The notes under the pieces are model-generated. The model had not been told where the DNA came from and made no database searches. It was given only the letters and a program-made list of their open reading frames with translations. From an uncultured virus (IMG/VR IMGVR_UViG_3300029305_009755) (Duplodnaviria > Heunggongvirae > Uroviricota > Caudoviricetes): a stretch of DNA of 64,000 bases. Of the stretch, positions 1 through 64,000 are shown one piece after another (position 1 is the first letter of the stretch; each line of letters begins with the position of its first letter). The stretch is from the IMG/VR virus record IMGVR_UViG_3300029305_009755. One strand, given 5' to 3'. Made by a program: the position numbers and the translations under genes.

Positions 1-12
1 TGTTAATCGCAG

Positions 13-45
13 TAAAAATAAGGAGTTTAGGGGGATTTCTCCCCC
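13..45 (-). terminator. GC hairpin plus T-run terminator after tail fibre gene
   Basis: GGGGGA-TTTC-TCCCCC at 30-45 directly after the stop at 47; A-run at 14-18 on + (T-run on -). Confidence 0.6.
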
Positions 46-46
46 A

Positions 47-2860
47 TCAGAGTATGACCACGAATCCCGAGATCTCCTCTCCGTAGTCGATGGTGATGGT
101 TCCCTCCCTGCAGTATGCATCACCCATCACCATTCCGGTACCGTTGGCGTAGGTCTGGACACCCATGGGCCTGGTGGATCCGGAGGGCAGTGTGAACTCG
201 AACCTTGTCTGAGCTTCCAGTGGGAACACGTTGCCCTCGACGAGCACGATGGATCCCTCCCAGCCCTCGGGCAGGTTGTCCACGTACTGCTCGGACAGTC
301 CGACGCTGACCTTGCTCTCGTCCTGGATGAAATCGGCCATGAACTGTCCCTCGGTACCCATGTATCCCTGGACGAGGTACCACTTGTTCCCGATCTCCCC
401 TGTCTGGAGCAAATCGGATTTGTCAATGATCAGGTCGTATCCGCCCTCCACCTCCACCAGGTCGTCCTTGGTGAACTGGATGGTGCGGGATGCAGGGGCG
501 TACACAGCGGATCCGGTGGTGCTCTTGTACAGCTCGATGGTCACGGGGTCATAGGAGGATGCGGGATCCTGCAGGACATTGGCGTACTGCAGCTGGCCGT
601 CCGAATCGAACGCCTGCACGAACAGGGGCTTCCTGGTGGGGTTCTCCAGTGACCAGGTGTCGCTCTCCTCCATGAAGGTCTGCACACCCACGCTGGGCAG
701 TGTGGACGACTCCTTGGGGCATCCGCACAGGTTCAGCACCATCGCTTCGGGCTCCACGGTATCAGGCACAACGACTCTGATGGTGTTGAAGTCCACTGCG
801 AAGATCTCGCACTCCATCATGTACCTTCCATCCCTGACCCTCCTGATTGCAGGGACAAAGTCCTTGGTGTCCATGGAATGGGGGAGGATGTACTCCCTCT
901 CGGAGGGGTTTCCGAACCTGATGGATGCCCTCGCCTGATTGGGTTCCTCGAACTTCACCGCCTTCCAGTGTTCGGGATCCTCTGCGGGATCGATTCCGGA
1001 TGTCACGGGCTTCTCGATGCAGACGTACAGGTTGGAATCCTTGGAGACCACGGAGTTGGCACGATAGTTGTTGGATCTCTCGTTCCAAGGCCCGAACTCG
1101 GACTTCTCAGTCTTGGTATCCGTCAGGTAGTTGATACGTGAACCGAGGTTCACATCCCTCTTCTTGGATTCGTCCTGGACACGCACCAGGTCCTTGAAAC
1201 GGGCCACCATGTCATCGGAAGGAGTCTGGGTGGTGGTGATGGTTCCGAAGTTGATCTGGTCTCCGGGAACGAAACCGCCCTCGAGGGTGGCTACGGTATC
1301 CCCGAGCATCTCCTTGTTGACGAAATCCTCCATCACATAGGCTTCATCACGGCCCCCTCCGGGAGATACGATGGCTTCCAAGGTGGCCAGATAATCGGAA
1401 GAGAGCGTCAGGTCGAACTTCAGCCTGACGATGTTCCTCTCAGGGGTCTCCACGAGGCAATCAACATACTCGTGGTTGCCTGTGTTCCTCTTGACCTGTA
1501 CGAACAGGGAACGTGTGTTGAACGGGTGGTGCAGATCGTACACATGGTGTCCGGGGATGTCGTCACGCCTCACGATACGGTACTCCGACTCCTCTCCGTG
1601 AACGCTGAGGAGATCGATGCTGTACTCCAGGGGGAAGACCTCCGTGGATGTGGGGATCTCGGACACATCCACATCTCCTGACACCCTGGACCAGTACTGG
1701 TCGTTCAGGTTGGACAGACCCGTGTTCGGATCTTCCACGACAGGCATCTCATTCAGATTGTTTCCCTTGATGGAGATGTAGATGTTGTTGTGGAATACGA
1801 CTGTGGAACCCACCAGATAGCTGATGTAGGGCTTCCACTCCCTGATGGCACGCAGGGAGAACTCATCATCCACGAGCTTGGATGAGGGGATGGTGTCATC
1901 TGCAACGGTCTCCCATGATACGACCACCCTCTCCTGCTCGGTGACTGTGGACCACCACTCAGGCTCCTCCACGGGGTTGTGGCCGACGTTGTTGTAGCCC
2001 TTGGACAGGTAGACATTGGGTGCGAAGTCCCCGTCCTTGTACATGACCGTGGACCCGACCTCGTATCTCACTGTGGGATCCCACTCGGGGATGGCCATCC
2101 ACTTGTCGGTCTTGTAGGACAGCGACTCGTACATGAGTCTGGCCGTCACCAGGTCCTGTTTCCCGATCTCCGCGGGCCACACATCGTGGACCGTGAGGTA
2201 CTTGTCGGTATCCAGTTTACCGTCTTCCTCGAGGAACGGTACTGCCAGCTCCACAATCTCCTTGCCCTCGTTCTCGATGTACTTGGGGAAGTAGATCTGC
2301 ACACCCTGGGTCACACCGTCTGAGAGCAGACCGTAGGACTCCTGGACAGGGGCCATGATGAACTGCTTCTGGAAGAACGTCAGCCACTGCATGAGGCTGG
2401 GGTCCACACAGGGGGTCACGGGCCTACAGGGGTCGCTGGGACCACGGCACCTGATTCCACCTTTTACTGCGAAACCATCGATACCGGAATGGAGGTACTC
2501 AGCACCGTTGGCCTCCAGCTGATACCTGTCTCCGGACCACTCCTTGTTATCCCTGACGAGCCAGAGCTGGTACTCCAGCCTGGAGGTCTTGACCCTGGAC
2601 ATTATCTCATAAGGTACTTCGAAGGACCTACCGTCGAATGCAGGGGAAGAACCGGGGCCGTAGACGATGGGCTGTCCCCAATCATTCATGATGTTGAACA
2701 TGATGTATGGAACATACCCCATCGTGGTGATGGCGTTGATCGGATTGTAGTCGAATTCTATGCGGGTGGAGAGGTGGTCATTCGGTTGTCCGACATAGCA
2801 CCGCTCCTTCCCTTTCAACGTCCTGGTCTCCAAGTCGAAGACCCGTCTGATGACTGTCAT
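47..2860 (-). CDS. Tail fibre / receptor-binding protein with BppU-like N-terminus and CBM5/12-like repeats
   Basis: 937 aa; three W..Y..GS.V...Y.....N.G..P....W carbohydrate-binding-like repeats; two H.(F/M).T tail-fibre-type repeats; own TATA-like promoter near 2880-2893. Confidence 0.55.
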   Translation of the reverse strand: MTVIRRVFDLETRTLKGKERCYVGQPNDHLSTRIEFDYNPINAITTMGYVPYIMFNIMNDWGQPIVYGPGSSPAFDGRSFEVPYEIMSRVKTSRLEYQLWLVRDNKEWSGDRYQLEANGAEYLHSGIDGFAVKGGIRCRGPSDPCRPVTPCVDPSLMQWLTFFQKQFIMAPVQESYGLLSDGVTQGVQIYFPKYIENEGKEIVELAVPFLEEDGKLDTDKYLTVHDVWPAEIGKQDLVTARLMYESLSYKTDKWMAIPEWDPTVRYEVGSTVMYKDGDFAPNVYLSKGYNNVGHNPVEEPEWWSTVTEQERVVVSWETVADDTIPSSKLVDDEFSLRAIREWKPYISYLVGSTVVFHNNIYISIKGNNLNEMPVVEDPNTGLSNLNDQYWSRVSGDVDVSEIPTSTEVFPLEYSIDLLSVHGEESEYRIVRRDDIPGHHVYDLHHPFNTRSLFVQVKRNTGNHEYVDCLVETPERNIVRLKFDLTLSSDYLATLEAIVSPGGGRDEAYVMEDFVNKEMLGDTVATLEGGFVPGDQINFGTITTTQTPSDDMVARFKDLVRVQDESKKRDVNLGSRINYLTDTKTEKSEFGPWNERSNNYRANSVVSKDSNLYVCIEKPVTSGIDPAEDPEHWKAVKFEEPNQARASIRFGNPSEREYILPHSMDTKDFVPAIRRVRDGRYMMECEIFAVDFNTIRVVVPDTVEPEAMVLNLCGCPKESSTLPSVGVQTFMEESDTWSLENPTRKPLFVQAFDSDGQLQYANVLQDPASSYDPVTIELYKSTTGSAVYAPASRTIQFTKDDLVEVEGGYDLIIDKSDLLQTGEIGNKWYLVQGYMGTEGQFMADFIQDESKVSVGLSEQYVDNLPEGWEGSIVLVEGNVFPLEAQTRFEFTLPSGSTRPMGVQTYANGTGMVMGDAYCREGTITIDYGEEISGFVVIL

Positions 2861-3015
2861 ACTGAAGGTATTGTACGTGTGGTTAATGAATTATCGGGCC
2901 GAAAACAATTACGCTGAATTTGTAATTACATTAAAAGATGCGTGCAGAGAGAAGACAGGGGTAGAAACTCTCTGCAATCGCAATATGTGTATGGAATAGG
3001 TAGTAGATAAATGGA

Positions 3016-3029
3016 GGGGCCGAAGCCCC
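3016..3029. terminator. GC hairpin (GGGGC-TTCG-GCCCC on minus), terminator-like
   Basis: Perfect 5-bp stem with UUCG tetraloop on the minus strand. Confidence 0.45.
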
Positions 3030-3177
3030 CTTTAGGTTAGTGGTTTACACTTCAGAATATTCATATATACTGAAGACATATCCTAAGAGTGCAGATAGAG
3101 GTTCGAAACTCGAAAGCGTGTTTTTCACGTCAGCACGTTTCTGCATATCTCTTGACGTGAGGGCGTGACGTGATAAT

Positions 3178-4047
3178 ATGCCGATAGAAGACCTTACAGA
3201 TCGTAAATTTGGAAAATTAACTGTAATCGGACCCATGAAAAGAGTCGTCCTAAAAAATGGAAAAACAAGACCATATTGGTTTTGTAGATGCGATTGTGGG
3301 ACTGAGAAATTCATAGATCACTATGCACTTGTACGTAAGAACAAAGGTGCTACCAGAAGCTGCGGATGTGTGGTAACCAACCCTGGTTTAAAAGGAACAG
3401 GATACGACCTTCGTAATCAGAAGTTCGGCAAATGGGTTGTAGATGACTGCGACCCTATCAGAAAAAACAGGGGCTATTTCTGGAAATGTACATGTGAATG
3501 CGGTTCCAAAGGAGAAATCCTTCAGTACAATCTGACTTCAGGTCAATCCACATCATGTGGATGCTACAGGAGAGAGGTGATGGGTGCATTGAACTTTACT
3601 CACGGCATGAGTCGCACTCGTATATACAGGATATGGGGCGACATGAAATCCAGATGTACGAATCCTAACTTCACAGAATATGAAAACTATGGTGGAAGGG
3701 GCATATCGATCTGCGAAGAATGGGCTAATTCCTTTGAAACATTCAAAGAGTGGGCCTTAGACAATGGTTATTCGGAAAATCTGACTATAGATCGTATAGA
3801 CAATAACGGGAACTATTGTCCAGAAAACTGCCGTTGGATAACTCTATTAGAACAGGCTAATAATACTCGTGCAAACAAGCATATCTCTCTAAATGGTGAA
3901 ACTCACACAATTTCTGAATGGTCCAGGATATTTGATGTAAATCCAAGATCATTTAGAGATTGGGTCAAAATATACAAGTCTGAAGAAGATATTTTGAGAA
4001 AAGTAGAGGAATATAAAAATAAAAAGGGGCCTAGGCCCCCGGTTTGA
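3178..4047 (+). CDS. HNH homing endonuclease (two CxCxCG...SCGC N-terminal domains, HNH, C-terminal DNA-binding domain)
   Basis: DLTDRKFGKLTV..W.CRCDCG..SCGC x2; YGGRGI.IC.EW; LTIDRIDNNGNYCPENCRW; visibly AT-richer than flanks; opposite strand to neighbours. Confidence 0.85.
   Translation: MPIEDLTDRKFGKLTVIGPMKRVVLKNGKTRPYWFCRCDCGTEKFIDHYALVRKNKGATRSCGCVVTNPGLKGTGYDLRNQKFGKWVVDDCDPIRKNRGYFWKCTCECGSKGEILQYNLTSGQSTSCGCYRREVMGALNFTHGMSRTRIYRIWGDMKSRCTNPNFTEYENYGGRGISICEEWANSFETFKEWALDNGYSENLTIDRIDNNGNYCPENCRWITLLEQANNTRANKHISLNGETHTISEWSRIFDVNPRSFRDWVKIYKSEEDILRKVEEYKNKKGPRPPV
4015..4039 (-). terminator. GC hairpin plus T-run terminator
   Basis: GGGGCC-TA-GGCCCC at 4026-4039 with A-rich run on + at 4015-4025, just after the stop of the 4049 gene. 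Confidence 0.6.
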
Positions 4048-4048
4048 A

Positions 4049-4513
4049 TCACTTCTTGATGTTGGCCTGCTGGAGGTCTGCAACGACGTCGGTGACGGTC
4101 TTGCTGAGGTCCACAGCGTACTTGGAGACGTTCACCAGGAACTGCCTGATGCCCCAGTGGAGGATCAGGATGAACATGGGGACGAATACTGCGGTGAGCA
4201 CTGCGGCTGCGGCCATGTGGAGCCACATTCCAGCGTTGATGACGACCTGGTCGAGTGCTGCGGGTGCGAGGAAGAGTCCGAGTCCTGCTCCGAGGATGAA
4301 GGCGACTGCGGTTCCCGCATCGTAGCGTTTGTCGAAGGGGAGCGAGTTGGTGTCGGGGATCTCTCCCTTGGCCACCTTGTTGTCTGCGGCCCTCTCATGG
4401 AGCCATTTCCTGGTTGCCAGCATCATGAGTCCGCCCATGATGATGACTGCGATCAGCATCACAGGAAGGTACTCCTGAGGTACTGCGTAAGTAAGTGCGT
4501 CGATCTTGTCCAT
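4049..4513 (-). CDS. Three-TM membrane protein, holin-like candidate
   Basis: Three hydrophobic segments; start placed at ATG 4513 (MDKIDALTY) after GAGTGA; longer ORF-track start overlaps a hairpin. Confidence 0.5.
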   Translation of the reverse strand: MDKIDALTYAVPQEYLPVMLIAVIIMGGLMMLATRKWLHERAADNKVAKGEIPDTNSLPFDKRYDAGTAVAFILGAGLGLFLAPAALDQVVINAGMWLHMAAAAVLTAVFVPMFILILHWGIRQFLVNVSKYAVDLSKTVTDVVADLQQANIKK

Positions 4514-4620
4514 GTCTATCACTCTTAAGATGATGAGGCATGAGACCAATGCCAGCACTCCTCTCCCGACCTGTGTCCAAGGGGAGAACACCAGCGATAG
4601 CATCAGTCTCCTGCCTTCGG

Positions 4621-6060
4621 TCAAGGTTTGCCAGCCTCCTCACCCTCGACGGGTGCCTCGACTTTCTTCCTGAGGACCTTGTTCTTCACGACTGCGAAGT
4701 AGCCCATCTTGTTGGCCTGATAGAGAGCGAGTCCGAGGACGAAGAGTGCAAGGATGATGGCGCACTGACCTGCGGTGGTCTGGTAGAACTTGGGCTCGGG
4801 CTCCACAGGGGGGTCTGCGAGGACGTACTGTGCGATGACGATGGTGTCCTTGTCGAAGACCTGCTTTGCGGGATCCTTGACCTGCTCGACTCCGATGAAC
4901 CATCCGAGGAAGTTGTAGCCCTCTTTGGCGACATCGGTGGGGAACACATCGGTGTTTCCTGCGACGATGGTGTGCTGTGCGGTCTGGTTGTCACCGAAGA
5001 TGTAGGTGACAGTGATCTCCTCGGTGACCACAGCCTTCTCCGCGATAGCGAAGAGGGTGATGTCTTCGGTGATGAGGGTGTTGAAATCGAATGTGACGAT
5101 GGGGTCCGCAGTGATATCGAGGGTCCAGCCGTCGTAGCCCTCGAGCTTGAAGGGCTGGATTGCCTTCTGTCCGTAGAGGACGGTCTGCTTCGCGTACTCG
5201 AGGTCCTGGACCATCAGGGTGACGGTGAAGGAAACGGGAGTGAATTTAGCAGTAAAGGTCACGTCTGCAACAAAATCATACTCGGGAGTGAGCTGAATTC
5301 CTGCTGCATCGAACCATCCTCCGAAGATGTAATTGTCCATGGAGGGGTTTGCAATAGTGATATCTTCTCCAGAGAAGACCTCATCTGCATAGATTGTATC
5401 GATGGTCATGCCATTTGCAACAAAGGCTACCTTTGACTTCTCCTTGAAGACTGCGGTATACTCAGCTGCAGTGACAATGAGGTCCTTGTCGGAGTTCACT
5501 TTTGCAATGTTGCCCTCTGCATCTGCCCATCCCACGAACTCGTGAGTCTCAGAAGAGGTTCCCTTAGGGAATATAATTCCGACTCCATTTGCCCAAGGGT
5601 CTGCAACAGTAACTCCATTCGCACCAGAGACAGTCGCCTTGTCTTTGTATGTGGTCTTGTCGACATCACCATCCTCATTGATGAATACAAAGGTGACCTT
5701 CTCGAAGGGGTTGATGATCTTTGCAACGAATACAGTAGTGTCAGAGATAGTTACGGTAGATCCCACAGAATAGACGGTTGTCTCAAGGTCTGCAGGAGTA
5801 CTTCCTTGTGCGGGTGTATTCTGGATCTGCCAGCCTTTGAAGTTCTCGTTCTCGGCGAGTCCGAGCTCGGCGAGAGAGGGGAGGGTCACAGGGGATGCCA
5901 GGGTCTTGCCGATGGTAATCCCATTGACCTCGAACTGGACGGCATAGGTACCAGTTGTTGCATCCACATCCTCGCCGTCGAAGACAGCGACTCCTGCGAA
6001 TGCGGCAACGAGCATGATGGCTGCCGCCAGCATTGATTTGTTCATAATTGAGGATTTCAT
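4621..6060 (-). CDS. Secreted, membrane-anchored adhesin-like protein with InlB B-repeats (Listeria-Bacteroides repeat)
   Basis: Signal peptide MNKSMLAAAIMLVAAFAGVAV..VDA; repeated (G)Y.F.GW...D.T..A units; C-terminal TM helix plus basic tail. Confidence 0.75.
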   Translation of the reverse strand: MKSSIMNKSMLAAAIMLVAAFAGVAVFDGEDVDATTGTYAVQFEVNGITIGKTLASPVTLPSLAELGLAENENFKGWQIQNTPAQGSTPADLETTVYSVGSTVTISDTTVFVAKIINPFEKVTFVFINEDGDVDKTTYKDKATVSGANGVTVADPWANGVGIIFPKGTSSETHEFVGWADAEGNIAKVNSDKDLIVTAAEYTAVFKEKSKVAFVANGMTIDTIYADEVFSGEDITIANPSMDNYIFGGWFDAAGIQLTPEYDFVADVTFTAKFTPVSFTVTLMVQDLEYAKQTVLYGQKAIQPFKLEGYDGWTLDITADPIVTFDFNTLITEDITLFAIAEKAVVTEEITVTYIFGDNQTAQHTIVAGNTDVFPTDVAKEGYNFLGWFIGVEQVKDPAKQVFDKDTIVIAQYVLADPPVEPEPKFYQTTAGQCAIILALFVLGLALYQANKMGYFAVVKNKVLRKKVEAPVEGEEAGKP

Positions 6061-6114
6061 TATAATTTCGCCTCGGTCCCCAGACCGAGACAGTGATTAA
6101 TAAACATGGACCCC

Positions 6115-6537
6115 TCAGTGCCCTTCCTCGGCCACATCGGGGCCCTTGCGGGTGGATTCCAAGTACCTGCTGCGTACGGTGTCCCTATACGCTTTCACGG
6201 CATCCGACACGCGCGGGTCCTTGATGACCATCTCCATCAGCACCTTGCTGCGGGCGTCGTCGATGGCCTGTTTGGCAGACACCACCTGGGGATCATCCTT
6301 CACCGTGGCCTCCATCACGGGGAAGAGATCCGGGTCCACCTTGGATTCCGACATCCCTTTGACCTGTGTCTCCAACGATTCCAGGCGCCTCATCAGATCT
6401 GGGATGTATACTCCGGACCTCTGGAGCTCCTCGAACGCACGATGGTTGTCCACGATCTGCTGGTTGGTCAATGTCGTGGGGTATGCGGTCTGCGTCTGCG
6501 TGCTCGTCACGGCCTGGAGGATGTTGTCGAACGCCAT
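6115..6537 (-). CDS. Hypothetical helical protein
   Basis: 140 aa ORF with TATA (TTTATATT on minus) about 25 nt upstream, leaderless. Confidence 0.6.
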   Translation of the reverse strand: MAFDNILQAVTSTQTQTAYPTTLTNQQIVDNHRAFEELQRSGVYIPDLMRRLESLETQVKGMSESKVDPDLFPVMEATVKDDPQVVSAKQAIDDARSKVLMEMVIKDPRVSDAVKAYRDTVRSRYLESTRKGPDVAEEGH

Positions 6538-6579
6538 GATAGAACAAACAGCTGTAATATAAATACGGAAATCCAGCGA

Positions 6580-6816
6580 TTAGTTCATATATTTCTTCCG
6601 AGCGGCATTCCTCTCCGCGGTCCTCATCCTGCGATAGCATCCGCAGGATGTGGTGTCCCCGAATATCAACGAGAATGTCTGTACGGATGTCAAGTTCCCG
6701 CAATCGCATTCGCATAGCCACATGACCTTGTCCCCACGGTTGGGTGCACGGTGCAGGACCGTGAGGGATCCGTACCTCTCACCGGTAAGATTGCGTTGCA
6801 ATGGTCTGCCCATCAT
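6580..6816 (-). CDS. Stand-alone CxCxCG...SCGC domain of HNH-endonuclease type (no nuclease)
   Basis: NLTGERYGSLTVL..WLCECDCG..TTSCGCY matches the N-terminal domain of 3178-4047. Confidence 0.7.
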   Translation of the reverse strand: MMGRPLQRNLTGERYGSLTVLHRAPNRGDKVMWLCECDCGNLTSVQTFSLIFGDTTSCGCYRRMRTAERNAARKKYMN

Positions 6817-6822
6817 ATCATC

Positions 6823-7158
6823 TCATTCACCGGTTTCTTTCTTCCTGGCCTTCTCCATGGCCATCCTGACGGATGCATTGCGTTCCTTCAGGTCACTCAC
6901 CGCATTCTCGATGATCGAGATGGTCTTGTCCGTGAATGCGAACGTCCTCTCCAACTGGGTTGTGGAATCCAATGTGAGGCCGGTACAATACGTGTTCACG
7001 AGGGCGTTCATCACCATCTCCCTCTGGGATATCCTGCGACCGAGACGTTCCGAGAGCTCGTTCTGTATCTCGAACACCTTCTCATACTCGGCACGGGTAA
7101 GTCCTATCGCCATTTTGCAGTTGCATAGTTCCGATTCATGCTTCCTAGGTCTCGCCAT
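6823..7158 (-). CDS. Small putative DNA-binding protein (RHH/CopG-like)
   Basis: MARPRK basic start, beta-strand then helices, TTAAATA promoter upstream. Confidence 0.45.
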   Translation of the reverse strand: MARPRKHESELCNCKMAIGLTRAEYEKVFEIQNELSERLGRRISQREMVMNALVNTYCTGLTLDSTTQLERTFAFTDKTISIIENAVSDLKERNASVRMAMEKARKKETGE

Positions 7159-7519
7159 AACTGTACATCGGATATCGGTTATTTAATTATAGCGAATAAT
7201 TATTTTATTATACCATTTATGTAAAAAAGGGTGTCCCGTGTTTCCATGAAATCCGCATATACAGGGATTTTCTATATACATATAATTATTATATTATATA
7301 TTATAATGAAATGTTTTTCACTTTACTTACTTACTAGAAAATGGTATAAAATTAAAATTATAGCATATTTTTAACGAAAAACACTCATTTTTAGAGGATT
7401 TTTCAATAGAAAACTTTGAAAAACACACATCTTGTGAAAGGGACATACACCTTTCCAATCTAAAAGCTATAATAAAATAATTATTCACCATAATAAAACC
7501 CTGTAAAGGGTTAAATGGT
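7159..7519. other. AT-rich non-coding element bounded by 26-bp inverted repeats (origin candidate)
   Basis: 7187-7212 TTATAGCGAATAATTATTTTATTATA versus reverse complement of 7468-7493 (2 mismatches); central (TA)-rich core. Confidence 0.5.
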
Positions 7520-9262
7520 TTAGTTGCCGATCGCAGATGAGATCTCCGAGGTACTTGAAGCCAGATCCACGCCTGAGATCTGTCCGAAAGTGTATGTAGT
7601 GGTCCCCTCCGGGTAGTTACGGACGTATGTGGACAGCATGAGCTTCTGCGGGGAGGTCATGTTCTCCATCAACACCGATTTGTTGGACACCACGAAACCA
7701 TCCTCTGTGGAGTATATCATCGAGGTGCGACACATCGGAGGAAATGTGGATTGCCATTTCACACCCTCCTTGTCCCTGTACATCTCCTTGAAGGTAAACG
7801 TCACGGATTGTTGCGGTTCCCTCCTGTAGTCCATTATGGATCTTGCGAATGTCTCCGCCTGGTTGTATCCGCTCTCCGGGCCCTGTATCAGGTTGTTCAA
7901 TGTCACTGAGTACAGGTACTCCTGGAATGCCTTGACTGAGGAGTCATCTGTGAATGTGAACGTATCCGTGATCGCTTTCTTGGTGGTCTTGTCCGTCTTA
8001 CCGGTTCCGCACGTGACTGCCACGGTATTGATGATGACATCGGAACCCTCGTCCCCTAATGTGGGCGATCCGTACATCTTCGCATAGTAGGGGGATGACG
8101 GATCCCTGTCGTAGAGGTTGATGCTCTCATAGTCCGATATGGGGTAGGGTGTAGAGTACAACATGGTTCCCTTGTAGTCCTCACGCATGTCCGCCAGATA
8201 GACCTTGTCTGCAGAGAAACATATCTTGCATCCTAGATACAATGCACATACCTGCAAGATGTACCAGATGTTCGTACCCTTAGTAAACTTCAACATGTTG
8301 TTCACGGTGGGTCTGGGATTGAATGCATACCTGTAGGCGGATCCCTTGAATGCCACCCCGTACCTGCCCTCCATGAGTATCATGGATATCCATCCCTCGG
8401 GTGTGAGGGTTGCATCCTGCTCCAATTTGAATCCTGTAAGGATGGCTGCATCGCAGTATGCTGTGATGCGGTAGTTCTTACCCGATAGCTTGCACTTGGA
8501 TACTGTGAAGTTGCCTTTGCCTATCGCATCCACCATTATCCTACTCTTTCCAGCGATGATGTTGTCGACCAGATCGGGTGCGACAAGTTCCAGGGATTTC
8601 TTCGGAAGGATCATCTCCAGAACCTCGAACGGACACTCGGGACCCCCGGTTATGGTATATGAGGATATGCAGTCGATGTAGTCCTCGAATGAATAGAGGA
8701 GATACCATGATTCGTCACCGTTACTGTTCAGCGGTGCGGACATGAGGATCGTGTGGTTCTTCCTCAGACTCTCATCGCCATTCTCACCCTCGATGGGATC
8801 GGGTTGCTTGTTCTGGACCCACATCCTGCCTGTGGCTATGCCCATCCTCCCAATTATACGAGTGTTATCCCCTGCCTTGTATGACAGATTGACATTTGAC
8901 ACATACCCATTCAATCTTGTACGTTTGGGCACATAGGGGTTATCATCCCCTGGGATGACATCCACGATGAATCCATCGGTACGTGTCTGCCACCTATCTA
9001 CCGCATCCTGGATACTCTGGTACCATTTGGCATTGCTCCAGTCCGAAGGATCCGAGGAGGAATCGTCATGATCACGAGGATGTACTCTTTCGAATGTTAC
9101 CAGCAGTTCTCTTCCGCTGCCTGATTCCACAGCCATGGTATCGTCTGTGGATTTGGTGACTATGGGGAATGTGGTGACGGATTTCTGGAATGATTCCGAG
9201 TAATTGGTCACCACTCCTGGATCCACCACGTTGTTGTCATATGTAAGTCTCATCCTTGTCAT
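7520..9262 (-). CDS. Baseplate hub / tail tip (Tal-like) protein with N-terminal Dit-like domain
   Basis: Second gene after tape measure; hub-like layout (NTVAVT..DDSSVKAF..AETFARSIM); N-terminus shares the DDSS.D..DWSN.KWY domain with 9272-13063. Confidence 0.55.
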   Translation of the reverse strand: MTRMRLTYDNNVVDPGVVTNYSESFQKSVTTFPIVTKSTDDTMAVESGSGRELLVTFERVHPRDHDDSSSDPSDWSNAKWYQSIQDAVDRWQTRTDGFIVDVIPGDDNPYVPKRTRLNGYVSNVNLSYKAGDNTRIIGRMGIATGRMWVQNKQPDPIEGENGDESLRKNHTILMSAPLNSNGDESWYLLYSFEDYIDCISSYTITGGPECPFEVLEMILPKKSLELVAPDLVDNIIAGKSRIMVDAIGKGNFTVSKCKLSGKNYRITAYCDAAILTGFKLEQDATLTPEGWISMILMEGRYGVAFKGSAYRYAFNPRPTVNNMLKFTKGTNIWYILQVCALYLGCKICFSADKVYLADMREDYKGTMLYSTPYPISDYESINLYDRDPSSPYYAKMYGSPTLGDEGSDVIINTVAVTCGTGKTDKTTKKAITDTFTFTDDSSVKAFQEYLYSVTLNNLIQGPESGYNQAETFARSIMDYRREPQQSVTFTFKEMYRDKEGVKWQSTFPPMCRTSMIYSTEDGFVVSNKSVLMENMTSPQKLMLSTYVRNYPEGTTTYTFGQISGVDLASSTSEISSAIGN

Positions 9263-9271
9263 AATATCCCT

Positions 9272-12200
9272 TCAATAGAACACGAGCACGACGAGACCGT
9301 CGCCCCCATCTCCCTGAGCATGTCCACTATCATCGAAATCGATATCGCCCGAACCTGAACCTCCTCCGCCCCCGAGGATTCCATCCTTACCCCTGCCCTT
9401 GCAGGTTCCGTTACCTCCTTTCGATTCGAAGTGCCTCTTGGTGGTGCCCACGCGGACATCATGGTTGAGTGCGGCTGCTCCTCCTCCTGCCCCTCCTGCA
9501 TGATAGATATTATTAGCGGCATCGGATCTTGGTTTGGCACCTACACCTACATTGGCTTCGATATTGGGTGAACCTGTCTTACCGTTTCCACCCACTCCGC
9601 CTTTGATTCCGCTACCGCTTTTCTCGTACCCGGTAACGGAACCTCCTGCGTAAATCCTTTCTCCTCCGGACACTTCTTTCCCGAAATAGCTCCAGTAGGG
9701 AGCACCTTTGCCTCCATCTCCTCCCTGAGCCTCGATGAATCTGATATCCTCTATGTAGATCGATGTGGTTCCTCCATCCTGTCCATCGGCACCGCTGGTT
9801 CCATCTGCGTTCGGACGTCCGCTTCCACCCTTTCCCACTGTATATGTGATGTTCTGTCCGTATGATACGGAGAAGGTGTTCTGTACAACATCCCCGGAAC
9901 CTCCTGCCCCTCCTGCGGAGTTGTATCCGAATACGAAGAAGGCTTCTACACGGGAATCGACCCCTCCGCCGCATCCACCTCCGCCTCCTACTGCGAGGAC
10001 CATCATGCGTGTGATGTCCTGAGATGTGATCCTGATTCCTGTATCGGCAGAATAGGATATCCCCGTACCCAGCATCTCTGTGAGAGTGTTGTCTCCTGCG
10101 ACAGAGGATATGATTGCGGCTTTGGGTGGAACCCATTGTCCGTACAACACCAACTCGGTGTCGGGAACCTCGATGGGCACCCCTGGTTCATATCTGGTAC
10201 CTGTACCAGATGCCTGGGTGTTCCATGAATCGAATGCGTATCCGTCCGCATCCCAGAACGATGGGAATATCGGAATAGGCATGATGGTTCCCTTAGGGTA
10301 CCATTTCTCCGTGATAACGTCCGTGGATTGATCGGGGACATTCGATATCAGCTTGAAACAGGTCTTGCCCACAGTGGATCCCTCATCATCCATGCGTGCA
10401 ACCGTGAACGGGATGGTCAGGGTGAGTTTCTGCACCGAGAAGTTCGGGGAAAGGGTTCCGGTGACGAACACGTTCTCATCGATCTCCGGATAGAGGTCGT
10501 CATCCAGAGGATTGTACTTCAATCTGACGCCCCCTACCTGCTCGAACGACCTGTAATCGCATCCTAGGTTCTGCCAGAAGTCCAATGCATGCTCCAGTTC
10601 CGTGTACCATTTCCCATTGCTCCAATCACGGTCATCATCCGACGAATCATCATAAGGGAACGGGTTCTCACGGGTCAGGGACAGGTTTATCCTGCGGACG
10701 GTTCCAAGGTCCATCACGAACCTGTTGTCCACTCCGTATATCACGGTGGATATGCGCGTGAGCTGTGCAGTATAGGAATCCTCGATATCTGTGACATGAT
10801 CCAGATGGATTACTCTGGTCCTGCCATCATATGAAACCTGTATAAATGCGCCCTCCTCGTCCTGCGGTCTAACCCAGGCTGCCTTTAACCTGGTGCTACG
10901 GTCAGGGACGAATCTGGCTCCATAGGAACCCACGATCTTCCCGCTATCATCCGCCCATCCTGACATCACATATCCTGAACGGACTGCAGATGGTAGTTTG
11001 ACCGAACCTCCCTCCTGGACGGTATCGGATGCTCTGTCGGGAGTGCCTCCGTTACCATCGTATGTGATGGTGTACTTAGTAGAGTTAGATACGACCGTAA
11101 CCTTGACGGGTTTGGACTGTGCGGTCTCTGTCTTAAGGTAGAAGGATATATCTCCCTCTCCGACACCCGTAACCCTGACACGTCCCCCTCCGGAGGTTAT
11201 GGTTGCAACATCGATGTTCAGGGAATCCGCAGAGGTGCCGTATATCTCCACCCTGCGACCCGCATTGGCATCCTCGGGAAGGAGGGTGTAGGTGAACTCG
11301 GTGGATCTACCGACCTTGATGGTCGCCGCGGTCCTGTCGAGTTCGATGGTCTCCACGGGGATGATCTCATCGACCACCTCGAAGAGTACGGTCTTAACGA
11401 TCTCTCCTGCGGTAAGCGTTATCGGATACTGTCCGACCTTACCTGCACCGTTGGCGGTAACATAGATTGTGTGGGGGTTCTCCTGGGTCTTGTTGACATA
11501 ATAGTAGTCATCACTATCTATCTCCAATTCCAGGGTGTCGTTGGAATCCTCGGGGATGACCGTTGCAGTGAACTCGGCATTATATCCGATTGCCGTGGTG
11601 AGACGACCGTCATATGTGGAATCCTCTTCCACTCCTTCCAGAAGGATGTCCTCTGCCTTGATGTATTTCACAACGATGTCCTTGTATGCGGTGAAATCCG
11701 CACAGGTCACGGAGATACGTGCTATCTCCTCTTTCTTCACATCGTTGGTGTTGACTCTGCAGGTCTTCTTATCGTGATTGGATATGCCTATCGTTCCGCT
11801 GACCCTGTTCCACTCATAGGTCAATCCTGATAGGTTGCCCGCGGCTATGGTGGGCATCGCAGTGTATTCCTGAATGCCATCGGCCCTCATCTCGTCTGGA
11901 CCGCTGATGACCAGCCCTGAGAGCAATGCCTCCTTGACCGAGACGGTCATCGAATCCGAATTGGCCCCGTAGGATGCTTTGATGACGAACGATGCGGGGG
12001 TCAGATCGCTGGTGATGGATAGGTTGACCCTACATGTGTTCCCACTGGGGTAGTATCCCCCACTGCAGTTGTTGTATTCGGTGATCTGCCATTTGACGGT
12101 TTCACTGCAATCCGCAGTGAATGTCGCATCCTCTCCATTATAGACTGTGGAGGGTCCGCTGATATCGACAGATACCGCAGATGAATCATAGACACTCACC

Positions 12201-13063
12201 GCGGTAGTGCCTACGGACTTACCGTAAACCGACCAGGTGATGGTTGCTGATCCCTCTCCCTTACCTGTAATTGTGAAGTTGACACTGTTGGTATCCGAAC
12301 CATTAGAGGATACGGTTGCAATGGATGAACTGGATGAACTCCCAGATATGGATGGAACAGAGGAGATATCCGTAGGCGAGAATGACACCGAGACATTCCT
12401 GGTTTCCCCTATTGCGATGGAGATGGAGTCTGGAGGGTTGAATGACGTGGCCGTCCTGACATTGGTCACGGTCTTGGATGCTGACTCCCCTGTAGCCGAG
12501 TTCGTGGCAGTGATGGTGTATGTGAAATCATAGTTCCTGTAGATACTCACATACGCATATCTGCTCTCATAGGACTCGATGTCCGCATAGTTATCCTGAG
12601 ATGATGTCCAATCCACCGCATCGTAATCGGAGAACCCTGAGATGGTGAACTTGTACTGCCCCTTGCAGTTCTCCTCCAGCATGGATGTCGTGGATGGACC
12701 TAACATGGAGGGTGATGAGGATGAACCTCCTCCCGAACCGCTTCCACTACCACCTGAATCATCACCGCCATCACCCCCTCCAGAATCCCCACCTCCGCTG
12801 GAGGTTCCGTTGACCTTGACTGAAACTGTCTTCCCATTGGTAAGGGTTAATTTGGTGGAACCTGGGGACAGACCTGTGACTGTAACAGAGACTGTCTTGG
12901 CCCCGGTAGTAGACCATGATACAGAGGCTATGGAAGAATCGTCTGCGGATATGTCGAACCCCGAACCGCTTACCTGAACATTGAGACCAATACGGACCTC
13001 TCCGGATTCCCCGACGTCAAGAGTCAGACTTGTAGGGGATATCGCAGATGTGTAACTTGCCAT
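9272..13063 (-). CDS. Distal-tail / adhesin fusion: Ig-like (Big_2) repeats, InlB B-repeats, Dit-like domain, C-terminal Gly-rich domain
   Basis: SSIA.VS..V.G...G.T.IT Ig repeats; TITYDGNGG..GY...GW; GYAFDSWNTQASGTG; VGGGGG..GGAGGSG; directly after tape measure. Confidence 0.65.
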   Translation of the reverse strand: MASYTSAISPTSLTLDVGESGEVRIGLNVQVSGSGFDISADDSSIASVSWSTTGAKTVSVTVTGLSPGSTKLTLTNGKTVSVKVNGTSSGGGDSGGGDGGDDSGGSGSGSGGGSSSSPSMLGPSTTSMLEENCKGQYKFTISGFSDYDAVDWTSSQDNYADIESYESRYAYVSIYRNYDFTYTITATNSATGESASKTVTNVRTATSFNPPDSISIAIGETRNVSVSFSPTDISSVPSISGSSSSSSIATVSSNGSDTNSVNFTITGKGEGSATITWSVYGKSVGTTAVSVYDSSAVSVDISGPSTVYNGEDATFTADCSETVKWQITEYNNCSGGYYPSGNTCRVNLSITSDLTPASFVIKASYGANSDSMTVSVKEALLSGLVISGPDEMRADGIQEYTAMPTIAAGNLSGLTYEWNRVSGTIGISNHDKKTCRVNTNDVKKEEIARISVTCADFTAYKDIVVKYIKAEDILLEGVEEDSTYDGRLTTAIGYNAEFTATVIPEDSNDTLELEIDSDDYYYVNKTQENPHTIYVTANGAGKVGQYPITLTAGEIVKTVLFEVVDEIIPVETIELDRTAATIKVGRSTEFTYTLLPEDANAGRRVEIYGTSADSLNIDVATITSGGGRVRVTGVGEGDISFYLKTETAQSKPVKVTVVSNSTKYTITYDGNGGTPDRASDTVQEGGSVKLPSAVRSGYVMSGWADDSGKIVGSYGARFVPDRSTRLKAAWVRPQDEEGAFIQVSYDGRTRVIHLDHVTDIEDSYTAQLTRISTVIYGVDNRFVMDLGTVRRINLSLTRENPFPYDDSSDDDRDWSNGKWYTELEHALDFWQNLGCDYRSFEQVGGVRLKYNPLDDDLYPEIDENVFVTGTLSPNFSVQKLTLTIPFTVARMDDEGSTVGKTCFKLISNVPDQSTDVITEKWYPKGTIMPIPIFPSFWDADGYAFDSWNTQASGTGTRYEPGVPIEVPDTELVLYGQWVPPKAAIISSVAGDNTLTEMLGTGISYSADTGIRITSQDITRMMVLAVGGGGGCGGGVDSRVEAFFVFGYNSAGGAGGSGDVVQNTFSVSYGQNITYTVGKGGSGRPNADGTSGADGQDGGTTSIYIEDIRFIEAQGGDGGKGAPYWSYFGKEVSGGERIYAGGSVTGYEKSGSGIKGGVGGNGKTGSPNIEANVGVGAKPRSDAANNIYHAGGAGGGAAALNHDVRVGTTKRHFESKGGNGTCKGRGKDGILGGGGGSGSGDIDFDDSGHAQGDGGDGLVVLVFY

Positions 13064-14322
13064 CAGAATGCCCCCGAGATACGGCTTCTGGAAACTGCCG
13101 TGTTGACTGTATCATTGATCTTCTCTACTAATTCCGATTCGTTGTATCCGTAGAAGTTGTTGTTGATGGTTATACCTCCGCCCATCTTATCCATCTTCGA
13201 TTCAGGGATGATGTACTCCCCCTCTCCGCGCTCGGATACGATCCTCAATGCACCTCCGGTCGTTGGAGGCACATATGTTCCATCGCCATTGGATTCCACA
13301 CCGGCCAGGATCAGTTCTGTACCCAGGAATCCGGCACCGCCTCCCAGCAACGTTCCGACCGCGGCCCCTACGGGTCCGAATGCTCCACCGATCGTTGCTC
13401 CCAGCTGTGCGGTCTGGAACCCGACGTACAGGGATATGAAATGCTCCCAGTTCCTCATGAAGAAGCCTGCGAAATCGAACACGACGTTCAACAGAGCCTC
13501 TCCATCCTCCTTGATGAAGCTTCCGAGCTCCTGAAGGAACTCTCCGATGCTTCCGACCACGCCGGTCTCCTCTGCAAGGGTGTCTCCGATGTTTATGAGA
13601 TAATCTCCGAAGATCCTGGTGCCCTGCTCTATGGCATATTCGACAGCTTCACCGATGGTCATGTTGTCGAATGCATCCCAGATATCCATGACCTGATCCA
13701 ACAGGTCTATCGTAGCTGGGATGAGCTGTTCTCCGATCTTGTTCCCCAGCGGCATCAGGAACATCTGTACTGCGAGGTTGAAGAGGGACTCCACCGCCTG
13801 GAGAAGCGGTGAAGCCTGTTTCATCTGGTTCAGCATGGATTCCAGGAATCCGGTAGCAGACCTTCCGAGGGTCAGCAGTGTGCCCACGGTGGCTGTGGTG
13901 ACTGCCAGACCTGCCTGTATGCGCTGGAGGGTGCGGTTACGCTGTTGGTTCTCGGAATCATCGCCTTTTTCAGCATCATCGGACTTCTTTTCAGACCTGT
14001 TCTGGAGACGTCTGGGCAGGATTCCGCCCCCATCACCCCCTCCACGGCCATCCTGGGCGTCCACTCTTCCTGAGATCACATCTTTTATGATTTCAAGGAT
14101 GGATCTGGCCTTGACTACCTCTTCTTTGACCTCTTCTCTCTGGGATGCTTCCTCTTCCACCCGATTTTCTGTGTTATTTGTGTCGGTTGTCCCTCCTCCA
14201 GGAGCACTTTGGCCCCCGGAGGTGTTCAGATTGAGGTTCAATCCCTGAGAAAGTACTTGTTGAAGCTCTGAAAGGTCCAATTTGGGCCTGATTACCGCTG
14301 TAAGCGTGCGTTCTTCTGCCAT
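13063..14322 (-). CDS. Short tape measure protein
   Basis: Follows chaperone pair; amphipathic helices, GA.IGG.FGPVGA.VG stretch, C-terminal G.Y...E.GEGEYIIP..K..GG.TINNNFYG motif. Confidence 0.7.
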   Translation of the reverse strand: MAEERTLTAVIRPKLDLSELQQVLSQGLNLNLNTSGGQSAPGGGTTDTNNTENRVEEEASQREEVKEEVVKARSILEIIKDVISGRVDAQDGRGGGDGGGILPRRLQNRSEKKSDDAEKGDDSENQQRNRTLQRIQAGLAVTTATVGTLLTLGRSATGFLESMLNQMKQASPLLQAVESLFNLAVQMFLMPLGNKIGEQLIPATIDLLDQVMDIWDAFDNMTIGEAVEYAIEQGTRIFGDYLINIGDTLAEETGVVGSIGEFLQELGSFIKEDGEALLNVVFDFAGFFMRNWEHFISLYVGFQTAQLGATIGGAFGPVGAAVGTLLGGGAGFLGTELILAGVESNGDGTYVPPTTGGALRIVSERGEGEYIIPESKMDKMGGGITINNNFYGYNESELVEKINDTVNTAVSRSRISGAF

Positions 14323-14345
14323 TTATGCCACCATTCCTATAAAAA

Positions 14346-14600
14346 TCACATTTCTAAGTCTGATTTAGACTGTAAAACGAGGTCTCTGGCTTTCAATGCA
14401 CGCTGAGTGGACATCATTATCTGGATATCCTGTATATTCAGGTCCAAGAAATCGTCCTTTCTGCCTCCATTGGACAGGTAAAGTCCATATGCACAGAGTA
14501 TCACGGTCTCATTGGACATCGATTCCCCGCTCGAGACCGCTTCCTCGTACAATCTCAATCCGATTTCGGGGTCGTCGTATCCACCGATAATTCCAAAGGG
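14346..14600 (-). CDS. Tail assembly chaperone C-terminal (T) segment reached by -1 frameshift
   Basis: Overlaps end of 14555-14944 in the -1 frame; slippery CCCTTTG at 14594-14600. Confidence 0.65.
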   Translation of the reverse strand, partial: PFGIIGGYDDPEIGLRLYEEAVSSGESMSNETVILCAYGLYLSNGGRKDDFLDLNIQDIQIMMSTQRALKARDLVLQSKSDLEM

Positions 14601-14944
14601 TTGCATTCCCCCTTATCGATGCTCTCGATTGCCAATCTCATGTCATCATAAAGCCTGACGGAGATGCCTGCCTCCTTCTCCTCCAATCCATCACAGTACT
14701 CAAGGAAGGATTCCATATCTGTTTTGAAGGGCGCGGACCTGACATATGTGAGAACGGACATGAGTTCCATGTCCCCCACCTCCACATCCATGGTGGTTCC
14801 TGCGGAAGATGCCTTCACCTTGGCAACCTTGTTCCTCATATCTATCAGTTTCCTGAGAGATGGCGGGGCGAGGATGAGCTCGCCCTTGCCACCATATGAT
14901 TTCAGATCCAATGCAATCGTCGATACGTTCTTCGCATTCTTCAT
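14555..14944 (-). CDS. Tail assembly chaperone (G)
   Basis: Between tail tube and tape measure genes; 129 aa. Confidence 0.65.
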   Translation of the reverse strand: MKNAKNVSTIALDLKSYGGKGELILAPPSLRKLIDMRNKVAKVKASSAGTTMDVEVGDMELMSVLTYVRSAPFKTDMESFLEYCDGLEEKEAGISVRLYDDMRLAIESIDKGECNPLELSVDTTTPKSD

Positions 14945-16080
14945 GTAGTCGGCTCCTGTGCCTCCTCATCCTCCGTTACATCGGTTGTTCCGGAAGAGAT
15001 TGTGGTCACAGCATGGGAATTGGCAGAGGTCCATAAATTATCTTTGGATGGAGCTGTGGGACTTTTGATGTCGAGTGTGATGAGTTTGACATCGGTGCTG
15101 TTGATCTGATCCATCAGCTTGCTTCCATCCCCCTTCTGCCAGGTCAGGGATTTGATGACCACATCCTCCAGGGAGAATTTGGCAGAGTATTCGGAGCCGG
15201 TGTATGCATCAGCGACTTTTCCCCCGAGATCCATGTACTCGTTGCTGAATGAGACCATGTACATCATATCCACAGGCTGAAGGCCCTTGGAAGCGGGGGA
15301 TGTGCGGGTGTTGGTGTGTCCTCCCGAGTACAACCTCTGTTTGTATTTGGAAGGATCGTCGGAGTAGGCGGTCGTACCGAAGTTGTATGTGGTGTTACCC
15401 TCATGGTATGTGGATGCCACAGGACTGCATGTGGAGTATATCGCAGATGCCTTGTTCTCGATGGCGATGTTCATGGACTCCGTGTTGGCAACATATCCGT
15501 CATTGGTGATCTCATCTACGAACAGGCATGAGAACTCGACGATTCTGCCTGTATAGGGTTTGTAATCCGTTGCAAGCAGGTCATCCAAGGACATCTGCTC
15601 TGTGGCGTAGAATCCGGTCAGGGTGACATTCATCTCGGATGTCCCGGCACTCTTGGACACCCTCATGTTCCTGACGACACATCCCTTCAGGACGACCGTC
15701 TCATCCTTGGATGAGGGTTTTGCGATCCTGTTGAGCTGTTTCTTCATCACGGTGAATGAAGGTACACGGTCGTTGTTCGCTTTGGCGAAATGATGGGTAT
15801 TGGTGGACGCGTCGTATTTATGATCCTCGAACACGAGTGCCATGGGCTCCAGGTAATCATAATCCATGGTGAATGTCCACTCCCATGAACCGGTGATGGC
15901 ACCGTATGCCACGTCGTCCCACGTCTTGTTTCCCGCGGATTGCAACTTGCTCACGGAACGTGAGTGTGTGAAGTTGAAGAACGAGCCCACGGGCGGGGAT
16001 ATCCACATGCTATCGGCGGGTTTGCCGCCTCCGAAGGAATCTTCCTTACAGTATACGAAGGAAGTACGGATCCCTGTCAT
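14941..16080 (-). CDS. Major tail tube protein
   Basis: Y.KE.SFG..P start, HHF....PSFTV.K, .KGCVV.NM.V tube-protein pattern; synteny. Confidence 0.7.
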   Translation of the reverse strand: MTGIRTSFVYCKEDSFGGGKPADSMWISPPVGSFFNFTHSRSVSKLQSAGNKTWDDVAYGAITGSWEWTFTMDYDYLEPMALVFEDHKYDASTNTHHFAKANNDRVPSFTVMKKQLNRIAKPSSKDETVVLKGCVVRNMRVSKSAGTSEMNVTLTGFYATEQMSLDDLLATDYKPYTGRIVEFSCLFVDEITNDGYVANTESMNIAIENKASAIYSTCSPVASTYHEGNTTYNFGTTAYSDDPSKYKQRLYSGGHTNTRTSPASKGLQPVDMMYMVSFSNEYMDLGGKVADAYTGSEYSAKFSLEDVVIKSLTWQKGDGSKLMDQINSTDVKLITLDIKSPTAPSKDNLWTSANSHAVTTISSGTTDVTEDEEAQEPTT

Positions 16081-16652
16081 TGCAGGCCTCCCAGAGTCGT
16101 GTCAAAAGTACGCATGCCATCGCAATCGCAATCGTGGTATTTAGATTCGGGTGGAAAATCCACGCACTCCACGATCTTGTTTATCTCATCACCCATCCCT
16201 GCTGAACGTATAGGGGTGTTGTGAGATACCAGTCTGGCCTCTATCGTCGTGGTGTACCATCCAGACAGGTCATTGGTCTTACGTATCGCAAGGGGTTCCA
16301 TATAGGTATATGGTCCCAGAACACATTTGCCGACCCTGCGGTTGGCCATGATGATGCGGAGGATCTCGTTGCACCACATCCTGTGGAACTCCCTGACGCG
16401 TGCAGATACCCGGAATGACGCATAGGTGGTCAATCCGACTGCATTGTAATCGGTGGTATTGATCTGCGGACTGGAGGATGTCGTATAGATGTATATGGAT
16501 CCGACTCCTGCATTGACCATGTAGGATTCCGGCTCGTATTGGATGACCGGTTCATATCCTATCGGGAGGGACCACTGATCCTTGAGGAGTTCGGCCAACA
16601 TCCTCTCGTCATCCGGATAGAACTCGGTCTCCTGCACAGGTTCATCGTACAT
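16077..16652 (-). CDS. Tail terminator / completion protein
   Basis: LL...W start, EI.RII motif, position upstream of tube gene. Confidence 0.5.
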   Translation of the reverse strand: MYDEPVQETEFYPDDERMLAELLKDQWSLPIGYEPVIQYEPESYMVNAGVGSIYIYTTSSSPQINTTDYNAVGLTTYASFRVSARVREFHRMWCNEILRIIMANRRVGKCVLGPYTYMEPLAIRKTNDLSGWYTTTIEARLVSHNTPIRSAGMGDEINKIVECVDFPPESKYHDCDCDGMRTFDTTLGGLQ

Positions 16653-16656
16653 GGAC

Positions 16657-17406
16657 TCACCTCAGGAGGCTGTGCACGGATCCGGAACGCTGGTATGCCG
16701 AATACAACTGGGCCTTCTCCTCTGCCCAGTTACGGAGGAGGGAATCCTTGATTCCTGCGGAATCTCCGCCCATACCCACCTTGATGTCGAAAATGGAGCC
16801 TGTAAGGACCCTGGTGGCAGCTTCCAGCTCACACAATCTGCGGATACCTTCGGGCACAGGGGTCTCGGTACCGTAACGATACGATATCCTCAATGCATTG
16901 GGTCTGCGCTGGAACAGATGGGTCCTGATGTAAAGTTTGCCCATGGGGTAGTCGAACCAGAATGATACGTGGCGTTTAGTGGGACCTGTCGCGTTGTCGT
17001 TGGTGTTTATGGTGTCGGTGACATCCATCCATGCATTCGAGTGCACACGGATCTCCAGTTTGTCTCCTTGCTCAGGATCCCACGGGAGGATGTCCTTCCT
17101 GAGTTGAACATAATCTCCGCCCTCTATATAGAATTGGGACCTGGTACCGTTCTGATCGGCCCAATAGTCCTTGATGGAGGTCTGGTGATCCTTGACGTAG
17201 TTGACCCTCCAGGTCCTGCGTGTGCGCTGGTCTATCATGTCCTCAGCACCCATGATGTACTTCTGCACCCTATCATAGGTGGGATTGCTCACTTCTGAGA
17301 AACGGAATATATCCTGGGGATTATCTCTGCTGGGTAGGCCCAGGGTCTCTTCCACATCCTGCACGGTGCAGTAGGTGGGTCCTATGGATTGATCGACGTA
17401 TTGCAT
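16657..17406 (-). CDS. Head-tail adaptor protein
   Basis: YCTV.DV start, I..AE..ID..T.R, I.Y.YG...VP..I..L motif typical of gp6/gp15-like adaptors. Confidence 0.65.
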   Translation of the reverse strand: MQYVDQSIGPTYCTVQDVEETLGLPSRDNPQDIFRFSEVSNPTYDRVQKYIMGAEDMIDQRTRRTWRVNYVKDHQTSIKDYWADQNGTRSQFYIEGGDYVQLRKDILPWDPEQGDKLEIRVHSNAWMDVTDTINTNDNATGPTKRHVSFWFDYPMGKLYIRTHLFQRRPNALRISYRYGTETPVPEGIRRLCELEAATRVLTGSIFDIKVGMGGDSAGIKDSLLRNWAEEKAQLYSAYQRSGSVHSLLR

Positions 17407-17446
17407 GCATCCGCATCAACGTCATTTAAAAAAAAGATTGGGGGGA

Positions 17447-17746
17447 TTACCCCTGGGAATCAAGTTCCCTGTCGATTTCATCGAGCAGTTTCTCCACACT
17501 CACCGTGGATGTGGGAAACAGGAACCTCCCCCCTGCAGCTTCGATCTGCATCTTCCTGTCTTTCTGTGCCTGGCTGGGGCGGCCGTTGAAGTACTTGCCT
17601 TCCAGGCCGATGTATTTCTCCCTGTAACAGACCACTATGTCCGGATCACCGGGTTTGGAATACGGCCCTCCTGTGATGTCGGACCAGAATCCGCCCCTGG
17701 CTACGATGAGCTTCTTTATCTCTTTCTTGACATCACTTTCAACCAT
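17447..17746 (-). CDS. VRR-NUC nuclease / Holliday junction resolvase
   Basis: ES.V...I, G.PDI, ..GLE.K...G.PS..Q......I..AGG. Confidence 0.8.
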   Translation of the reverse strand: MVESDVKKEIKKLIVARGGFWSDITGGPYSKPGDPDIVVCYREKYIGLEGKYFNGRPSQAQKDRKMQIEAAGGRFLFPTSTVSVEKLLDEIDRELDSQG

Positions 17747-18104
17747 CCTCATCCTCCGGAGCTTCCAGTGTAGGGTCGTACTCGTATATTTTGAACCTGA
17801 GATCCTCTCCCACAGGCAACAGATCCCTGTATTCATGCGGTATGGTGATTGCCACAGTGTATCCCTTGCTCTTGCACTTGGTTACGAATGTCACAGGATC
17901 CTTCCACTTCTGACCTATCCTGGAGACGTTGACCTTCACGAATGTTCCAGGCTCGTAACCTTTGTTCATGGGCAGGTATACCACATAGGTTCCATTACCC
18001 ATGCTGGACATGTGTTTGATCATCTCTATCGGAGGCAGTTTGCGAAGTCTGACGACCTCATGTACCTCTTTTGCATTCATTATGAATTCTTCGGCATCGA
18101 ACAT
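17739..18104 (-). CDS. Double AbrB-like DNA-binding protein
   Basis: Two G...V.LP/TIP....L..G..V units. Confidence 0.45.
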   Translation of the reverse strand: MFDAEEFIMNAKEVHEVVRLRKLPPIEMIKHMSSMGNGTYVVYLPMNKGYEPGTFVKVNVSRIGQKWKDPVTFVTKCKSKGYTVAITIPHEYRDLLPVGEDLRFKIYEYDPTLEAPEDEDG

Positions 18105-18116
18105 CGTATCGCCTCC

Positions 18117-18141
18117 AGGGAGGGGTGTATGACCCCTCCCC
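18117..18141. terminator. Intergenic GC hairpin
   Basis: GGGAGGGGT-GTATG-ACCCCTCCC between 18148 stop and 18104 start. Confidence 0.4.
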
Positions 18142-18147
18142 TCGCCA

Positions 18148-18672
18148 TCAGGCGTCGTCCTCGGTGTGGTCGATGACCTCTACCATGGGCTGTTCTGTCT
18201 CGGGCTCGTAGACGGTTCCATCGTCGTTGTAATAGAACTGCTCGATGTCTGCAAGCATGGCCCAGTCCTGGGGGACGGGATCGAAGTGGTATGTCCTTGC
18301 ATAGACACGTCCGGATGCGGACTCCTTGACTGTCAGCTCGGTGCGGACAACTCCTCCGACGATGTCCACGGGGTTGGGAAGTCCCAGGAAATCGGGTCCG
18401 AAGAGGGCTCTTCCGATAGACTGCACGATGCCCCTCTGCTTCCTATCCTCGATGCGGACTGCATTTTCATTGATGTTGGTGATGAAGAACCTGAGATCGA
18501 ATACTGCATTGTTGACGAGATCCATACATGAGACTGTATAGACCTCTCTGAGAGAGCTGTCCTGGGCACATTCCGCGCCGACGATCTTGAGCATCCTGTC
18601 TCCGGCCTCGGGGGGGATCTCATCATAGTTTGTTCCGTTGCTGTACTGCCACTGAGTGATCTTGTATGCCAT
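18148..18672 (-). CDS. Putative single-stranded DNA-binding protein (DUF669-like)
   Basis: P..G...L.I..AE pattern, acidic C-terminus, follows ERF-YqaJ. Confidence 0.45.
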   Translation of the reverse strand: MAYKITQWQYSNGTNYDEIPPEAGDRMLKIVGAECAQDSSLREVYTVSCMDLVNNAVFDLRFFITNINENAVRIEDRKQRGIVQSIGRALFGPDFLGLPNPVDIVGGVVRTELTVKESASGRVYARTYHFDPVPQDWAMLADIEQFYYNDDGTVYEPETEQPMVEVIDHTEDDA

Positions 18673-19743
18673 TTACTGCACCTTCTTTTCTTTGATTGTA
18701 AACGATTTTGTGACTTTCTCGGTCATATAGGGTTCTGGGTCTATTCCTGCCTTGGATAGTTTGAGTGCGTCCACATTCCTTCTGGTAGTGGTGGTGATGA
18801 CTGCGAAGTATCTCCCTCCGGCACCATCCAGAGTGGTCTTGTTGTGCACGGTCATGTACTGTTTGATACGGTTGTTCAGCATCTCCTCCCTGTCTTCCAG
18901 AGGGGCGATCTGCCTCTTCACACGATCGATCTCCTCCCTGAGCTCGGCTCTTTGATCGATAAGATCCTGTATGGTCTCTTCGTCGCTGGTCAAGTTGAGC
19001 AGGTAGTCATACACCTCGATGTCACGAGGGTCTGTGGGATCATAATCGGGCGTGACTCCGTTCATGATGTATGTCTGGTACCACTCCTTGACCTTCACCA
19101 CTCCCTCTATGGCCTTGTCCGCATCCATTTCGATACGGAACACATTGACGTTCTCGTCTGTGAGCTCCCATGCGAGGGGGTCCTTATGTGTCTCCGAATC
19201 CACCATCCCGAGGATGACATAGGCTTCATAGGACTGTGTGATGAACAGATTGTAGAGTGCAACCTGCCACCAGTAGTACTCAGGGACTCCGTTGGCCCAT
19301 GACTCCCAGTTACCGGAGGTCTTGACCTCCAAGATGCTCATCAGACCATCATCATTCTGGACGATACCATCCACGTGACCTGCGAAGATCTCGTCATCGA
19401 AATCAGAGGCCCAGTCGTCGTGGTCTCCCTCACGTGCCCCGTAGATCTTCTCTGCAGGTATGAAGGTGCCATACTGGTGATAGCGCTCATTGGCGAATTC
19501 GATCAACCTCTCCTCCAGGACCTGTCCGGTAACCACAGGGGCCTTACCGGAGATATCCTCCCTGGTGAGTCCGAGCAGGGCACAGGCGGTCCTGAAAGGC
19601 GAGCTGAATGGGGATATGCCGAGGATGGGTGCCACGAATGTTCCGGACACCTTGTTCCTGATGGTTCCGTCGGTACGGATGTGTGCACCTTCGATGGTGT
19701 ATCCGCACTTGGGGGGCTCATACTTCCTCTGGGTAGCCATCAT
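18673..19743 (-). CDS. YqaJ / lambda-exonuclease family nuclease
   Basis: SGT....ILG.SPF.SP, G..LE, AGHVDG, ILEVKT, VP.YY.WQV..Y. Confidence 0.85.
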   Translation of the reverse strand: MMATQRKYEPPKCGYTIEGAHIRTDGTIRNKVSGTFVAPILGISPFSSPFRTACALLGLTREDISGKAPVVTGQVLEERLIEFANERYHQYGTFIPAEKIYGAREGDHDDWASDFDDEIFAGHVDGIVQNDDGLMSILEVKTSGNWESWANGVPEYYWWQVALYNLFITQSYEAYVILGMVDSETHKDPLAWELTDENVNVFRIEMDADKAIEGVVKVKEWYQTYIMNGVTPDYDPTDPRDIEVYDYLLNLTSDEETIQDLIDQRAELREEIDRVKRQIAPLEDREEMLNNRIKQYMTVHNKTTLDGAGGRYFAVITTTTRRNVDALKLSKAGIDPEPYMTEKVTKSFTIKEKKVQ

Positions 19744-20639
19744 CTCACTCCATAGGTCCTGATGAACTCCACGACTGCATCCTGCGAATCGATGGCCTCG
19801 TATGCGGCCTGCATATCATCGTAGTCCTCTCTTCCACGGCCCTCGCTGAGCATGCGGGCGATGACCTCCTTGTGGACTCCTTTGATCTCATACTTGGGTT
19901 TGTTCTCCTTGGGTGCAGGAGGCTCTGCAACCTCCTTCACGGGTTCCTGGGGGACTTCCTCCTTGACCTCTTCCTTGGGCTCCTCTTTGGGTGCCTGAGC
20001 CTTGGGTGCAGGCATAGGGGGCTTCTGTGCAGGGGGCATGGAAGGTTTCTGTGCAGGGGGCTTGGGGAGTGCATTGGATGCGATCTGGGATTTGATCTCG
20101 ATTGCATCCTCTGCGGACCTGGGCTTGAATGACCCGGTTCCGATGTGATCGTCCTCAAAACTGAAGATTCCGTCTGCAATGTCGTATTTCTGAGTCCAAT
20201 AATTCTTCAGGGCCACGGTCATGGCTTTGGAAACCCCCTTGTCGGCACGGTCCCCGGCCTCTCCATAGACTGTATCGGACATGGACATCATGGTATCCAT
20301 ATCGGTTAGGCGTACGGTGAGCATGACGGTCCAGCGCTCAGGCTGTCCGTTACACTCGGGCTGTTTCATCAGATCATGGTAGTTGACCTCCATCTCCAAG
20401 TGATGCTTGGCGAGAAGTCCGGCCACGGTCCTCTTGACCTTGTCTGCGGACAGGTAGGGGTATTTGGCAGCGGTGTTGCTACCAGTCCCGAAGATCTTAT
20501 CATCGGTCCAATCCTGTTTGCAGACTTCTGCCCTGAAGGCAGTGAAGTTGCTGATAGGGGCGGGTTCAGACACTTCGGCCTGGAACTCATCCTCCATCTC
20601 AACGAACTGCTCCATCTGTTCTGTTTCGTCCATATACAT
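19740..20639 (-). CDS. ERF-family ssDNA annealing recombinase
   Basis: Y.Y.S, GEA.D..DKG.SKAMT.A.K motif; Pro/Glu-rich linker; adjacent to YqaJ. Confidence 0.75.
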   Translation of the reverse strand: MYMDETEQMEQFVEMEDEFQAEVSEPAPISNFTAFRAEVCKQDWTDDKIFGTGSNTAAKYPYLSADKVKRTVAGLLAKHHLEMEVNYHDLMKQPECNGQPERWTVMLTVRLTDMDTMMSMSDTVYGEAGDRADKGVSKAMTVALKNYWTQKYDIADGIFSFEDDHIGTGSFKPRSAEDAIEIKSQIASNALPKPPAQKPSMPPAQKPPMPAPKAQAPKEEPKEEVKEEVPQEPVKEVAEPPAPKENKPKYEIKGVHKEVIARMLSEGRGREDYDDMQAAYEAIDSQDAVVEFIRTYGVR

Positions 20640-20660
20640 TTCCTGCACTCATCTCCGAGT

Positions 20661-20673
20661 GCAATTCCATGTA
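20661..20673. promoter_or_regulatory. Shared 13-bp operator-like motif, copy 1 (ERF promoter)
   Basis: GCAATTCCATGTA, identical to 24199-24211; downstream of TTAAATA on minus. Confidence 0.5.
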
Positions 20674-20693
20674 TACATGCAACCTATTTAAGG

Positions 20694-22088
20694 TTACGGG
20701 TAACTTCCATCGAGATGTTTCTGAATGATCTCAGCAGGTGTGATTCCTCTCGCCAACTCCTCCATCGTAGTGTTGGTGATGGATACTCCGTTGCGGACAA
20801 GGGTCCACATATCATCCTCGAATGTATGGGGCGTGGTCAGATAGTAGTAGGTGCAATTGTTCTTCTGACCTGTCCTCATGATCCTTGCAACGCTCTGCTC
20901 CAGGAGCAATGCGGAGAACGTGGGCTCGAAGAAGATCATGGTATGAGAAGCATACAGGTCCAATCCGGCACCTCCTGCCTGATACTGGCAGATGATCATG
21001 TTCTTGGGACCGTCCTGGAACTCCATCCATGTGTCCCCCTTGGAACGTCCATCGAATATCACCACATCACGTCCGCATTTGCGTCCGATCTCCGCGCACC
21101 TGTCAATGGATGCCCTGAGATTGCAGAAGACCACCACCTTATCGTCGGTACCGTTCAGCAGGTCTGCCAATACGGCGTCCTTGGAGCATTTCATGATGGT
21201 CACCTTGCCATCATCCCTCTTGAGGGATCCGGAGCATATCTGGGCGAACCGAGGGTACTGGGTACCGGCCATGATGATGTCCACACCATGCTGCAGCCAT
21301 CTGGATTCCTTGAAATCCTTGTACACACCCTTCTCCGCGAGCTCACAGGGGATGAGGGTATCCGTGGATTCCGGGAGGTCGTAGCAATCCTCCAGCAGAG
21401 CGAATATCCCATAGTTCTGCATCAGGGTACGACACTCGGTGGTCCGGTAGTTGCGTGGCTTGTGCCATCTGTCGTAACTCACCACGTATCTGCTGCAGAA
21501 ATCCGTCCAGTTCTTGAAGACACCCGGGTCCAGGAAGGACAACTGTCCGAAGAGTTTCTGGAAATCCTCCTTCCCTCCTCCGCCTGTGACCGGTGTACCT
21601 GTCATGATGTACCTGCGCTTGCAGTACGGTGCAAGGGCGAGCATGACCTTGGTCTGTACCGATGAATGGGAGCCGATGGCATGGGATTCGTCCACGATGA
21701 CGATATCCCACTCATGGTCCACTTCCGGACGCAGATGCACGACCTTCTTGTCCTTCCTGTCGCCGTTCTTGGCGACCTTGGAGATCTTCTCGGATTTGTA
21801 CATCTTCTGGAACGATGTGACGTGGATGATCTCTTTCAATTCATCCACCTCTTCAGAGGGGAACCCCTCGAACATCTTCATCTTATCAATGGATTTCTTC
21901 CAATTGCCCACCAATGATGCGGGACATACGACCAGTGCATTGTGTACCTCTCCACGCTTCCAGAGCTTGAAGATGGTTGCCAACGCACACATGGTCTTGC
22001 CGGTGCCTGGCTTGTAGAACAGGGCCAGCTTGTCCGAGTACATCATCATCTGGACGGCATATTCCTGATGTGCTGCCAGTCTGTACAT
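20694..22088 (-). CDS. SNF2-family (SF2) helicase
   Basis: PGTGKT, IVDESH, MTGTP, AGGAGLDL, QSVARI.R.GQ. Confidence 0.9.
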   Translation of the reverse strand: MYRLAAHQEYAVQMMMYSDKLALFYKPGTGKTMCALATIFKLWKRGEVHNALVVCPASLVGNWKKSIDKMKMFEGFPSEEVDELKEIIHVTSFQKMYKSEKISKVAKNGDRKDKKVVHLRPEVDHEWDIVIVDESHAIGSHSSVQTKVMLALAPYCKRRYIMTGTPVTGGGGKEDFQKLFGQLSFLDPGVFKNWTDFCSRYVVSYDRWHKPRNYRTTECRTLMQNYGIFALLEDCYDLPESTDTLIPCELAEKGVYKDFKESRWLQHGVDIIMAGTQYPRFAQICSGSLKRDDGKVTIMKCSKDAVLADLLNGTDDKVVVFCNLRASIDRCAEIGRKCGRDVVIFDGRSKGDTWMEFQDGPKNMIICQYQAGGAGLDLYASHTMIFFEPTFSALLLEQSVARIMRTGQKNNCTYYYLTTPHTFEDDMWTLVRNGVSITNTTMEELARGITPAEIIQKHLDGSYP

Positions 22089-22089
22089 C

Positions 22090-24168
22090 TCAAGGCATCC
22101 TGTTCACGTAGTACTCGTGTTCACCATCCAGGCCGAGATCGTATATCCAGCCGTTCTCGACCAGGGCATTGATGGCCTCCTCTCCGAAGACCTCCACATC
22201 CACACGCTGGTCCTTTCCTGTGTAGGCTCCGATCATCAGGAGGTTGTTCATGATGGTGTGAGGATCCTTGACCTCCTCGATGACCTCCCTGTCGGATGCC
22301 TGCTCTCCAGGAATCTCGACATACTCTTCTGGTTCGAAGTCATTGTCATCAGGGACTATGTACTCGTCCTCCTCCAGATATGCCTCGGGATGGATACCGA
22401 GCACTCTCCTGCGGGTGACTTCGTCCATCTCCGCAAGGATCCGGGGTTCGATGTCCTCCTCATAGACCTTGGCATCCACCAGGTTGAGCTTGACGGTCCT
22501 GTTGGCAGTGGTGCCGGGGGCGGTTATCCTGACGAATCCTCTTGTGGTCTTTCCTGTCTCGTAGTTCCTGAACTGCTTGGATTTCCAACAGGAGCTGCCG
22601 TCCTTCCATGCCCTCCAGGCCCTCTCCATGTCCACCGTGGGCATCCCCACGCAGTTGAAGAGGTCCCTCATGATGATCTCCTTGGTGACCTTGGAGCCGA
22701 TCTCGAAATACTGCCCCTGCGGATCATCCAGATAGCTGTCTATGTATGCCACGCCCGGGTTCTCCACCGCACCTGCCTCCTGCATGATAGCGGCCAATTC
22801 ATCGGCACGACCGGACACATGGGGCCTGTGGCCGCATCTGTACAGATGGAGGGCCTCGGCCCAGATCTGCTCCACCTCGTACTGTACGGTACGCGGGCGT
22901 CCGTGGACGGGGATGTAGGTCTTGTTGTCCTTGACGATGGAAGCATTGCAGATTATGGGATAGAAACGTCTTGACCCTGTGAGGTCGGTGAAATTCTGTT
23001 CATGGTTTGATGTTGCGACGAGGATGAAGTGACGCGGGTACTCTCCGGAATACCTTCCGTATGATTTGCGGAAATAATCGGCATCCTTGGAGATGAAGTA
23101 TTTCAGAGTGGAATTGTCGTTCGTCCTGATCTGTGTGGATTCGGCAAGTTCCACGATCAATCCGCCACGGGCGGCATCCAGGAACCTGGCCTCATCCTTG
23201 ACGTCTGTGTTCACGGTCCTGTACCACGAGTCATCACCCGCCAACAAACGTAAGGCCTGTCCCTTTCCTATTCCCTGTCCTTTTCCATTACCATATTCGG
23301 TGGATATCAGAAGCGGGACCACATCATGCTGTGTCTTATGGTACGCCCTGGCCACGCCGCCTATGAGCCATGCCTTGGCGACGCTTTCCAGATACAGGTC
23401 CTCATCCTCTTTCGATGCCAGGTATGGGGCGGTCCCTCCGAAGTATCTCTGGAACATTGTCCCTATCCTGGGGACCTGATCCCATTCATGGGACTCCAAC
23501 CAGTCCCTGAACGCATTCCTGCGGTCCAGGTTGGCCATGAGTGAGAACACCTCGTCCATCACCTGGTTCGATGGCATCTTGCGACAATCCAATCCTGCCT
23601 CCCTCATCCTCTTCTGGAGGTCGATGTGGTACATGGACAGATGATGATCCTCTATGGGAACCACCATGCCGTTGCTCCCGAACTCCCTGAACAGGGAGAC
23701 GTCCACCATCTCCCTCTCCGCCATCACGTCGTAGTAGAGCTTTCCAGGCAGATCGGGATACAGGGCAGGTATGCTGTCATACAGGTCGGACACCCTCACC
23801 GGTGCACATCCCGCTATGATGGGCTTCCCATCGATGATGGTGTAATCATCCTCTCCGACCTCTTCCGGCTTCTCCAGTGATTCAGCTGTGATCTCCTCTT
23901 TGACCTCGGATTTGAGTGTGACTGTACCGGGTCTGCATCCCACAGCGGTCTCTATGCCTCCATTGATCATCTCCAGGATGAGCAGGCGCTGCGGTTCGGA
24001 GAATTTGGAGGACAGCACCGCCTCCATATCGATGAGTCTGCCATCGGAGGTCTTGAACCCCGATGTGGTGATGAGTCCGTACTCGAAGATCCCGTCGGAG
24101 ACCTGCCCCTTCTTCGAGATCTGGAGGGTGAGTCCCACCATCTGTTTGCGAAATGTCTTAGAATCCAT
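22090..24168 (-). CDS. VirE/VapE-domain replicative ATPase/helicase
   Basis: W.IG.VARA, GQGIGKG, IVELAE, LK.FIS...D.FRK.YGR....PRHFI..ATSN, D.TGSRRFYPI, EQIWAEA. Confidence 0.85.
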   Translation of the reverse strand: MDSKTFRKQMVGLTLQISKKGQVSDGIFEYGLITTSGFKTSDGRLIDMEAVLSSKFSEPQRLLILEMINGGIETAVGCRPGTVTLKSEVKEEITAESLEKPEEVGEDDYTIIDGKPIIAGCAPVRVSDLYDSIPALYPDLPGKLYYDVMAEREMVDVSLFREFGSNGMVVPIEDHHLSMYHIDLQKRMREAGLDCRKMPSNQVMDEVFSLMANLDRRNAFRDWLESHEWDQVPRIGTMFQRYFGGTAPYLASKEDEDLYLESVAKAWLIGGVARAYHKTQHDVVPLLISTEYGNGKGQGIGKGQALRLLAGDDSWYRTVNTDVKDEARFLDAARGGLIVELAESTQIRTNDNSTLKYFISKDADYFRKSYGRYSGEYPRHFILVATSNHEQNFTDLTGSRRFYPIICNASIVKDNKTYIPVHGRPRTVQYEVEQIWAEALHLYRCGHRPHVSGRADELAAIMQEAGAVENPGVAYIDSYLDDPQGQYFEIGSKVTKEIIMRDLFNCVGMPTVDMERAWRAWKDGSSCWKSKQFRNYETGKTTRGFVRITAPGTTANRTVKLNLVDAKVYEEDIEPRILAEMDEVTRRRVLGIHPEAYLEEDEYIVPDDNDFEPEEYVEIPGEQASDREVIEEVKDPHTIMNNLLMIGAYTGKDQRVDVEVFGEEAINALVENGWIYDLGLDGEHEYYVNRMP

Positions 24169-24198
24169 CGTATCCCTTTTTTCGATAAGTGCTTGTGC

Positions 24199-24211
24199 GC
24201 AATTCCATGTA
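24199..24211. promoter_or_regulatory. Shared 13-bp operator-like motif, copy 2 (VirE promoter)
   Basis: GCAATTCCATGTA just downstream of TTAAATA on minus. Confidence 0.5.
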
Positions 24212-24349
24212 CCGTATTTAATTATTGGGTATGCTATCCGATTGGGTTAGATATATCCCGATACGACACAGAATCATATTTAAATATGATATGAAATATA
24301 TGATTGTGCGCGTGGGGATCTTGCATCGTATCCCATCGGTCCCCACGTT

Positions 24350-25165
24350 TTACAATATCTTCTCCGCTTTACAACCTTCGTTCTCCACCATCGCATCCAC
24401 GATATCCCTGCACACCAGAGGGTTCGGATCGAGTACGCGGACCTTGTATTCGGGATGGTCGCTGAGGAACCTTGCCACCGCAGTGACACGGTCGCCGGTA
24501 AGGGGCAGGAACAGTATCACGGAATCCTCGGACACTCCTTCCAGGGCCCTATCCAGCATCCTGCTGTCATCGGGATCGGTGCAGAACACCCTATGGGATC
24601 CCACTTCCATGATCTCTCCCTTGGACATGAGGTCCCCCATGGTCTCGGGGAACTCGCCCGGCATCTCATAGTCGGGCCCCTCGTAGGAGTCATCGACCTC
24701 GCCCATCTCGAGACGGTCTCCGCCCGAGGGGATCCCGTCAGCCTCTTCGGGGACGGGGGTTTCGAACGAGAAATCCAGATCCTCCAGCTGGAATCCGAAA
24801 TCCTCCATATCGAAAGAGGTCTTGAGGTTCTCCAGCTCGATCTCCAGTTTGGCGAAATCCCAACCTGCGAATTCGGCCACCTTGTTGTCCGCGATACGGA
24901 ATGCGTCCACCTGCTCGGGTGTGAGGTCCTCTGCGGCTATGCACGGCAGTTCCTTGAATCCCAGTTCCTTGGCGGCTCTGACGCGGGTATGTCCGCACAC
25001 GATGACGTTGTCCTTGTCCACGACGACCGGGACCAGGAACCCGAAGTTCTCTATGCTGGCCTTCACCTTGGGGATGGCGGCCCTGTTGAGACGGGGGTTG
25101 TTCTCATACTCCTTGAATACCTCGATAGGCCGGTATTCCATCTTGTTGCGTGCGAATATGTCCAT
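24350..25165 (-). CDS. ParB/Srx N-terminal domain protein
   Basis: Y.NNPR.N, SI..FGF.VP.VVD....I..GHTR..AA..LG, RIADNK..E.A.WD. Confidence 0.85.
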   Translation of the reverse strand: MDIFARNKMEYRPIEVFKEYENNPRLNRAAIPKVKASIENFGFLVPVVVDKDNVIVCGHTRVRAAKELGFKELPCIAAEDLTPEQVDAFRIADNKVAEFAGWDFAKLEIELENLKTSFDMEDFGFQLEDLDFSFETPVPEEADGIPSGGDRLEMGEVDDSYEGPDYEMPGEFPETMGDLMSKGEIMEVGSHRVFCTDPDDSRMLDRALEGVSEDSVILFLPLTGDRVTAVARFLSDHPEYKVRVLDPNPLVCRDIVDAMVENEGCKAEKIL

Positions 25166-25251
25166 GGGTGTACCTCGATGGGGACACCCACGGTGAAATC
25201 TAGAAAGCCGGGGCACCCCCTCCTCCAGATGGCGGAGGGGGCTATAAATAA

Positions 25252-26466
25252 TCAGTGTCCGACCATTACGAGAGTCAGCTTCTCGATGGTTCCGGAAACC
25301 TCTTTTCCGGACCTGTACAGAAGGATGTTTCCGGTGGATTCGTCATACCACGCATCGACACCGTTCTTGGCGGATGCGCCGATGACTGCGACCAGTGTGA
25401 AATTGATCAGGGGCAGTTTGAATCCTCCCGTCTTGTACTCCAGAGCATCGCATGTCAGGATGGATCTCCTGAGTCCTCCGAATCCGCCACCCATGACTCC
25501 TCCGTCCACGGAATGCCATGCGGTGCTGTTGATGATGAACCCTCCATCGGGGGATTGTCCGACCATCATGTCTGGCGATACCAGGGATTCGTCGAGATTG
25601 GTGTTGTATGTTCCGCCGGTGATGAATCCCTTGGTGTTCTCGGCATAAACCGCTACGGTTCCGCCGTTGATGGCCTCGAATGTTCCTCCGCTGAGACTCA
25701 TTCCGACCATTCCGACGGCCTCCGGAGGGTTGCCCTCGGGGTTGCTCTGGTACACTGCGGAATATCCGGAGATCTTTCCGCCGGTGATGTTGACGGCCAC
25801 GGGTTTCATGGTGGTATGCTGTGCGATGGCGATTCCGACTCCATCCGAAGTCGTACCGTTTCCATTGGGTGCCACAGATGTGGGTGCGGCCGTACCGGAG
25901 ACGGTACCTCCGCTCATGAGGAGCGATCCGGCCCTCATCTCGATTCCGGTGGATCCGGTGATAGTTCCATTCTTTATCGAAAGGGAACCGACCTGGGGCC
26001 AGTATATCGCGGTTCCATCGGACTTGATGGTTCCTCCGACGATGGATGCGGAATTGTTCCAATACGTCTCGGTTCCGTTACCCTGGATACATCCCCATTT
26101 TCCGGTCACAGTGATGTTAGCGGATGTGATGAGGTCTGCCCTGGCGGCAAGGAACACGGCCACGTACTCCTCGGTGACGATATCCACATCGGAGCCGAGT
26201 ACAAGGGAGGACGTCACTGTCGCTCCGGGCATACCGACCCTGATGGCAGATGATCCCTTCGATCTGATGGTTCCATTGACCACATTGACCTGGGAATTGA
26301 TGACGGATAGCGCCGTCTGTCCTGCGGGAGCGGTCAATGTATGTCCGCCGAGGTCGATGGTGACCTTTGCACCGTATGGTACGGTGACTGCCTCTTCGTA
26401 ATCCTTGTCCATGACGACTGTTCCGCCGTCACGCATCTGTGCGATCTTCTCTGTGAATGTCATCAT
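25252..26466 (-). CDS. Beta-helix adhesin-like protein with short C-terminal head-decoration-like domain
   Basis: TIDLGGHT and repeated I.GG.I.G beta-helix turns; C-terminal Y.TGG...YD......LY..G.EV. Confidence 0.5.
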   Translation of the reverse strand: MMTFTEKIAQMRDGGTVVMDKDYEEAVTVPYGAKVTIDLGGHTLTAPAGQTALSVINSQVNVVNGTIRSKGSSAIRVGMPGATVTSSLVLGSDVDIVTEEYVAVFLAARADLITSANITVTGKWGCIQGNGTETYWNNSASIVGGTIKSDGTAIYWPQVGSLSIKNGTITGSTGIEMRAGSLLMSGGTVSGTAAPTSVAPNGNGTTSDGVGIAIAQHTTMKPVAVNITGGKISGYSAVYQSNPEGNPPEAVGMVGMSLSGGTFEAINGGTVAVYAENTKGFITGGTYNTNLDESLVSPDMMVGQSPDGGFIINSTAWHSVDGGVMGGGFGGLRRSILTCDALEYKTGGFKLPLINFTLVAVIGASAKNGVDAWYDESTGNILLYRSGKEVSGTIEKLTLVMVGH

Positions 26467-26560
26467 ATCACCTTTTAGGGCGGGGGAGGTACACCCCGCC
26501 GGTCCGGAGCCGTTTCGGACCATGTAAAGGATGTTTTCGTGGTTTATTTACTTCGACTCC

Positions 26561-29428
26561 TCAAACCAGGCCGAACATCTGTCTGATCCGCCTGTAGTGA
26601 TTGTTCAGTGCAGCTCTGCGATCGATCGGGTCCTTGTACCTCCTGGCGATATCCATGAGCACCGCTGGGTTGAGATCCTCCAGCTCCCTCCTGGCAAGGA
26701 GCTCCTTGTCCCTGGCTGCGATCCAATCCGGGATCACATCGTCCATCCCCTGACCCCCGTATGTGTTCCAGAGGTCGTCATCGGTCATGCTCAGGAGATC
26801 CCTGGGGAGCTGGTCGTTGTTAAGGTTGCTGTTGATGATCCTCTGCGCTGCATCGCGCTTGTTGGTGGCATTCCTGCTCACCATCATGCCCAGAACGTCC
26901 CTCATAGGTGCCCACGATCCCTCTCCGGGCCTGACGATGTCCGACTTGCGGGTATCGGCATCCTCTTCCAACAGACTCTCCGTCATCTGCCTGAATGCCG
27001 GGAACTCGGATGAACGGCCTGCCGCAGTCAGGTACTTGCTCAGATTGCCGAGCAACTGTCTGTTCTGGTCGAAGTTGTACATGCCCATCAGCCTGCGATG
27101 GTCATTGAGGGTCCTCTGCTTCTCATCATCGGATAGGGGCCCCATCATCTCCGGGGTCAGATCCGTCGTCCAATCGTAGCTGTTCAGATCGCTGTCGGGA
27201 TCCAACATGCCCCCGAAACGGTCCCTCATCCTGGCTCCTATGCGATCCGCGATGGATTGCCTGCCGCGGGTGTCGAACATCCCCAGATCATCCTCGTCCC
27301 TGTCCAGCACCGCATCGAGGATCCTGTCCTGCATGTCCTCCAGTATCGCCCTGTGCTCGGGACTGAGGTCGCCCGAGGCCAGCCTGTCGCTCACCGCCAG
27401 GGACAGTTTCCTGAGTGACGGCGTATCAGACGGTATACCGTATTCGTCCAGTTGGGCGTCGAACGCACTGCTGTTGTAGTTCCTTGAACCGTCCCTGTTG
27501 TTGGCCAGCAGGTTGTAGAACTCCTTCTGGTAATCGGTGGCGTTGTCGTCGAGATCCATGTTGTGCCGCATCATCGCCTGCCTCACGGCACCGTCCCTCT
27601 GCTTGATCCTGTTGGTCACGGACCTGTCCATCGCCTTGAGGTAGTCCTGTCTGGCCTGCAGCTGATGCATGTTCCAGACGGTCAGGTCGGATGTGTCCCC
27701 GCCCTTGTACTGTGCCTTGTACCTCTGCAGATCCATGTCCGTCTTGGCGAGCTCGGACTTCAGCATGTCGCTCAGCCTCTCCAGGTCGGAGTCGACCACG
27801 GACTGTTCATCGGTCTTCCCGAACATGGTGTTGAGCCTGCTCGCGATCTCGGCCCTGGCGTCCGCCCTGCCTCTTCTGTATCCGCCCTGTCTCAGCAGCT
27901 CCTGGTTCTCCCTCTCGGTCTGGGCCACCTTCCTCTGTCTGGAGAGGAGCCCCTTCTCCGTGTTCCTGTAATGGTCGATGGTCGCACCGGTCCTGTTCAT
28001 CTCACGGACCTCGTCGGGAGTCAGGGTGCCCGCCTTGGACTTCTCCCTGAGCTCCCTGTACCTGGGCTCCAGCTTCTCCCTCGACTCCCTGATCCTGGCC
28101 ATCACGTCCCCGACATCATCATCCGCCAGGTTGCCGATGTCGGCCACCTTGTATCCGCCGAGCATGGTGTTGATGTCGTTGGTGGCGTCGCCCATCCCCG
28201 CGGTCATGTCCGCCGTGCGCTCCTGGGCCAGCCTCTCCTTCTCGGCCTGGTCCTTCGCCCTCTGCCTCTCCTTGACCTTGGCGAACGAGTCCTTCAGGTT
28301 CCTCTCCACGTCCGTGTAGCGTCCCACCTCTGCCGTCAGGCCCTGGAGCTCACGGGTCTCCTGCTCGGTGATCGTCCCCATCCTCTTGTGCTGCTGGAGC
28401 TCCCTGTACCTGGGCATGACCTTCGTCCTCTGGTCCCTGCAGAGCTTCAGGACGTTCTCCACGTCATCGTCGTTCAGGTTGTCCAGGGTCCTGCCGCCGG
28501 CGTTCTTCCTCAGGATGTCGGCGATCGCCGTCATGGCCCTGTCATCGCCTTGGATCATCGTCCTCATGCGGTCGTTCATGAGCCTGCCCTTGACCGTGTT
28601 GGCCACGATCTTCCTGTCGGCCTCCTGGGATATGTCGTACTGCCTGTGGGCCGCCTCGACGCCCCTGTGGAGCCTGTCCCCCGTGGTCAGCGCCTCGGTG
28701 ATGGCGCGGGACCCCATCGACAGGGGCCTGCCGGACAGCATCATCTCGGTCATGTCGCGGACCATGTCGATGCCGTTCCCCAGCGCGCCGAGTCCCGCGT
28801 TGACCATGCCCAGTGACGCTATCACCGCATCCACGGTCTGGCCGGTCTTCTGCCACTGCCTCAGGTTATCCATGGTCCGCTGTTCCTCCAGGTCCTGCTC
28901 GTCCAGCTCCTGGAGCTTGGTCTCCATCTCGGCCCTGCGTGCCTTCTCGGCATCGTCCACCGGGGTGTCCTTCTCCTTGCCGCCCTCCGGCTCCGTGGCC
29001 CCTTCGGCCTCCTCCTTCACGGGGGTCTCGGCCTTGGGCTCCTCCTGCTTCACCTCGGGCTCCACAGCTGTCTCGGGAGTGATCTCCTCCTGCTCCTCGG
29101 GACCGGGGATGTCGTCCACCTTGGGTCTGAACACCGAGTTGAAATAATCGTTGGCCCTGCTCCAGAACCCCTCGGTCTTCTCCTCCGTTCCGGGTATGGT
29201 ATCATCTACCGTCTCCGTGGTCTTCCCCCCTCCGGGAGCTGTCCCGGAGTCGAGCCTCGCATCATGCAGATCCCGGAGCTTCTTCTGGTAAGCGTCGGAA
29301 CCGTACTCCTGCTCGAACTTCGATGTGATGCCGGGCCCTTTCCCGTAATCCGCCATCTCCTTGTTTATGAGATCCTCTTGAGCCATGGTCACCTTGACTA
29401 TGGGCTCCGTGTCGTTCGTATCGTCCAT
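26561..29428 (-). CDS. Large helical/coiled-coil protein with three internal repeats (possible internal virion protein)
   Basis: 955 aa; NL.DDDV..V....R..R.K..PRYREL......GT.T..E.RE in two repeats, third more diverged. Confidence 0.55.
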   Translation of the reverse strand: MDDTNDTEPIVKVTMAQEDLINKEMADYGKGPGITSKFEQEYGSDAYQKKLRDLHDARLDSGTAPGGGKTTETVDDTIPGTEEKTEGFWSRANDYFNSVFRPKVDDIPGPEEQEEITPETAVEPEVKQEEPKAETPVKEEAEGATEPEGGKEKDTPVDDAEKARRAEMETKLQELDEQDLEEQRTMDNLRQWQKTGQTVDAVIASLGMVNAGLGALGNGIDMVRDMTEMMLSGRPLSMGSRAITEALTTGDRLHRGVEAAHRQYDISQEADRKIVANTVKGRLMNDRMRTMIQGDDRAMTAIADILRKNAGGRTLDNLNDDDVENVLKLCRDQRTKVMPRYRELQQHKRMGTITEQETRELQGLTAEVGRYTDVERNLKDSFAKVKERQRAKDQAEKERLAQERTADMTAGMGDATNDINTMLGGYKVADIGNLADDDVGDVMARIRESREKLEPRYRELREKSKAGTLTPDEVREMNRTGATIDHYRNTEKGLLSRQRKVAQTERENQELLRQGGYRRGRADARAEIASRLNTMFGKTDEQSVVDSDLERLSDMLKSELAKTDMDLQRYKAQYKGGDTSDLTVWNMHQLQARQDYLKAMDRSVTNRIKQRDGAVRQAMMRHNMDLDDNATDYQKEFYNLLANNRDGSRNYNSSAFDAQLDEYGIPSDTPSLRKLSLAVSDRLASGDLSPEHRAILEDMQDRILDAVLDRDEDDLGMFDTRGRQSIADRIGARMRDRFGGMLDPDSDLNSYDWTTDLTPEMMGPLSDDEKQRTLNDHRRLMGMYNFDQNRQLLGNLSKYLTAAGRSSEFPAFRQMTESLLEEDADTRKSDIVRPGEGSWAPMRDVLGMMVSRNATNKRDAAQRIINSNLNNDQLPRDLLSMTDDDLWNTYGGQGMDDVIPDWIAARDKELLARRELEDLNPAVLMDIARRYKDPIDRRAALNNHYRRIRQMFGLV

Positions 29429-29522
29429 GGGTGTGTATCGCAGACGTGGTTAAAAAACAGATAAGTGGTTTGTAAGGGGTTTGGCGATGTCACGAGTGCT
29501 GTGTGCTTGGCTGGCTGGCTGT

Positions 29523-30098
29523 TCAGTCGAGGTTCAACAGGGAGACGACCCTGTATGCCTCGGGGACGGCCCCCACCACGGATCCCACCATGGCGAGGAA
29601 CGCCTCCGGGCCGAACCCCGGGTCGACCGCCCTGCAGGCGGCCCACGCGGACTCCAGTGACGGGCCGGTGGCCTTCACCAGTGTCCATGCGACCTGACTG
29701 TTGGCGGACTTGTGTTTCACCAGGGTCGGGCAGTCCCCTCTCGCGAGGGGCTTGACGACGGCCCTGACGATATCGACCAGCGGGAGGGTGCCATGCATAT
29801 CCGAACCAGATGGGCGTGCAGGAGCAGATTCATGCTTGAGAACTGTCTGCTCTTCGTTTGGAGAGCCCACGGATTCGACACCCTCCCCTATGGTCGCGGT
29901 GGTCTCCGGATTCTCTAAGACAAAGGAGTTATCGAGCAAGATACCATTCTGCGCACCATCGGTCACGGTCTCATCCATGATTTTCTCCGTGACGGGAGAT
30001 CCGGAAGGAGCAGAACCGACAGAATTCTGAGCAGCCTCCTTCTTCGTACGACCCTTCTTGGGTGCAGGTGCCTTGGGCATGACCGGGGTCTCCACCAT
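29523..30098 (-). CDS. Hypothetical protein
   Basis: Start overlaps upstream stop (TGATG); operon continuity. Confidence 0.55.
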   Translation of the reverse strand: MVETPVMPKAPAPKKGRTKKEAAQNSVGSAPSGSPVTEKIMDETVTDGAQNGILLDNSFVLENPETTATIGEGVESVGSPNEEQTVLKHESAPARPSGSDMHGTLPLVDIVRAVVKPLARGDCPTLVKHKSANSQVAWTLVKATGPSLESAWAACRAVDPGFGPEAFLAMVGSVVGAVPEAYRVVSLLNLD

Positions 30099-30514
30099 CA
30101 CTGCCCCTCCCACATGTCGTATCTCATGATCATCCTCTCCAGGTGCGCCAGTATGAATCCGGCTCCCACCTTGACACCCCCATCGGGGAACTCCGATATA
30201 TACCTGTCCCATAGTTTCGCCGCCGCATCGGCCGCTCCCTCACGGGACATCGCCCTCTGTATGTCCACATAGTCCACGACCCTGTCCTGTATCCTGTGGA
30301 TCTCCTCGTCGGGGAACCTGGGCGCATCGATCAGCATCACGTGCCTGCCGCACCTGACCGACGCCTCCACGCCGTGGAACTCGGCCACCCTGCACGCGAA
30401 CAGGGCCAGGGCCTCCAGGTCCAGCGCCCTGCGGGACGCCCCGCTGTTGTTCCTGTCCCCGGTCGCCACCGCCATGTACACGCGGCTGTGCTCCGGCACC
30501 TTCCTGCGGCTCAC
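30098..30514 (-). CDS. Hypothetical protein
   Basis: GTG start overlapping upstream TGA. Confidence 0.5.
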   Translation of the reverse strand: MSRRKVPEHSRVYMAVATGDRNNSGASRRALDLEALALFACRVAEFHGVEASVRCGRHVMLIDAPRFPDEEIHRIQDRVVDYVDIQRAMSREGAADAAAKLWDRYISEFPDGGVKVGAGFILAHLERMIMRYDMWEGQ

Positions 30515-30735
30515 GGGCTCACCGTCCTGCGGCTGATGACCACCCATTCCCCGTGCACCATCTCGCTCAGGGTCAGGACCATCGCCCTGCCCACGTCGTC
30601 CACCGGCGACGTCCCGTCCGCCTGCAGCCTGCGGAACATCTCGTCCGCATCCGCCCTGTCATCCATGATCTCCCTGACCAGCCCCATGCCGTCCACGGTG
30701 ACCGCATCCACTTTGTACATCCTTTCCATCTTCAT
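30511..30735 (-). CDS. Hypothetical protein (MKMERMYKV...)
   Basis: GGAGG RBS, ATGA overlap. Confidence 0.55.
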   Translation of the reverse strand: MKMERMYKVDAVTVDGMGLVREIMDDRADADEMFRRLQADGTSPVDDVGRAMVLTLSEMVHGEWVVISRRTVSP

Positions 30736-31241
30736 TCCTCCTTCCTGCCGTACCTGTCCTTCGCCCAGCCGATGTCGACATCCTCCGGGTAGGGCATCGC
30801 CCTGATCCTCCTGGCCTCGTCCGCGAGCTCCCTCTGCGTCTTCGGCCTGGGTTCCTTCAACGGCATCTTCCTCTCGCACTCCCTCCTGACATCCAGGCCC
30901 TCGGACGCCAGCATGCTGTCCGGCCTGTCGTCGGGCCTGCGCTGCGCCGGCATCATCGGGCCGTGCTGGGGCAGGACGTCCTCGTCCATGTCGACGTCCC
31001 TGACGCGCTCCCTGTTCCAGTACGGCGACCCGCACATGGGGTTGGCGCAGTACAGGGGCATCCTGCCCAGGCTCTTCGGGTACCACTCGTACCCGCACCT
31101 GGTGCACCTCCTGGTGGCGACGGCCCTGTCGCACAGGGGGCAGATGTCCTGCCACAGCCTGTCGTCGGGCACGACTATCCACCTCCTGCACCTGGAGCAC
31201 CACATCCTCAACCTCGATTCGAACCTCTTCGATCTGGCCAT
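30732..31241 (-). CDS. Zinc-finger protein
   Basis: CxxC x3 plus CxRCG.EW.P....P..C...C.SPYWN. Confidence 0.65.
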   Translation of the reverse strand: MARSKRFESRLRMWCSRCRRWIVVPDDRLWQDICPLCDRAVATRRCTRCGYEWYPKSLGRMPLYCANPMCGSPYWNRERVRDVDMDEDVLPQHGPMMPAQRRPDDRPDSMLASEGLDVRRECERKMPLKEPRPKTQRELADEARRIRAMPYPEDVDIGWAKDRYGRKEE

Positions 31242-31242
31242 G

Positions 31243-31947
31243 TCATTCCTCCACTATCCTCGGCGCCACCAGCCACACCGCCGTCCACGGGACGGAGTCG
31301 GACGACACCGCCACCCTGGCCGGATAGTCCGTGCACATCTCGAGCGACAGCACCGCGTCCGACGGGAGCGACGACAGGAACGCCGTCCACGATGCGTGCG
31401 GGTACCTGGACGTGGCCGATCCCTGGCACACCGACGGCTCCAGCGCGACGCTGGCACCGTACGCCTGGTCGTCCAGGGCGGTGACCTCCATCGCCCCGTC
31501 CTGCACGGAGATCCTCCACTCCTCGGTCCTCCTGTCGGTCAGGCGGGACACCGGCGACAGCTCCGCCGCCCTCATCACCGCCATCGCATCGGCCTCGAAC
31601 GAGGGCACGCGGGGGACATTCTCGACGATCATGGTCCTGAGGGCCACCCTGACACGTCCAGAGGATACCTCGGCCCTGCCGCCGTTCACGGTCAGCGTGA
31701 CCTTTCCCATGCCCTTGAGGGCCTTGCGCCAGTCCGCGGCATCCACCGCGAAGGGCTCCGGCACGGTCCCCTCGAGCACCGAGGAGGGTATGGTGACCAC
31801 CGACATGGTGACACCATTGACTGTCATCGCGGACACCTTCCACCCCTCGGGACAGGGGGACAGGTCCACGGTGTCGCACTGCGTCGACACCAGCTCCAGT
31901 GCCGTCGATAGGGTGACGGCGTCGAACATCAACGATCCATGTTCCAT
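31243..31947 (-). CDS. PCNA-like DNA sliding clamp (divergent)
   Basis: About 235 aa two-domain beta/alpha pattern, G....AM....V.M start, DYP motif and C-terminal LVAPRI typical of archaeal PCNA. Confidence 0.75.
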   Translation of the reverse strand: MEHGSLMFDAVTLSTALELVSTQCDTVDLSPCPEGWKVSAMTVNGVTMSVVTIPSSVLEGTVPEPFAVDAADWRKALKGMGKVTLTVNGGRAEVSSGRVRVALRTMIVENVPRVPSFEADAMAVMRAAELSPVSRLTDRRTEEWRISVQDGAMEVTALDDQAYGASVALEPSVCQGSATSRYPHASWTAFLSSLPSDAVLSLEMCTDYPARVAVSSDSVPWTAVWLVAPRIVEE

Positions 31948-32429
31948 GGGTGCACATGGTTTCATTGGTATATAGGTATATGGGATGGTCGGGAGGTGCC
32001 CGGCGGTCGGCGGATCGCGGGCGGGGAGGGGACGAGCCGGTGTATGGGGCTAGGGGGGGTATAGGTATACGGGTTTGGGAAGGGACAGATTCGGGAGGCG
32101 TATGCCCTCGATCCCATGCCCTCGCGACCCGTGTAGCGATGGGGTGCCGTGTCACGCTATGGCATGGCACGCCACGATGGGATGGTAACACGACTTGATA
32201 GATACGTGCTACTGTCACGGCGATCTATGACCCTTTATAGGATACGTGCGCGTATCGTATCAATAGTATGAATTGAATCGAATCCCCGTCATCCCGTCCC
32301 GTTGTTCGGCGGACTCCATCCCGCCGTCCCGACTACCCTTTCTACCCATGATTATACCCTGTTTTCACTCAATTCCACCCAATTTCCTACGGTTTTATGC
32401 TAACCTATGGCGGGGTTTTATTGCCTCGT

Positions 32430-32450
32430 TCCGATAGTTTTATATACAAA
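32430..32450 (+). promoter_or_regulatory. Archaeal TATA promoter starting the plus (early) arm
   Basis: CCGATAGT-TTTATATA at the strand-switch region. Confidence 0.55.
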
Positions 32451-32583
32451 ACATTTCCTACGGTATCATGTTGGGAGCGAACCGCCGAAGTCGGCCGAAC
32501 ACGAACAACAGTCGGACATACTCCGAAATGTGCATAGCCGTGCACGAACCCCGTTCACGGCGTATAATCTCGGAGGTGAACCA

Positions 32584-32745
32584 ATGGAACCCGATGTTAT
32601 CTACTTGGATATCCGCACATGTGGATAGATCTTGGATGAGTTCATGGCATGCGCTTGGTAGCTAGTGGAATGTAGGCCCGATGAGGAAATATTCCTTGAT
32701 GGGGACGAGTACGCGCTAGTCGGCAGATTCAGGCGCGCACACTAA
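32584..32745 (+). CDS. 53-aa protein with two in-frame TAG codons (putative pyrrolysine)
   Basis: GGAGGTGA RBS at 32572-32579; MEPDVIYLDIRTCG*ILDEFMACAW*LVECRPDEEIFLDGDEYALVGRFRRAH-TAA; TAG at 32626 and 32659. Confidence 0.65.
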
Positions 32746-32789
32746 ACACATTCTGAAAACGACTTAGACGACCTATAGAGGTGTAAAAG

Positions 32790-33068
32790 ATGACTTGGTT
32801 TTACATGGATAAGAAGATTGAAGAGGATGAGATTTACGACTTTATCGATGAGGTCGAAATGGACAGCGCACATTTCAACGAGTTCTTGGATGAAATGTGC
32901 GAGCCCGTCCGTATCGGCACATTCACATTCTACGCCGGCGACGTGCTGGAGAAGATGGATCCGATCGCATTCGAATGCGCACGCCAGGAAGAGGTCGACT
33001 ACATCGTCCGCGAGATAATCGACGATCCCGAATACGGCGAGCAGTACGGCATTTATTGGGAGGACTGA
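32790..33068 (+). CDS. Highly acidic small protein (DNA-mimic candidate)
   Basis: GAGGTG RBS; F.EFLDE...V.I......VL...DPIAF.C pattern; very D/E-rich. Confidence 0.7.
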   Translation: MTWFYMDKKIEEDEIYDFIDEVEMDSAHFNEFLDEMCEPVRIGTFTFYAGDVLEKMDPIAFECARQEEVDYIVREIIDDPEYGEQYGIYWED

Positions 33069-33139
33069 ACGCAGTCGCTCACCCGCCAAAACCCATTTTC
33101 AAAACCATTTAAAAAATCATAATAGAAGTGATTGAAATG
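33069..33139 (+). repeat. Intergenic cassette-boundary repeat, copy A
   Basis: GCAGTCGCTCACCCGCCAAAACCCATTTTCAAAACCATTTA...GTGATTGAAATGA, near-identical to 33641-33704. Confidence 0.8.
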
Positions 33140-33640
33140 ACAGGCAACAACTGTTTCAACAGGGCTCAGGCAATGAACACGGACGCACGTATCGAGGAGT
33201 TCGCAACCCTCGAATCCCGCATAAGAGCATTGAAAAAGGATATTGAGGGCATGGAAGCCATCAGAAACGACCTCGCCCGCGATATCTGCAAGGACCTCGG
33301 AAAAGATTCGTTCGCGGTCGAATGCGGAAACGGAATGAAGTACTCAGTATCGGTTAGGGATGTCGCCAAACACAACCTTAAGGAAGCTGAGGCCGAGTAC
33401 CCCGAGATAAAGAAGCTTGCAATCGAGAAGATTCAGGCTGAGCCCATCACCCAGACAATGGTCAACGCCCTTATCAAAGTCAAGACCACGGTTAAGAAGG
33501 CAGGCAAGACCGCGGAGAATTATGCCAGGGAAAAGGAAGCAGCCAAAGAATGGTTGGCAGATTTTAACTCAAAGGTGACGAACAGCATCGAAACAAACGT
33601 ATCTGTTCGTAAAATCGCCAAAACCATGGAGGATGAGTGA
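33137..33640 (+). CDS. Hypothetical coiled-coil protein
   Basis: ATG after GAAGTGA; Lys/Glu-rich. Confidence 0.7.
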   Translation: MTGNNCFNRAQAMNTDARIEEFATLESRIRALKKDIEGMEAIRNDLARDICKDLGKDSFAVECGNGMKYSVSVRDVAKHNLKEAEAEYPEIKKLAIEKIQAEPITQTMVNALIKVKTTVKKAGKTAENYAREKEAAKEWLADFNSKVTNSIETNVSVRKIAKTMEDE

Positions 33641-33704
33641 GCAATCGCTCACCCGCTCAAACCCATTTTTAAAACCATTTACGATTCAATAGGTGATTGA
33701 AATG
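33637..33704 (+). repeat. Intergenic cassette-boundary repeat, copy B
   Basis: GTGAGCAATCGCTCACCCGCTCAAACCCATTTTTAAAACCATTTA...GGTGATTGAAATGA. Confidence 0.8.
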
Positions 33705-33983
33705 ATGGATGCAAATGATTACTATCTGAGCCAGCACATGAACGCAATGTCCAGATACGACGACCGCCTGGACAACTACAGCAGGGTTCTCGATTATCCC
33801 TACAGGGCGGATGTCCTGGACGTCAAGAGGGAGGATATCGTCAAGGTCATGGACCTGTTCATGCATGATACCAGCTTCATCCCAAAGGCCTACCCCCAGA
33901 TACTGTTCTACGAGGACGGCGAGACCGTCGGGATGTACTGGGAGGGAACCATGGATGTCAACCTGTCCGACTATGTTGACTGA
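33702..33983 (+). CDS. Acidic hypothetical protein, possibly truncated by a premature TGA (frame open to 34031)
   Basis: After TGA the frame reads EYLEYRVSFEIMEAD-TGA, abutting the next ATG at 34032. Confidence 0.6.
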   Translation: MMDANDYYLSQHMNAMSRYDDRLDNYSRVLDYPYRADVLDVKREDIVKVMDLFMHDTSFIPKAYPQILFYEDGETVGMYWEGTMDVNLSDYVD

Positions 33984-34031
33984 GAGTATCTGGAATACAG
34001 AGTATCCTTCGAGATTATGGAGGCGGATTGA

Positions 34032-34442
34032 ATGGCATACACGCAGGCAGAATGGAACAAACTTGTATACGAACACCTCGTCCTCGACCTTGATGACGAT
34101 GAGGTCGGATTCGGAATCTGGCTACTGCCAGGGTTCGACCATTGCCGTCTATTGGTCACCCAGGTGATTGAAGAGGATGAGCCGTGGTCCGATGACCCCG
34201 ATGATGTCTACAGCATCAACTACACCATCGTCCTCGTGGACCATGGACTCAAGGACATCTTCGAAATGGAATCCGCCTGTTACAGGTGGGCGGACGGGGA
34301 CCTGTTCTCCCAGTGGCTCTACAACAACGGTATACCCGACCCCGAGGGATACATCGACCAGGAAACCTTCAAGAGGGGTACAGGAGTGGACCTGTTGGAC
34401 GCCCTGGATATGTTCAACTACTCCCTTCTTGAAAGGCACTGA
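34032..34442 (+). CDS. Acidic hypothetical protein
   Basis: GGAGG RBS; coding-like codon bias. Confidence 0.7.
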   Translation: MAYTQAEWNKLVYEHLVLDLDDDEVGFGIWLLPGFDHCRLLVTQVIEEDEPWSDDPDDVYSINYTIVLVDHGLKDIFEMESACYRWADGDLFSQWLYNNGIPDPEGYIDQETFKRGTGVDLLDALDMFNYSLLERH

Positions 34443-34484
34443 CCACAAACCACAAACAAACCCTTTAATCAATTCATAGGAGAA

Positions 34485-34898
34485 ATGAAAATGATGGATT
34501 TTTCTGTTTTCAGTAACGCAAAGCAAGTAACCGCAGCATACAGCAAGGGCCCCATGCTCAGGGCCTTCGGAAACGCAGCCGAAGAGGGTCACATCCCTTA
34601 CACGCTTTCATTCGGTCCCGAGGTCATCAGGGCCATCAAGCTCACTGATGCATACACGACCGCAGCATGGGGCGAGGACGCATTCAGTTTCCTGGATTAC
34701 AAGGCCAGGGACTACAACCTATTGTTGGCCTGCCTGTCCGAGTTCAACGGGGTCCTCGGATACGATGAGGTCTCGGAGCTCATCATCGGGGACCTGAAGG
34801 AGCTATCCTTCCCCGAAGGTCCCCTCATGGATCTCGGACTTCTCACCCTGGGAGCCATCAGGTTTTCCCAGGATGCATCCAAGGAGGTGAGGGAATGA
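34485..34898 (+). CDS. Hypothetical protein
   Basis: ATAGGAG RBS after A/C-rich spacer. Confidence 0.7.
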   Translation: MKMMDFSVFSNAKQVTAAYSKGPMLRAFGNAAEEGHIPYTLSFGPEVIRAIKLTDAYTTAAWGEDAFSFLDYKARDYNLLLACLSEFNGVLGYDEVSELIIGDLKELSFPEGPLMDLGLLTLGAIRFSQDASKEVRE

Positions 34899-35344
34899 AC
34901 ACGACAACGACACCCCAGACACTCCGCCAATTCCTGGCAGGGAATCCAAACAAGGACTATGACATGTGCGACACCGTCTACGATGTCATGGTCGGAGTAT
35001 GCGACATCGGGGAGCCCGATGACGTCTACGACGAGATGTGCAACGAACTCATGGACCGCCTCATGGTGGTCCGCACCAAGACCTACCACGATGGTTATTC
35101 AACCGTCACATGCGACATCGCGGGATTCGTGGAGGAGAACTACCACGCCGTGATGAGGCCATTCGGAAACGAGCACTCCGAGTTCGAGTTCCCCGAGGAT
35201 CCCACCGATGATTCCGATTGGGAATTCGATGAGGACGACCCCATCTACGTGGGAGTTCTCGTCATCATCGATCTCCTCATCGGGAACTACTCCGAGGAGT
35301 CGGCGAGGCATATGCTCCAGCTTCTCCGTGGGGAGGTGGAGTGA
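34895..35344 (+). CDS. Highly acidic hypothetical protein
   Basis: ATGA overlap, GGAGGTGA RBS. Confidence 0.7.
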   Translation: MNTTTTPQTLRQFLAGNPNKDYDMCDTVYDVMVGVCDIGEPDDVYDEMCNELMDRLMVVRTKTYHDGYSTVTCDIAGFVEENYHAVMRPFGNEHSEFEFPEDPTDDSDWEFDEDDPIYVGVLVIIDLLIGNYSEESARHMLQLLRGEVE

Positions 35345-35650
35345 ATGAAGGGAGTCCACGAGTTGGTACCCAACAGGTCGGAGTTCCCCCCGATCCACTG
35401 CCCTTTCTGTAAGAAGCCCCTCGTCTTCGAGGATCTCGTATCTGGTGAGGACTGGGGCTCTGGACGGCACAACGGCCGCCTCATCTTCTGGCTGGACTGG
35501 GAGGTGGCCTGTCCCGAATGCAAGGAGGAGTTCGAGATCGGCCTTCAGGCCGCGCCCACCACGATAGAGGTTCATTACTATGACAAGGAGGAAGACGATT
35601 CCATGTACATCGACTACGACATCCCCTCGGGCACCATGGAGGTGCAGTGA
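35345..35650 (+). CDS. Zn-ribbon protein
   Basis: CPFC...CPEC. Confidence 0.65.
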   Translation: MKGVHELVPNRSEFPPIHCPFCKKPLVFEDLVSGEDWGSGRHNGRLIFWLDWEVACPECKEEFEIGLQAAPTTIEVHYYDKEEDDSMYIDYDIPSGTMEVQ

Positions 35651-35854
35651 ATGATCATCCGTCCCATGTGCATCTTCTGCGGATGCTACAAGGATGTCGA
35701 GGTCACCGAGGAGCAGGCGGATTTGCTATTGCTCCCCCGCCCCCTGAGGCCCCCTGTCCAGGACATCCTGCCCGACCACGACGCCGGGATCAGGGAGCTG
35801 TTCATATCCCAGATGTGCCCCGATTGCTGGGACGACACATTCGGGGATGAATGA
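35651..35854 (+). CDS. Small Zn-binding protein
   Basis: CxxC...VQD.LP.....RELFIS..CPDCWD..F. Confidence 0.65.
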   Translation: MIIRPMCIFCGCYKDVEVTEEQADLLLLPRPLRPPVQDILPDHDAGIRELFISQMCPDCWDDTFGDE

Positions 35855-35907
35855 CACTCAAAACCTCAAACCAAACCATTTCCAGAATCAATATAGGATT
35901 GATAGAA

Positions 35908-36756
35908 ATGTTCGGAATATTCGACAACAGCAACGCGCAGCTCATGACCGCCGAAACCCTCGGGGACCTCATCACCAAGGCCTATGGGGACTACGACATC
36001 CGTTTCATGATGAGGGATCTCGTAGCCAAGGTTATAGAATCCCAGTTCTGGATGCCCGAGATCTACAACACGGTCGAGTTCATCAGGGACAATGGGATGG
36101 ATGCCTTCGACGACCTCATCATCGAGGCCATGACGAAGCAGGTCGGGGAATCGATCGAGGACGGTTCGATGAAGCTGTCCGATGATCTCACACTCAAGAT
36201 GTTCCGCCATACAGGATTCTACTTCGAGGGCAGGTACCTCGGGTTGGATCTGGATGATGTCGTGGATGCATGGAAGGGAGATCTCGAATCGGAGATCCAC
36301 GATGCCGTATACAACCATTTCACGATCGGAGCCGGGGACAGGGACGCGATCATCGACGCCATCCTCGACACGGGCAGGGTGACCGATGAGGACCTCATAT
36401 GGCAGTTCGCGAAGGATGTCCGCGATCCGTGTGATGTCATCGGAGATCGCTTCGAATCGGAGGGCCTGGTCTTCGAGATATGTGCCGATGGCGAGGGCAT
36501 GAAGCTGGAGATGAAGAACTGGACATTCTTCGACTTATACAGGGTATACAACAGCACCCACCCCTACGAGGAGCTCACCCATTCGGCCTTCTTCAACCAC
36601 GTCATCTTCACCATCCCCGAGTGGGTGAGGGAGAATCTCGGAGACAAGGTCTCCGAGGTCTGGATGAGCCTGTATCTCCAGGAATGCAAGGCATACGAGG
36701 CGAGATCCAAGGAGGGCCTCATGGAAGCCATCGAGGAGATACGTGAGGGCGAGTGA
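35908..36756 (+). CDS. Acidic hypothetical protein
   Basis: ATG after A/C-rich spacer and ATAGGA. Confidence 0.7.
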   Translation: MFGIFDNSNAQLMTAETLGDLITKAYGDYDIRFMMRDLVAKVIESQFWMPEIYNTVEFIRDNGMDAFDDLIIEAMTKQVGESIEDGSMKLSDDLTLKMFRHTGFYFEGRYLGLDLDDVVDAWKGDLESEIHDAVYNHFTIGAGDRDAIIDAILDTGRVTDEDLIWQFAKDVRDPCDVIGDRFESEGLVFEICADGEGMKLEMKNWTFFDLYRVYNSTHPYEELTHSAFFNHVIFTIPEWVRENLGDKVSEVWMSLYLQECKAYEARSKEGLMEAIEEIREGE

Positions 36757-36786
36757 GCAATCGCTCACCCGAAACCTTTTAAATAA
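36753..36786 (+). promoter_or_regulatory. Repeat copy C (GTGAGC-AATC-GCTCAC) followed by BRE/TATA (GAAACCTTTTAAATA)
   Basis: Same palindrome as copy B plus canonical archaeal promoter. Confidence 0.6.
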
Positions 36787-36838
36787 GTAACCAGATACAG
36801 GTTACAATAAACTTATTACGATACCATGGAGGTAAAAA

Positions 36839-37459
36839 ATGACAAGAGACACCAGATATACAGTGTACAAGCAGGAGAAGATGATCAAGTCCTCGGACGA
36901 GGACAACCTATGCGTGACATTCGGCATACAGGCCTGCGCATGGTCCTGCCCCAATGCAGGCAAGTGCAAGGAGTTCTGCTATGCCAAGAGGGCCAGATTC
37001 AACTGCAAGACGGTCAGGACCAAGAGGACGGACGCGCTACGCCTCACCCAGGACCTGCCACTCTTCGAGACGATCATGGTCGGGGAGATCTCATCGTATC
37101 TCTTCGAGGATGATCGCCAGCTTTGGTACAGGATCCATGATTCTGGAGACTTCTACGACCTGCCCTATGCAAGGGCATGGTTCGCAATCATTCGCCGGTT
37201 CCCCCAGGTGAGGTTCTATGCCTACACCAAGATGGTCTCGATGTTCGAGTCCGTCAAGGGGGAGATCCCCGAGAACCTGTACCTCGTGTACAGTCTAGAT
37301 GGCACTGAGGACCACCTCATCCCCGAGGATGCACCCCATGCAAAGGTGTTCCCCAGGGGCACGACCTCGGAACAGATGGCCGAAGAGGGCTACCTCGACT
37401 GCTCGGACAACGATAGGCTGGTCTTCGAGACCAAGCGCATCGGCCTGGAGCGCCACTAA
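36839..37459 (+). CDS. Gene product 88 (GP88) family Fe-S/radical-SAM-like protein
   Basis: SCP.AG.C...CYA, RIHDSGDFY, P.V.FYAYTK, P.NL....S. Confidence 0.75.
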   Translation: MTRDTRYTVYKQEKMIKSSDEDNLCVTFGIQACAWSCPNAGKCKEFCYAKRARFNCKTVRTKRTDALRLTQDLPLFETIMVGEISSYLFEDDRQLWYRIHDSGDFYDLPYARAWFAIIRRFPQVRFYAYTKMVSMFESVKGEIPENLYLVYSLDGTEDHLIPEDAPHAKVFPRGTTSEQMAEEGYLDCSDNDRLVFETKRIGLERH

Positions 37460-37502
37460 ACCCTGAACAAACCCCTTAAACCAACTATAGGAGATATCTA
37501 AA

Positions 37503-38321
37503 ATGGCAAACATATGCAGTTTCTACGGACAGATCGTAACCAAGGACCCCGCCATCATCACGATGATCGATAGGATCCTGAAGGGAGAAGACCTCTTCAG
37601 ATGCTTCCACAGGGTCTACGAGGGCGATGTGATAGGCATCAGACAGGAAGGCGACCTCTACATCGGAACATTCAATGGCTGTTGTGCATGGTCGGCATAC
37701 CACCTGGACGAGGGGGACACGGACGGGGAGTTCATCGATGCCTGTATGCGCCACCGCGTCAGGATGGAGTGTGTCTCACTCAGGGGACTCCAGGAGATCT
37801 TCGACTTCGGATACTACCTCTACTACGAGGAAGAGGGATGCGAGTGCGTATGGGACTGTGCGAGGAACAACCTCGGCAAGAGGGTCTTCGAGAACTACCT
37901 ATACGACCAGAAGCCCGATGACTGGTATGATGAGGAGACCAACCCCTACTGCGATGCATTCGAGTACAGGACGACCCCCTATGAGATCTCCGACCTCTAC
38001 CTGGAGATCGAGGAAGAGGAGGATCTCTGGGACAACGATCCCCGCATGGGGACGATCTGCGTCCTCCCCAACGACAATCCCTACAAGCTGATGGAGATCT
38101 ACTCCGAGGAGTACGAGACGGAATCCACCTCCGAAGTCTGTCCCTACTGCGATGAGGAGGTGGAGATCCCGATCTACGGCGAGAGCTCCTGTCCAAACTG
38201 CGGGAAGGAGATCCTACCCTGCTCCATGTGTGCGAACATCTGCGGGGATATGATACTCCAGACCTGCCACTATCCGTGTCCTTATGACCTGTACCGCCCC
38301 CACAGGAGGTGCGAGGAATGA
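37503..38321 (+). CDS. Acidic hypothetical protein with C-terminal Cys cluster
   Basis: CPYC..E......CPNCG..I.PCS.C. Confidence 0.65.
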   Translation: MANICSFYGQIVTKDPAIITMIDRILKGEDLFRCFHRVYEGDVIGIRQEGDLYIGTFNGCCAWSAYHLDEGDTDGEFIDACMRHRVRMECVSLRGLQEIFDFGYYLYYEEEGCECVWDCARNNLGKRVFENYLYDQKPDDWYDEETNPYCDAFEYRTTPYEISDLYLEIEEEEDLWDNDPRMGTICVLPNDNPYKLMEIYSEEYETESTSEVCPYCDEEVEIPIYGESSCPNCGKEILPCSMCANICGDMILQTCHYPCPYDLYRPHRRCEE

Positions 38322-38659
38322 CCATGATGGTGGATGTCGATCTTAAGACCACCATATTCGTGCCCGAGGATTACTCCGGCAACATACTGGAATGGATCGA
38401 GGACACACTGGATTACAAGGACCTCATAGCCCTGCTGAGCGGTGCGGACTTCAACGAAAGGGAGTGCGACCACGCGCTGTGGAGCTTCATGAGGGGGAGC
38501 CCCAAGATCACCAGGGATCCCGACAACTCCAATCGCGTCACGATCAGACGCAAGGCCCGCTGTGATGACTGCGGAGCCATATTCTCATGGGATGAGGTCT
38601 GCGTGAGGGAATCCTGCAACATGGTCTTCACCGATGACGACGAGGAGGTGGATGAATGA
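38318..38659 (+). CDS. Hypothetical protein
   Basis: ATGA overlap, operon continuity. Confidence 0.6.
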   Translation: MTMMVDVDLKTTIFVPEDYSGNILEWIEDTLDYKDLIALLSGADFNERECDHALWSFMRGSPKITRDPDNSNRVTIRRKARCDDCGAIFSWDEVCVRESCNMVFTDDDEEVDE

Positions 38660-39003
38660 CCGTCAAGATCGTCCACATCGATGGCAACGGAGCCCATGTG
38701 TACCGTGGTTCCCCCGATGAGCTGGTGGACACATTGCCCGACACGATCATGTTCGAGATCTATCAGGCACGCCTGATGGAACTCGAGGAGTGGATGGATC
38801 TCGGGACCGCCATAGTCATGACCCTCGAGATCGTCGCGGACCACCCAAAAACCAGGGACTATCTCGCCATGTCCAAGGTAGTGGAAAGGATACTGGTCAA
38901 GGATATGATCGAATACGCCCTCGACTACGAGAGCAACTATGGGGATGGATACACCATCCGCAACATGTCCGGAGACTCGATCATGATCATGGAGGAAGAG
39001 TGA
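38656..39003 (+). CDS. Hypothetical protein
   Basis: GGAGGTG RBS, ATGA overlap. Confidence 0.65.
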   Translation: MTVKIVHIDGNGAHVYRGSPDELVDTLPDTIMFEIYQARLMELEEWMDLGTAIVMTLEIVADHPKTRDYLAMSKVVERILVKDMIEYALDYESNYGDGYTIRNMSGDSIMIMEEE

Positions 39004-39362
39004 TGGCGGGCTGGTATTCCAAGGTCAGGATCAGATCCCTGTCATCCAAGGACATCGAGGGGATGATCGAGGAGGGCACCGGGTTCGTCACCGACTCCAC
39101 CAAGGAGATGAGGGACATCATACGTCAATCGTCGATGTTCAAGCTGGTCTTCTCGGAATATCTGAACAGGAACAGATCCCTGCTGCTGCAGGCACTCAGA
39201 CTGGCCCATCACGACTGGGAGGAGGCCCACACCTACCTCTGGGAGCGCTGCCTGTCGCAGGCGGTGCAACCGGGCAGGGACGTGCTGCTGCCCGATGGCA
39301 CGATCCTCTACAAGTGGGGTGACGGCCCATGGGTGACTGTCGATCCGGATGCTGCGGAGTGA
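39003..39362 (+). CDS. Hypothetical protein
   Basis: TGATG overlap. Confidence 0.6.
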   Translation: MAGWYSKVRIRSLSSKDIEGMIEEGTGFVTDSTKEMRDIIRQSSMFKLVFSEYLNRNRSLLLQALRLAHHDWEEAHTYLWERCLSQAVQPGRDVLLPDGTILYKWGDGPWVTVDPDAAE

Positions 39363-39385
39363 TCTGCAGTAACCAATAACCTAAC

Positions 39386-39405
39386 CTGAAACATTTTAAA
39401 TATAA
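39386..39405 (+). promoter_or_regulatory. BRE/TATA promoter
   Basis: GAAACATTTTAAATA, same as 36771-36785 with one change. Confidence 0.6.
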
Positions 39406-39443
39406 CCAATTTCATGTTAGTATTAAACCATAGGAGTTGAGCC

Positions 39444-39881
39444 ATGATGGTCAGCGAAAACAATGTTGGAGCACAGTCTGTGAATGCAACCGATCTCGGA
39501 TGGAAGGGTCCCGGATTCTACACTAGGGGATCCCCGGATGAGCCCTGGGTGTTCAGGTTCGAGGACATCCTGTTGTCGGATGACCGCCACACGATCATTC
39601 CCCTGGTCAAGCAGGACGAACGTGTATGGGACATGATGGTCGTGATGGAGAAGCGCGAGCTGGACAACTGGCTCAGGAGCGGATGCGGTGTCGCGTACCT
39701 CGAAGATACCATGGAATCATTCCCCACCTTCCAGGATTTCATGGAGTGGGAGGTGTACAACACCATCCAACACACGATGATAGCCAACACCCCCTACGGC
39801 CCGAGCAGGAACGACCCTCTGGCCTGCTGGTGGAACAATCCTACGTCTATTGTCGACTTCGAAGAGGGGTTGATGGAATGA
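39444..39881 (+). CDS. Hypothetical protein
   Basis: ATAGGAG RBS. Confidence 0.65.
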   Translation: MMVSENNVGAQSVNATDLGWKGPGFYTRGSPDEPWVFRFEDILLSDDRHTIIPLVKQDERVWDMMVVMEKRELDNWLRSGCGVAYLEDTMESFPTFQDFMEWEVYNTIQHTMIANTPYGPSRNDPLACWWNNPTSIVDFEEGLME

Positions 39882-40075
39882 CTGTGGAATACAGATGCCC
39901 CGAGTGCGGGCACGTGTTCAAGCCCGGCTGGATCATGGATTGGGACTCCGTGGAGATCGGTGATGATGGCTGCTTCTACTACCAGTACTGCACCGTCGAC
40001 TGCGGCTGCGGCAGGACGCTGAGGTTCACCACGTTCTACGACGCCACCGAAGTGGATGTGGAGGTGGAGGAATGA
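39878..40075 (+). CDS. Zn-ribbon protein
   Basis: CPECG...C.CG. Confidence 0.6.
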   Translation: MTVEYRCPECGHVFKPGWIMDWDSVEIGDDGCFYYQYCTVDCGCGRTLRFTTFYDATEVDVEVEE

Positions 40076-40422
40076 AGAAGTACCGCCTGTGCGTGGACGA
40101 TCGCCTGTACGAGTTCTCATCCCTGGACGATCTCATCGAGGATCTGGACCCGAAGTACATCGACACCCTGTTCAGGGTCTGGATCCGCTACGTCCTATCG
40201 GACTTCGGGGTCCAGGGTCTGGTCGAGCGTGTGTTCCTGCACACGATCTCGGGCTACAACCTCTCGCCGGACTTCCTGGAGGCCTATGAGGCCATGTAGT
40301 GGGCAGCGGTCTATGATTTCATGGCCGACTCGTTCAACCTCTCCGACAGGAAGGGCCACGATGTGGTCTGGCTCGAGGACGGCTGCATGTTCTCGTTCAT
40401 GCTGACGGAGGTATCGGAATGA
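40072..40422 (+). CDS. 116-aa protein with in-frame TAG (putative pyrrolysine) at 40297
   Basis: Frame continues WAAVYDFMADSFNLSDRKGHDVVWLEDGCMFSFMLTEVSE to a TGA overlapping the next ATG (40419). Confidence 0.7.
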
Positions 40423-41624
40423 CCGACTACCTCGTCAGTCCGACAACTGCCGAAGGCAAGGCGCTCGAGAGGCGTGTCGTCAACATGGTGCAGTACATGC
40501 TGCCGGATGTCCCGCATCCGGTGGTGTTCGGGCAGGTCAGGGGGTTCATCGGGACCTACCTCCGGGAGCACCCGGAGATCTCCTCCCTCGAGCCGTTCGA
40601 GGCCGCGCAGACGGTCGCCGAGGCGTTCATGAGGGTCGACGGGCAATCGCTCGCCCGTTCCTACCCACTTCCCGATGATGCCCTCTTGCAGGCTTCTGAC
40701 GGGACGGACGACCTCGGGGAGACCGAGGGTACCTCCGAGGGTGCCGAAGCCCCGCCAGAGGCCGGGAAGGAGCCTCCATCGGGCGATGCGGGTTCCGGGG
40801 ACGGTGACAGACCGCCCGTGAGGGTGTCGTCCCGGATGCCGGACCATTGGATCCGCACGCCGGCCTACGACCGCCTGGTGTCCGCGCTGCTGCAGGGCCG
40901 GGACGTGGTCCTGGTGGGGGAGAGGGGCCTCGGCAAGTCCGAGATGGCCGTCCATGCCTGCCGGGAGATCTACGGCTGCCTGCCGCAGGTGTGCACGTCG
41001 CCGCAGGTGAGGTCGGACGTGTCCGGATACCCCACCGCGGACGGGGACTACGTCCCCTCCGAGGTGACGCGCGACATCGAGCGTGCGGGCATGGTGCTGA
41101 TGGAGGAGCTGGACAGGTCCACGCCGCGTGCGTCTGTCTACCTCAACCCCATACTCGCCAACCGTCTCGCCACCATCCCCGGCAGGGGTACCGTTGCCGT
41201 CCATCCCCTGCGCAGGTTCGTCGCCACGATGAACACGATCGGGCAGGGGTCCGATCCCTCCTACTCGTCCGCCGTCCGCCAGGACTCGGCCCTCCTCGAC
41301 AGGTTCGCCGTGATCAAGGTGGAGTGGGACGACATGATCGCGCTCTCATGCGCACGTGATAGTCCGTGGCCGTACGATCTGGTCGCGTTCTCCCGTGCAT
41401 GGAACGCCGCGGCCGACAACATGGCCCGCCCCGATCTCAGGGTGTCCTACCGCAGCATCTCCGGTTTCACCGGCAGCTACCTGGAGGACGGCCCCGCGGC
41501 TGCGTTCGACAGCTGGTTCGTCCGCTTCGCCGATCCCGGCACCGTGGAGGCCCTCGCACGCTCCATCAAGGAGGGCGGGGTCGTGCTGTCCATGTTCCGC
41601 GTACACGCGGGAGTGATGCCATGA
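40419..41624 (+). CDS. MoxR/CbbQ/CobS-like AAA+ ATPase
   Basis: GERGLGKS Walker A, LMEELD Walker B, ATMNT.G.G, D.ALLDRF. Confidence 0.85.
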   Translation: MTDYLVSPTTAEGKALERRVVNMVQYMLPDVPHPVVFGQVRGFIGTYLREHPEISSLEPFEAAQTVAEAFMRVDGQSLARSYPLPDDALLQASDGTDDLGETEGTSEGAEAPPEAGKEPPSGDAGSGDGDRPPVRVSSRMPDHWIRTPAYDRLVSALLQGRDVVLVGERGLGKSEMAVHACREIYGCLPQVCTSPQVRSDVSGYPTADGDYVPSEVTRDIERAGMVLMEELDRSTPRASVYLNPILANRLATIPGRGTVAVHPLRRFVATMNTIGQGSDPSYSSAVRQDSALLDRFAVIKVEWDDMIALSCARDSPWPYDLVAFSRAWNAAADNMARPDLRVSYRSISGFTGSYLEDGPAAAFDSWFVRFADPGTVEALARSIKEGGVVLSMFRVHAGVMP

Positions 41625-42436
41625 TCCGCCGCGGATCGTGGACGCCGCCGTCCGGTGCCCCGGTGGACTGGATCATGGTCGACCTGCTGCCCTGGGACAG
41701 GTTCCTCGAGGGGGTGATCACCAGGGCGGGCGTGTACGCGCTGCCCTCCTATGCGAACAGCATAGAGGAGTGGGGCGTCATGTACCGCACCGGGGTCGAT
41801 CCCGGAGATCTGCCGCTGGCCGACGTGCCCCGGGATCTCAGGTCCTCCGGCTTCGTGCCCGGGGACACGGACCTCGATGTCACGGGGTCCTCGGTGGACA
41901 TCGGGGAGTATCTCCATCGTTCCCCCGAGTGCATGGTCTCGGAGGAGGTCCCGCCCATGGATCTCCCGCTCACGCGCATAGTCGTGGACACGGGCGTGTC
42001 CGTGATGATCAGCGCACAGACGCTGCGCATGTGTGCGGAGGGTATCGCGAGGGCGTGCAGGTCATTGGAGGCCCTTGGAAGGGCCGTGGCGGTCGATACG
42101 GTGGACGTGACGTATGTGAGACCCACCGAGGTGGTCACGTGCCTCCACGTGCCCGTGAAGGGCCCTGACGGGCCGATCGACCTCCGGAGGATGATCTGGG
42201 CCTGCGGACATCCCAACTTCAACAGGGACACCGTGTTCGCGTACCTCGCATCCCTGCACGGCATGGGGAGGAACTGGCTGACCGCCGAGAAGGGTCTCGG
42301 CGTCGGCATGGTGCACCCGTTCCTCCGCAGCATCGTGGGAGGGTCGCCCGTGATCATCACAATGGAGTCGCTCGCGGCGGCATCCGCGGACCCCGCATCG
42401 ATGGTCCTGATGGCCTGCATGGGGGATGCCGCATGA
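41621..42436 (+). CDS. Degenerate vWA-like partner of the AAA ATPase
   Basis: D.DVTG..VDI..YL...PECM then beta-strand-D and LEA.G..V; adjacent to AAA gene. Confidence 0.55.
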   Translation: MIRRGSWTPPSGAPVDWIMVDLLPWDRFLEGVITRAGVYALPSYANSIEEWGVMYRTGVDPGDLPLADVPRDLRSSGFVPGDTDLDVTGSSVDIGEYLHRSPECMVSEEVPPMDLPLTRIVVDTGVSVMISAQTLRMCAEGIARACRSLEALGRAVAVDTVDVTYVRPTEVVTCLHVPVKGPDGPIDLRRMIWACGHPNFNRDTVFAYLASLHGMGRNWLTAEKGLGVGMVHPFLRSIVGGSPVIITMESLAAASADPASMVLMACMGDAA

Positions 42437-42726
42437 AGGCGGTCGCCGTGGCCTACATCATCCGCGACGAGGGCCGGTACATCCTGTGCGTGGAGACCCT
42501 GGAAGGGACCATGGCCCAGGCGGGCCCCCTCGACAAGCTGACCCGCCTCATGGACAGGATCCGGGAGGGCTGGGCACCGGATGCCATGATGCCCTACGTC
42601 CCGAACCGCGACCTGCCCGACGGCGTGGTCACCCCCCTGTGGGAAGGGGAGGTCGAGCTGACCGGCAGGCGGAGGGGCTGTCCGCCGTTCCGTCCCGGAC
42701 ACGAAGTGCTCGCAGGGAAGTGGTGA
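42433..42726 (+). CDS. Hypothetical protein
   Basis: ATGA overlap. Confidence 0.55.
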   Translation: MKAVAVAYIIRDEGRYILCVETLEGTMAQAGPLDKLTRLMDRIREGWAPDAMMPYVPNRDLPDGVVTPLWEGEVELTGRRRGCPPFRPGHEVLAGKW

Positions 42727-42728
42727 CC

Positions 42729-43034
42729 ATGCCCGGGGATGGGAAGGGCATGATCAGGATCCGCGTCCGCATCAAGAACATCAGGGACCCCGGGATCAGG
42801 TGCATCCGCTGCGGGGGTCCCGCCGACAAGGGGGACGAGGTCCATTGGCGGAGGGTCTACGACGACAGGCCCGACTCCGAGATCCCGTACATCCACAAGC
42901 GCTGCCGGAAGCCTCCCCCCGTTCCTCCCTCTGAAGAGTCCCTTGACATCACATGGATGGTGGTCCATGGTGTGATGCCGATCCAAACATCTTCGATCGT
43001 TTTCCCATCGTTTTCCTTCATTTCAACCCACTAA
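42729..43034 (+). CDS. Small Zn-finger-like protein
   Basis: CxxC...HxxC. Confidence 0.5.
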   Translation: MPGDGKGMIRIRVRIKNIRDPGIRCIRCGGPADKGDEVHWRRVYDDRPDSEIPYIHKRCRKPPPVPPSEESLDITWMVVHGVMPIQTSSIVFPSFSFISTH

Positions 43035-43930
43035 CCTTTATCGAGGTATGTTTTCTACGAATTTCGTAGAATCTCTACGAACATATATGGTGTAAAGGAT
43101 GTTCACCCGAAAATGGGATAAACACCTATAAAAGCGTTGCGCAATTTTAGTTTTTACTTTATATTCTATTTATTATGTGTACCAAAATCCCAATGTTACC
43201 TACGTGTATATAGTAAAATTGGGGGTTTATAGGGGGTTTAAGGGGGGGTTATGTATGTGTGAGCAAGGCACGTAACAAGACCGCAACCTTTATAAGCAAA
43301 ACCCGTCTAAACGCCGTTATCCGTTATTAACCCCATATTCTACAGATTTAGGGGTATCCAAAATGTAACACCTCCCCCCTGCTCCCACAAACGATGTCAT
43401 ACTCCACCCCCAAGTGTTATCCCGATGTACACTTTTTACGCTCACAATATATACTTTTCCCCATCCCAAAAACATCCCAAAAAATCTGTTACATTGTGAC
43501 ACCCCCCTAATACGCAGAGCGTTCATGTTATTTCCACCCCGTCACAGTTACCTCATCCCGCCTCCCCTCGGTTATATCCAACCGTTCTTCCAAGATGTTA
43601 GACCGTTACAGTGTGAATCAGGCAAGGGGAACGGAATCAACCCCCGTTAATCCAAGCGAAACGTATCATCAACCTGTATCCAGCGTCTCCCTACATACCT
43701 AATGTCGCCCTACAGACACATTCTTCCAACATCTGTTTTTTTTTCCTCTTAGTTCCTTAATTCACTGATTCTGAGACGCAGAGACAAGAAATCGACTAAA
43801 CGCCGATGATTTTTTGACATTTTTCCCACCCCCTCCTCACCCCCCTCTCCTCCATCATCTCTGCTTCTCAGATTCAGGGAATCAGCAATCTTATATACCC
43901 CTTATACGATACTCTTCACAGGTGACAGAC
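43035..43930. other. 900-bp non-coding region with GTTAC/GTAAC repeats (origin or packaging candidate)
   Basis: No credible ORF; palindrome TTCTACGAA-T-TTCGTAGAA; about 10 GTTA(C/T)/GTAAC motifs; G-runs then C-runs; TATA near 43890. Confidence 0.5.
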
Positions 43931-44707
43931 ATGACTATCTGGTACACAGGACAGCACGAGGAGGCCGTCGGACAGACGCCCGGCGACCTCCCCCCGGACT
44001 GGTGGATGGGCTGGACGCCCTCCATGATATCGACCACACCGAGGCAGGACCTCCTGTTCCTCCGCGCATGGGCGCAGGGGGACTGGAGGACGATCAACAA
44101 CATGGACCGCTCGTACCTGTTCGACAGGGGCATCTCCCCGTCGAAGGGCGCGGCGGTCCCGGGCACCGACCCGTCGCGCGGGTTCATCCCTCCGATCGGC
44201 CTGGCGGGAGGGCTGCTCTCGGGCCCGCGCCCCCAGCCCGTCTCGGAGCTGTCGGAGTCTCCCGCTCCGGCCCCTGCCGGACCCCGGCTCCCGTCCGACC
44301 TCCGTCCCATCGGACGCACGGTCTTCACGGGACTGCCGGGAGGCGTGAGGGCGTGGCTGGTGTCGCAGGACAGGTGCGGGGTGATCCACATCGCGCTGGA
44401 CGTGACATCGCTGAGGCTGATCCTCGGGACGGACCACCCGGAGATCGCCGACGCTCGCATCGGATCGACCGACGTCATGGTGATGTCGCCGGGGTCGGGG
44501 CGTGCAGCGGTCATGGCACGCGACGGGTCCGTCGTGGGCCGTGCCCCGTCCCTGGTCATCGCGGTCAGGGACGGCAGGACCGTCGACATGCCCGCGGGCC
44601 TGGTGGACGACGCGGTGTCCCTGGTCCTCGACCCGAAGACCGGGCTGGGCTGGGTGCTCACCGTGGACCTCCCGGACAGGGACAGGGATGAAGACGGGGA
44701 GGACTGA
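43931..44707 (+). CDS. Hypothetical protein
   Basis: TTATATA promoter and AGGTGA RBS before ATG 43931. Confidence 0.65.
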   Translation: MTIWYTGQHEEAVGQTPGDLPPDWWMGWTPSMISTTPRQDLLFLRAWAQGDWRTINNMDRSYLFDRGISPSKGAAVPGTDPSRGFIPPIGLAGGLLSGPRPQPVSELSESPAPAPAGPRLPSDLRPIGRTVFTGLPGGVRAWLVSQDRCGVIHIALDVTSLRLILGTDHPEIADARIGSTDVMVMSPGSGRAAVMARDGSVVGRAPSLVIAVRDGRTVDMPAGLVDDAVSLVLDPKTGLGWVLTVDLPDRDRDEDGED

Positions 44708-44711
44708 TCGC

Positions 44712-44942
44712 ATGGCGCTGGGGATGAACGACGCGACTCTGCTCATGCAGATGAGGGCCGACCTGGCGACGGTCAACTCCAACCTGGCCCGTGCCCTGGA
44801 CAGGCTGGACGCGCTGGTCGACGGCGTGGACGACCTGGTGGGCATGGTGTACGTGGCCCTGTGCCTGGAGCACCCGGGGTTCCCTGAGAGGCTCGCCGAG
44901 CTGAGGGACGCGGTGGGGAGGGAGCATGACCGGAAGCCATGA
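44712..44942 (+). CDS. Small coiled-coil protein
   Basis: GGAGG RBS. Confidence 0.55.
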   Translation: MALGMNDATLLMQMRADLATVNSNLARALDRLDALVDGVDDLVGMVYVALCLEHPGFPERLAELRDAVGREHDRKP

Positions 44943-45165
44943 CCATGACCGGAGGAGGATGCGCTGTCCGAGATGCGGGCGCGTACCCGAGATGGTCAGG
45001 TCGGCCAGGGGCGTCTGGATCGCCAGATGCTCCAACAGGGCGTGCTCGTACCAGGGGATGCGTGCCGAGGGACGCACGACCGACGATGCCTGGGAGGCAT
45101 GGGAGGGCGTGGTGTTCGACGGCGAGTACCACGGGTACAGGTACGACGAGAGGACGGATGGATGA
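44926..45165 (+). CDS. Lar-like Zn-ribbon protein
   Basis: CP.CG..P....C....C......A..AW. Confidence 0.55.
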   Translation: MTGSHDHDRRRMRCPRCGRVPEMVRSARGVWIARCSNRACSYQGMRAEGRTTDDAWEAWEGVVFDGEYHGYRYDERTDG

Positions 45166-45491
45166 ACAGGAGAAGGAATGAAGGAATGGACAAGGAGATG
45201 GAAGGAATGGATGCAGAGGATCTGATGGAGATGATGGAGCACCTGGCAGGCGGATGCACGGTCAGGTGCGGGAACAGCACGGTCAGGTACGATGAATACA
45301 AAGGGTGGCTGCTGGTCGACACCGACGGAGTGGAGATCCCGATGACCAAGCTGCTGGTCGACCTGACCGGCGGATGGGAGTGCGTGGCCGAGGGCGACGG
45401 ATGGTTCGACGACCCCGACTGCGAGTGGGGCGACAGACGCTACGGATGCGGGGGCGTCTGCACCCTCGAATACAGGGAGGGACCCCTGTGA
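45162..45491 (+). CDS. Hypothetical protein
   Basis: ATGA overlap. Confidence 0.55.
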   Translation: MNRRRNEGMDKEMEGMDAEDLMEMMEHLAGGCTVRCGNSTVRYDEYKGWLLVDTDGVEIPMTKLLVDLTGGWECVAEGDGWFDDPDCEWGDRRYGCGGVCTLEYREGPL

Positions 45492-45808
45492 GGCCGGGTC
45501 TCGAGGGCAGGCAGATGTACGCCATCGTGCCGGGCACACCCGAGTGGACCCTGATGTCCAAGCTCGTGCTGGACAAGGCCGACGAGGTCCCCGAGGGCGA
45601 GTTCTGGGACCCGACGGGGGACGCGGTGGTCCTCAGGACGGCGGACGGCTGGAGGATGAAGTGCTGGTGGTCGGACTGGGAGTGGGTCGACGTGGTCCCC
45701 AGGGACATCGGCGAGATCATGGGCGTCCTGAACCGCAGGGAGATCGAGGTGCACCACAGCGAGGAGCAGCAGCTGATCGTCTACACGGCCTACGGCGAGC
45801 CGGAGTGA
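45488..45808 (+). CDS. Hypothetical protein
   Basis: GTGA overlap. Confidence 0.55.
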   Translation: MRPGLEGRQMYAIVPGTPEWTLMSKLVLDKADEVPEGEFWDPTGDAVVLRTADGWRMKCWWSDWEWVDVVPRDIGEIMGVLNRREIEVHHSEEQQLIVYTAYGEPE

Positions 45809-45812
45809 TCGC

Positions 45813-46187
45813 ATGGCCGGGAAGACTAAGGCCAAGACGGTGCAGGCGGACGACCCGGCGTGGTGGTCATGGGAGATGGTGGAGGACCTGATCATGGACA
45901 GGGTCGCATGGGAGATCCTCCACTGGGTGAAGAGCAACCCCGGGTCGAACATCTCCAAGATGATCGAGTCCTCGGACTCGACCATCCCGGCCAACAGGGC
46001 CTACAACAAGACCAGGGAGATGGAGAGGGCCGGACTGCTCGTCGGCGAACCGGGGGCGGACTGGAGGAAGAACAGGACCCTGCGCATCACGCCCCGCGGG
46101 GAGACCATCCATGGGGTGATGATGCTGGCCCTGGTGGAGGTCAGGGCGATGCTGGACATAAGGGAGCCCCTGGTGAGGTGGAGATGA
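45813..46187 (+). CDS. Winged-HTH (MarR/ArsR-like) regulator
   Basis: IL..V..NPG.....ME.AGL........L.IT.RG. Confidence 0.65.
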   Translation: MAGKTKAKTVQADDPAWWSWEMVEDLIMDRVAWEILHWVKSNPGSNISKMIESSDSTIPANRAYNKTREMERAGLLVGEPGADWRKNRTLRITPRGETIHGVMMLALVEVRAMLDIREPLVRWR

Positions 46188-46396
46188 TGACGAGGCTGAG
46201 GGACTACGAGAAGATGGAGTCCATCATGGAGTTCCTGAAGGAGCATGGATCCAGCGATGTGATGACGATGAGGCTGGCCGGGATCGAGATACCCCACGGG
46301 CTGGTGAACCGCATGCACTCGGAAGGGCTGATAAAGAAGGTCGGGAAGAAGGACCATGGGAACTCCCACTGGACGTGGATCTGGGCGGTGATGTGA
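46184..46396 (+). CDS. Small wHTH protein (LK.HG family)
   Basis: I.EFLKEHG.S....M..AG......G...RMH..G.I. Confidence 0.6.
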   Translation: MMTRLRDYEKMESIMEFLKEHGSSDVMTMRLAGIEIPHGLVNRMHSEGLIKKVGKKDHGNSHWTWIWAVM

Positions 46397-46566
46397 TGTC
46401 GGACTGCTGGTACTGCGGCAATGACCTGTGCTGGGATTCCGACTTCAACCTCGACGAGGTGACCGGCGACCCAGAGGATGTGGGCATCGCGACGTTCCTG
46501 CACTACCCCGTGTGCGGTGCGGAGGTGCAGTACATGCTGCGTGAGGACAGGGAGGGAGACCTATGA
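46396..46566 (+). CDS. Small Zn-ribbon protein (third Cys apparently replaced by Tyr)
   Basis: CWYCG..L.WD.DF......GI...LHYP.CGA. Confidence 0.55.
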   Translation: MSDCWYCGNDLCWDSDFNLDEVTGDPEDVGIATFLHYPVCGAEVQYMLREDREGDL

Positions 46567-46833
46567 CGGTGCACAGGCCCCTGTCGGAACTGGACAGGTC
46601 GATACTCGCCTACCTGCAGAAGCACGGTCCCAGTTCCACTGCCGAGATGCGTGCGGCAGGACTTGCGTTGGAGCACGGCACGATGCGCCGTCTCCACGAC
46701 GACGGGTTCGTGACCGACCCTCCTTATGAGTTCAAGACGACCAAGGGCCGCGGAGCGTTCGGCAAACGTGAAGAGGGCGGAGGTGTCCGTCCGCCCCGAC
46801 CTGCGCAACGAGCGCGCGTGGAGGCTGGTGTGA
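46563..46833 (+). pseudogene. Small wHTH gene interrupted by a 58-nt insertion (46714-46771)
   Basis: Removing the CGTGA-flanked 58 nt gives a 70-aa protein ending GFVKRAEVSVRPDLRNERAWRLV-TGA, like paralogs at 55751 and 55957. Confidence 0.75.
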
Positions 46834-47467
46834 TGAAAGAGAACATTGAGATTCGCGAACAAGACGTACTGGAGTTGCTCAGATCCCTCCCTGACGGATC
46901 GGTGGACCTGATGACCATAGGGAGTACCATGGAGAGCTTACTCCCATATCCTGTGGAGTGCAGACAGAGGTGCTTGATGAGATGTACCGCGTGATGAAGG
47001 TGCCCAACATCTACATCTGGTGCAACAAGGCGCAGATTCCACAATATCTGGAGTATTTCATCAGCAGAGGATGTAGCTTCGACATCTTGACATGGCACAA
47101 GACCAACCCCACCCCGACCTGTAACAACAAGTATCTGTCAGATACCGAGTACTGTCTGTATTTCCGCAAGGGCGCACAGCTTTACGGTACGTATGAGACG
47201 AAGCGTAAATACTGGGTCTCATCGGTGAACAGGAGTGACAAGAAAAGATTCGGTCATCCCACATGCAAACCTCTGGACATCATATCGATGCTGGTAACCA
47301 ATTCAACCAAGGAAGGGGAGCTGGTATGCGATCCATACATGGGGTCGGGCACGACTGCAGTAGCCTGTAAGATCAATGGCAGAAGATTCATCGGAGGGGA
47401 CATCTCAAGAGAGTATGTCGATACTGCGATGAAGAGAGTGAAAGAGATAATCGGAGAGGTGGAATGA
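46833..47467 (+). pseudogene. N4/N6 (beta-class) DNA methyltransferase frameshifted by displacement of its 58-nt DPPY block
   Basis: N-terminus D.LE.L..LPD.SVDL, then frame change to W.K.NP, HPT.KP, V.DPY.GSGTT; the DPPY block lies at 46709-46771. Confidence 0.8.
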
Positions 47468-47634
47468 TGGACAGGAGATGTGTGGATGTGGACGGCGTGA
47501 CATGGTTCGTGTCGAGCTGCATGGGATGTCCGCTGAAGCGCGGGATGAAATGCGGGATGACGGGGAGGATATACCCGACAACCGTTCCCCTGCCGGGCTG
47601 GTGCCCGCTGGAGAGGATGCAGGGGTGGGAGTGA
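47464..47634 (+). CDS. Small Cys protein, CxxCP...PxWCPL family (56 aa, not in ORF track)
   Basis: MMDRRCVDVDGVTWFVSSCMGCPLKRGMKCGMTGRIYPTTVPLPGWCPLERMQGWE; overlaps both neighbours. Confidence 0.65.
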   Translation: MMDRRCVDVDGVTWFVSSCMGCPLKRGMKCGMTGRIYPTTVPLPGWCPLERMQGWE

Positions 47635-48020
47635 TGCATGACAAACGCGAGTACATATGGCTGCCACAGAGCACGAGCACGTGGCAACGTCCGATGACAC
47701 AGAGCACGTCCATGGACATCCCCATCAAGGCGCTCGGTGCACTGTTCGAGACGAAGCTGGAAGAGAATCTGAGAGACGAGGTGAACAAGGTGATGGATGA
47801 AGCGAGCAAGGACAAGGCGATGCCGGCATCGGTCGTGTACCATGAGTGTGCGGACGAGCTGAGATGGCTGGTGAACAGCCTGGACAAGGCGATGGATTGT
47901 CTGGTCTCAGGCGATATGATCGCAGGAGGCGTCAGGCTCCAGAGGGTGCTGGACAAGATGCAGGAGACCGAGAGGAAGTGGTGGGCGATGGCCGAGAAGA
48001 CGGAGGGAACGGATGAGTGA
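47634..48020 (+). CDS. Hypothetical helical protein
   Basis: TGATG overlap. Confidence 0.6.
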   Translation: MHDKREYIWLPQSTSTWQRPMTQSTSMDIPIKALGALFETKLEENLRDEVNKVMDEASKDKAMPASVVYHECADELRWLVNSLDKAMDCLVSGDMIAGGVRLQRVLDKMQETERKWWAMAEKTEGTDE

Positions 48021-48339
48021 CGCCGAGCAGTTCGTCATGTTCCATAAGATCATGGAGCTGAGGGAGACAGTGGTGGAAGTCGGTTGGCTCGACATGCCCA
48101 CCGCAGTGATTATCTCCGTGGTGCTGGCAGTGCTGGTACACCTGGTGATAGGGGCCTGGTACTGGCGCAGACACTGGGATGACACAGAGATGCTGTCCTT
48201 TGCCCGTGCGCTGTCCGTGACGCTCGCCATAATCTTCGTGGTCCTCGCCTTTCTCATCCAGGTCGACGTCTGGGAGTACGAGACACTGTGCGAAACATAC
48301 CGCGCCCTGTACGGACCGCTACCTTGGGAGGTGGCGTGA
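48013..48339 (+). CDS. Two-TM membrane protein
   Basis: Two hydrophobic segments. Confidence 0.6.
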   Translation: MSDAEQFVMFHKIMELRETVVEVGWLDMPTAVIISVVLAVLVHLVIGAWYWRRHWDDTEMLSFARALSVTLAIIFVVLAFLIQVDVWEYETLCETYRALYGPLPWEVA

Positions 48340-48563
48340 TGCCTCCCGTGATGCCCGTGCCCCCACCCACCCTTATCACCGGTGGGGACGGAGGAGGTAT
48401 CGTGGTGAGCGGGCCGTGGGCTATCGTGATATTGGCATGCATCATAATCCTGTTCATCCTGATCGGGATAATGTCATACGATGTGTTCCGTGATTACTGG
48501 GTTATGTGCAAGCATGAGAGGAAGATGAAGAAAAAGATCAAGGAGAGGAGGAAGAGAGAATGA
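48339..48563 (+). CDS. Single-TM membrane protein
   Basis: Hydrophobic helix plus basic tail. Confidence 0.55.
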   Translation: MPPVMPVPPPTLITGGDGGGIVVSGPWAIVILACIIILFILIGIMSYDVFRDYWVMCKHERKMKKKIKERRKRE

Positions 48564-48871
48564 CAGAGTATGCGGTCGAGATCGTTCTGGTGCGTGAATC
48601 AGGACCTGTAAGAATCAATGCCCCCCTTCCCGACACATGGTTCGAGTGTCTCGTCATACCCTGCGAGAGCAAGGAGGGGATGGTGGACCTGCATTATGCC
48701 CTGCTGGAAAGATTCAGAATGCTCATGGAGCGTGGCATCATGGAGATGCACATCGATCAGCTTCAAATGGACGTGAACACGAAGGACATCAAAGCGATCT
48801 GGATTGCAGTGGATGGATAGAAGATACCCCACAGGGTGTTGCCCGGATGGAGGGTGGAGTATGAGTGGTGA
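48560..48871 (+). CDS. 103-aa protein with in-frame TAG (putative pyrrolysine) at 48818
   Basis: Frame continues KIPHRVLPGWRVEYEW to a TGA overlapping the next start (48861). Confidence 0.6.
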
Positions 48872-49175
48872 CATCGACCCCAAGAGGCTGAGGCTGACCG
48901 AGGCGGGGAGGAAGCTGCTGGACACGGGCATCAAGGACTGTCCGTTCTGCAAGAAGCAGCCTCGGGTGGACCTCCAGGTGAGGACAGGGAGATACTGCAT
49001 AAGATGTAACGACCTGGTGGAACGTTCCCTCACCGACTGTGTTGGCATGGACACGTGCGACTGGACTCTGGAGAGGGCTGTGAGGAGATGGAACCGCAAG
49101 GTGGACAGGATAAACAAGAGGACTGAGGAGAAGAACAGGAAGGAGGATGGATGGAGATGGGTGAGGATAAAGTGA
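48861..49175 (+). CDS. Lar-like restriction alleviation family protein
   Basis: IK.CPFC...C..C....A...WNR. Confidence 0.6.
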   Translation: MSGDIDPKRLRLTEAGRKLLDTGIKDCPFCKKQPRVDLQVRTGRYCIRCNDLVERSLTDCVGMDTCDWTLERAVRRWNRKVDRINKRTEEKNRKEDGWRWVRIK

Positions 49176-49333
49176 TGGAACCGAAACCGTGCCCGCTCTG
49201 CGGACAGGAGATAAGGGTCGTGGATTGCGATGGTGTGTACTACGACTTCTGGTGCTTCAACTGCCTGCTATCCATGCAGGCGGACACATACGAGGAGGGA
49301 TTGGAGAGATGGAACAGGAGGGTGGATGAATGA
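49175..49333 (+). CDS. Lar-like restriction alleviation family protein
   Basis: KPCP.CG...C..C......WNRRV. Confidence 0.65.
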   Translation: MEPKPCPLCGQEIRVVDCDGVYYDFWCFNCLLSMQADTYEEGLERWNRRVDE

Positions 49334-49503
49334 GTTGGATCGTATATGAGACGAAGAACAGGGAAGTCATCATGGATGAAACGGGATTCGTCTTCATAAA
49401 AGACAAAAGGGACCCACCCTGCATGGTACTCGGCACGGGCTGGGACCAGGTGAAGCACCAGCTGGAGAGGGAGGAGTGGCTGATCAAGGAGGGTTGGCTA
49501 TAA
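49330..49503 (+). CDS. 57-aa hypothetical protein (not in ORF track)
   Basis: MSWIVYETKNREV...; fills gap with ATGA overlap. Confidence 0.55.
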   Translation: MSWIVYETKNREVIMDETGFVFIKDKRDPPCMVLGTGWDQVKHQLEREEWLIKEGWL

Positions 49504-49691
49504 TCAAACTTAGGACCTGTCCCTTCTGCGGAGGGAAAGGTGAACTCGAGATTTCAAACCCTTGGGACCCTTATGAGGCACACGTCAGATGCGCGAAGTG
49601 TGGAATCGAGGGACCCCACGTATGGAGGGTGAATGATGAGGAGTTCAAGACGACAGCCATAAGGTTATGGAACAGGAGAGTGAAGGGATGA
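49494..49691 (+). CDS. Lar-like restriction alleviation family protein
   Basis: LRTCPFCGG....V.C..CG..GP....AI..WNRRV. Confidence 0.7.
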   Translation: MAIIKLRTCPFCGGKGELEISNPWDPYEAHVRCAKCGIEGPHVWRVNDEEFKTTAIRLWNRRVKG

Positions 49692-50245
49692 ATGAGACAG
49701 TTCGGGATGACCCGTTCATGCAGGCTATCAGAGAATGCATGCAGCATGCGTATGAAAAAGAAATGAAGAGGAGTGAGAAGATGGTTAGAGTAGATGAGAT
49801 GTGCAGATGCGACGTGAGGAAGAGGATGGACTTGGGAATGATTCCACCTATCCCCCTCCTTCTGGATGGATTCATCAAGGTATGTCCTTGGTGCGACAGG
49901 ACCAATCCCTCTTGGGCGAAGAAGCAGAGAGCAGAGGAGAAGAAGGGGACGATGACCAAGAAGGAGATGATGATGAAGCTCGAGGAGGCGATCAACCCCA
50001 TGGCGAGATCCGGCAAGAACTTCGCAGTATCCGTGGTGGGACTCGAGAAGAAGGCAGAGGATCCCAAGCCCCAGCCCAAGAGGAAGGTCTGGGTGGTCGT
50101 CAGGATACTCAGAGGGCTGGAAGGTACCAGCGACATCTGCGTGTTCGACACCAGGGAGAAGGCGGAGGACTTCCGCCGTGCCCTGTCCATGGCCGACACC
50201 TACGACTGCGTCACGAGGATGTACGAGAGAGAGGTCATCGAATGA
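49688..50245 (+). CDS. Hypothetical protein
   Basis: C-terminal VWVV......I.VF.T.EKAE domain. Confidence 0.55.
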   Translation: MNETVRDDPFMQAIRECMQHAYEKEMKRSEKMVRVDEMCRCDVRKRMDLGMIPPIPLLLDGFIKVCPWCDRTNPSWAKKQRAEEKKGTMTKKEMMMKLEEAINPMARSGKNFAVSVVGLEKKAEDPKPQPKRKVWVVVRILRGLEGTSDICVFDTREKAEDFRRALSMADTYDCVTRMYEREVIE

Positions 50246-50619
50246 ATGCAAAAGAGTGCCTACAGGCACTGCTGGATGGCAAGACCCTCAAAGATAGAGA
50301 TGACAGATATTGGAGGATGAGCGATGAGGGAGAGTTGCAGGTGAAATGGGAGATGAAAGATGATTGGATCTGTTCGGAAGCCGTATGGAATGGCGATTGT
50401 GTGATCCATGAAGAGTACACCCTCACATTCAAGGACGCCTTGAAAGCCATGATCGATGGCAAGGCCGTGGAAAGTGATGTTTCCAAGCGCAAATACCATC
50501 TCATGAACGTATATGGATATCATGAAACGTTTGTCGAAGTGGGCGACGAATTCTGTACAACGATCCTCACAGAGATCAAACTCTCCGAACAGATCGGCAA
50601 GTGGAAGGTGGTAGAGTGA
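50242..50619 (+). CDS. Tandem Tad2/DUF2829-like domain protein
   Basis: ECLQALLDGKTL... and LTFKDALKAMIDGKAV...WKVVE. Confidence 0.55.
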   Translation: MNAKECLQALLDGKTLKDRDDRYWRMSDEGELQVKWEMKDDWICSEAVWNGDCVIHEEYTLTFKDALKAMIDGKAVESDVSKRKYHLMNVYGYHETFVEVGDEFCTTILTEIKLSEQIGKWKVVE

Positions 50620-50975
50620 CCCTGACTGCTAAGGAGGCTATGCAGGCATTGCTGGACGGTAAGACGCTCCGCAAGGACGGGGTCGTCATAACCCCTGCAA
50701 GGTGGGGATTGTTGATGAAGTTCAATAACGGCACCTGTGAGAGGATCACACTGGAAGGCTGCAAGGTCGTCGAGGAATACCCTCTGACCTTCGAGCAGGC
50801 ACTCAGGGAGATGCTTGACGGTAGAATCATGATGTGTGGGACGAGTGAGAGGTATGCATACAGGTTCCGTAACGGGGTGTTCGAAAGCTCCTGTCAGGAT
50901 GATGAATTCACCAGATGGGAAAGATGTGCGATATTCGTACCCATGCAGGGATCCAAATGGAAGGTGGTCGAATGA
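50616..50975 (+). CDS. Tandem Tad2/DUF2829-like domain protein
   Basis: EAMQALLDGKTL... and LTFEQALREMLDG...WKVVE. Confidence 0.55.
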   Translation: MTLTAKEAMQALLDGKTLRKDGVVITPARWGLLMKFNNGTCERITLEGCKVVEEYPLTFEQALREMLDGRIMMCGTSERYAYRFRNGVFESSCQDDEFTRWERCAIFVPMQGSKWKVVE

Positions 50976-51211
50976 CCGATATCGAGACTAACTCTGAGTG
51001 GCACAGAATCAAGAACGCACACAAGAGACTCAGCAAACTCATAGATGATTTGGATGAGGGATGGGACTGGTTGTCCGAATGCGATGAGGATGATCCGATG
51101 ATGGAGCATGCAGTCAAGCTACGGAAGACCGCTGACGTCCTACGCACTCTGTACACTCCTTTGGCGGTGACTATCAAGAGTATCGAATCCAAATGGAAGG
51201 TGGACGAATGA
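50972..51211 (+). CDS. Hypothetical helical protein ending in the shared KWKVDE tail
   Basis: ATGA overlap. Confidence 0.6.
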   Translation: MTDIETNSEWHRIKNAHKRLSKLIDDLDEGWDWLSECDEDDPMMEHAVKLRKTADVLRTLYTPLAVTIKSIESKWKVDE

Positions 51212-51393
51212 GGTTCATAGAGATTGATGGAAAGAGGTACGAGGTATCCGAATGCTTTAGATGCCCCTGCATGGCTGTGGGGGGAGGCGGATGGGCAACC
51301 CGTTGCAGACACCCGGAAGCATCCAGTGACAAGGAGGACTACTTCGGTGAGGAGGTTCCCGACTGGTGCCCGTTGAGGGAAGTGGTTGTATGA
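51208..51393 (+). CDS. Small Cys protein, CxxCP...PDWCPL family
   Basis: IEIDG.RY.V..C..CPC......C.HP.....PDWCPL. Confidence 0.65.
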   Translation: MRFIEIDGKRYEVSECFRCPCMAVGGGGWATRCRHPEASSDKEDYFGEEVPDWCPLREVVV

Positions 51394-51581
51394 GATACAT
51401 AGAGATCGATGGAGAGAGGTACAAGGTACGGTATTGTTACGATTGTCCCTGTGTGGACAGCGGAGACGATGGATGGGGGGCCTGTTGCAGGCATCCTAAA
51501 GTATCCCTGTACAACAGCGCTGTCGATTACTTCGGTAATGGGGTTCCGGACTGGTGTCCGTTGAGGGAGGTGATTGAGTGA
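51390..51581 (+). CDS. Small Cys protein, tandem paralog of 51208-51393
   Basis: Near-identical motifs and shared DNA stretches. Confidence 0.65.
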   Translation: MRYIEIDGERYKVRYCYDCPCVDSGDDGWGACCRHPKVSLYNSAVDYFGNGVPDWCPLREVIE

Positions 51582-51748
51582 AGATCTAGCTCTGCTGTTT
51601 TCATGGTGACTGGTATGGGGTGGAAAGTGAGTATCGGCGTGACGCGGAATTCGAGGATGCCGAGGAAGCGATCCGCTACATGGCAGAGATGTATCGTCCG
51701 GATGGATCCGTAGGATGGTACATGTACCAAGTGTGGGTGGAAGAATGA
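51578..51748 (+). CDS. 56-aa protein with in-frame TAG (putative pyrrolysine) at codon 4 (51587)
   Basis: GGAGGTGA RBS, GTGA overlap; MKI*LCCFHGDWYGVESEYRRDAEFEDAEEAIRYMAEMYRPDGSVGWYMYQVWVEE; stop overlaps next ATG 51745. Confidence 0.7.
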
Positions 51749-51933
51749 GGATAGAGTTGAGAACGAAAGAAGGAAGGATCATCGGACTGCCGTTCGAAGA
51801 CGGTTGTCTTTCCGTATCGCAGTGGAGCTGGGAGGAACTCCTCCAGTTCTGCCAGGTACGTCATGACTACAGGCCCGTGGACATCATGAGATATCCCGGC
51901 ATACTGAAAATCACAGTGGAGTTGGTAGAGTGA
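51745..51933 (+). CDS. Hypothetical protein
   Basis: ATGA overlap. Confidence 0.55.
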   Translation: MRIELRTKEGRIIGLPFEDGCLSVSQWSWEELLQFCQVRHDYRPVDIMRYPGILKITVELVE

Positions 51934-52139
51934 CCTCTGGCGGGATGGAAGAATACCCCCTTGATTTCGAGCATGCCCTCATTGCCATGCTGAAAGGCAA
52001 GGTCGTGAGAAATACCCTTATGCCTCACGTCAGAATGAGATTCCATAAGGGATGTTTCGAGGACGACATCGATGGAGATTGGGGGTCCACTCTAATCCTC
52101 ATCGAAGAGTATAAGGCCAAATGGAAGGTGGTGGAGTGA
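51930..52139 (+). CDS. Single Tad2/DUF2829-like domain protein
   Basis: LDFEHALIAMLKGKVVR...KWKVVE. Confidence 0.55.
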   Translation: MTSGGMEEYPLDFEHALIAMLKGKVVRNTLMPHVRMRFHKGCFEDDIDGDWGSTLILIEEYKAKWKVVE

Positions 52140-52297
52140 CCCGCTGTGATTACTGCACAAGAAAATCCGTTACAGATTTTCCTGACGTCGGTTTGCATTT
52201 CTGCGAACCGTGTGGCAGAGCATTCAGGGAAGGATTCGAGAAGGGTAAGGTATATGAGAGCGTGAGGAGAAGGAAGACAGGGAGAGTGAAGGAATGA
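52136..52297 (+). CDS. 53-aa Zn-finger protein (not in ORF track)
   Basis: CDYC...FCEPC; overlaps both neighbours. Confidence 0.55.
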   Translation: MTRCDYCTRKSVTDFPDVGLHFCEPCGRAFREGFEKGKVYESVRRRKTGRVKE

Positions 52298-52770
52298 AAG
52301 TGGAGAATTTGGAGATGATGCCCAGGAGAAGTACGGTAATGAGCGCGGGGTACGACATCTATTCCCCCGAGGAATATGAGTTGAAGCCCGGAGAGTGGAC
52401 AGTCATAGACACGGGGGTGAGCTTCGATGGAACCGAGTACCCGTATTTCTGCCATCAGGGCAGACCGATTCCAAATGATGGTTATGCCCATACCGTCCGC
52501 GTGACCTATCCGACCAAGTGGTTCATGGCCATCGTGCCCAGATCCGGGCTGTCATTCAAGCACGGACTGAGGATCATCAATACGGTGGCTATCATTGACA
52601 TGGATTTCCGTGACACCATCAAGTTGAAGATAACCGTAGAGGAGCCGTACACGCTCAAGAAGGGTGAGCGTTTCGCACAGGGCATCTTCCTCCCCTACTG
52701 CATCATGTCGGGAGAGATAACGCCCACAGAGAAGCGCGATGGCGGCTTCGGTAGCACCGGGAGGATGTGA
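52294..52770 (+). CDS. dut: Trimeric dUTPase
   Basis: SAGYDI, PRSGL, IID.DFR, RFAQGI, R.GGFGSTG. Confidence 0.92.
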   Translation: MKVENLEMMPRRSTVMSAGYDIYSPEEYELKPGEWTVIDTGVSFDGTEYPYFCHQGRPIPNDGYAHTVRVTYPTKWFMAIVPRSGLSFKHGLRIINTVAIIDMDFRDTIKLKITVEEPYTLKKGERFAQGIFLPYCIMSGEITPTEKRDGGFGSTGRM

Positions 52771-52771
52771 G

Positions 52772-52978
52772 ATGTACAAGCTGAAGATTGATATGTTCCT
52801 CCGTGCACCCATCGTGTTGGAGTTCGAGAGTGAGGAGAGTCGTGATAGTGTATGGATGCACATCTATAGAGAGCTCCGTGATGGTCACCTCTTCTCCCTC
52901 GACCCTGGTTGCGGTTACCAGGGATTGATAACCATCAACCCTGCCTATGTCAGAGCCATCGAGGAGGTGGAGGAATGA
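52772..52978 (+). CDS. Hypothetical protein
   Basis: GGAGG RBS; INP..V..IE. Confidence 0.55.
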   Translation: MYKLKIDMFLRAPIVLEFESEESRDSVWMHIYRELRDGHLFSLDPGCGYQGLITINPAYVRAIEEVEE

Positions 52979-53157
52979 ATCGCAGACGCATCGAGTCAGG
53001 GGGTACCACTTGGCTTATGTCCTCCTGTATCCAGTGCCCTTTCTACAAGGCCATCAGGGGCGATGACTACTGCGGAAAGGCACTCAGGAAGATGGATTCC
53101 ACGGAGGAGTTCCCAGACTGGTGTCCCGCCGACAAGCTCTCGGGGGCGGTACAGTGA
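52975..53157 (+). CDS. Small Cys protein, CxxCP...PDWCP family
   Basis: SC..CPF.....C......PDWCP. Confidence 0.6.
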   Translation: MNRRRIESGGTTWLMSSCIQCPFYKAIRGDDYCGKALRKMDSTEEFPDWCPADKLSGAVQ

Positions 53158-53876
53158 AGGTCGAGCTCGTAGCGTGCACCAACGTACTGGACAAGGATGG
53201 CCTGGGCCTCGGAGGAGCCGATCATGTCTGCAACCTCGCTGCCAAGAACTGTGTCTCCGAGGAGATGCCTCAGACGCATCACTTTGAAGACACGTACTTC
53301 TTCTGGGAGGATGAGGATTGCAAGTCACTGAAAGCGGCGATGTCCTCAGGCCACATGTCGATAGCCGAGAATGCTTCATTCACATTCTCTATCGAAGGAG
53401 TCTCCCGTGTCACGGAGATCCAGCTGGTGAGGCATCGCATAGGGGCTTCATACGCCATCCAGAGCGGACGCTATTGCTCACGTGACCCCACCAATTACGT
53501 CATGCCCGAATCGATCTTAGAGGATGTCGATGACCTTCTCGCGCAAAGAATCAAAGAGTATAATCGTGCACTCAGGTTACTCGATGACTGCATGGTGGAG
53601 AGGGGCATCAGCGCAGAGGACAGGAGGTACTTCTACCCGCAGGGCCTCATGACGAACATAGTCGTGACCGTCAATGCAAGGGAGCTTTTACATATGGCTT
53701 CAGAAAGGGGATGTTCTCGGGCTCAGACAGAAATCCATGAGATGGTCACGGAGATGGTCAGGCTCGCCAAGGAGGTCGCACCGGTCCTGTTCGAGCACGC
53801 AGGCCCCAAATGCCAGCGTCTCGGATACTGTCCCGAGAGGAAGGGGTGCGGTCGCTATTCCCCGAAGAAGGCATGA
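53154..53876 (+). CDS. thyX: Flavin-dependent thymidylate synthase
   Basis: GH.SI.E, F.IEGVSR, QLVRHR..S...QSGRY, N.RELLH...R....AQ.EI. Confidence 0.92.
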   Translation: MKVELVACTNVLDKDGLGLGGADHVCNLAAKNCVSEEMPQTHHFEDTYFFWEDEDCKSLKAAMSSGHMSIAENASFTFSIEGVSRVTEIQLVRHRIGASYAIQSGRYCSRDPTNYVMPESILEDVDDLLAQRIKEYNRALRLLDDCMVERGISAEDRRYFYPQGLMTNIVVTVNARELLHMASERGCSRAQTEIHEMVTEMVRLAKEVAPVLFEHAGPKCQRLGYCPERKGCGRYSPKKA

Positions 53877-54529
53877 CCATGTCCAGAGGATGCAAGACAA
53901 GACTGGATGCGGGGAGCAGATACAACAGGCTCACCGTGCTGGAGGAGGATACCTCGATGAACACGGGTGCCACGTGGGTGAGGTGCAGATGCGACTGCGG
54001 GAACATCACTGTACTCAGAGCATATGATATCACTTCGGGCAAGATCAAATCCTGCGGCTGCCTTTGGAAGGAGCTCACCAGGGCCAGAGCCACCAAGGTG
54101 GAATATGACGGGAGGTCTCTGACAATCTCGGAATGGTCGGAGGAGACAGGGATCTCTGCAGAGGCCATCAAGGGCAGGTTGAGGAGGGGCTGGCCCATCG
54201 AAGTGGCTCTGACGGCCCCTATGAACACCAAATTCAAGGCCATCGGAAAACACCGCAGGAGATCCGGGAGGAAAAAGGACAAGGATACCATGGTGAAAGG
54301 GATCATGGTAGCTCCCATACTCGACCTGTTGGGCGAGAGGGACATGAATCTCAGGGAACTCTATGAGGCCACAGGGGCCAAGCAGAGGAACGAGAAGGAG
54401 ACGGTGCGTCGCACCCTCCACCGTCTGCAGGAGAGGGACATAGTGTCCAAGGTGGGCATGACCAAGACTATCCACACGGTGGGGATATACCACCTGATAA
54501 AAGACGATGAGAGAGTCAAGGAGGAATGA
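53873..54529 (+). CDS. Nuclease-less HNH-endonuclease-derived DNA-binding domains fused to a wHTH
   Basis: Y..LTVL..CRCDCG..SCGC directly joined to .EY.G...TISEWS..TGI....I..RL.RGW..E.AL, then wHTH. Confidence 0.65.
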   Translation: MTMSRGCKTRLDAGSRYNRLTVLEEDTSMNTGATWVRCRCDCGNITVLRAYDITSGKIKSCGCLWKELTRARATKVEYDGRSLTISEWSEETGISAEAIKGRLRRGWPIEVALTAPMNTKFKAIGKHRRRSGRKKDKDTMVKGIMVAPILDLLGERDMNLRELYEATGAKQRNEKETVRRTLHRLQERDIVSKVGMTKTIHTVGIYHLIKDDERVKEE

Positions 54530-54771
54530 GAATGAAATACGGAGCAACATTTTTCATCAGACTCGTGAACGACACCATGAGTGAGACGCTGTGGTGGGAC
54601 GATGAAGCCGACAGGGATAATGAACTGTGGTGCTTCGAAGCGGAGATGAACGAAGGTAATGCGAAGATCCTGCACATACAGGACCTCTCCATCGCATGTG
54701 ACAGCCTCATAGCGATCAAGAAAATCAAGAAGACCAAGAAAACCAAGAAAATCGAAACAGGGGGCCTCTGA
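54526..54771 (+). CDS. Hypothetical protein
   Basis: ATGA overlap. Confidence 0.55.
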   Translation: MRMKYGATFFIRLVNDTMSETLWWDDEADRDNELWCFEAEMNEGNAKILHIQDLSIACDSLIAIKKIKKTKKTKKIETGGL

Positions 54772-54911
54772 GTCATGTTGGAACAAAGGTTGATCGAGGA
54801 TTATTTCCCCCAACAGATATTCTGGGTCGTGAAGGGCCTGGGAGTATTCAAAACCAAGGAAGAAGCAGAAGAAGCTCGTAGAAAAGCAGGCTTAGTTACA
54901 GATGAGGAGGA

Positions 54912-55169
54912 ATGAGGATGGATTTCGGAGATGTGATCAGGAAGATGAAGGAAGACGACAGCAGGAGGTTCATGAGGCGTGGATGGAACGGCAAGGGCAT
55001 CTACATCCAGCTCCAGAACCCCGATGAGGGGAGCATGAACACACTGCCCTACATCTTCATGGTGACCAACCACCTGATCTCGGACAACCCTGATGCGCCC
55101 CGCGGTCGTGTCCCGTGGCTCGCCAGCCAGACCGACATGCTCGCAGATGATTGGGAGATGGTGCAGTGA
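54912..55169 (+). CDS. DUF2829 / Tad2 (Thoeris anti-defence 2) family protein
   Basis: MDFGD......R.GWNGKG.YI...PYI.......VPWLASQTDMLADDWE, the canonical DUF2829 signature. Confidence 0.85.
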   Translation: MRMDFGDVIRKMKEDDSRRFMRRGWNGKGIYIQLQNPDEGSMNTLPYIFMVTNHLISDNPDAPRGRVPWLASQTDMLADDWEMVQ

Positions 55170-55390
55170 ACAGGTTGGATTTCGGCTCTGTCCTGCACAA
55201 GCTCTCCAAAGACCCCACAAGGAAGTTCAGGAAGATTCACTGGGATTCGGGTGTGTACATCACAGTGAAGGAGTACACAGGTCTGTCCATGCCCATTGTG
55301 GTCATCTACAGGGGACCCAACAAGCAGACCATCCCGTTCATACCCGGCTCGGACACCTTGCTGTCATGCGATTGGGAGGCGGTCGAATGA
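55166..55390 (+). CDS. Divergent Tad2/DUF2829 paralog
   Basis: LDFG.VL......RK..W..G.YI.....IP..P....LL..DWE. Confidence 0.65.
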   Translation: MNRLDFGSVLHKLSKDPTRKFRKIHWDSGVYITVKEYTGLSMPIVVIYRGPNKQTIPFIPGSDTLLSCDWEAVE

Positions 55391-55551
55391 TCCCCAGATG
55401 CATAGCGTGTCAAAAACTGATTTTCCGCAACCGCATAAGTGTGGAGATCGGCAACAAGGATGGTACGAATGTACAGTCGTTCAAAATCCATGAAAGATGT
55501 ACTGAAAGATTCCTCAGAATGCTCCCCCTCGAAGAAGAGGTGAGCGAATGA
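55387..55551 (+). CDS. Small Zn-finger protein
   Basis: CxxC...HxxC. Confidence 0.55.
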   Translation: MIPRCIACQKLIFRNRISVEIGNKDGTNVQSFKIHERCTERFLRMLPLEEEVSE

Positions 55552-55754
55552 GATTCTCATGCCGGTTCTGTGGAGACGTGTTCGACAAGGAGGACATATC
55601 GGTGCCTATGGACGACCCCGGGTGGGTATGGATGCGTGAAACTTGCCCCAGATGTCACAGGGGTATGGACGATTGGTATGTCTCCGAAATATGGGAGAAG
55701 CATTGGATATTCCTCGCCATCAGGCACCAGAGGAACGTGGAGGTGAGCGAGTGA
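55548..55754 (+). CDS. Small Zn-ribbon protein
   Basis: CxxC...CPRC. Confidence 0.55.
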   Translation: MRFSCRFCGDVFDKEDISVPMDDPGWVWMRETCPRCHRGMDDWYVSEIWEKHWIFLAIRHQRNVEVSE

Positions 55755-55960
55755 CCGGCAAGGCACCGTTCCTGTGCAAGACCTCCGGGGCGAAGGAGAT
55801 TGTGGAGTATCTCAAGACCCACGGCCCTGCCACCACCAGCACTATGAAGGCCGATGGGCTCGAGTTCCACAGGGGCTTGACCAAGAGGATGCATGAGCTC
55901 GGTATCATCCGCCCTGCCGGATATGAGAACAGCGCCAGGATATGGGAGTTGGTCGAGTGA
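55751..55960 (+). CDS. Small wHTH protein (LK.HG family)
   Basis: IVEYLKTHGP.T...M.A.G......RMH..G.I...IWELVE. Confidence 0.6.
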   Translation: MTGKAPFLCKTSGAKEIVEYLKTHGPATTSTMKADGLEFHRGLTKRMHELGIIRPAGYENSARIWELVE

Positions 55961-56181
55961 GGCAGGAGGAGATCCTGACAGGGCTCCGCGAGCTCGGTCC
56001 GAGTACGATAGAGGAGCTTTCGATACATATCTGCGGATATTGTGATTACAATACCAGGAACAGTGCAAACATCAGACTCAACACCCTCTGTAGACAGGGG
56101 TTCGTGAGGAAGATAGGAGTGAGACAGAAGCCTGAAGGTGCAAAGGGGCGCCGGTCACCTATATGGGAGTTGGTCGAGTGA
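55957..56181 (+). CDS. Small wHTH protein
   Basis: IL..L...GP.T..EL......L..L...GFV.K.G...IWELVE. Confidence 0.6.
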   Translation: MRQEEILTGLRELGPSTIEELSIHICGYCDYNTRNSANIRLNTLCRQGFVRKIGVRQKPEGAKGRRSPIWELVE

Positions 56182-56357
56182 AACCCATAGAACTGAGAGC
56201 GGTATGGGAGCAGTCCGATGGGGACTGCCTCGTGAGGGATGGCATCTACGTCACGGACTCGTGTAAGTTGAATGGTATCCACGAGATGTTCCTGAACGAC
56301 CCGATGGGCATGCCCACCGTGGTGGAGATAGTCATGGAAGGATTCGAGGAGGAATGA
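56178..56357 (+). CDS. Hypothetical protein
   Basis: GTGA overlap. Confidence 0.5.
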   Translation: MKPIELRAVWEQSDGDCLVRDGIYVTDSCKLNGIHEMFLNDPMGMPTVVEIVMEGFEEE

Positions 56358-56358
56358 G

Positions 56359-56646
56359 ATGCATTGTATCGAGATACATCTGGATATCGTATCGAAAATA
56401 GGTCACATCAATCGTCCGCCCATGATGATGACTGCGACCAGCAATCCCGATGATTCCGGGGTGGTGGACTACTTCATGGAGAAGGTCGTATCCATCCCCT
56501 TCGTGGATGAGTCCGAGATGGAGGCTGCCTTCGAGAACATGATGGACAAACTGGAGGGCGGTGCGAAGTTCCTGCGGATCCGGGGGATGGGCATCGCTAC
56601 AGCCAACATATTCCTGGTGGAGATGGTGAGGCATGTCGAAGTATGA
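56359..56646 (+). CDS. Hypothetical protein
   Basis: GGAGG RBS. Confidence 0.55.
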   Translation: MHCIEIHLDIVSKIGHINRPPMMMTATSNPDDSGVVDYFMEKVVSIPFVDESEMEAAFENMMDKLEGGAKFLRIRGMGIATANIFLVEMVRHVEV

Positions 56647-57004
56647 TGAAGTCCAAGCTCAGCTGGATGCATGGAGGCAGGAGTATCCTGAGATCTTCAT
56701 GGACCCCTCCTCCCCTGTTCCCGTATCCTTCGGAGGATACGAGGACATGGGCCTGACGATGGGATTATGCAGGTCCTGGAGGACATGGTCGGAGATCACC
56801 TTGGGTCACAAGTTCGAGCACAGGAAATTCGGATGGCTGGAGAGATCAGTACTGTGGCATGAGTTCACCCATGCCATAGCATACCACGAGGACAAGATCG
56901 GGGACAAGCACAACGACCACTGGAAGGACATCCAGAAGCAGAAGCCCCTGCTGGTCCTCGGTGACTGGATCGCGAAGCTCACATACATATTCATGAGGGG
57001 CTGA
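56633..57004 (+). CDS. SprT-like zinc metallopeptidase domain protein
   Basis: G.C......I.L, VLWHEFTHA, H...WK. Confidence 0.65.
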   Translation: MSKYDEVQAQLDAWRQEYPEIFMDPSSPVPVSFGGYEDMGLTMGLCRSWRTWSEITLGHKFEHRKFGWLERSVLWHEFTHAIAYHEDKIGDKHNDHWKDIQKQKPLLVLGDWIAKLTYIFMRG

Positions 57005-57261
57005 TGGTGATGATCAATCTGATTGATATCCCGACACTGGAGATCCTCGAGTTCTTCTTCGGACATCCCGATACCACCATGAGCGATTTCCATGGCACAC
57101 GCACCCATCAGGACAGGATGCCCGTGCTGGAGGAGTGGGGACTACTGGAACGGAGCAAGGATCCATTGAATTACAAAAGGAAATTGGTCCACATCACTCC
57201 GAAAGGTATGTCTGTACTGTTCGCCATGTACAATGTGCGGGATGCGATGGAGGGAGAATGA
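57004..57261 (+). CDS. MarR-like wHTH protein
   Basis: L.EWGLL.R........V.ITPKG. Confidence 0.6.
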   Translation: MVMINLIDIPTLEILEFFFGHPDTTMSDFHGTRTHQDRMPVLEEWGLLERSKDPLNYKRKLVHITPKGMSVLFAMYNVRDAMEGE

Positions 57262-57454
57262 ACCGTATAAACCACATCATCATGATGAACATGATGGAGA
57301 ACATCATCCTGGAGGCAGTGGGTGTGCCCGCACTCCAGGCCATGAACGACTACACCACGTTCAGGGATCTTGCGGATGCCATCCGCAGGCCTGGACGCAG
57401 GACCAACGGAAACGCTTTCAACTAAGACATATATTCATACTCGGAGGTATCAAC

Positions 57455-57751
57455 ATGAATCTCTTCAAGAAGAAATCATTCTGGCAGTCCCTCCAGGACG
57501 ATGCCGAATTCATAAGACAGCGTGTGAACGACCACCCCGGCATGGCAGAGGCCAAACGTATCCGCGATCCGATTCAGAGGACCGAAACGATCTTGGATAT
57601 CGCCATGTCCGACATGGAGATGATGCGTGTCCTGAACGCATATCTGGCTCAACAGACCTTCAGGACCAACAAGATCTGCCTGGCAGTCCTTGCCATATCC
57701 AGCATGATGGACATCATGATCTTGGCATATCATTTGGGAGTGATCGGATGA
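57455..57751 (+). CDS. C-terminally anchored membrane protein
   Basis: GGAGGT RBS; C-terminal hydrophobic helix. Confidence 0.6.
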   Translation: MNLFKKKSFWQSLQDDAEFIRQRVNDHPGMAEAKRIRDPIQRTETILDIAMSDMEMMRVLNAYLAQQTFRTNKICLAVLAISSMMDIMILAYHLGVIG

Positions 57752-58164
57752 AGATAATGGAAGCACTCGCAGAGATGAATCAGGGGAAGACGGTCATAAA
57801 CGAGGACCGTTCAGTCATCCTGTACATCGAGGACCCGCCTTCCGCAAGACTGATGATGAAATATGCGGACGTCAACGATTTTGACTTCGGATGGATCGGA
57901 CCCTGCGACATGACCATGCAGGAGATGGATGAGGAGGATTGGACCGTGACGTCCGAGTACCATCTGACGTTCATGGAGGCCATGAGGCTCATGGACAGCT
58001 TCGATGGGGGTGGACACGAGGCCATCGTATCCTGTGAGACCAACCCCAAGGCCATGTTCCGCTACAGGAACGGCAGGTTCATCATGAACATCGACGGCGA
58101 TGAGACCGACGAGGTCGCATTCACATCCGCACATATCAAGAGCGGATGGAAGATGATCGAGTGA
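57748..58164 (+). CDS. Tandem Tad2/DUF2829-like domain protein
   Basis: MEALAEMNQGKTV...EMDEEDW then LTFMEAM...GWKMIE. Confidence 0.55.
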   Translation: MKIMEALAEMNQGKTVINEDRSVILYIEDPPSARLMMKYADVNDFDFGWIGPCDMTMQEMDEEDWTVTSEYHLTFMEAMRLMDSFDGGGHEAIVSCETNPKAMFRYRNGRFIMNIDGDETDEVAFTSAHIKSGWKMIE

Positions 58165-58331
58165 TGAGCAGAGAGGATCTGCAACCCAAGGCCGATCGCG
58201 GACCGCTCTGTATACAATGTGAAATGAGCCGTATGAGGATCATGAAAACGGCAGAGATGATCGATGGGCAGAAGATATTCGTCGAGTATCTGTCCTGCCC
58301 CAGATGCGGTTCCATCATCTGCCGTCAATAA
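58164..58331 (+). CDS. Small Zn-ribbon protein
   Basis: CxxC...CPRCG. Confidence 0.55.
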   Translation: MSREDLQPKADRGPLCIQCEMSRMRIMKTAEMIDGQKIFVEYLSCPRCGSIICRQ

Positions 58332-58549
58332 ACCCCTTTCATTTTTATATTCAATACACATACAGTCATTGGTACGGGTTCGTACAAGTGATCCAATGGA
58401 TGGGAAGGATTGGACCGACATTTCCCTTGCCATTGCATTCCTGGAGGAGATGATCCGTAACGGAGGGATGTCGTTGAGAGTATACGACGGCATGACCAAA
58501 GTACTGGATGCGATGAAGGATCTGAAGGTCATATTGGATGGTGAAAGAG

Positions 58550-59308
58550 ATGCCAAGGAAGAAAACAGTGACAATCGAAACGTGCGCGATATCCGCGACA
58601 CCCTCGGTGAGTAAGTCAGAACTAGATGAGATGTCCGATGAGTTAAGGGACACCCTCAACAGATACGACGCCTATGTTGATGATAGGTTCGACGGATTGG
58701 AGAAGAACTTCAACATCCTGGATAAATCCATGATGGAAACCAGGACGGCAGCCCGTGAATTGAAGAAGGAGGTCACAGGACTGCGTGAGGTCGTATCCGT
58801 TACCAGTGACACCCTGGCACAGGAGATGGAACAGAATCTCAGGGAGTTCGAGGAATTGAAGGAGAGGTTCAAGACCATCGAGGAGAGGATGGTCACAGGG
58901 GACCGCCTGCTTGAGGAACTGAAGAGGTTCGTGGATCAGGACAAACACACCAAGGATCTCAACATGGTATTCAAGGCACAGGATGTCCTGAAGGACGAGA
59001 TCGTCGGAGAACTCGAAAGGTTCGAGGACACTACGACCGCACAGATGGAGGAAGTCGTGGACAAGACTTCCATAGCCTACAGCCGTGTCAACGAATTCGA
59101 CAAGATCCTTGTCGATCAGATGGAAAAGATAGCCGATCAAACAGAGATGATGAACGATGTGTGCGATCAGATGGAGGTTGTGGAAGAAGATCTGTGCTTA
59201 ACCAAGGCTGAAGTCCATAGAGAATCCGGTTGGTCCATAATCTTCGCAGGCATCTCCGCTGGGTTGTGCGTTGCCATGGGCGCAGTCATGATCTGGCTGT
59301 TGTTGTGA
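58550..59308 (+). CDS. Coiled-coil protein with C-terminal TM anchor
   Basis: Long heptad region, hydrophobic C-terminus. Confidence 0.65.
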   Translation: MPRKKTVTIETCAISATPSVSKSELDEMSDELRDTLNRYDAYVDDRFDGLEKNFNILDKSMMETRTAARELKKEVTGLREVVSVTSDTLAQEMEQNLREFEELKERFKTIEERMVTGDRLLEELKRFVDQDKHTKDLNMVFKAQDVLKDEIVGELERFEDTTTAQMEEVVDKTSIAYSRVNEFDKILVDQMEKIADQTEMMNDVCDQMEVVEEDLCLTKAEVHRESGWSIIFAGISAGLCVAMGAVMIWLLL

Positions 59309-59457
59309 TATAATGGAGACCAATATCAACCTCATGGTAGGGTTGAGGATGTCCATGAAAGAGTATGAAACATTGAACAGAGGTGCCAAACACAAGGGCA
59401 TATCTTTGGACAGATATCTCATGGAGATGATCCGTAAGGGCATGTCGGAGGGATCTG

Positions 59458-59901
59458 ATGGCACTGATGGACATCCTTAAATCCAAACTGATTCCGGACG
59501 CAGGTCCGATAACCGTCTTAGAGAGATCAGGAGATGATAGAATGATATCAGACAACATTTCAACGCCCAATACAGGATACAATGAGATCAACACCTGGGT
59601 AGACGCCCCGTCTCAGACAGCAATACCCACAGATACCTCCGGCAATACCAGAGTGATCATCATGGAGAAGGAGAACATGGAAAGTGATCCTGTGAACAAG
59701 CCCAACCATTACTGCAAGGGAGGTTTCGAGCTCGGTGAGATCCTCTATGTCTGGGGGCTGCCCCATCGTCGTGCCAGTGCAGTGGAATACATCATGCGCG
59801 CCGGCGATAAGGATCCTACCAAGGAGATCGAGGACCTCAGGAAATCCATCCGCAACATCGAGATGGAGATAGAGTACTTGGAGAAATACGGTAAGATCTG
59901 A
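59458..59901 (+). CDS. DUF3310 (T7 gp1.7/SaV-like) domain protein
   Basis: DPVN.P.HY..GG.E....A..YI.RAG.K....EDL.K. Confidence 0.75.
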   Translation: MALMDILKSKLIPDAGPITVLERSGDDRMISDNISTPNTGYNEINTWVDAPSQTAIPTDTSGNTRVIIMEKENMESDPVNKPNHYCKGGFELGEILYVWGLPHRRASAVEYIMRAGDKDPTKEIEDLRKSIRNIEMEIEYLEKYGKI

Positions 59902-59903
59902 CG

Positions 59904-60950
59904 ATGTCTGAGACGGACCCTCCTAAAACATACGAATCCCGTCAGAAGGGGAATGTCACGGGCATCCAGAGGATGGTGGCCAGGAACCTGTTGGACCGCA
60001 TGTCCACGGACACGAACTTCATCGACTATCTGCAGGGAAATGGGTTCTCCGATATCGAGATCTTCGCCAGGACCGATCCCGGTGGGGATGGCGTGATATG
60101 GTTGCAGGATGAGGTCACCACCCTGACCCTGTTCGTCCCTACATTCGAACAGACCCGTGGGAACATCGCCACGGTATATCGTTCCATCAAGACCCTGGTC
60201 AGGGAATACATCGATGAGGGCAAACAGAGGACCTGGATGACATTGGACATCCCGGATTTCCCCATGTGGTCGGATCTGGAGACGCGCAATCCCCTACCAT
60301 ACGATGATGAGAGTCCGCCTGATGCCTTGGAAGGAGTGAATCTGGATCTTTCCCGGGCATTCGGAGTCATAAGGGACCACTGGTACATGTTCCATCGTCA
60401 TATCGGACCCAATGTGGCGGAGGGGAGATCCTCCAGGAATGAAGCCTCTGCGATGCTGAGCTATCTGTACGAATGCATGGGGCTGATGGCCAAGGATGTG
60501 ATACACATCGGTTCCAATATCGGCCTGCGTCCTGTATCCTTGCCCATGAACCACTTCTGGAGGAGCCCGTCTGACCCGGACCACCCCTACATCCCATATT
60601 ATCTGGACATAGAGGTGGTTTCCGGAAAGACGGTCCTCGGAAAACTGAAGGAGGTCACATTCAAGGATGGTGGAGTGGATCTCAGATTAAGAGGGGGGAT
60701 ACGCATGTGGATCCCGAAAAGAGCGATATCCAACAAGATGGATTATCCGAAATTCAAGGGACTGTACGCGGGACCGTCGGGAAGTACATTGAAAGTAGGT
60801 TATAGGTATGAGAGAACCAACGAGAGAGGAGCATCTGAGGTTGAGGGAGATATGGAGATCCTGCAGGAAGAGGACCATGAATCCGAGATGCAAGGATTAC
60901 CCGAAGTACGGGGGGAGCGGGATCAGGATGTGTCCGGAATGGAGGGATGA
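59904..60950 (+). CDS. Hypothetical protein
   Basis: 348-aa ORF; last 143 nt overlap the HNH gene. Confidence 0.65.
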   Translation: MSETDPPKTYESRQKGNVTGIQRMVARNLLDRMSTDTNFIDYLQGNGFSDIEIFARTDPGGDGVIWLQDEVTTLTLFVPTFEQTRGNIATVYRSIKTLVREYIDEGKQRTWMTLDIPDFPMWSDLETRNPLPYDDESPPDALEGVNLDLSRAFGVIRDHWYMFHRHIGPNVAEGRSSRNEASAMLSYLYECMGLMAKDVIHIGSNIGLRPVSLPMNHFWRSPSDPDHPYIPYYLDIEVVSGKTVLGKLKEVTFKDGGVDLRLRGGIRMWIPKRAISNKMDYPKFKGLYAGPSGSTLKVGYRYERTNERGASEVEGDMEILQEEDHESEMQGLPEVRGERDQDVSGMEG

Positions 60951-61269
60951 TTTCGACACATTCCAATCATGGGCCATGGAGAACGGATACAGACAGGATC
61001 TGACATTGGACAGGGTCTGCAACACCCGGGGATACTTCCCTGGGAACTGTCGCTGGGTATCCAGGAAGGCTCAGGCAAACAACCGTACGACCGCATCGTA
61101 TTACACGGTGAATGGTAAGACCCGTACGCTCGCCCAATGGAGTAGAATGTACGACATCCCGGCACATGTGATCCTCCATAGGATAGAGAATGGGTGGGAT
61201 GTGGAACGTGCTATCACAGAACCCCGTCACGTAAGGAAGAAGAGGGAAAGCGATGACGAAACGCAGTGA
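60808..61269 (+). CDS. HNH endonuclease catalytic and C-terminal domains (no N-terminal Cys domains)
   Basis: IW.....R..NP....Y..YGG.GI.MC.EW, LTLDR..N..GY.P.NCRW. Confidence 0.75.
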   Translation: MREPTREEHLRLREIWRSCRKRTMNPRCKDYPKYGGSGIRMCPEWRDDFDTFQSWAMENGYRQDLTLDRVCNTRGYFPGNCRWVSRKAQANNRTTASYYTVNGKTRTLAQWSRMYDIPAHVILHRIENGWDVERAITEPRHVRKKRESDDETQ

Positions 61270-61615
61270 TTACACAGGGATGAAGTTCGGATGGCTGACA
61301 GTCAACGAATATGTGGGCTCCGATAGCTACGGTAATGCCAGATGGGACTGTACATGTGCCTGTGGCAATCATACCGTGGTGACCTCGACCGCACTCAGAT
61401 CCGGCAGGACACGCTCCTGCGGATGCCTCCGCGGGGCCAAGTACCTATACGAGGGACTCAGGTTCGGAGCATGGACCGTGATCGAGGAGAAGGCACCCAA
61501 GGATCCGAAGGTACTGTGCCAATGTGATTGCGGAACCGTACGCAAGGTCTACCTGTCCAATCTGAAGAGAGGCACCAGCCTGTCTTGCGGGTGTATGAGC
61601 AGGATCAAAGAATGA
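61253..61615 (+). CDS. Double CxCxCG...SCGC domain protein
   Basis: D.TG.KFG.LTV..W.C.C.CG..SCGC x2. Confidence 0.75.
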   Translation: MTKRSDYTGMKFGWLTVNEYVGSDSYGNARWDCTCACGNHTVVTSTALRSGRTRSCGCLRGAKYLYEGLRFGAWTVIEEKAPKDPKVLCQCDCGTVRKVYLSNLKRGTSLSCGCMSRIKE

Positions 61616-61688
61616 TTTTTCCCTTTCCCTTGTAGCGCGAATCTTCGGAAATGTTGAAGGGAAAGGGAGGGGCTAATGCCCCGTTTTC
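61616..61688. terminator. Two hairpins at the convergence of the plus arm and the capsid gene
   Basis: CCCTTTCCCTT(61621-31)/AAGGGAAAGGG(61657-67); GGGGC-TAAT-GCCCC-GTTTT. Confidence 0.6.
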
Positions 61689-61689
61689 A

Positions 61690-63000
61690 TCACAGGGTGT
61701 CGTCCTGAAGTCCGACCAGCCTGCTGTGCTGGATGAATGAATCGATACGTGTCTCTGCACGCATGTGGATGACATTCAGTTCCTGCAGCTTGCGGGTGAT
61801 GGAGGGGTTGGCGTTGCTGTAGAGTGCAACGGGTGTCAGGATGGACATCCAGATATGGTCCAGATCGATAAGAGAGATATCTCCCATCTTGGTGGTGGAG
61901 ACCTTCTTCTTGGAGTAGTCGAAGTTGAGGTTTCCGCTGTGGATGATCGGGACCTTGTTGTATGTGTTGACATACAATCCCATGTCACGTCCAGGCATGG
62001 TCTTGACACCGTTGAAGTCCCTCTGGACGAAGACGGTATCGAGGAGGACCTGGTTGGCCTGCATGAGTGCTCCGAGCTTGTCCTCTGCGATGTTGGACAT
62101 TGCCCAGATCTTGTTGTTGGGGCTTGCGGAGTCTGCCCAGTTGACTGCGGCAGTCCTGTATGCGAGCCTCATTGCCTCAAGGGACAGGGTCTTTCCCTGC
62201 ATGTCGATGACGTTTGCATCAAGGTTGGACTCTCCGTTTGCACGGTAGTTGTAGAAGTCTCCGCGGGATGCGGTCCTTCCACCGTAGGGGGAGACCATTC
62301 CCTCATCGATGGTCTTTCCGTTGACGGTCCTTCCGATCTCAGAGTATCCGGAGAGGAGCCTGTGGATTCCATTGAGTGAGGTCTCGATTCCGTTCAGGAC
62401 AGGCTGGGGGTTCTCGATAGGCCTGAGGAGGGATTTATCGAGCAGATCGGAGAAGTTCCTGGAGATCTTGTCGACGTAATCCTTCTTCTGGATGGTATCA
62501 TCCTTGCTCTCGAGTGCTGCCAATCCAAGACCGTAGTCGTAGGAAAGGGTGAGGTCCTTGAAGGGCTGCCTGAACTCAGTGACAGGCAACTTGATGGAGT
62601 CGGGGATGTAACCATCCTGGATGGTGGTTGCTCCGATTCCGATGAAGTCCTCGGGTGCGAAGTCGGTAAGACCCATCTGGATGTCCCTCTCGGTGGCAAG
62701 ACCGTAGGAGGCCGCCTCGGTTGCGATCCTGACTCCTTCATGCTGATAGGGACGGGCACCGATTGCGGTGAAGATGTTGTCGTTCATGAACATCGCGGCG
62801 GTGATGTACTTACCGTAGATCGCGTTGTGGTATCCGTTCAGGAAGTCGGTTGTATAGACCGCGGATCCTGCGGATTTGCTGATTGCTGTAGCGTATGCGC
62901 CGTTGTAGAAATCCTCAACGAGGTCCCACATGGCGTCGCCTCTCTGGGGATATGTGGTCCCCAGTTTGTCGCCCATTGTGACATAGTTTCCACTAGACAT
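61690..63000 (-). CDS. Major capsid protein (HK97 fold)
   Basis: 436 aa; NAIYG......N.F..., G...YN.VPII, .I..IDL motifs of archaeal-virus MCPs; biased high-expression codons; follows scaffold-like gene. Confidence 0.75.
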   Translation of the reverse strand: MSSGNYVTMGDKLGTTYPQRGDAMWDLVEDFYNGAYATAISKSAGSAVYTTDFLNGYHNAIYGKYITAAMFMNDNIFTAIGARPYQHEGVRIATEAASYGLATERDIQMGLTDFAPEDFIGIGATTIQDGYIPDSIKLPVTEFRQPFKDLTLSYDYGLGLAALESKDDTIQKKDYVDKISRNFSDLLDKSLLRPIENPQPVLNGIETSLNGIHRLLSGYSEIGRTVNGKTIDEGMVSPYGGRTASRGDFYNYRANGESNLDANVIDMQGKTLSLEAMRLAYRTAAVNWADSASPNNKIWAMSNIAEDKLGALMQANQVLLDTVFVQRDFNGVKTMPGRDMGLYVNTYNKVPIIHSGNLNFDYSKKKVSTTKMGDISLIDLDHIWMSILTPVALYSNANPSITRKLQELNVIHMRAETRIDSFIQHSRLVGLQDDTL

Positions 63001-63017
63001 GTTTTCACCTGTTTTTC

Positions 63018-64000
63018 TCAGAATCTCGTCTGAGCCACATGTAATTTAAAGTTTTCAAGATCCTGCTTCACGACCTCGTAGGGATCGACCCCCTGGCCCA
63101 TGCGCACGGGATTTGTCTGGGATTTCTTCACATTGCCGAGGGTTGGCGGTGTGATGTCCCCATTCACCGATGTGGAGAATCCGGGACGGTCGCTCTTCGC
63201 GAGGGCCATCATCTCCTGGAGGGACATGATGGGTTTTCCGTTATCCTCTGCCTTGTGTACAGGCTCATCCATGTCTGGAAGTTCAAGCCTGGTTTTGGTT
63301 CCCTCAGAATCGTCGCCCTCACCCTCTACTGCGGGTTTTGCAGTTGCCACGGCCTCGGGCTTCTGCTCCCCACGGGTGTCGTCGGTCTCCTCGGGAGAGG
63401 ATACCTGATCAGCGACAGTGAGGGGGCTATGGTCATTGGTGTCCATCCTGACTACAGGCACCGCATAAGGTGCGTTGCCCTTCTTGACATCCGTGATGGG
63501 TGTCGCCGTCACGATGGAGTCCGGGTCCTGTTTGCCACCGAGGTCGGTAGCGGACTCGTACGTATGTGCGGTCACGATGGAATCTGCATCCTTGGAACCT
63601 CTGGAACCCATGGGGGTCTCGAAGATGTTCCTGGCTGTGGTGATCCTGTCATCTCCCTTGATGAGAGGGGACAGTCCATCCGGTCCGATTCCACTCTGAT
63701 GGGGTGCGGAGAACCCTCCGTTGGACATGAGTGCCCTCATATCGGGAACCGCGAAGACCTCTGCATCATAGGATTTGGCGATCTTGGGTTCCTCGGGCTT
63801 CACATCATCAAGGATGGAAGGCTCTTCCGGAGGTTCGGGAAGGTCTGTGAGCTCGTCTGCGGATTTCTTCGCAGGCTCGGAATCCTCATCGTCCTTCTTC
63901 TCCTCTTTCTCTCCCTCATCTTTCGTCTCTTTCTCCTCGGATCCTCCCTCGGATTCCTCCTTGGGCGCGTCATCCTTCGAATCCTCGGATCCTTCCTCTG
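63018..64000 (-). CDS. Scaffold / prohead-protease C-terminal region (partial, runs off window)
   Basis: Frame stays open from 63803 to the window end (acidic E/D/K/S-rich); directly upstream of MCP. Confidence 0.55.
   Translation of the reverse strand, partial: EEGSEDSKDDAPKEESEGGSEEKETKDEGEKEEKKDDEDSEPAKKSADELTDLPEPPEEPSILDDVKPEEPKIAKSYDAEVFAVPDMRALMSNGGFSAPHQSGIGPDGLSPLIKGDDRITTARNIFETPMGSRGSKDADSIVTAHTYESATDLGGKQDPDSIVTATPITDVKKGNAPYAVPVVRMDTNDHSPLTVADQVSSPEETDDTRGEQKPEAVATAKPAVEGEGDDSEGTKTRLELPDMDEPVHKAEDNGKPIMSLQEMMALAKSDRPGFSTSVNGDITPPTLGNVKKSQTNPVRMGQGVDPYEVVKQDLENFKLHVAQTRF

Follow-up and report, generated by a model that had tools for sequence, protein, structure and literature searches.

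Phages in which a stop codon has been recoded contain many in-frame stops, late and structural genes included, and often supply their own suppressor tRNA. Among the reassignments reported for bacteriophages are TAG to glutamine and TGA to tryptophan (bioRxiv 10.1101/2021.08.26.457843). In archaea of the family Methanomethylophilaceae, all TAG codons are reportedly translated as pyrrolysine (Pyl), a code named "Genetic Code 34" whose users include Methanomethylophilus alvi, Methanococcoides burtonii and others; by proteomics, 12 of the 15 predicted Pyl proteins of M. alvi that were expressed had Pyl at TAG, with no other residue detected there (bioRxiv 10.1101/2024.09.30.615893). For "Ca. M. 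alvus", TAG has been given as 1.6% of stops, together with 16 predicted Pyl proteins that are not methyltransferases (PMC4153887). The words virus, viral and provirus are absent from the main text of the Genetic Code 34 report. Literature searches returned no account of a virus using the TAG = pyrrolysine code among searchable papers, and none of the 3708 archaeal viral genomes screened in 2026 for a gain in coding density was assigned an alternative code (PMC13465236).

The virus and its likely host

The window analysed here is a 64,000-nucleotide stretch of an uncultured virus (IMG/VR IMGVR_UViG_3300029305_009755). Together with the next 13.6 kb of the same virus, 77.6 kb were examined; the longest contig on record for it has 81,639 bases. 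One gene identifies the element as a tailed virus:

61690..63000, minus strand: major head protein gene (phrog_24667 major head protein, E 3.5e-8)

Elsewhere in the window are tail, tape-measure, Erf, YqaJ, SNF2, VapE, ParB, ThyX and dUTPase genes. The best explanation takes the window to be most of the genome of a Caudoviricetes tailed virus, with a gut methanogen of the family Methanomethylophilaceae as its presumed host. The closest named relatives point to this family, on the basis of MAG labels and one 41%-identical relative. When 11 protein clusters (90% identity) were looked up, all three named members came from "Candidatus Methanomethylophilaceae archaeon" MAGs, and the top relative in the phage database is Caudoviricetes sp. 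vir335 (BK063680.1), whose record gives Methanomassiliicoccales as host. We take the source of vir335 to be the compendium of Medvedeva et al. 2023 (Nat Microbiol). The two viruses share a VapE-like helicase (41% identical, E 1e-92) and phrog_17057, RecE/YqaJ-like, Erf-like, ParB, dUTPase and thymidylate synthase genes; in vir335, too, few genes end in TAG (3 of 107 annotated CDS). vir335 is nevertheless distant, with no DNA match and no homologue of the TAG-bearing genes described below, and it is annotated in the standard code. Read-through of one of its TAG-ended CDS would continue out of frame for >300 codons, leaving TAG as a possible gene end in some related viruses.

The original prediction held that the virus borrows the Pyl system of its host. 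No tRNA was detected by ARAGORN or Rfam within the window or by ARAGORN across the next 13.6 kb, and a Pfam scan of 99 proteins of the window gave no match to a Pyl enzyme; within these scans, pylT, pylS and pylBCD are absent from the virus sequence. Borrowing is favored by the lack of a tRNA in 77.6 kb, which would make the virus dependent on host pylT, pylS and pylBCD, and by the affiliation of its relatives, whereas the choice of Pyl as the residue inserted would follow from the host family only.

Gene ends and the rarity of TAG

For gene calling, a codon-usage model was derived from 20 long ORFs. Under the standard code, 98 genes were obtained, of which 84 end in TGA, 12 in TAA, and 2 in TAG; when TAG was read through, the 99 resulting genes had 86 TGA and 13 TAA ends. 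As had been proposed, credible genes therefore end in TGA or TAA: 96 of 98 do so, and the sole two TAG-ended genes (40072-40299 and 48560-48820) stay open beyond it in the same frame, up to a TGA overlapping the start of the following gene. TAG is not a common true stop elsewhere either, with none among 10 additional genes in the 13.6 kb beyond the window. Among coding-strand stop triplets that lie off frame, 11.5% (155/1347) are TAG; at this share, two or fewer TAG ends in 98 genes have a probability of 6e-4, and none in 96 genes one of 8e-6. The sequence thus supports a reading in which TAG ends no gene in this virus and coding continues past it.

The main rival to reading TAG as Pyl holds that TAG is a rare working stop in the host, that the missing TAG ends merely mirror host codon bias, and that the ORFs with internal TAGs are nonsense alleles of dispensable accessory genes, with a truncated product or none. 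The census leaves room for it, as a host-like TAG-stop rate of 1.6% already predicts 0-2 TAG ends in 98 genes. On the balance of the evidence given in the next section, we consider this alternative unlikely.

Within genes, TAG accounts for 5 of 18,881 in-frame codons (32626, 32659, 40297, 48818, and 51587); as in Genetic Code 34 archaea, every other sense codon is much more frequent. Each of the five was present at its stated position and in the frame named for it, and all fall in four small ORFs of 53-116 aa, a size class that holds 19% of codons (P = 0.0014 for four of four). The observation that large structural or replication genes are free of in-frame TAG was borne out, none being found in any gene longer than 116 aa. 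The TAG-bearing accessory genes all sit in the plus-strand block.

Re-calling genes with TAG as sense, the comparison that had been suggested, raised coding coverage slightly, from 88.4% to 89.0%. This gain lies under the >10% threshold applied to genomes <100 kb in the archaeal-virus survey (PMC13465236), and a shift of 0.6 points implies that coding-density screening is blind to this case.

These figures also bear on the notion that a virus-encoded suppressor tRNA inserts a standard amino acid such as Gln at TAG, the arrangement known from gut-bacterial phages with a recoded TAG. In this virus, as in stop-recoded phages, genes are whole only if a standard stop is translated. One homologue carries Q in the column of TAG 40297, and about 4 kb of the ~81.6-kb genome lie outside the 77.6 kb examined. 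The differences are that its code would match that of its host, that it has 5 in-frame TAGs with none in structural genes, and that the window and the next 13.6 kb hold no tRNA. Residues in the TAG columns of homologues are mostly K/R or L, not Q, and, with so small a gain in density, recoding to Gln is extremely improbable.

Four small genes with in-frame TAG codons

The ORFs that contain TAG are as follows:

32584..32745, plus strand: 53-aa ORF with two in-frame TAGs, at 32626-32628 (codon 15) and 32659-32661 (codon 26), and a TAA end; first gene of the plus-strand block
40072..40422, plus strand: 116-aa ORF with an in-frame TAG at 40297-40299 (codon 76) and a TGA end; adjoins an AAA_5 ATPase gene
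48560..48871, plus strand: 103-aa ORF with an in-frame TAG at 48818-48820 (codon 87) and a TGA end that overlaps the next start at 48861
51578..51748, plus strand: 56-aa ORF with a GTG start, a TAG at 51587-51589 (codon 4), and a TGA end; supported by a Shine-Dalgarno site and packing

Support for the TAGs was sought in independent assemblies, which proved identical at these sites. Two IMG/VR loci from other samples matched window positions 47570-58868 with 0 and 1 mismatches, and both contain the TAGs at 48818 and 51587; contigs of a further run showed no differences over 32400-34936, 39600-40680, and 50986-51944. Assembly errors are thereby ruled out as the source of the TAGs. The stumps predicted under the standard code are themselves on record, one of 75 aa (P0006) on 19 contigs and one of 86 aa (P0015) on 12. 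A second truncated form of the 103-aa gene (P0022), with 4 differences in 86 aa, stops at the same TAG. Such recurrence of the TAG alleles, including in a diverged form, speaks against nonsense mutations in dispensable genes.

Shine-Dalgarno sites precede all four starts, with matches of 8, 7, 6, and 9 bases: GGAGGTGA at 32572-32579, 4 bases 5' of the ATG of the 53-aa ORF; GGAGGTG, 5 bases 5' of the start of the 116-aa ORF; AGGAGG, 8 bases 5' of that of the 103-aa ORF; and GGAGGTGAT at 51566-51574, 3 bases 5' of the GTG of the 56-aa ORF. Matches of at least 8 bases occur at just 16 of 6648 start-like triplets in the window, and the last site is one of just two 9-base matches. If TAG were a stop, near-perfect ribosome-binding sites would serve mere 14- and 3-residue peptides. 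The packing described beforehand, with a TGA overlapping the start of the following gene in three of the four cases, was recovered (40422 with the ATG at 40419 of the AAA_5 ATPase gene, 48871 with 48861, and 51748 with 51733); the overlaps are 4, 11, and 16 nt. The GTG of the 56-aa ORF in turn overlaps the TGA of the ORF upstream, and the TAA of the 53-aa ORF (32745) stands 45 bases ahead of the next start. That the extended frames stop exactly where their homologues end, with overlap packing preserved, is again at odds with nonsense alleles.

Homologues were expected to be conserved on both sides of each TAG, with K, Q or R at the site. This holds for four of the five TAGs as far as flanking conservation is concerned, and for three as regards the residue. 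The 103-aa ORF has K at the TAG column in 11 of 11 full-length homologues (103-109 aa, 86-90% identical), and 16 residues past the TAG are conserved within a read-through extension of 17 aa. For the 116-aa ORF, whose extension is 41 aa, 11 full-length 116-aa homologues (70-88% identical) have R in 10 cases and Q in 1, and 40 residues past the TAG are conserved in them. The 53-aa ORF matched 28 library proteins (E<=0.001), many of 50-60 aa and covering residues 1-52; homologues spanning both TAGs are 40-57% identical. In 16 aligned homologues the second TAG column is mostly R or K (R8/K3/W/I/S/V/D). The first departs from the expectation, being mostly L (L11/M2/F1/V1/I1), and the TAG at 51587 lies in an ORF for which phage records, the scope of the search, yielded no homologue. 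This 56-aa ORF has a low coding score (0.18 per codon) and is the weakest of the four, supported by its Shine-Dalgarno site and packing only.

The earlier proposal would have failed had homologues ended at the TAGs or had the genes shown general decay. The homologues span four TAGs, and none of the four ORFs contains a frameshift or a TGA or TAA interruption, a further point against nonsense alleles. The 53-aa gene provides the clearest case, with two TAGs and no other damage. The best conserved motif of its family, located downstream of the two TAGs, has kept all 7 of its invariant or nearly invariant residues and is intact; scored against an HMM from which the window had been left out, the part after the second TAG reaches 41.9 bits, compared to a maximum of 3.7 for shuffles. 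In that stretch of the gene, 13 of 333 single-base changes make a stop, so a second nonsense mutation acquired by drift should have been accompanied by about 25 other changes. Structure predictions agree in placing the TAGs before or inside helices, with later strands in the same domain: the 53-aa protein is modeled as a beta-alpha-beta-beta fold (pLDDT 93.7), and the 116-aa protein (pLDDT 89.9) has its TAG within helix 68-94, followed by two strands. In these models, the predicted folds of both proteins are shown to need the parts beyond the TAGs.

Several observations favor nonsense alleles instead. TAG occurs at the matching columns in none of the aligned full-length homologues, which marks the TAG alleles as derived and makes a nonsense origin conceivable. 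Relatives can do without two of the genes: one run lacks 48565-48868 (the 103-aa gene) and another carries other sequence at 39867-40439 (the 116-aa gene locus). Divergence from the closest homologues is slightly higher after the TAG than before it (6-8/40 versus 6-8/75 in the 116-aa ORF, and 2-4/16 versus 6-10/86 in the 103-aa ORF), although these numbers are too small to weigh. Finally, TAG is the commonest one-step nonsense outcome, at 55% of opportunities; that all five interruptions are TAG (P = 0.05-0.07) is weak evidence for recoding.

Probable reading of TAG and its possible consequences

The reading of TAG as Pyl is probably correct: the virus would be written in the code of its host and depend on host tRNA-Pyl, where ribosomal readthrough, the Pyl residue and the host are what we infer. 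TAG would be decoded by that tRNA as pyrrolysine, as in Genetic Code 34, instead of as a stop; with TAG a sense codon in the host code, TGA and TAA would be the sole gene ends. At tolerant positions in four small accessory genes, a few codons such as AAG and CAG may each have turned into TAG through one base change; these genes would still be translated to full length.

The virus is like Genetic Code 34 archaea in lacking TAG ends, in having rare internal TAGs in conserved proteins, and in lacking long out-of-frame overlaps. As defined for these archaea (bioRxiv 10.1101/2024.09.30.615893), Category 1 comprises genes in which an internal TAG is flanked on both sides by sequence matching known proteins at >30% identity and read-through adds >15 aa, which is what was found in 32584-32745, 40072-40422, and 48560-48871; Category 4 consists of TAG read-through with an out-of-frame overlap >60 nt, of which the virus gene calls contain none. 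The difference is that the present case is a virus, not a cell, with no Pyl machinery in 77.6 kb, and that Pyl, measured in the archaeal case, is inferred here.

A further alternative is that TAG is ambiguous, giving short and full-length products in a ratio set by host Pyl supply and demand, such that the accessory proteins would be coupled to methylamine metabolism as a sensor. A precedent is Methanosarcina acetivorans, where tRNA-Pyl competes with release factor at UAG, so that genes other than those of methyltransferases can yield complete protein despite an in-frame TAG; both truncated and read-through products were seen, with efficiency modeled as Pyl supply over demand. It differs in being a cellular genome of another order, and the text mentions no virus (PMC12626013). 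The confinement of all TAGs to small accessory genes of the plus-strand block would fit such coupling. However, uniform decoding of TAG as Pyl is reported for the likely host family, and in M. alvi no alternative outcome was detected, which makes a methylamine sensor less likely; TAG alleles are rare among homologues, unlike a selected regulatory device; and no conserved RNA element was found in the window (0 Rfam matches). We therefore regard ambiguous decoding as quite unlikely. Similarly doubtful is a Pyl-dependent gate, in which the four genes, including the first early-operon gene with its two TAGs, would be complete only with ample charged tRNA-Pyl; if true, it would tie the viral programme to the methylamine and Pyl state of the host and lock the virus to Pyl-decoding hosts. 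A simpler account of the restriction to accessory genes is that the bulky Pyl residue would be tolerated only at weakly constrained sites.

If confirmed, this would be the first demonstration of a virus written in the archaeal code where TAG stands for pyrrolysine, and pyrrolysine would be predicted in viral proteins for the first time. The code mismatch would then act as a host-range barrier, with four proteins cut short outside Pyl-decoding hosts, and the combination of no TAG gene ends with internal TAGs in conserved genes might help in host prediction by flagging viruses that infect Code 34 methanogens. Standard pipelines truncate or miss such genes, as the 75-aa and 86-aa stumps in the public protein collection illustrate.

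Viral gene content and probable host

As judged from its protein families, assigned with Pfam and PHROGs, the window is viral. The assigned features are:

61690-63000, minus strand: major head protein
In the window: tail, tail-fibre and tape-measure proteins
In the window: VapE-like primase-helicase, SNF2 helicase, YqaJ/RecE-like exonuclease, Erf-like annealing protein and ParB
In the window: ThyX, dUTPase, DNA methylase, two Tad2-like and three Lar-like proteins

Genes in 1-32000 lie mostly on the minus strand, and small, tightly packed plus-strand genes occupy the block between 32584 and about 61600. Another record of this virus, 30 kb long, shares 5432 identical bases with the window, extends its right end by 13.6 kb and lacks 39800-41000. 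The longest contig recorded for the proteins of this virus is 81,639 bases.

Among 50,697 phage records, the best relative is Caudoviricetes sp. vir335 (BK063680.1), with Methanomassiliicoccales as its recorded host; its VapE is 41% identical to that of the window (E 1e-92), compared with E 1e-15 to 1e-21 for the next-best matches. The 11 clusters (90% identity) examined contain three named members, all from Methanomethylophilaceae metagenome-assembled genomes (MAGs) and from two locus-tag series. Runs containing the sequence derive from animal faeces and gut metagenomes. The vir335 host label and the MAG labels of the named cluster members suggest a Methanomassiliicoccales-type host, probably of the family Methanomethylophilaceae. 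The 107 annotated coding sequences of vir335 end in TGA (95), TAA (9) or TAG (3). If the TAG that ends one of these coding sequences (65865-66137) were read through, translation would run on past 300 codons in a different frame from the genes downstream; the alternatives are a miscalled coding sequence or a vir335 host in which TAG is still a stop.

Several regions of the window differ from their surroundings or vary among diverged relatives, represented by runs X8, X10 and X11. The N6/N4 DNA methylase (46563-47467) is seemingly split into overlapping ORFs in different frames (46563-46994 and 46958-47467); the Pfam methylase match (profile positions 33-221) begins at residue 3 of the second, and the stretch is mostly deleted in X8 and X11 (joints 46835>47480 and 46398>47470). 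Around 38000-38650, with conserved surroundings, some 640-650 bases are skipped in X8 and X10 and about 300 are replaced in X11; in keeping with this variable module, members of the cluster of the 272-aa protein (37503-38318) are either 170 or 272 aa long. A likely anti-defence cluster, uncommon for an archaeal virus, comprises Lar-like restriction-alleviation ORFs (48861-49172, 49151-49330 and 49476-49688) and tandem Tad2-like (Thoeris anti-defence) ORFs (54912-55166 and 55151-55387). GC content is high (0.66-0.67) at 40000-42000 and 44000-46000, which contain the AAA_5/DUF7192 genes and a series of small ORFs, compared with 0.50-0.57 nearby. It falls to 0.47 (2-kb bin) in an island at 2860-4047, against about 0.55 in flanking bins. 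The plus-strand ORF 3178-4047 within this island has a third-position GC of 0.37 versus 0.6-0.8 in adjoining genes and may be a recently acquired gene.

Stop-codon usage and the TAG alleles

Four plus-strand ORFs contain in-frame TAGs:

32584-32745, plus strand: 53 aa, TAGs at 32626 and 32659
40072-40422, plus strand: 116 aa, TAG at 40297
48560-48871, plus strand: 103 aa, TAG at 48818
51578-51748, plus strand: 56 aa, TAG at 51587

All five TAGs were confirmed at these positions and in the frames claimed for them. In IMG/VR, two loci that come from other samples align with 47570-58868, one with 0 mismatches and the other with 1, and TAG is present at 48818 and 51587 in both; contigs of a further run cover the other three sites (32626, 32659 and 40297) without differences. 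The truncated products are recorded on 19 contigs (75 aa) and 12 contigs (86 aa). Because independent loci and contigs agree and truncated products occur on many contigs, the five TAGs are true alleles, not assembly errors.

Genes were called with a codon-usage score trained on 20 long ORFs, non-overlapping ORFs being picked by score. Under the standard code, this yielded 98 genes, ending in TGA (84), TAA (12) or TAG (2). The two that end in TAG, 40072-40299 and 48560-48820, are among the four ORFs singled out in the original prediction. Read through, the first frame runs to a TGA at 40422 that overlaps the next start in ATGA; the second runs to a TGA at 48871, 11 bases inside the next gene. 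Gene ends in TGA or TAA, as originally observed, are found in 96 of 98 genes, and the remaining two continue in frame past TAG. The TAG triplet is not scarce, being 11.5% of the stop triplets that lie off frame on the coding strand; against this share, the probability is 6e-4 for at most 2 TAG ends in 98 genes and 8e-6 for none in 96. None of the 10 genes in the 13.6 kb past the window ends in TAG. At the TAG-stop rate of 1.6% reported for "Ca. M. alvus", for which 16 non-methyltransferase pyrrolysine (Pyl) proteins are predicted (Borrel et al. 2014, PMC4153887), counts this low would be expected anyway. Re-calling genes with TAG as sense, the density comparison proposed earlier, brought coverage from 88.4% to just 89.0%. 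What the census reveals is a stop bias like that of the host; by itself it does not demonstrate read-through.

The TAGs are confined to small accessory-type genes, as anticipated: all four encode at most 116 aa (P = 0.0014), a size that fits weak constraint in accessory genes. When the categories of Genetic Code 34, in which TAG always encodes Pyl, were applied to the window, three genes fell in Category 1 and none in Category 4. Past the end of the window, at 75169-75300 (extended coordinates), a weak 43-aa plus-strand ORF (score 9.6) with one in-frame TAG is a sixth candidate.

Sequence beyond the TAGs

The four TAG ORFs have no family match in Pfam or PHROGs, none has a megablast or tblastn match in the phage collection, and models of the 53-aa and 116-aa proteins have no Foldseek match in the PDB at E <= 0.001. 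Searches for DNA of diverged relatives found nothing in viral contigs for the AAA_5 neighbour or protein alignment A4, nothing in genome contigs for alignment A3, nothing in metagenome contigs for A4, and nothing for a 20-base pattern; A3 matched only two loci in viral contigs, both identical to the window.

Homologues in protein collections span four of the five TAGs, with conservation on both sides and R/Q or K at the sites at 40297 and 48818, as had been expected. Against 5.8 billion proteins, the 40072-40422 product matched four cluster representatives, each of 116 aa, in whose clusters there are 11 full-length forms alongside the 75-aa stump of the window. The TAG column (codon 76) is R in 10 of 11 homologues and Q in the other, and the 40 residues beyond it include a 17-column run that is invariant except for one A/V change. 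In the AlphaFold model (12 sequences; pLDDT 89.9, pTM 0.83), the TAG is predicted to fall within helix 68-94, ahead of a pair of strands at 98-113. The 48560-48871 protein belongs to one cluster with 11 full-length forms of 103-109 aa, one of them from a MAG that bears the label "Candidatus Methanomethylophilaceae archaeon". All 11 have K at the TAG column (codon 87) and the 16-residue tail after it is conserved; the cluster also contains two 86-aa forms, that of the window and another with 4 differences in its 86 residues.

The 53-aa ORF (ATG 32584) had 28 matches at E <= 0.001 among 1.84 billion library representatives, many of them 50-60 aa long, covering residues 1-52 at 40-57% identity. 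Sixteen were aligned, after exclusion of three long multi-domain and nine 92-158-aa matches. The columns are mostly L at TAG1 (codon 15; L11, M2, and F, V and I once each) and mostly R/K at TAG2 (codon 26; R8, K3, and W, I, S, V and D once each); the conservation of sequence past both TAGs agrees with the original prediction. The strongest motif of the family lies downstream of both TAGs, and the 7 residues that are invariant or nearly so are all retained in the window. With an HMM built without the window sequence, the stretch upstream of TAG1 scored 19.8 bits and that downstream of TAG2 41.9 bits; shuffled versions of the latter reached at most 3.7 bits (157 of 200 shuffles scored). The model (26 sequences, pLDDT 93.7) predicts a strand-helix-strand-strand domain, of which a 14-residue product ending at TAG1 would form the first strand only. 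Relatives about 5-10% diverged (X8, X10 and X11) carry at least six changes in this ORF, and since those listed are four synonymous changes, I16T and R31K, the pattern shows the frame to be, at the sequence level, coding in these relatives irrespective of TAG retention. Five other viral loci encoding the family lack an internal TAG. A 112-aa version starting at ATG 32407 was rejected, as it has no homologue and is contradicted by a 1-base deletion at 32448 in X8 and by the position of the ribosome-binding site, ahead of 32584. Two long proteins (373 and 428 aa) each contain 7 stretches matching the family, which indicates a repeatable small domain.

ORF 51578-51748, with TAG at codon 4, has a weak coding score (0.18 per codon) and no match in phage records. 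Its GTG start overlaps the upstream TGA and its own TGA overlaps the next start. Its case as a TAG-bearing gene is weak and is based on position and ribosome-binding site. Sites were scored as the longest consensus match within 20 bases upstream of the start, giving 8, 7, 6 and 9 bases for the TAG ORFs; a score of at least 8 is reached by only 16 of the window's 6648 ATG/GTG/TTG triplets. The 8-mer GGAGGTGA occurs four times, always on the plus strand and 4 bases ahead of a start (32584, 34895, 51578 and 55751); its count is not above chance (shuffles average 5), and its placement is the telling feature.

These data bear on the alternative that the four ORFs carry premature stops as nonsense alleles, which we consider unlikely. 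The TAG alleles are derived, two of the TAG genes are missing or replaced in relatives, and the TAG genes differ from their nearest homologues slightly more downstream of the TAGs than upstream, in numbers too small to weigh, all of which would suit this alternative. TAG also accounts for 55% of one-step nonsense outcomes, so that the occurrence of TAG at five of five interruptions is a weak argument for recoding (P = 0.05-0.07) and was rejected as proof. However, with TAG as a stop, peptides of just 14 and 3 residues would be made from two of the best ribosome-binding sites of the genome. Moreover, of the 333 single-base changes available after TAG1 of the 53-aa ORF, only 13 create a stop, so drift that produced another nonsense codon should have introduced about 25 other changes as well; none such are seen, and the motif after both TAGs is intact.

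Proposed decoding of TAG by the host

The virus is probably written in the code of its host and would rely on host tRNA-Pyl; support for this core interpretation, TAG as a sense codon that likely specifies Pyl through the host, is good, if indirect. Host PylRS would charge tRNA-Pyl (anticodon CUA) with Pyl made by PylBCD, and the charged tRNA would read the five viral UAGs, viral genes terminating solely at UGA or UAA. Ribosomal read-through, Pyl as the residue and a Code 34 archaeon as host are all steps that we infer. The TAGs look recent and may derive from single-base changes, AAG to TAG at 48818 and, as suggested by the relative with Q, CAG to TAG at 40297. They appear to occupy tolerant positions, three in K/R-type columns, which would suit a lysine derivative. 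No tRNA gene is encoded in 77.6 kb (the window and the 13.6 kb beyond), bearing out the earlier remark that none was seen; a virus-borne Gln-type suppressor is highly improbable.

In the preprint by Kivenson et al. that defines Genetic Code 34 (bioRxiv 10.1101/2024.09.30.615893), recoded genera include Methanomethylophilus, Methanogranum and Methanoplasma; of 15 predicted Pyl proteins expressed in M. alvi, 12 were found to carry Pyl at TAG, where no other residue was detected. Borrel et al. (PMC4153887) argue that an in-frame amber codon newly arising in "Ca. M. alvus" would persist as a stable mutation. Ambiguous decoding that depends on Pyl supply, for which PMC12626013 describes a case in M. 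acetivorans, would by analogy revive the originally proposed methylamine sensor; we regard it as unlikely here.

The full texts searched yielded no paper on a virus reading TAG as Pyl, and the words virus, viral and provirus are absent from the main text of the Code 34 preprint. A survey from 2026 that applied a coding-density test to 3708 genomes of archaeal viruses reported none with an alternative code (PMC13465236); that test would miss the case of the window virus.

Follow-up and report, generated by a model that had tools for sequence, protein, structure and literature searches.

Illegitimate recombination inactivates accessory phage genes, usually through a deletion, an insertion or a duplication that leaves one new junction. 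The locus described here affects a small gene and the DNA methyltransferase gene downstream of it in a 64,000-nt stretch of DNA from an uncultured tailed virus (the window). It resembles such events in that there is little or no homology at its junctions, no element was left behind and one lineage is concerned, but it has three junctions and keeps every base. The peel-and-paste transposition of IS200/IS605 elements is marked by the same tetra- or pentanucleotide to the left of donor and target, by end hairpins and by an HUH transposase. A precise donor joint, the lack of a target duplication and a kept orientation are shared with the present locus. Here, however, donor and target have no common left flank of 4-5 nt, their flanks differing on both strands, and there are no end hairpins (of 200 shuffles of the displaced block, 187 fold better than the block itself); no Pfam match to an HUH transposase occurs in the window or the overlapping viral record.

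The scrambled genes of ciliates likewise have their pieces out of order, whereas the breaks here carry no pointer repeats and there is neither a sign of unscrambling nor conservation. In shufflons and invertible cassettes (Rci of R64, phiCh1), gene pieces are reordered and the protein product is changed, as in the window. These systems work by inversion between repeated specific sites beside a recombinase, with several states coexisting; repeated sites, an adjacent recombinase, coexisting states and inversion were, in contrast, not found here in the contigs and the window. The invertible system of phiCh1 is cited in the available portion of PMC8371274, where archaeal tyrosine recombinases are described as using att or dif sites with overlaps of 6-7 nt. 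Int-pTN3, the recombinase of an archaeal mobile element, rearranges non-att sites, and its family is represented in the present virus; according to the accessible text of PMC5495485, this off-target action of Int-pTN3 takes place on homologous stretches of at least about 100 bp, whereas at most 5 nt are shared here and the recombinase is a candidate.

The intact methyltransferase gene is an ordinary member of the beta-class amino-methyltransferases (PF01555), whose solved relatives include DpnA, M.MboIIA and CcrM, with DPPY at residues 30-33 and the SAM-binding motif near residues 186-192. Unlike these, the gene of the window strain is broken.

Intact relatives and the exchanged segments

The truncated methyltransferase of the window falls into a 90% cluster of two members, the other being P0141, a complete enzyme of 227 aa that scores 112.8 bits against PF01555 (cut-off 26.7) and belongs to a different strain, with four substitutions and a different C-terminus. 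In the intact allele, motif IV precedes the SAM-binding motif I within one ORF, and D30-Y33, D186 and G190-G192 are invariant (D30, P31, P32 and Y33 across 95 aligned homologues); in the window allele, by contrast, DPPY lies in another ORF and frame than motif I. Intact relatives of the upstream gene, comprising 20 proteins in four clusters, are 68-75 aa long. The winged-helix label given to this gene in the preliminary description is weak, as its Pfam HTH matches (E about 0.02) lie below the cut-off, with 14.7 bits against 21.9 for HTH_24, and neither Pfam nor PHROG gives a match to P0123 at 1e-3. The 58-nt block used as a probe had 0 matches in the viral contigs searched, and the upstream gene, as query or alignment, had none in the viral or metagenome contigs searched and one weak, chance-level match (L075) in the genomes. 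Against the metagenome contigs, P0141 found only relatives of 42-63%.

Comparison with these proteins shows that two neighboring segments, of 58 and 146 nt, have traded places losslessly and thereby broken both genes. The ancestral order X-A-B-Y became X-B-A-Y (Table 1) with both orientations kept and without duplication or loss, a reconstruction that rests on proteins, from which the bases at the ancestral junctions and the side-by-side position of the two intact genes are deduced. When 72,000 triples of breakpoints were scored against P0141 and P0123, a single best one emerged, with breaks after 46707, 46765 and 46911. Reversing the swap in silico yields an enzyme of 230 aa that agrees with P0141 in 223 of 227 residues, with zero bases gained or lost and none of the four substitutions near any junction, along with a small protein of 70 aa whose final 35 residues are those of P0140. 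When the two genes were reconstructed independently with their ends left free, the same answer was obtained within a 2-nt AT ambiguity; this is the only latitude left by the enzyme, while the upstream gene uniquely fixes 46707/46766, the end of segment X being set by P0140. Every break is intracodonic (Tyr49, Ile27 and Asn46), and each restored residue is that of the relatives. Segment X is 94% identical to the intact 70-aa P0121 across the first 50 aa, and segment Y is 97.8% identical to residues 46-227 of P0141, its 169-aa ORF matching PF01555 with a Pfam E of 8e-28. With intact P0141 as the tblastn query, the window is matched as three pieces, out of order.

Table 1. Segments, reading frames and junction features of the rearranged locus (window positions)
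Feature	Positions	Strand	Description
Segment X	46563..46707	+	5' portion (first 48 codons and 1 nt) of the small gene for a putative winged-helix protein of 70 aa
Segment B (58 nt)	46708..46765	+	Methyltransferase fragment out of place, starting inside the Ile27 codon and ending inside the Asn46 codon; carries DPPY (catalytic motif IV)
Segment A (146 nt)	46766..46911	+	Remaining 3' portion of the small gene, with its stop at 46831-46833, and first 79 nt of the methyltransferase gene (ATG 46833)
Segment Y	46912..47467	+	Remainder of the beta-class amino-methyltransferase gene (PF01555), open through to its stop
143-aa ORF	46563..46994	+	Product of the swap
161-aa ORF (P0001)	46982..47467	+	Residual C-terminal ORF without motif IV; on 12 contigs
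CGTGA	46709..46713	+	Starts 1 nt after the X|B break, at the start of B
CGTGA	46767..46771	+	Starts 1 nt after the B|A break, at the start of A
A|Y junction	46911..46912	+	Scar at the former place of B; 2-nt AT microhomology

Much of what had been noted in the preliminary description is borne out. The DPPY block does lie within the upstream gene, the methyltransferase downstream lacks DPPY and changes frame near 46912, and removal of 58 nt gives an upstream protein of 70 aa whose stop overlaps ATG 46833; CGTGA is present at 46709 and 46767, 58 nt apart, as is TGACC at 46711 and 46912. The boundaries drawn from these short motifs need correction. CGTGA was taken to delimit the block as a repeat at its breaks, but at two of them it begins only after a mismatched base, 1 nt further to the right, and the best triple places the block at 46708-46765. 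The CGTGA boundaries would require Phe at position 49, which is seen in 0 of 20 relatives, and reinsertion at the positions first proposed gives 205-219 identities against 223 with the corrected ones. The suggested circle with the junction CGTGACC depends on the same wrong boundaries. Nor were 3 nt lost from a VDLIVTDPPY motif, since the reversed swap gives the enzyme identical at 223 of 227 positions while conserving every base.

Two further observations concern the immediate surroundings. P0140 is a chimera of two tandem paralogues, joining the N-terminus of the first to the rest of the second (window 46187-46396 and 46563-46833), which suggests recombination between tandem paralogues. In the upstream small CxxC protein (46396-46566), Tyr replaces the second-pair Cys of four of five cluster relatives, possibly a second local loss of function.

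The virus and its host

The window is part of a tailed virus, and proteins identical to those it encodes occur on contigs of up to 81,639 nt. Two IMG/VR records are 100% identical to the window from 47570 or 47587 onward, so that they end just short of the locus, and they supply terminase and portal-region genes. Contigs from three runs share the start at 47587 with one of these records, the other starting at 47570; this clustering of ends within 47570-47598 may reflect a systematic coverage dip, a strain branch point or a genome end. The virus encodes RecE-like and Erf-like proteins as well as a tyrosine recombinase of 310 aa with R-K-HxxR-H-Y catalytic motifs, which is found in an overlapping record (L163:1154-2086, minus strand), about 11.5-12.4 kb past the end of the window and about 29 kb from the scrambled locus.

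The nearest relative of the RecE-like protein is that of Caudoviricetes sp. vir335, whose host belongs to the Methanomassiliicoccales, and two clusters of neighboring genes contain members named Candidatus Methanomethylophilaceae; on these grounds, we infer that the host is a gut methanogen. Of the 399 ORFs of vir335, 63 match the virus in largely conserved order, and no other out-of-order gene emerged from this comparison, which is insensitive (about 25-60% identity over those 63 ORFs). No integrase is listed in the vir335 annotation. The two halves of the vir335 nucleotide kinase match window 54879-55166 and 59632-59895, about 4.5 kb apart, and represent either two partial homologues or one gene split by an insertion. 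The genome also contains several scattered genes, or remnants of genes, for related HNH-type endonucleases (window 3178-4044, 6578-6792, 53810-54529 and 60808-61432). The tetranucleotide CTAG is strongly under-represented across the whole window, with 14 observed against 53 expected, and is a possible host restriction target.

Occurrence and origin of the scrambled order

Among the best four of 21 runs listed, all four carry the scrambled order, each on a single contig bridging all three junctions, and their contigs contain no other letters or joints at the locus. The preliminary description had left a choice between a reversible switch, a one-off rearrangement and an assembly error, and an error of a single assembly does not account for the contigs of all four runs. 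An artefact of assembly or library preparation is very unlikely more generally: the four runs were assembled separately, the fused 143-aa protein (exact sequence on eight contigs, sole member of its cluster) occurs in the JGI, Logan and ENA sets, and the surroundings of the junctions are free of repeats exceeding 20 nt. On the other side, everything derives from assembled contigs, of depth 3.4-6.5, from faecal metagenomes of 2018 that possibly belong to one campaign, and one of the four runs may be the source of the window itself; 15 of the 21 runs have small shares and count as no evidence. A reversible switch, in which a recombinase would move the DPPY block between two sites and so toggle methylation and the upstream gene together, is very unlikely, no positive evidence for it having been found. 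The lossless move would be reversible in principle, a tyrosine recombinase is encoded by the same virus, one of the six junctions examined, the ancestral X|A site, bears an 8-of-11 dyad whose 8-nt spacer ends at the break (background 1.5%), and poly-G tracts hint at on/off switching in this enzyme family. Yet no unscrambled copy of the window strain occurs in the contigs of the four runs, although contigs at depth 3-7 lose minority forms, or as an identical protein in the clusters, and P0141 belongs to another strain. Likeness among the three sites is limited to 11, 5 and 6 of 30 nt, with a dyad at one only, and no att-like pair of sites was found at the breaks; the recombinase gene is distant, with none among the 113 ORFs of the window, and a free duplex circle of 58 bp is too stiff to form readily. 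Recurrence is also absent. No second scrambled form was found among the 5.8 billion clusters and 1.84 billion representatives searched, and in the comparison with relatives that had been proposed as a check, none of the 154 homologous loci, which at 37-64% identity are all distant, is out of order: 117 are intact, with DPPY before motif I in one ORF, and the 37 flagged ones are frameshifted, truncated or motif variants, yet collinear. It is likewise very unlikely that an enzyme of these archaeal viruses or their hosts, perhaps the tyrosine recombinase of the virus, excises and reinserts sub-gene pieces exactly, needing no homology and leaving no target duplication, and in both directions, so that the 58-nt block toggles both genes. 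If both orders were to coexist, this would be a new mode of gene switching that moves an active-site segment.

As it stands, the window encodes a 143-aa chimera (small-gene N-terminal part, DPPY block, out-of-frame linker, methyltransferase N-terminus and short out-of-frame tail) and the 161-aa remnant, and both genes are presumably dead. That a working enzyme nevertheless arises, through unscrambling at the RNA level, recoding or assembly of the two fragments, is most improbable, even though DPPY and the methyltransferase N-terminus share one frame of the 143-aa ORF and GAGGTG, a plausible ribosome-binding site, precedes the ATG of the 161-aa ORF. There is no bulge-helix-bulge (any two junctions form 2 of the 4 central pairs), folding is not above that of shuffles (z 0.53), residues 46-69 lie in no ORF with a start, except partly if GTG at 46958 is used, and a single clonal occurrence gives no conservation. 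In an AlphaFold model of P0141 (mean pLDDT 85.4, block pLDDT 98), moreover, the A/B break severs strand 26-29, the one leading into the invariant DPPY. It is also unlikely that A and B were duplicated in tandem and two deletions then occurred, or that the order arose by serial template switching. Neither route calls for a special enzyme, the RecE-like and Erf-like genes are at hand and the P0140 chimera shows that the region recombines, but two junctions are without microhomology. A concerted event is also simpler, since duplication and two deletions need three independent events coinciding to the base.

A recent, one-off and lossless cut-and-rejoin, fixed in one clonal lineage and inactivating a dispensable gene pair, is the probable origin of the locus. 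A one-off illegitimate event had been proposed before and is the best supported of the three original options, but not for the reason then given, a loss of 3 nt, as nothing was lost. Its recency follows from the mere four substitutions relative to P0141 and the lack of further decay. Such an event would have been one concerted break-and-religate reaction rather than homology-driven slippage, in which either B came out and was religated 146 nt upstream or, just as well, A shifted 58 nt downstream. The new junctions have 0, 0 and 2 nt of exact microhomology, which is unremarkable given that 65% of random triples have at least two junctions with none. Two other features were noticed post hoc: a 5-nt in-register run lies 1 nt from two of the breaks, as in 1.7% of 200,000 random triples (P about 0.017), and all three ancestral breaks, GT^AC, GA^TC and AA^TG, have a TA/AT center (0.09%, P about 0.0009). 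These are unlikely for random breakpoints and argue against a one-off accident, as does an exact three-way conservation more orderly than that of ordinary accidents.

Within the one-off origin, strand exchange of the recombinase type is the first candidate for the agent, at rather less than even weight; blunt rejoining after nuclease cuts is a comparable possibility, and replication-based routes take the smaller remainder. In the former case, a tyrosine recombinase or similar nicking-closing enzyme might have acted off target on the 5-of-6 match beside two breaks. If strands were exchanged at the end of an overlap of 6 nt, one of them mismatched, the two blunt junctions observed would result; the third site has no such match. 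The tyrosine recombinase of the virus is a candidate for this role, not a finding. By eye, the junction flanks do not fit a Cas9-type cut, the IS200/IS605 target rule or 2-nt staggered ends, and a single restriction site was rejected as the ancestral 4-mers differ and the window contains many copies of GATC and GTAC.

Read as a one-off event, the locus defines no new system, but would be a clean natural record of a rarely seen type of mutation, in which three breaks within 204 bp led to a new order without loss. It constrains how the DNA of archaeal viruses can be cut and rejoined, and illustrates that a broken-looking gene can be a permuted gene. No published report of such a lossless micro-swap was found in a limited search of literature available in part, which is weak evidence of novelty.

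Persistence of the broken gene and the methyltransferase family

The mutation may have been tolerated as that of an accessory gene. The methyltransferase gene looks accessory because its GC content is lower than that of its neighbors (0.49-0.51 against 0.59-0.62) and adjacent genes belong to larger clusters (two members for the enzyme against the 20 proteins in the four clusters of the upstream gene). In addition, vir335 is absent from the 15 best of the 1,506 phage matches listed for the methyltransferase.

Poly-G phase variation of methyltransferases is known, as reported in the accessible part of PMC3711429. Of the 154 homologous loci, 152 were covered, and 136 remained after removal of 14 duplicates and two edge cases. 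A run of at least 7 G, always at one site before motif I, is present in 27 of these 136 distinct loci, 19 in frame and 8 shifted, the latter count being possibly inflated by homopolymer sequencing errors; the other 109 comprise 96 in frame, one shifted and 12 without a recognisable motif. Loci with the tract just before motif I include L002, L006, L046, L052, L060, L061, L064, L065, L110 and L132. The pattern resembles phase variation by slippage throughout this family of methyltransferases, the relatives breaking the enzyme at the poly-G tract more often than by a swap; the copy in the window has no poly-G run. Two other homologues (L005:4890-4965 and L009:4862-4937) have their frameshift at a different G run, situated in the glycine-rich loop that follows DPPY, and in Enterococcus phage 156 the homologous methyltransferase is annotated in two pieces (L177:289-1012).
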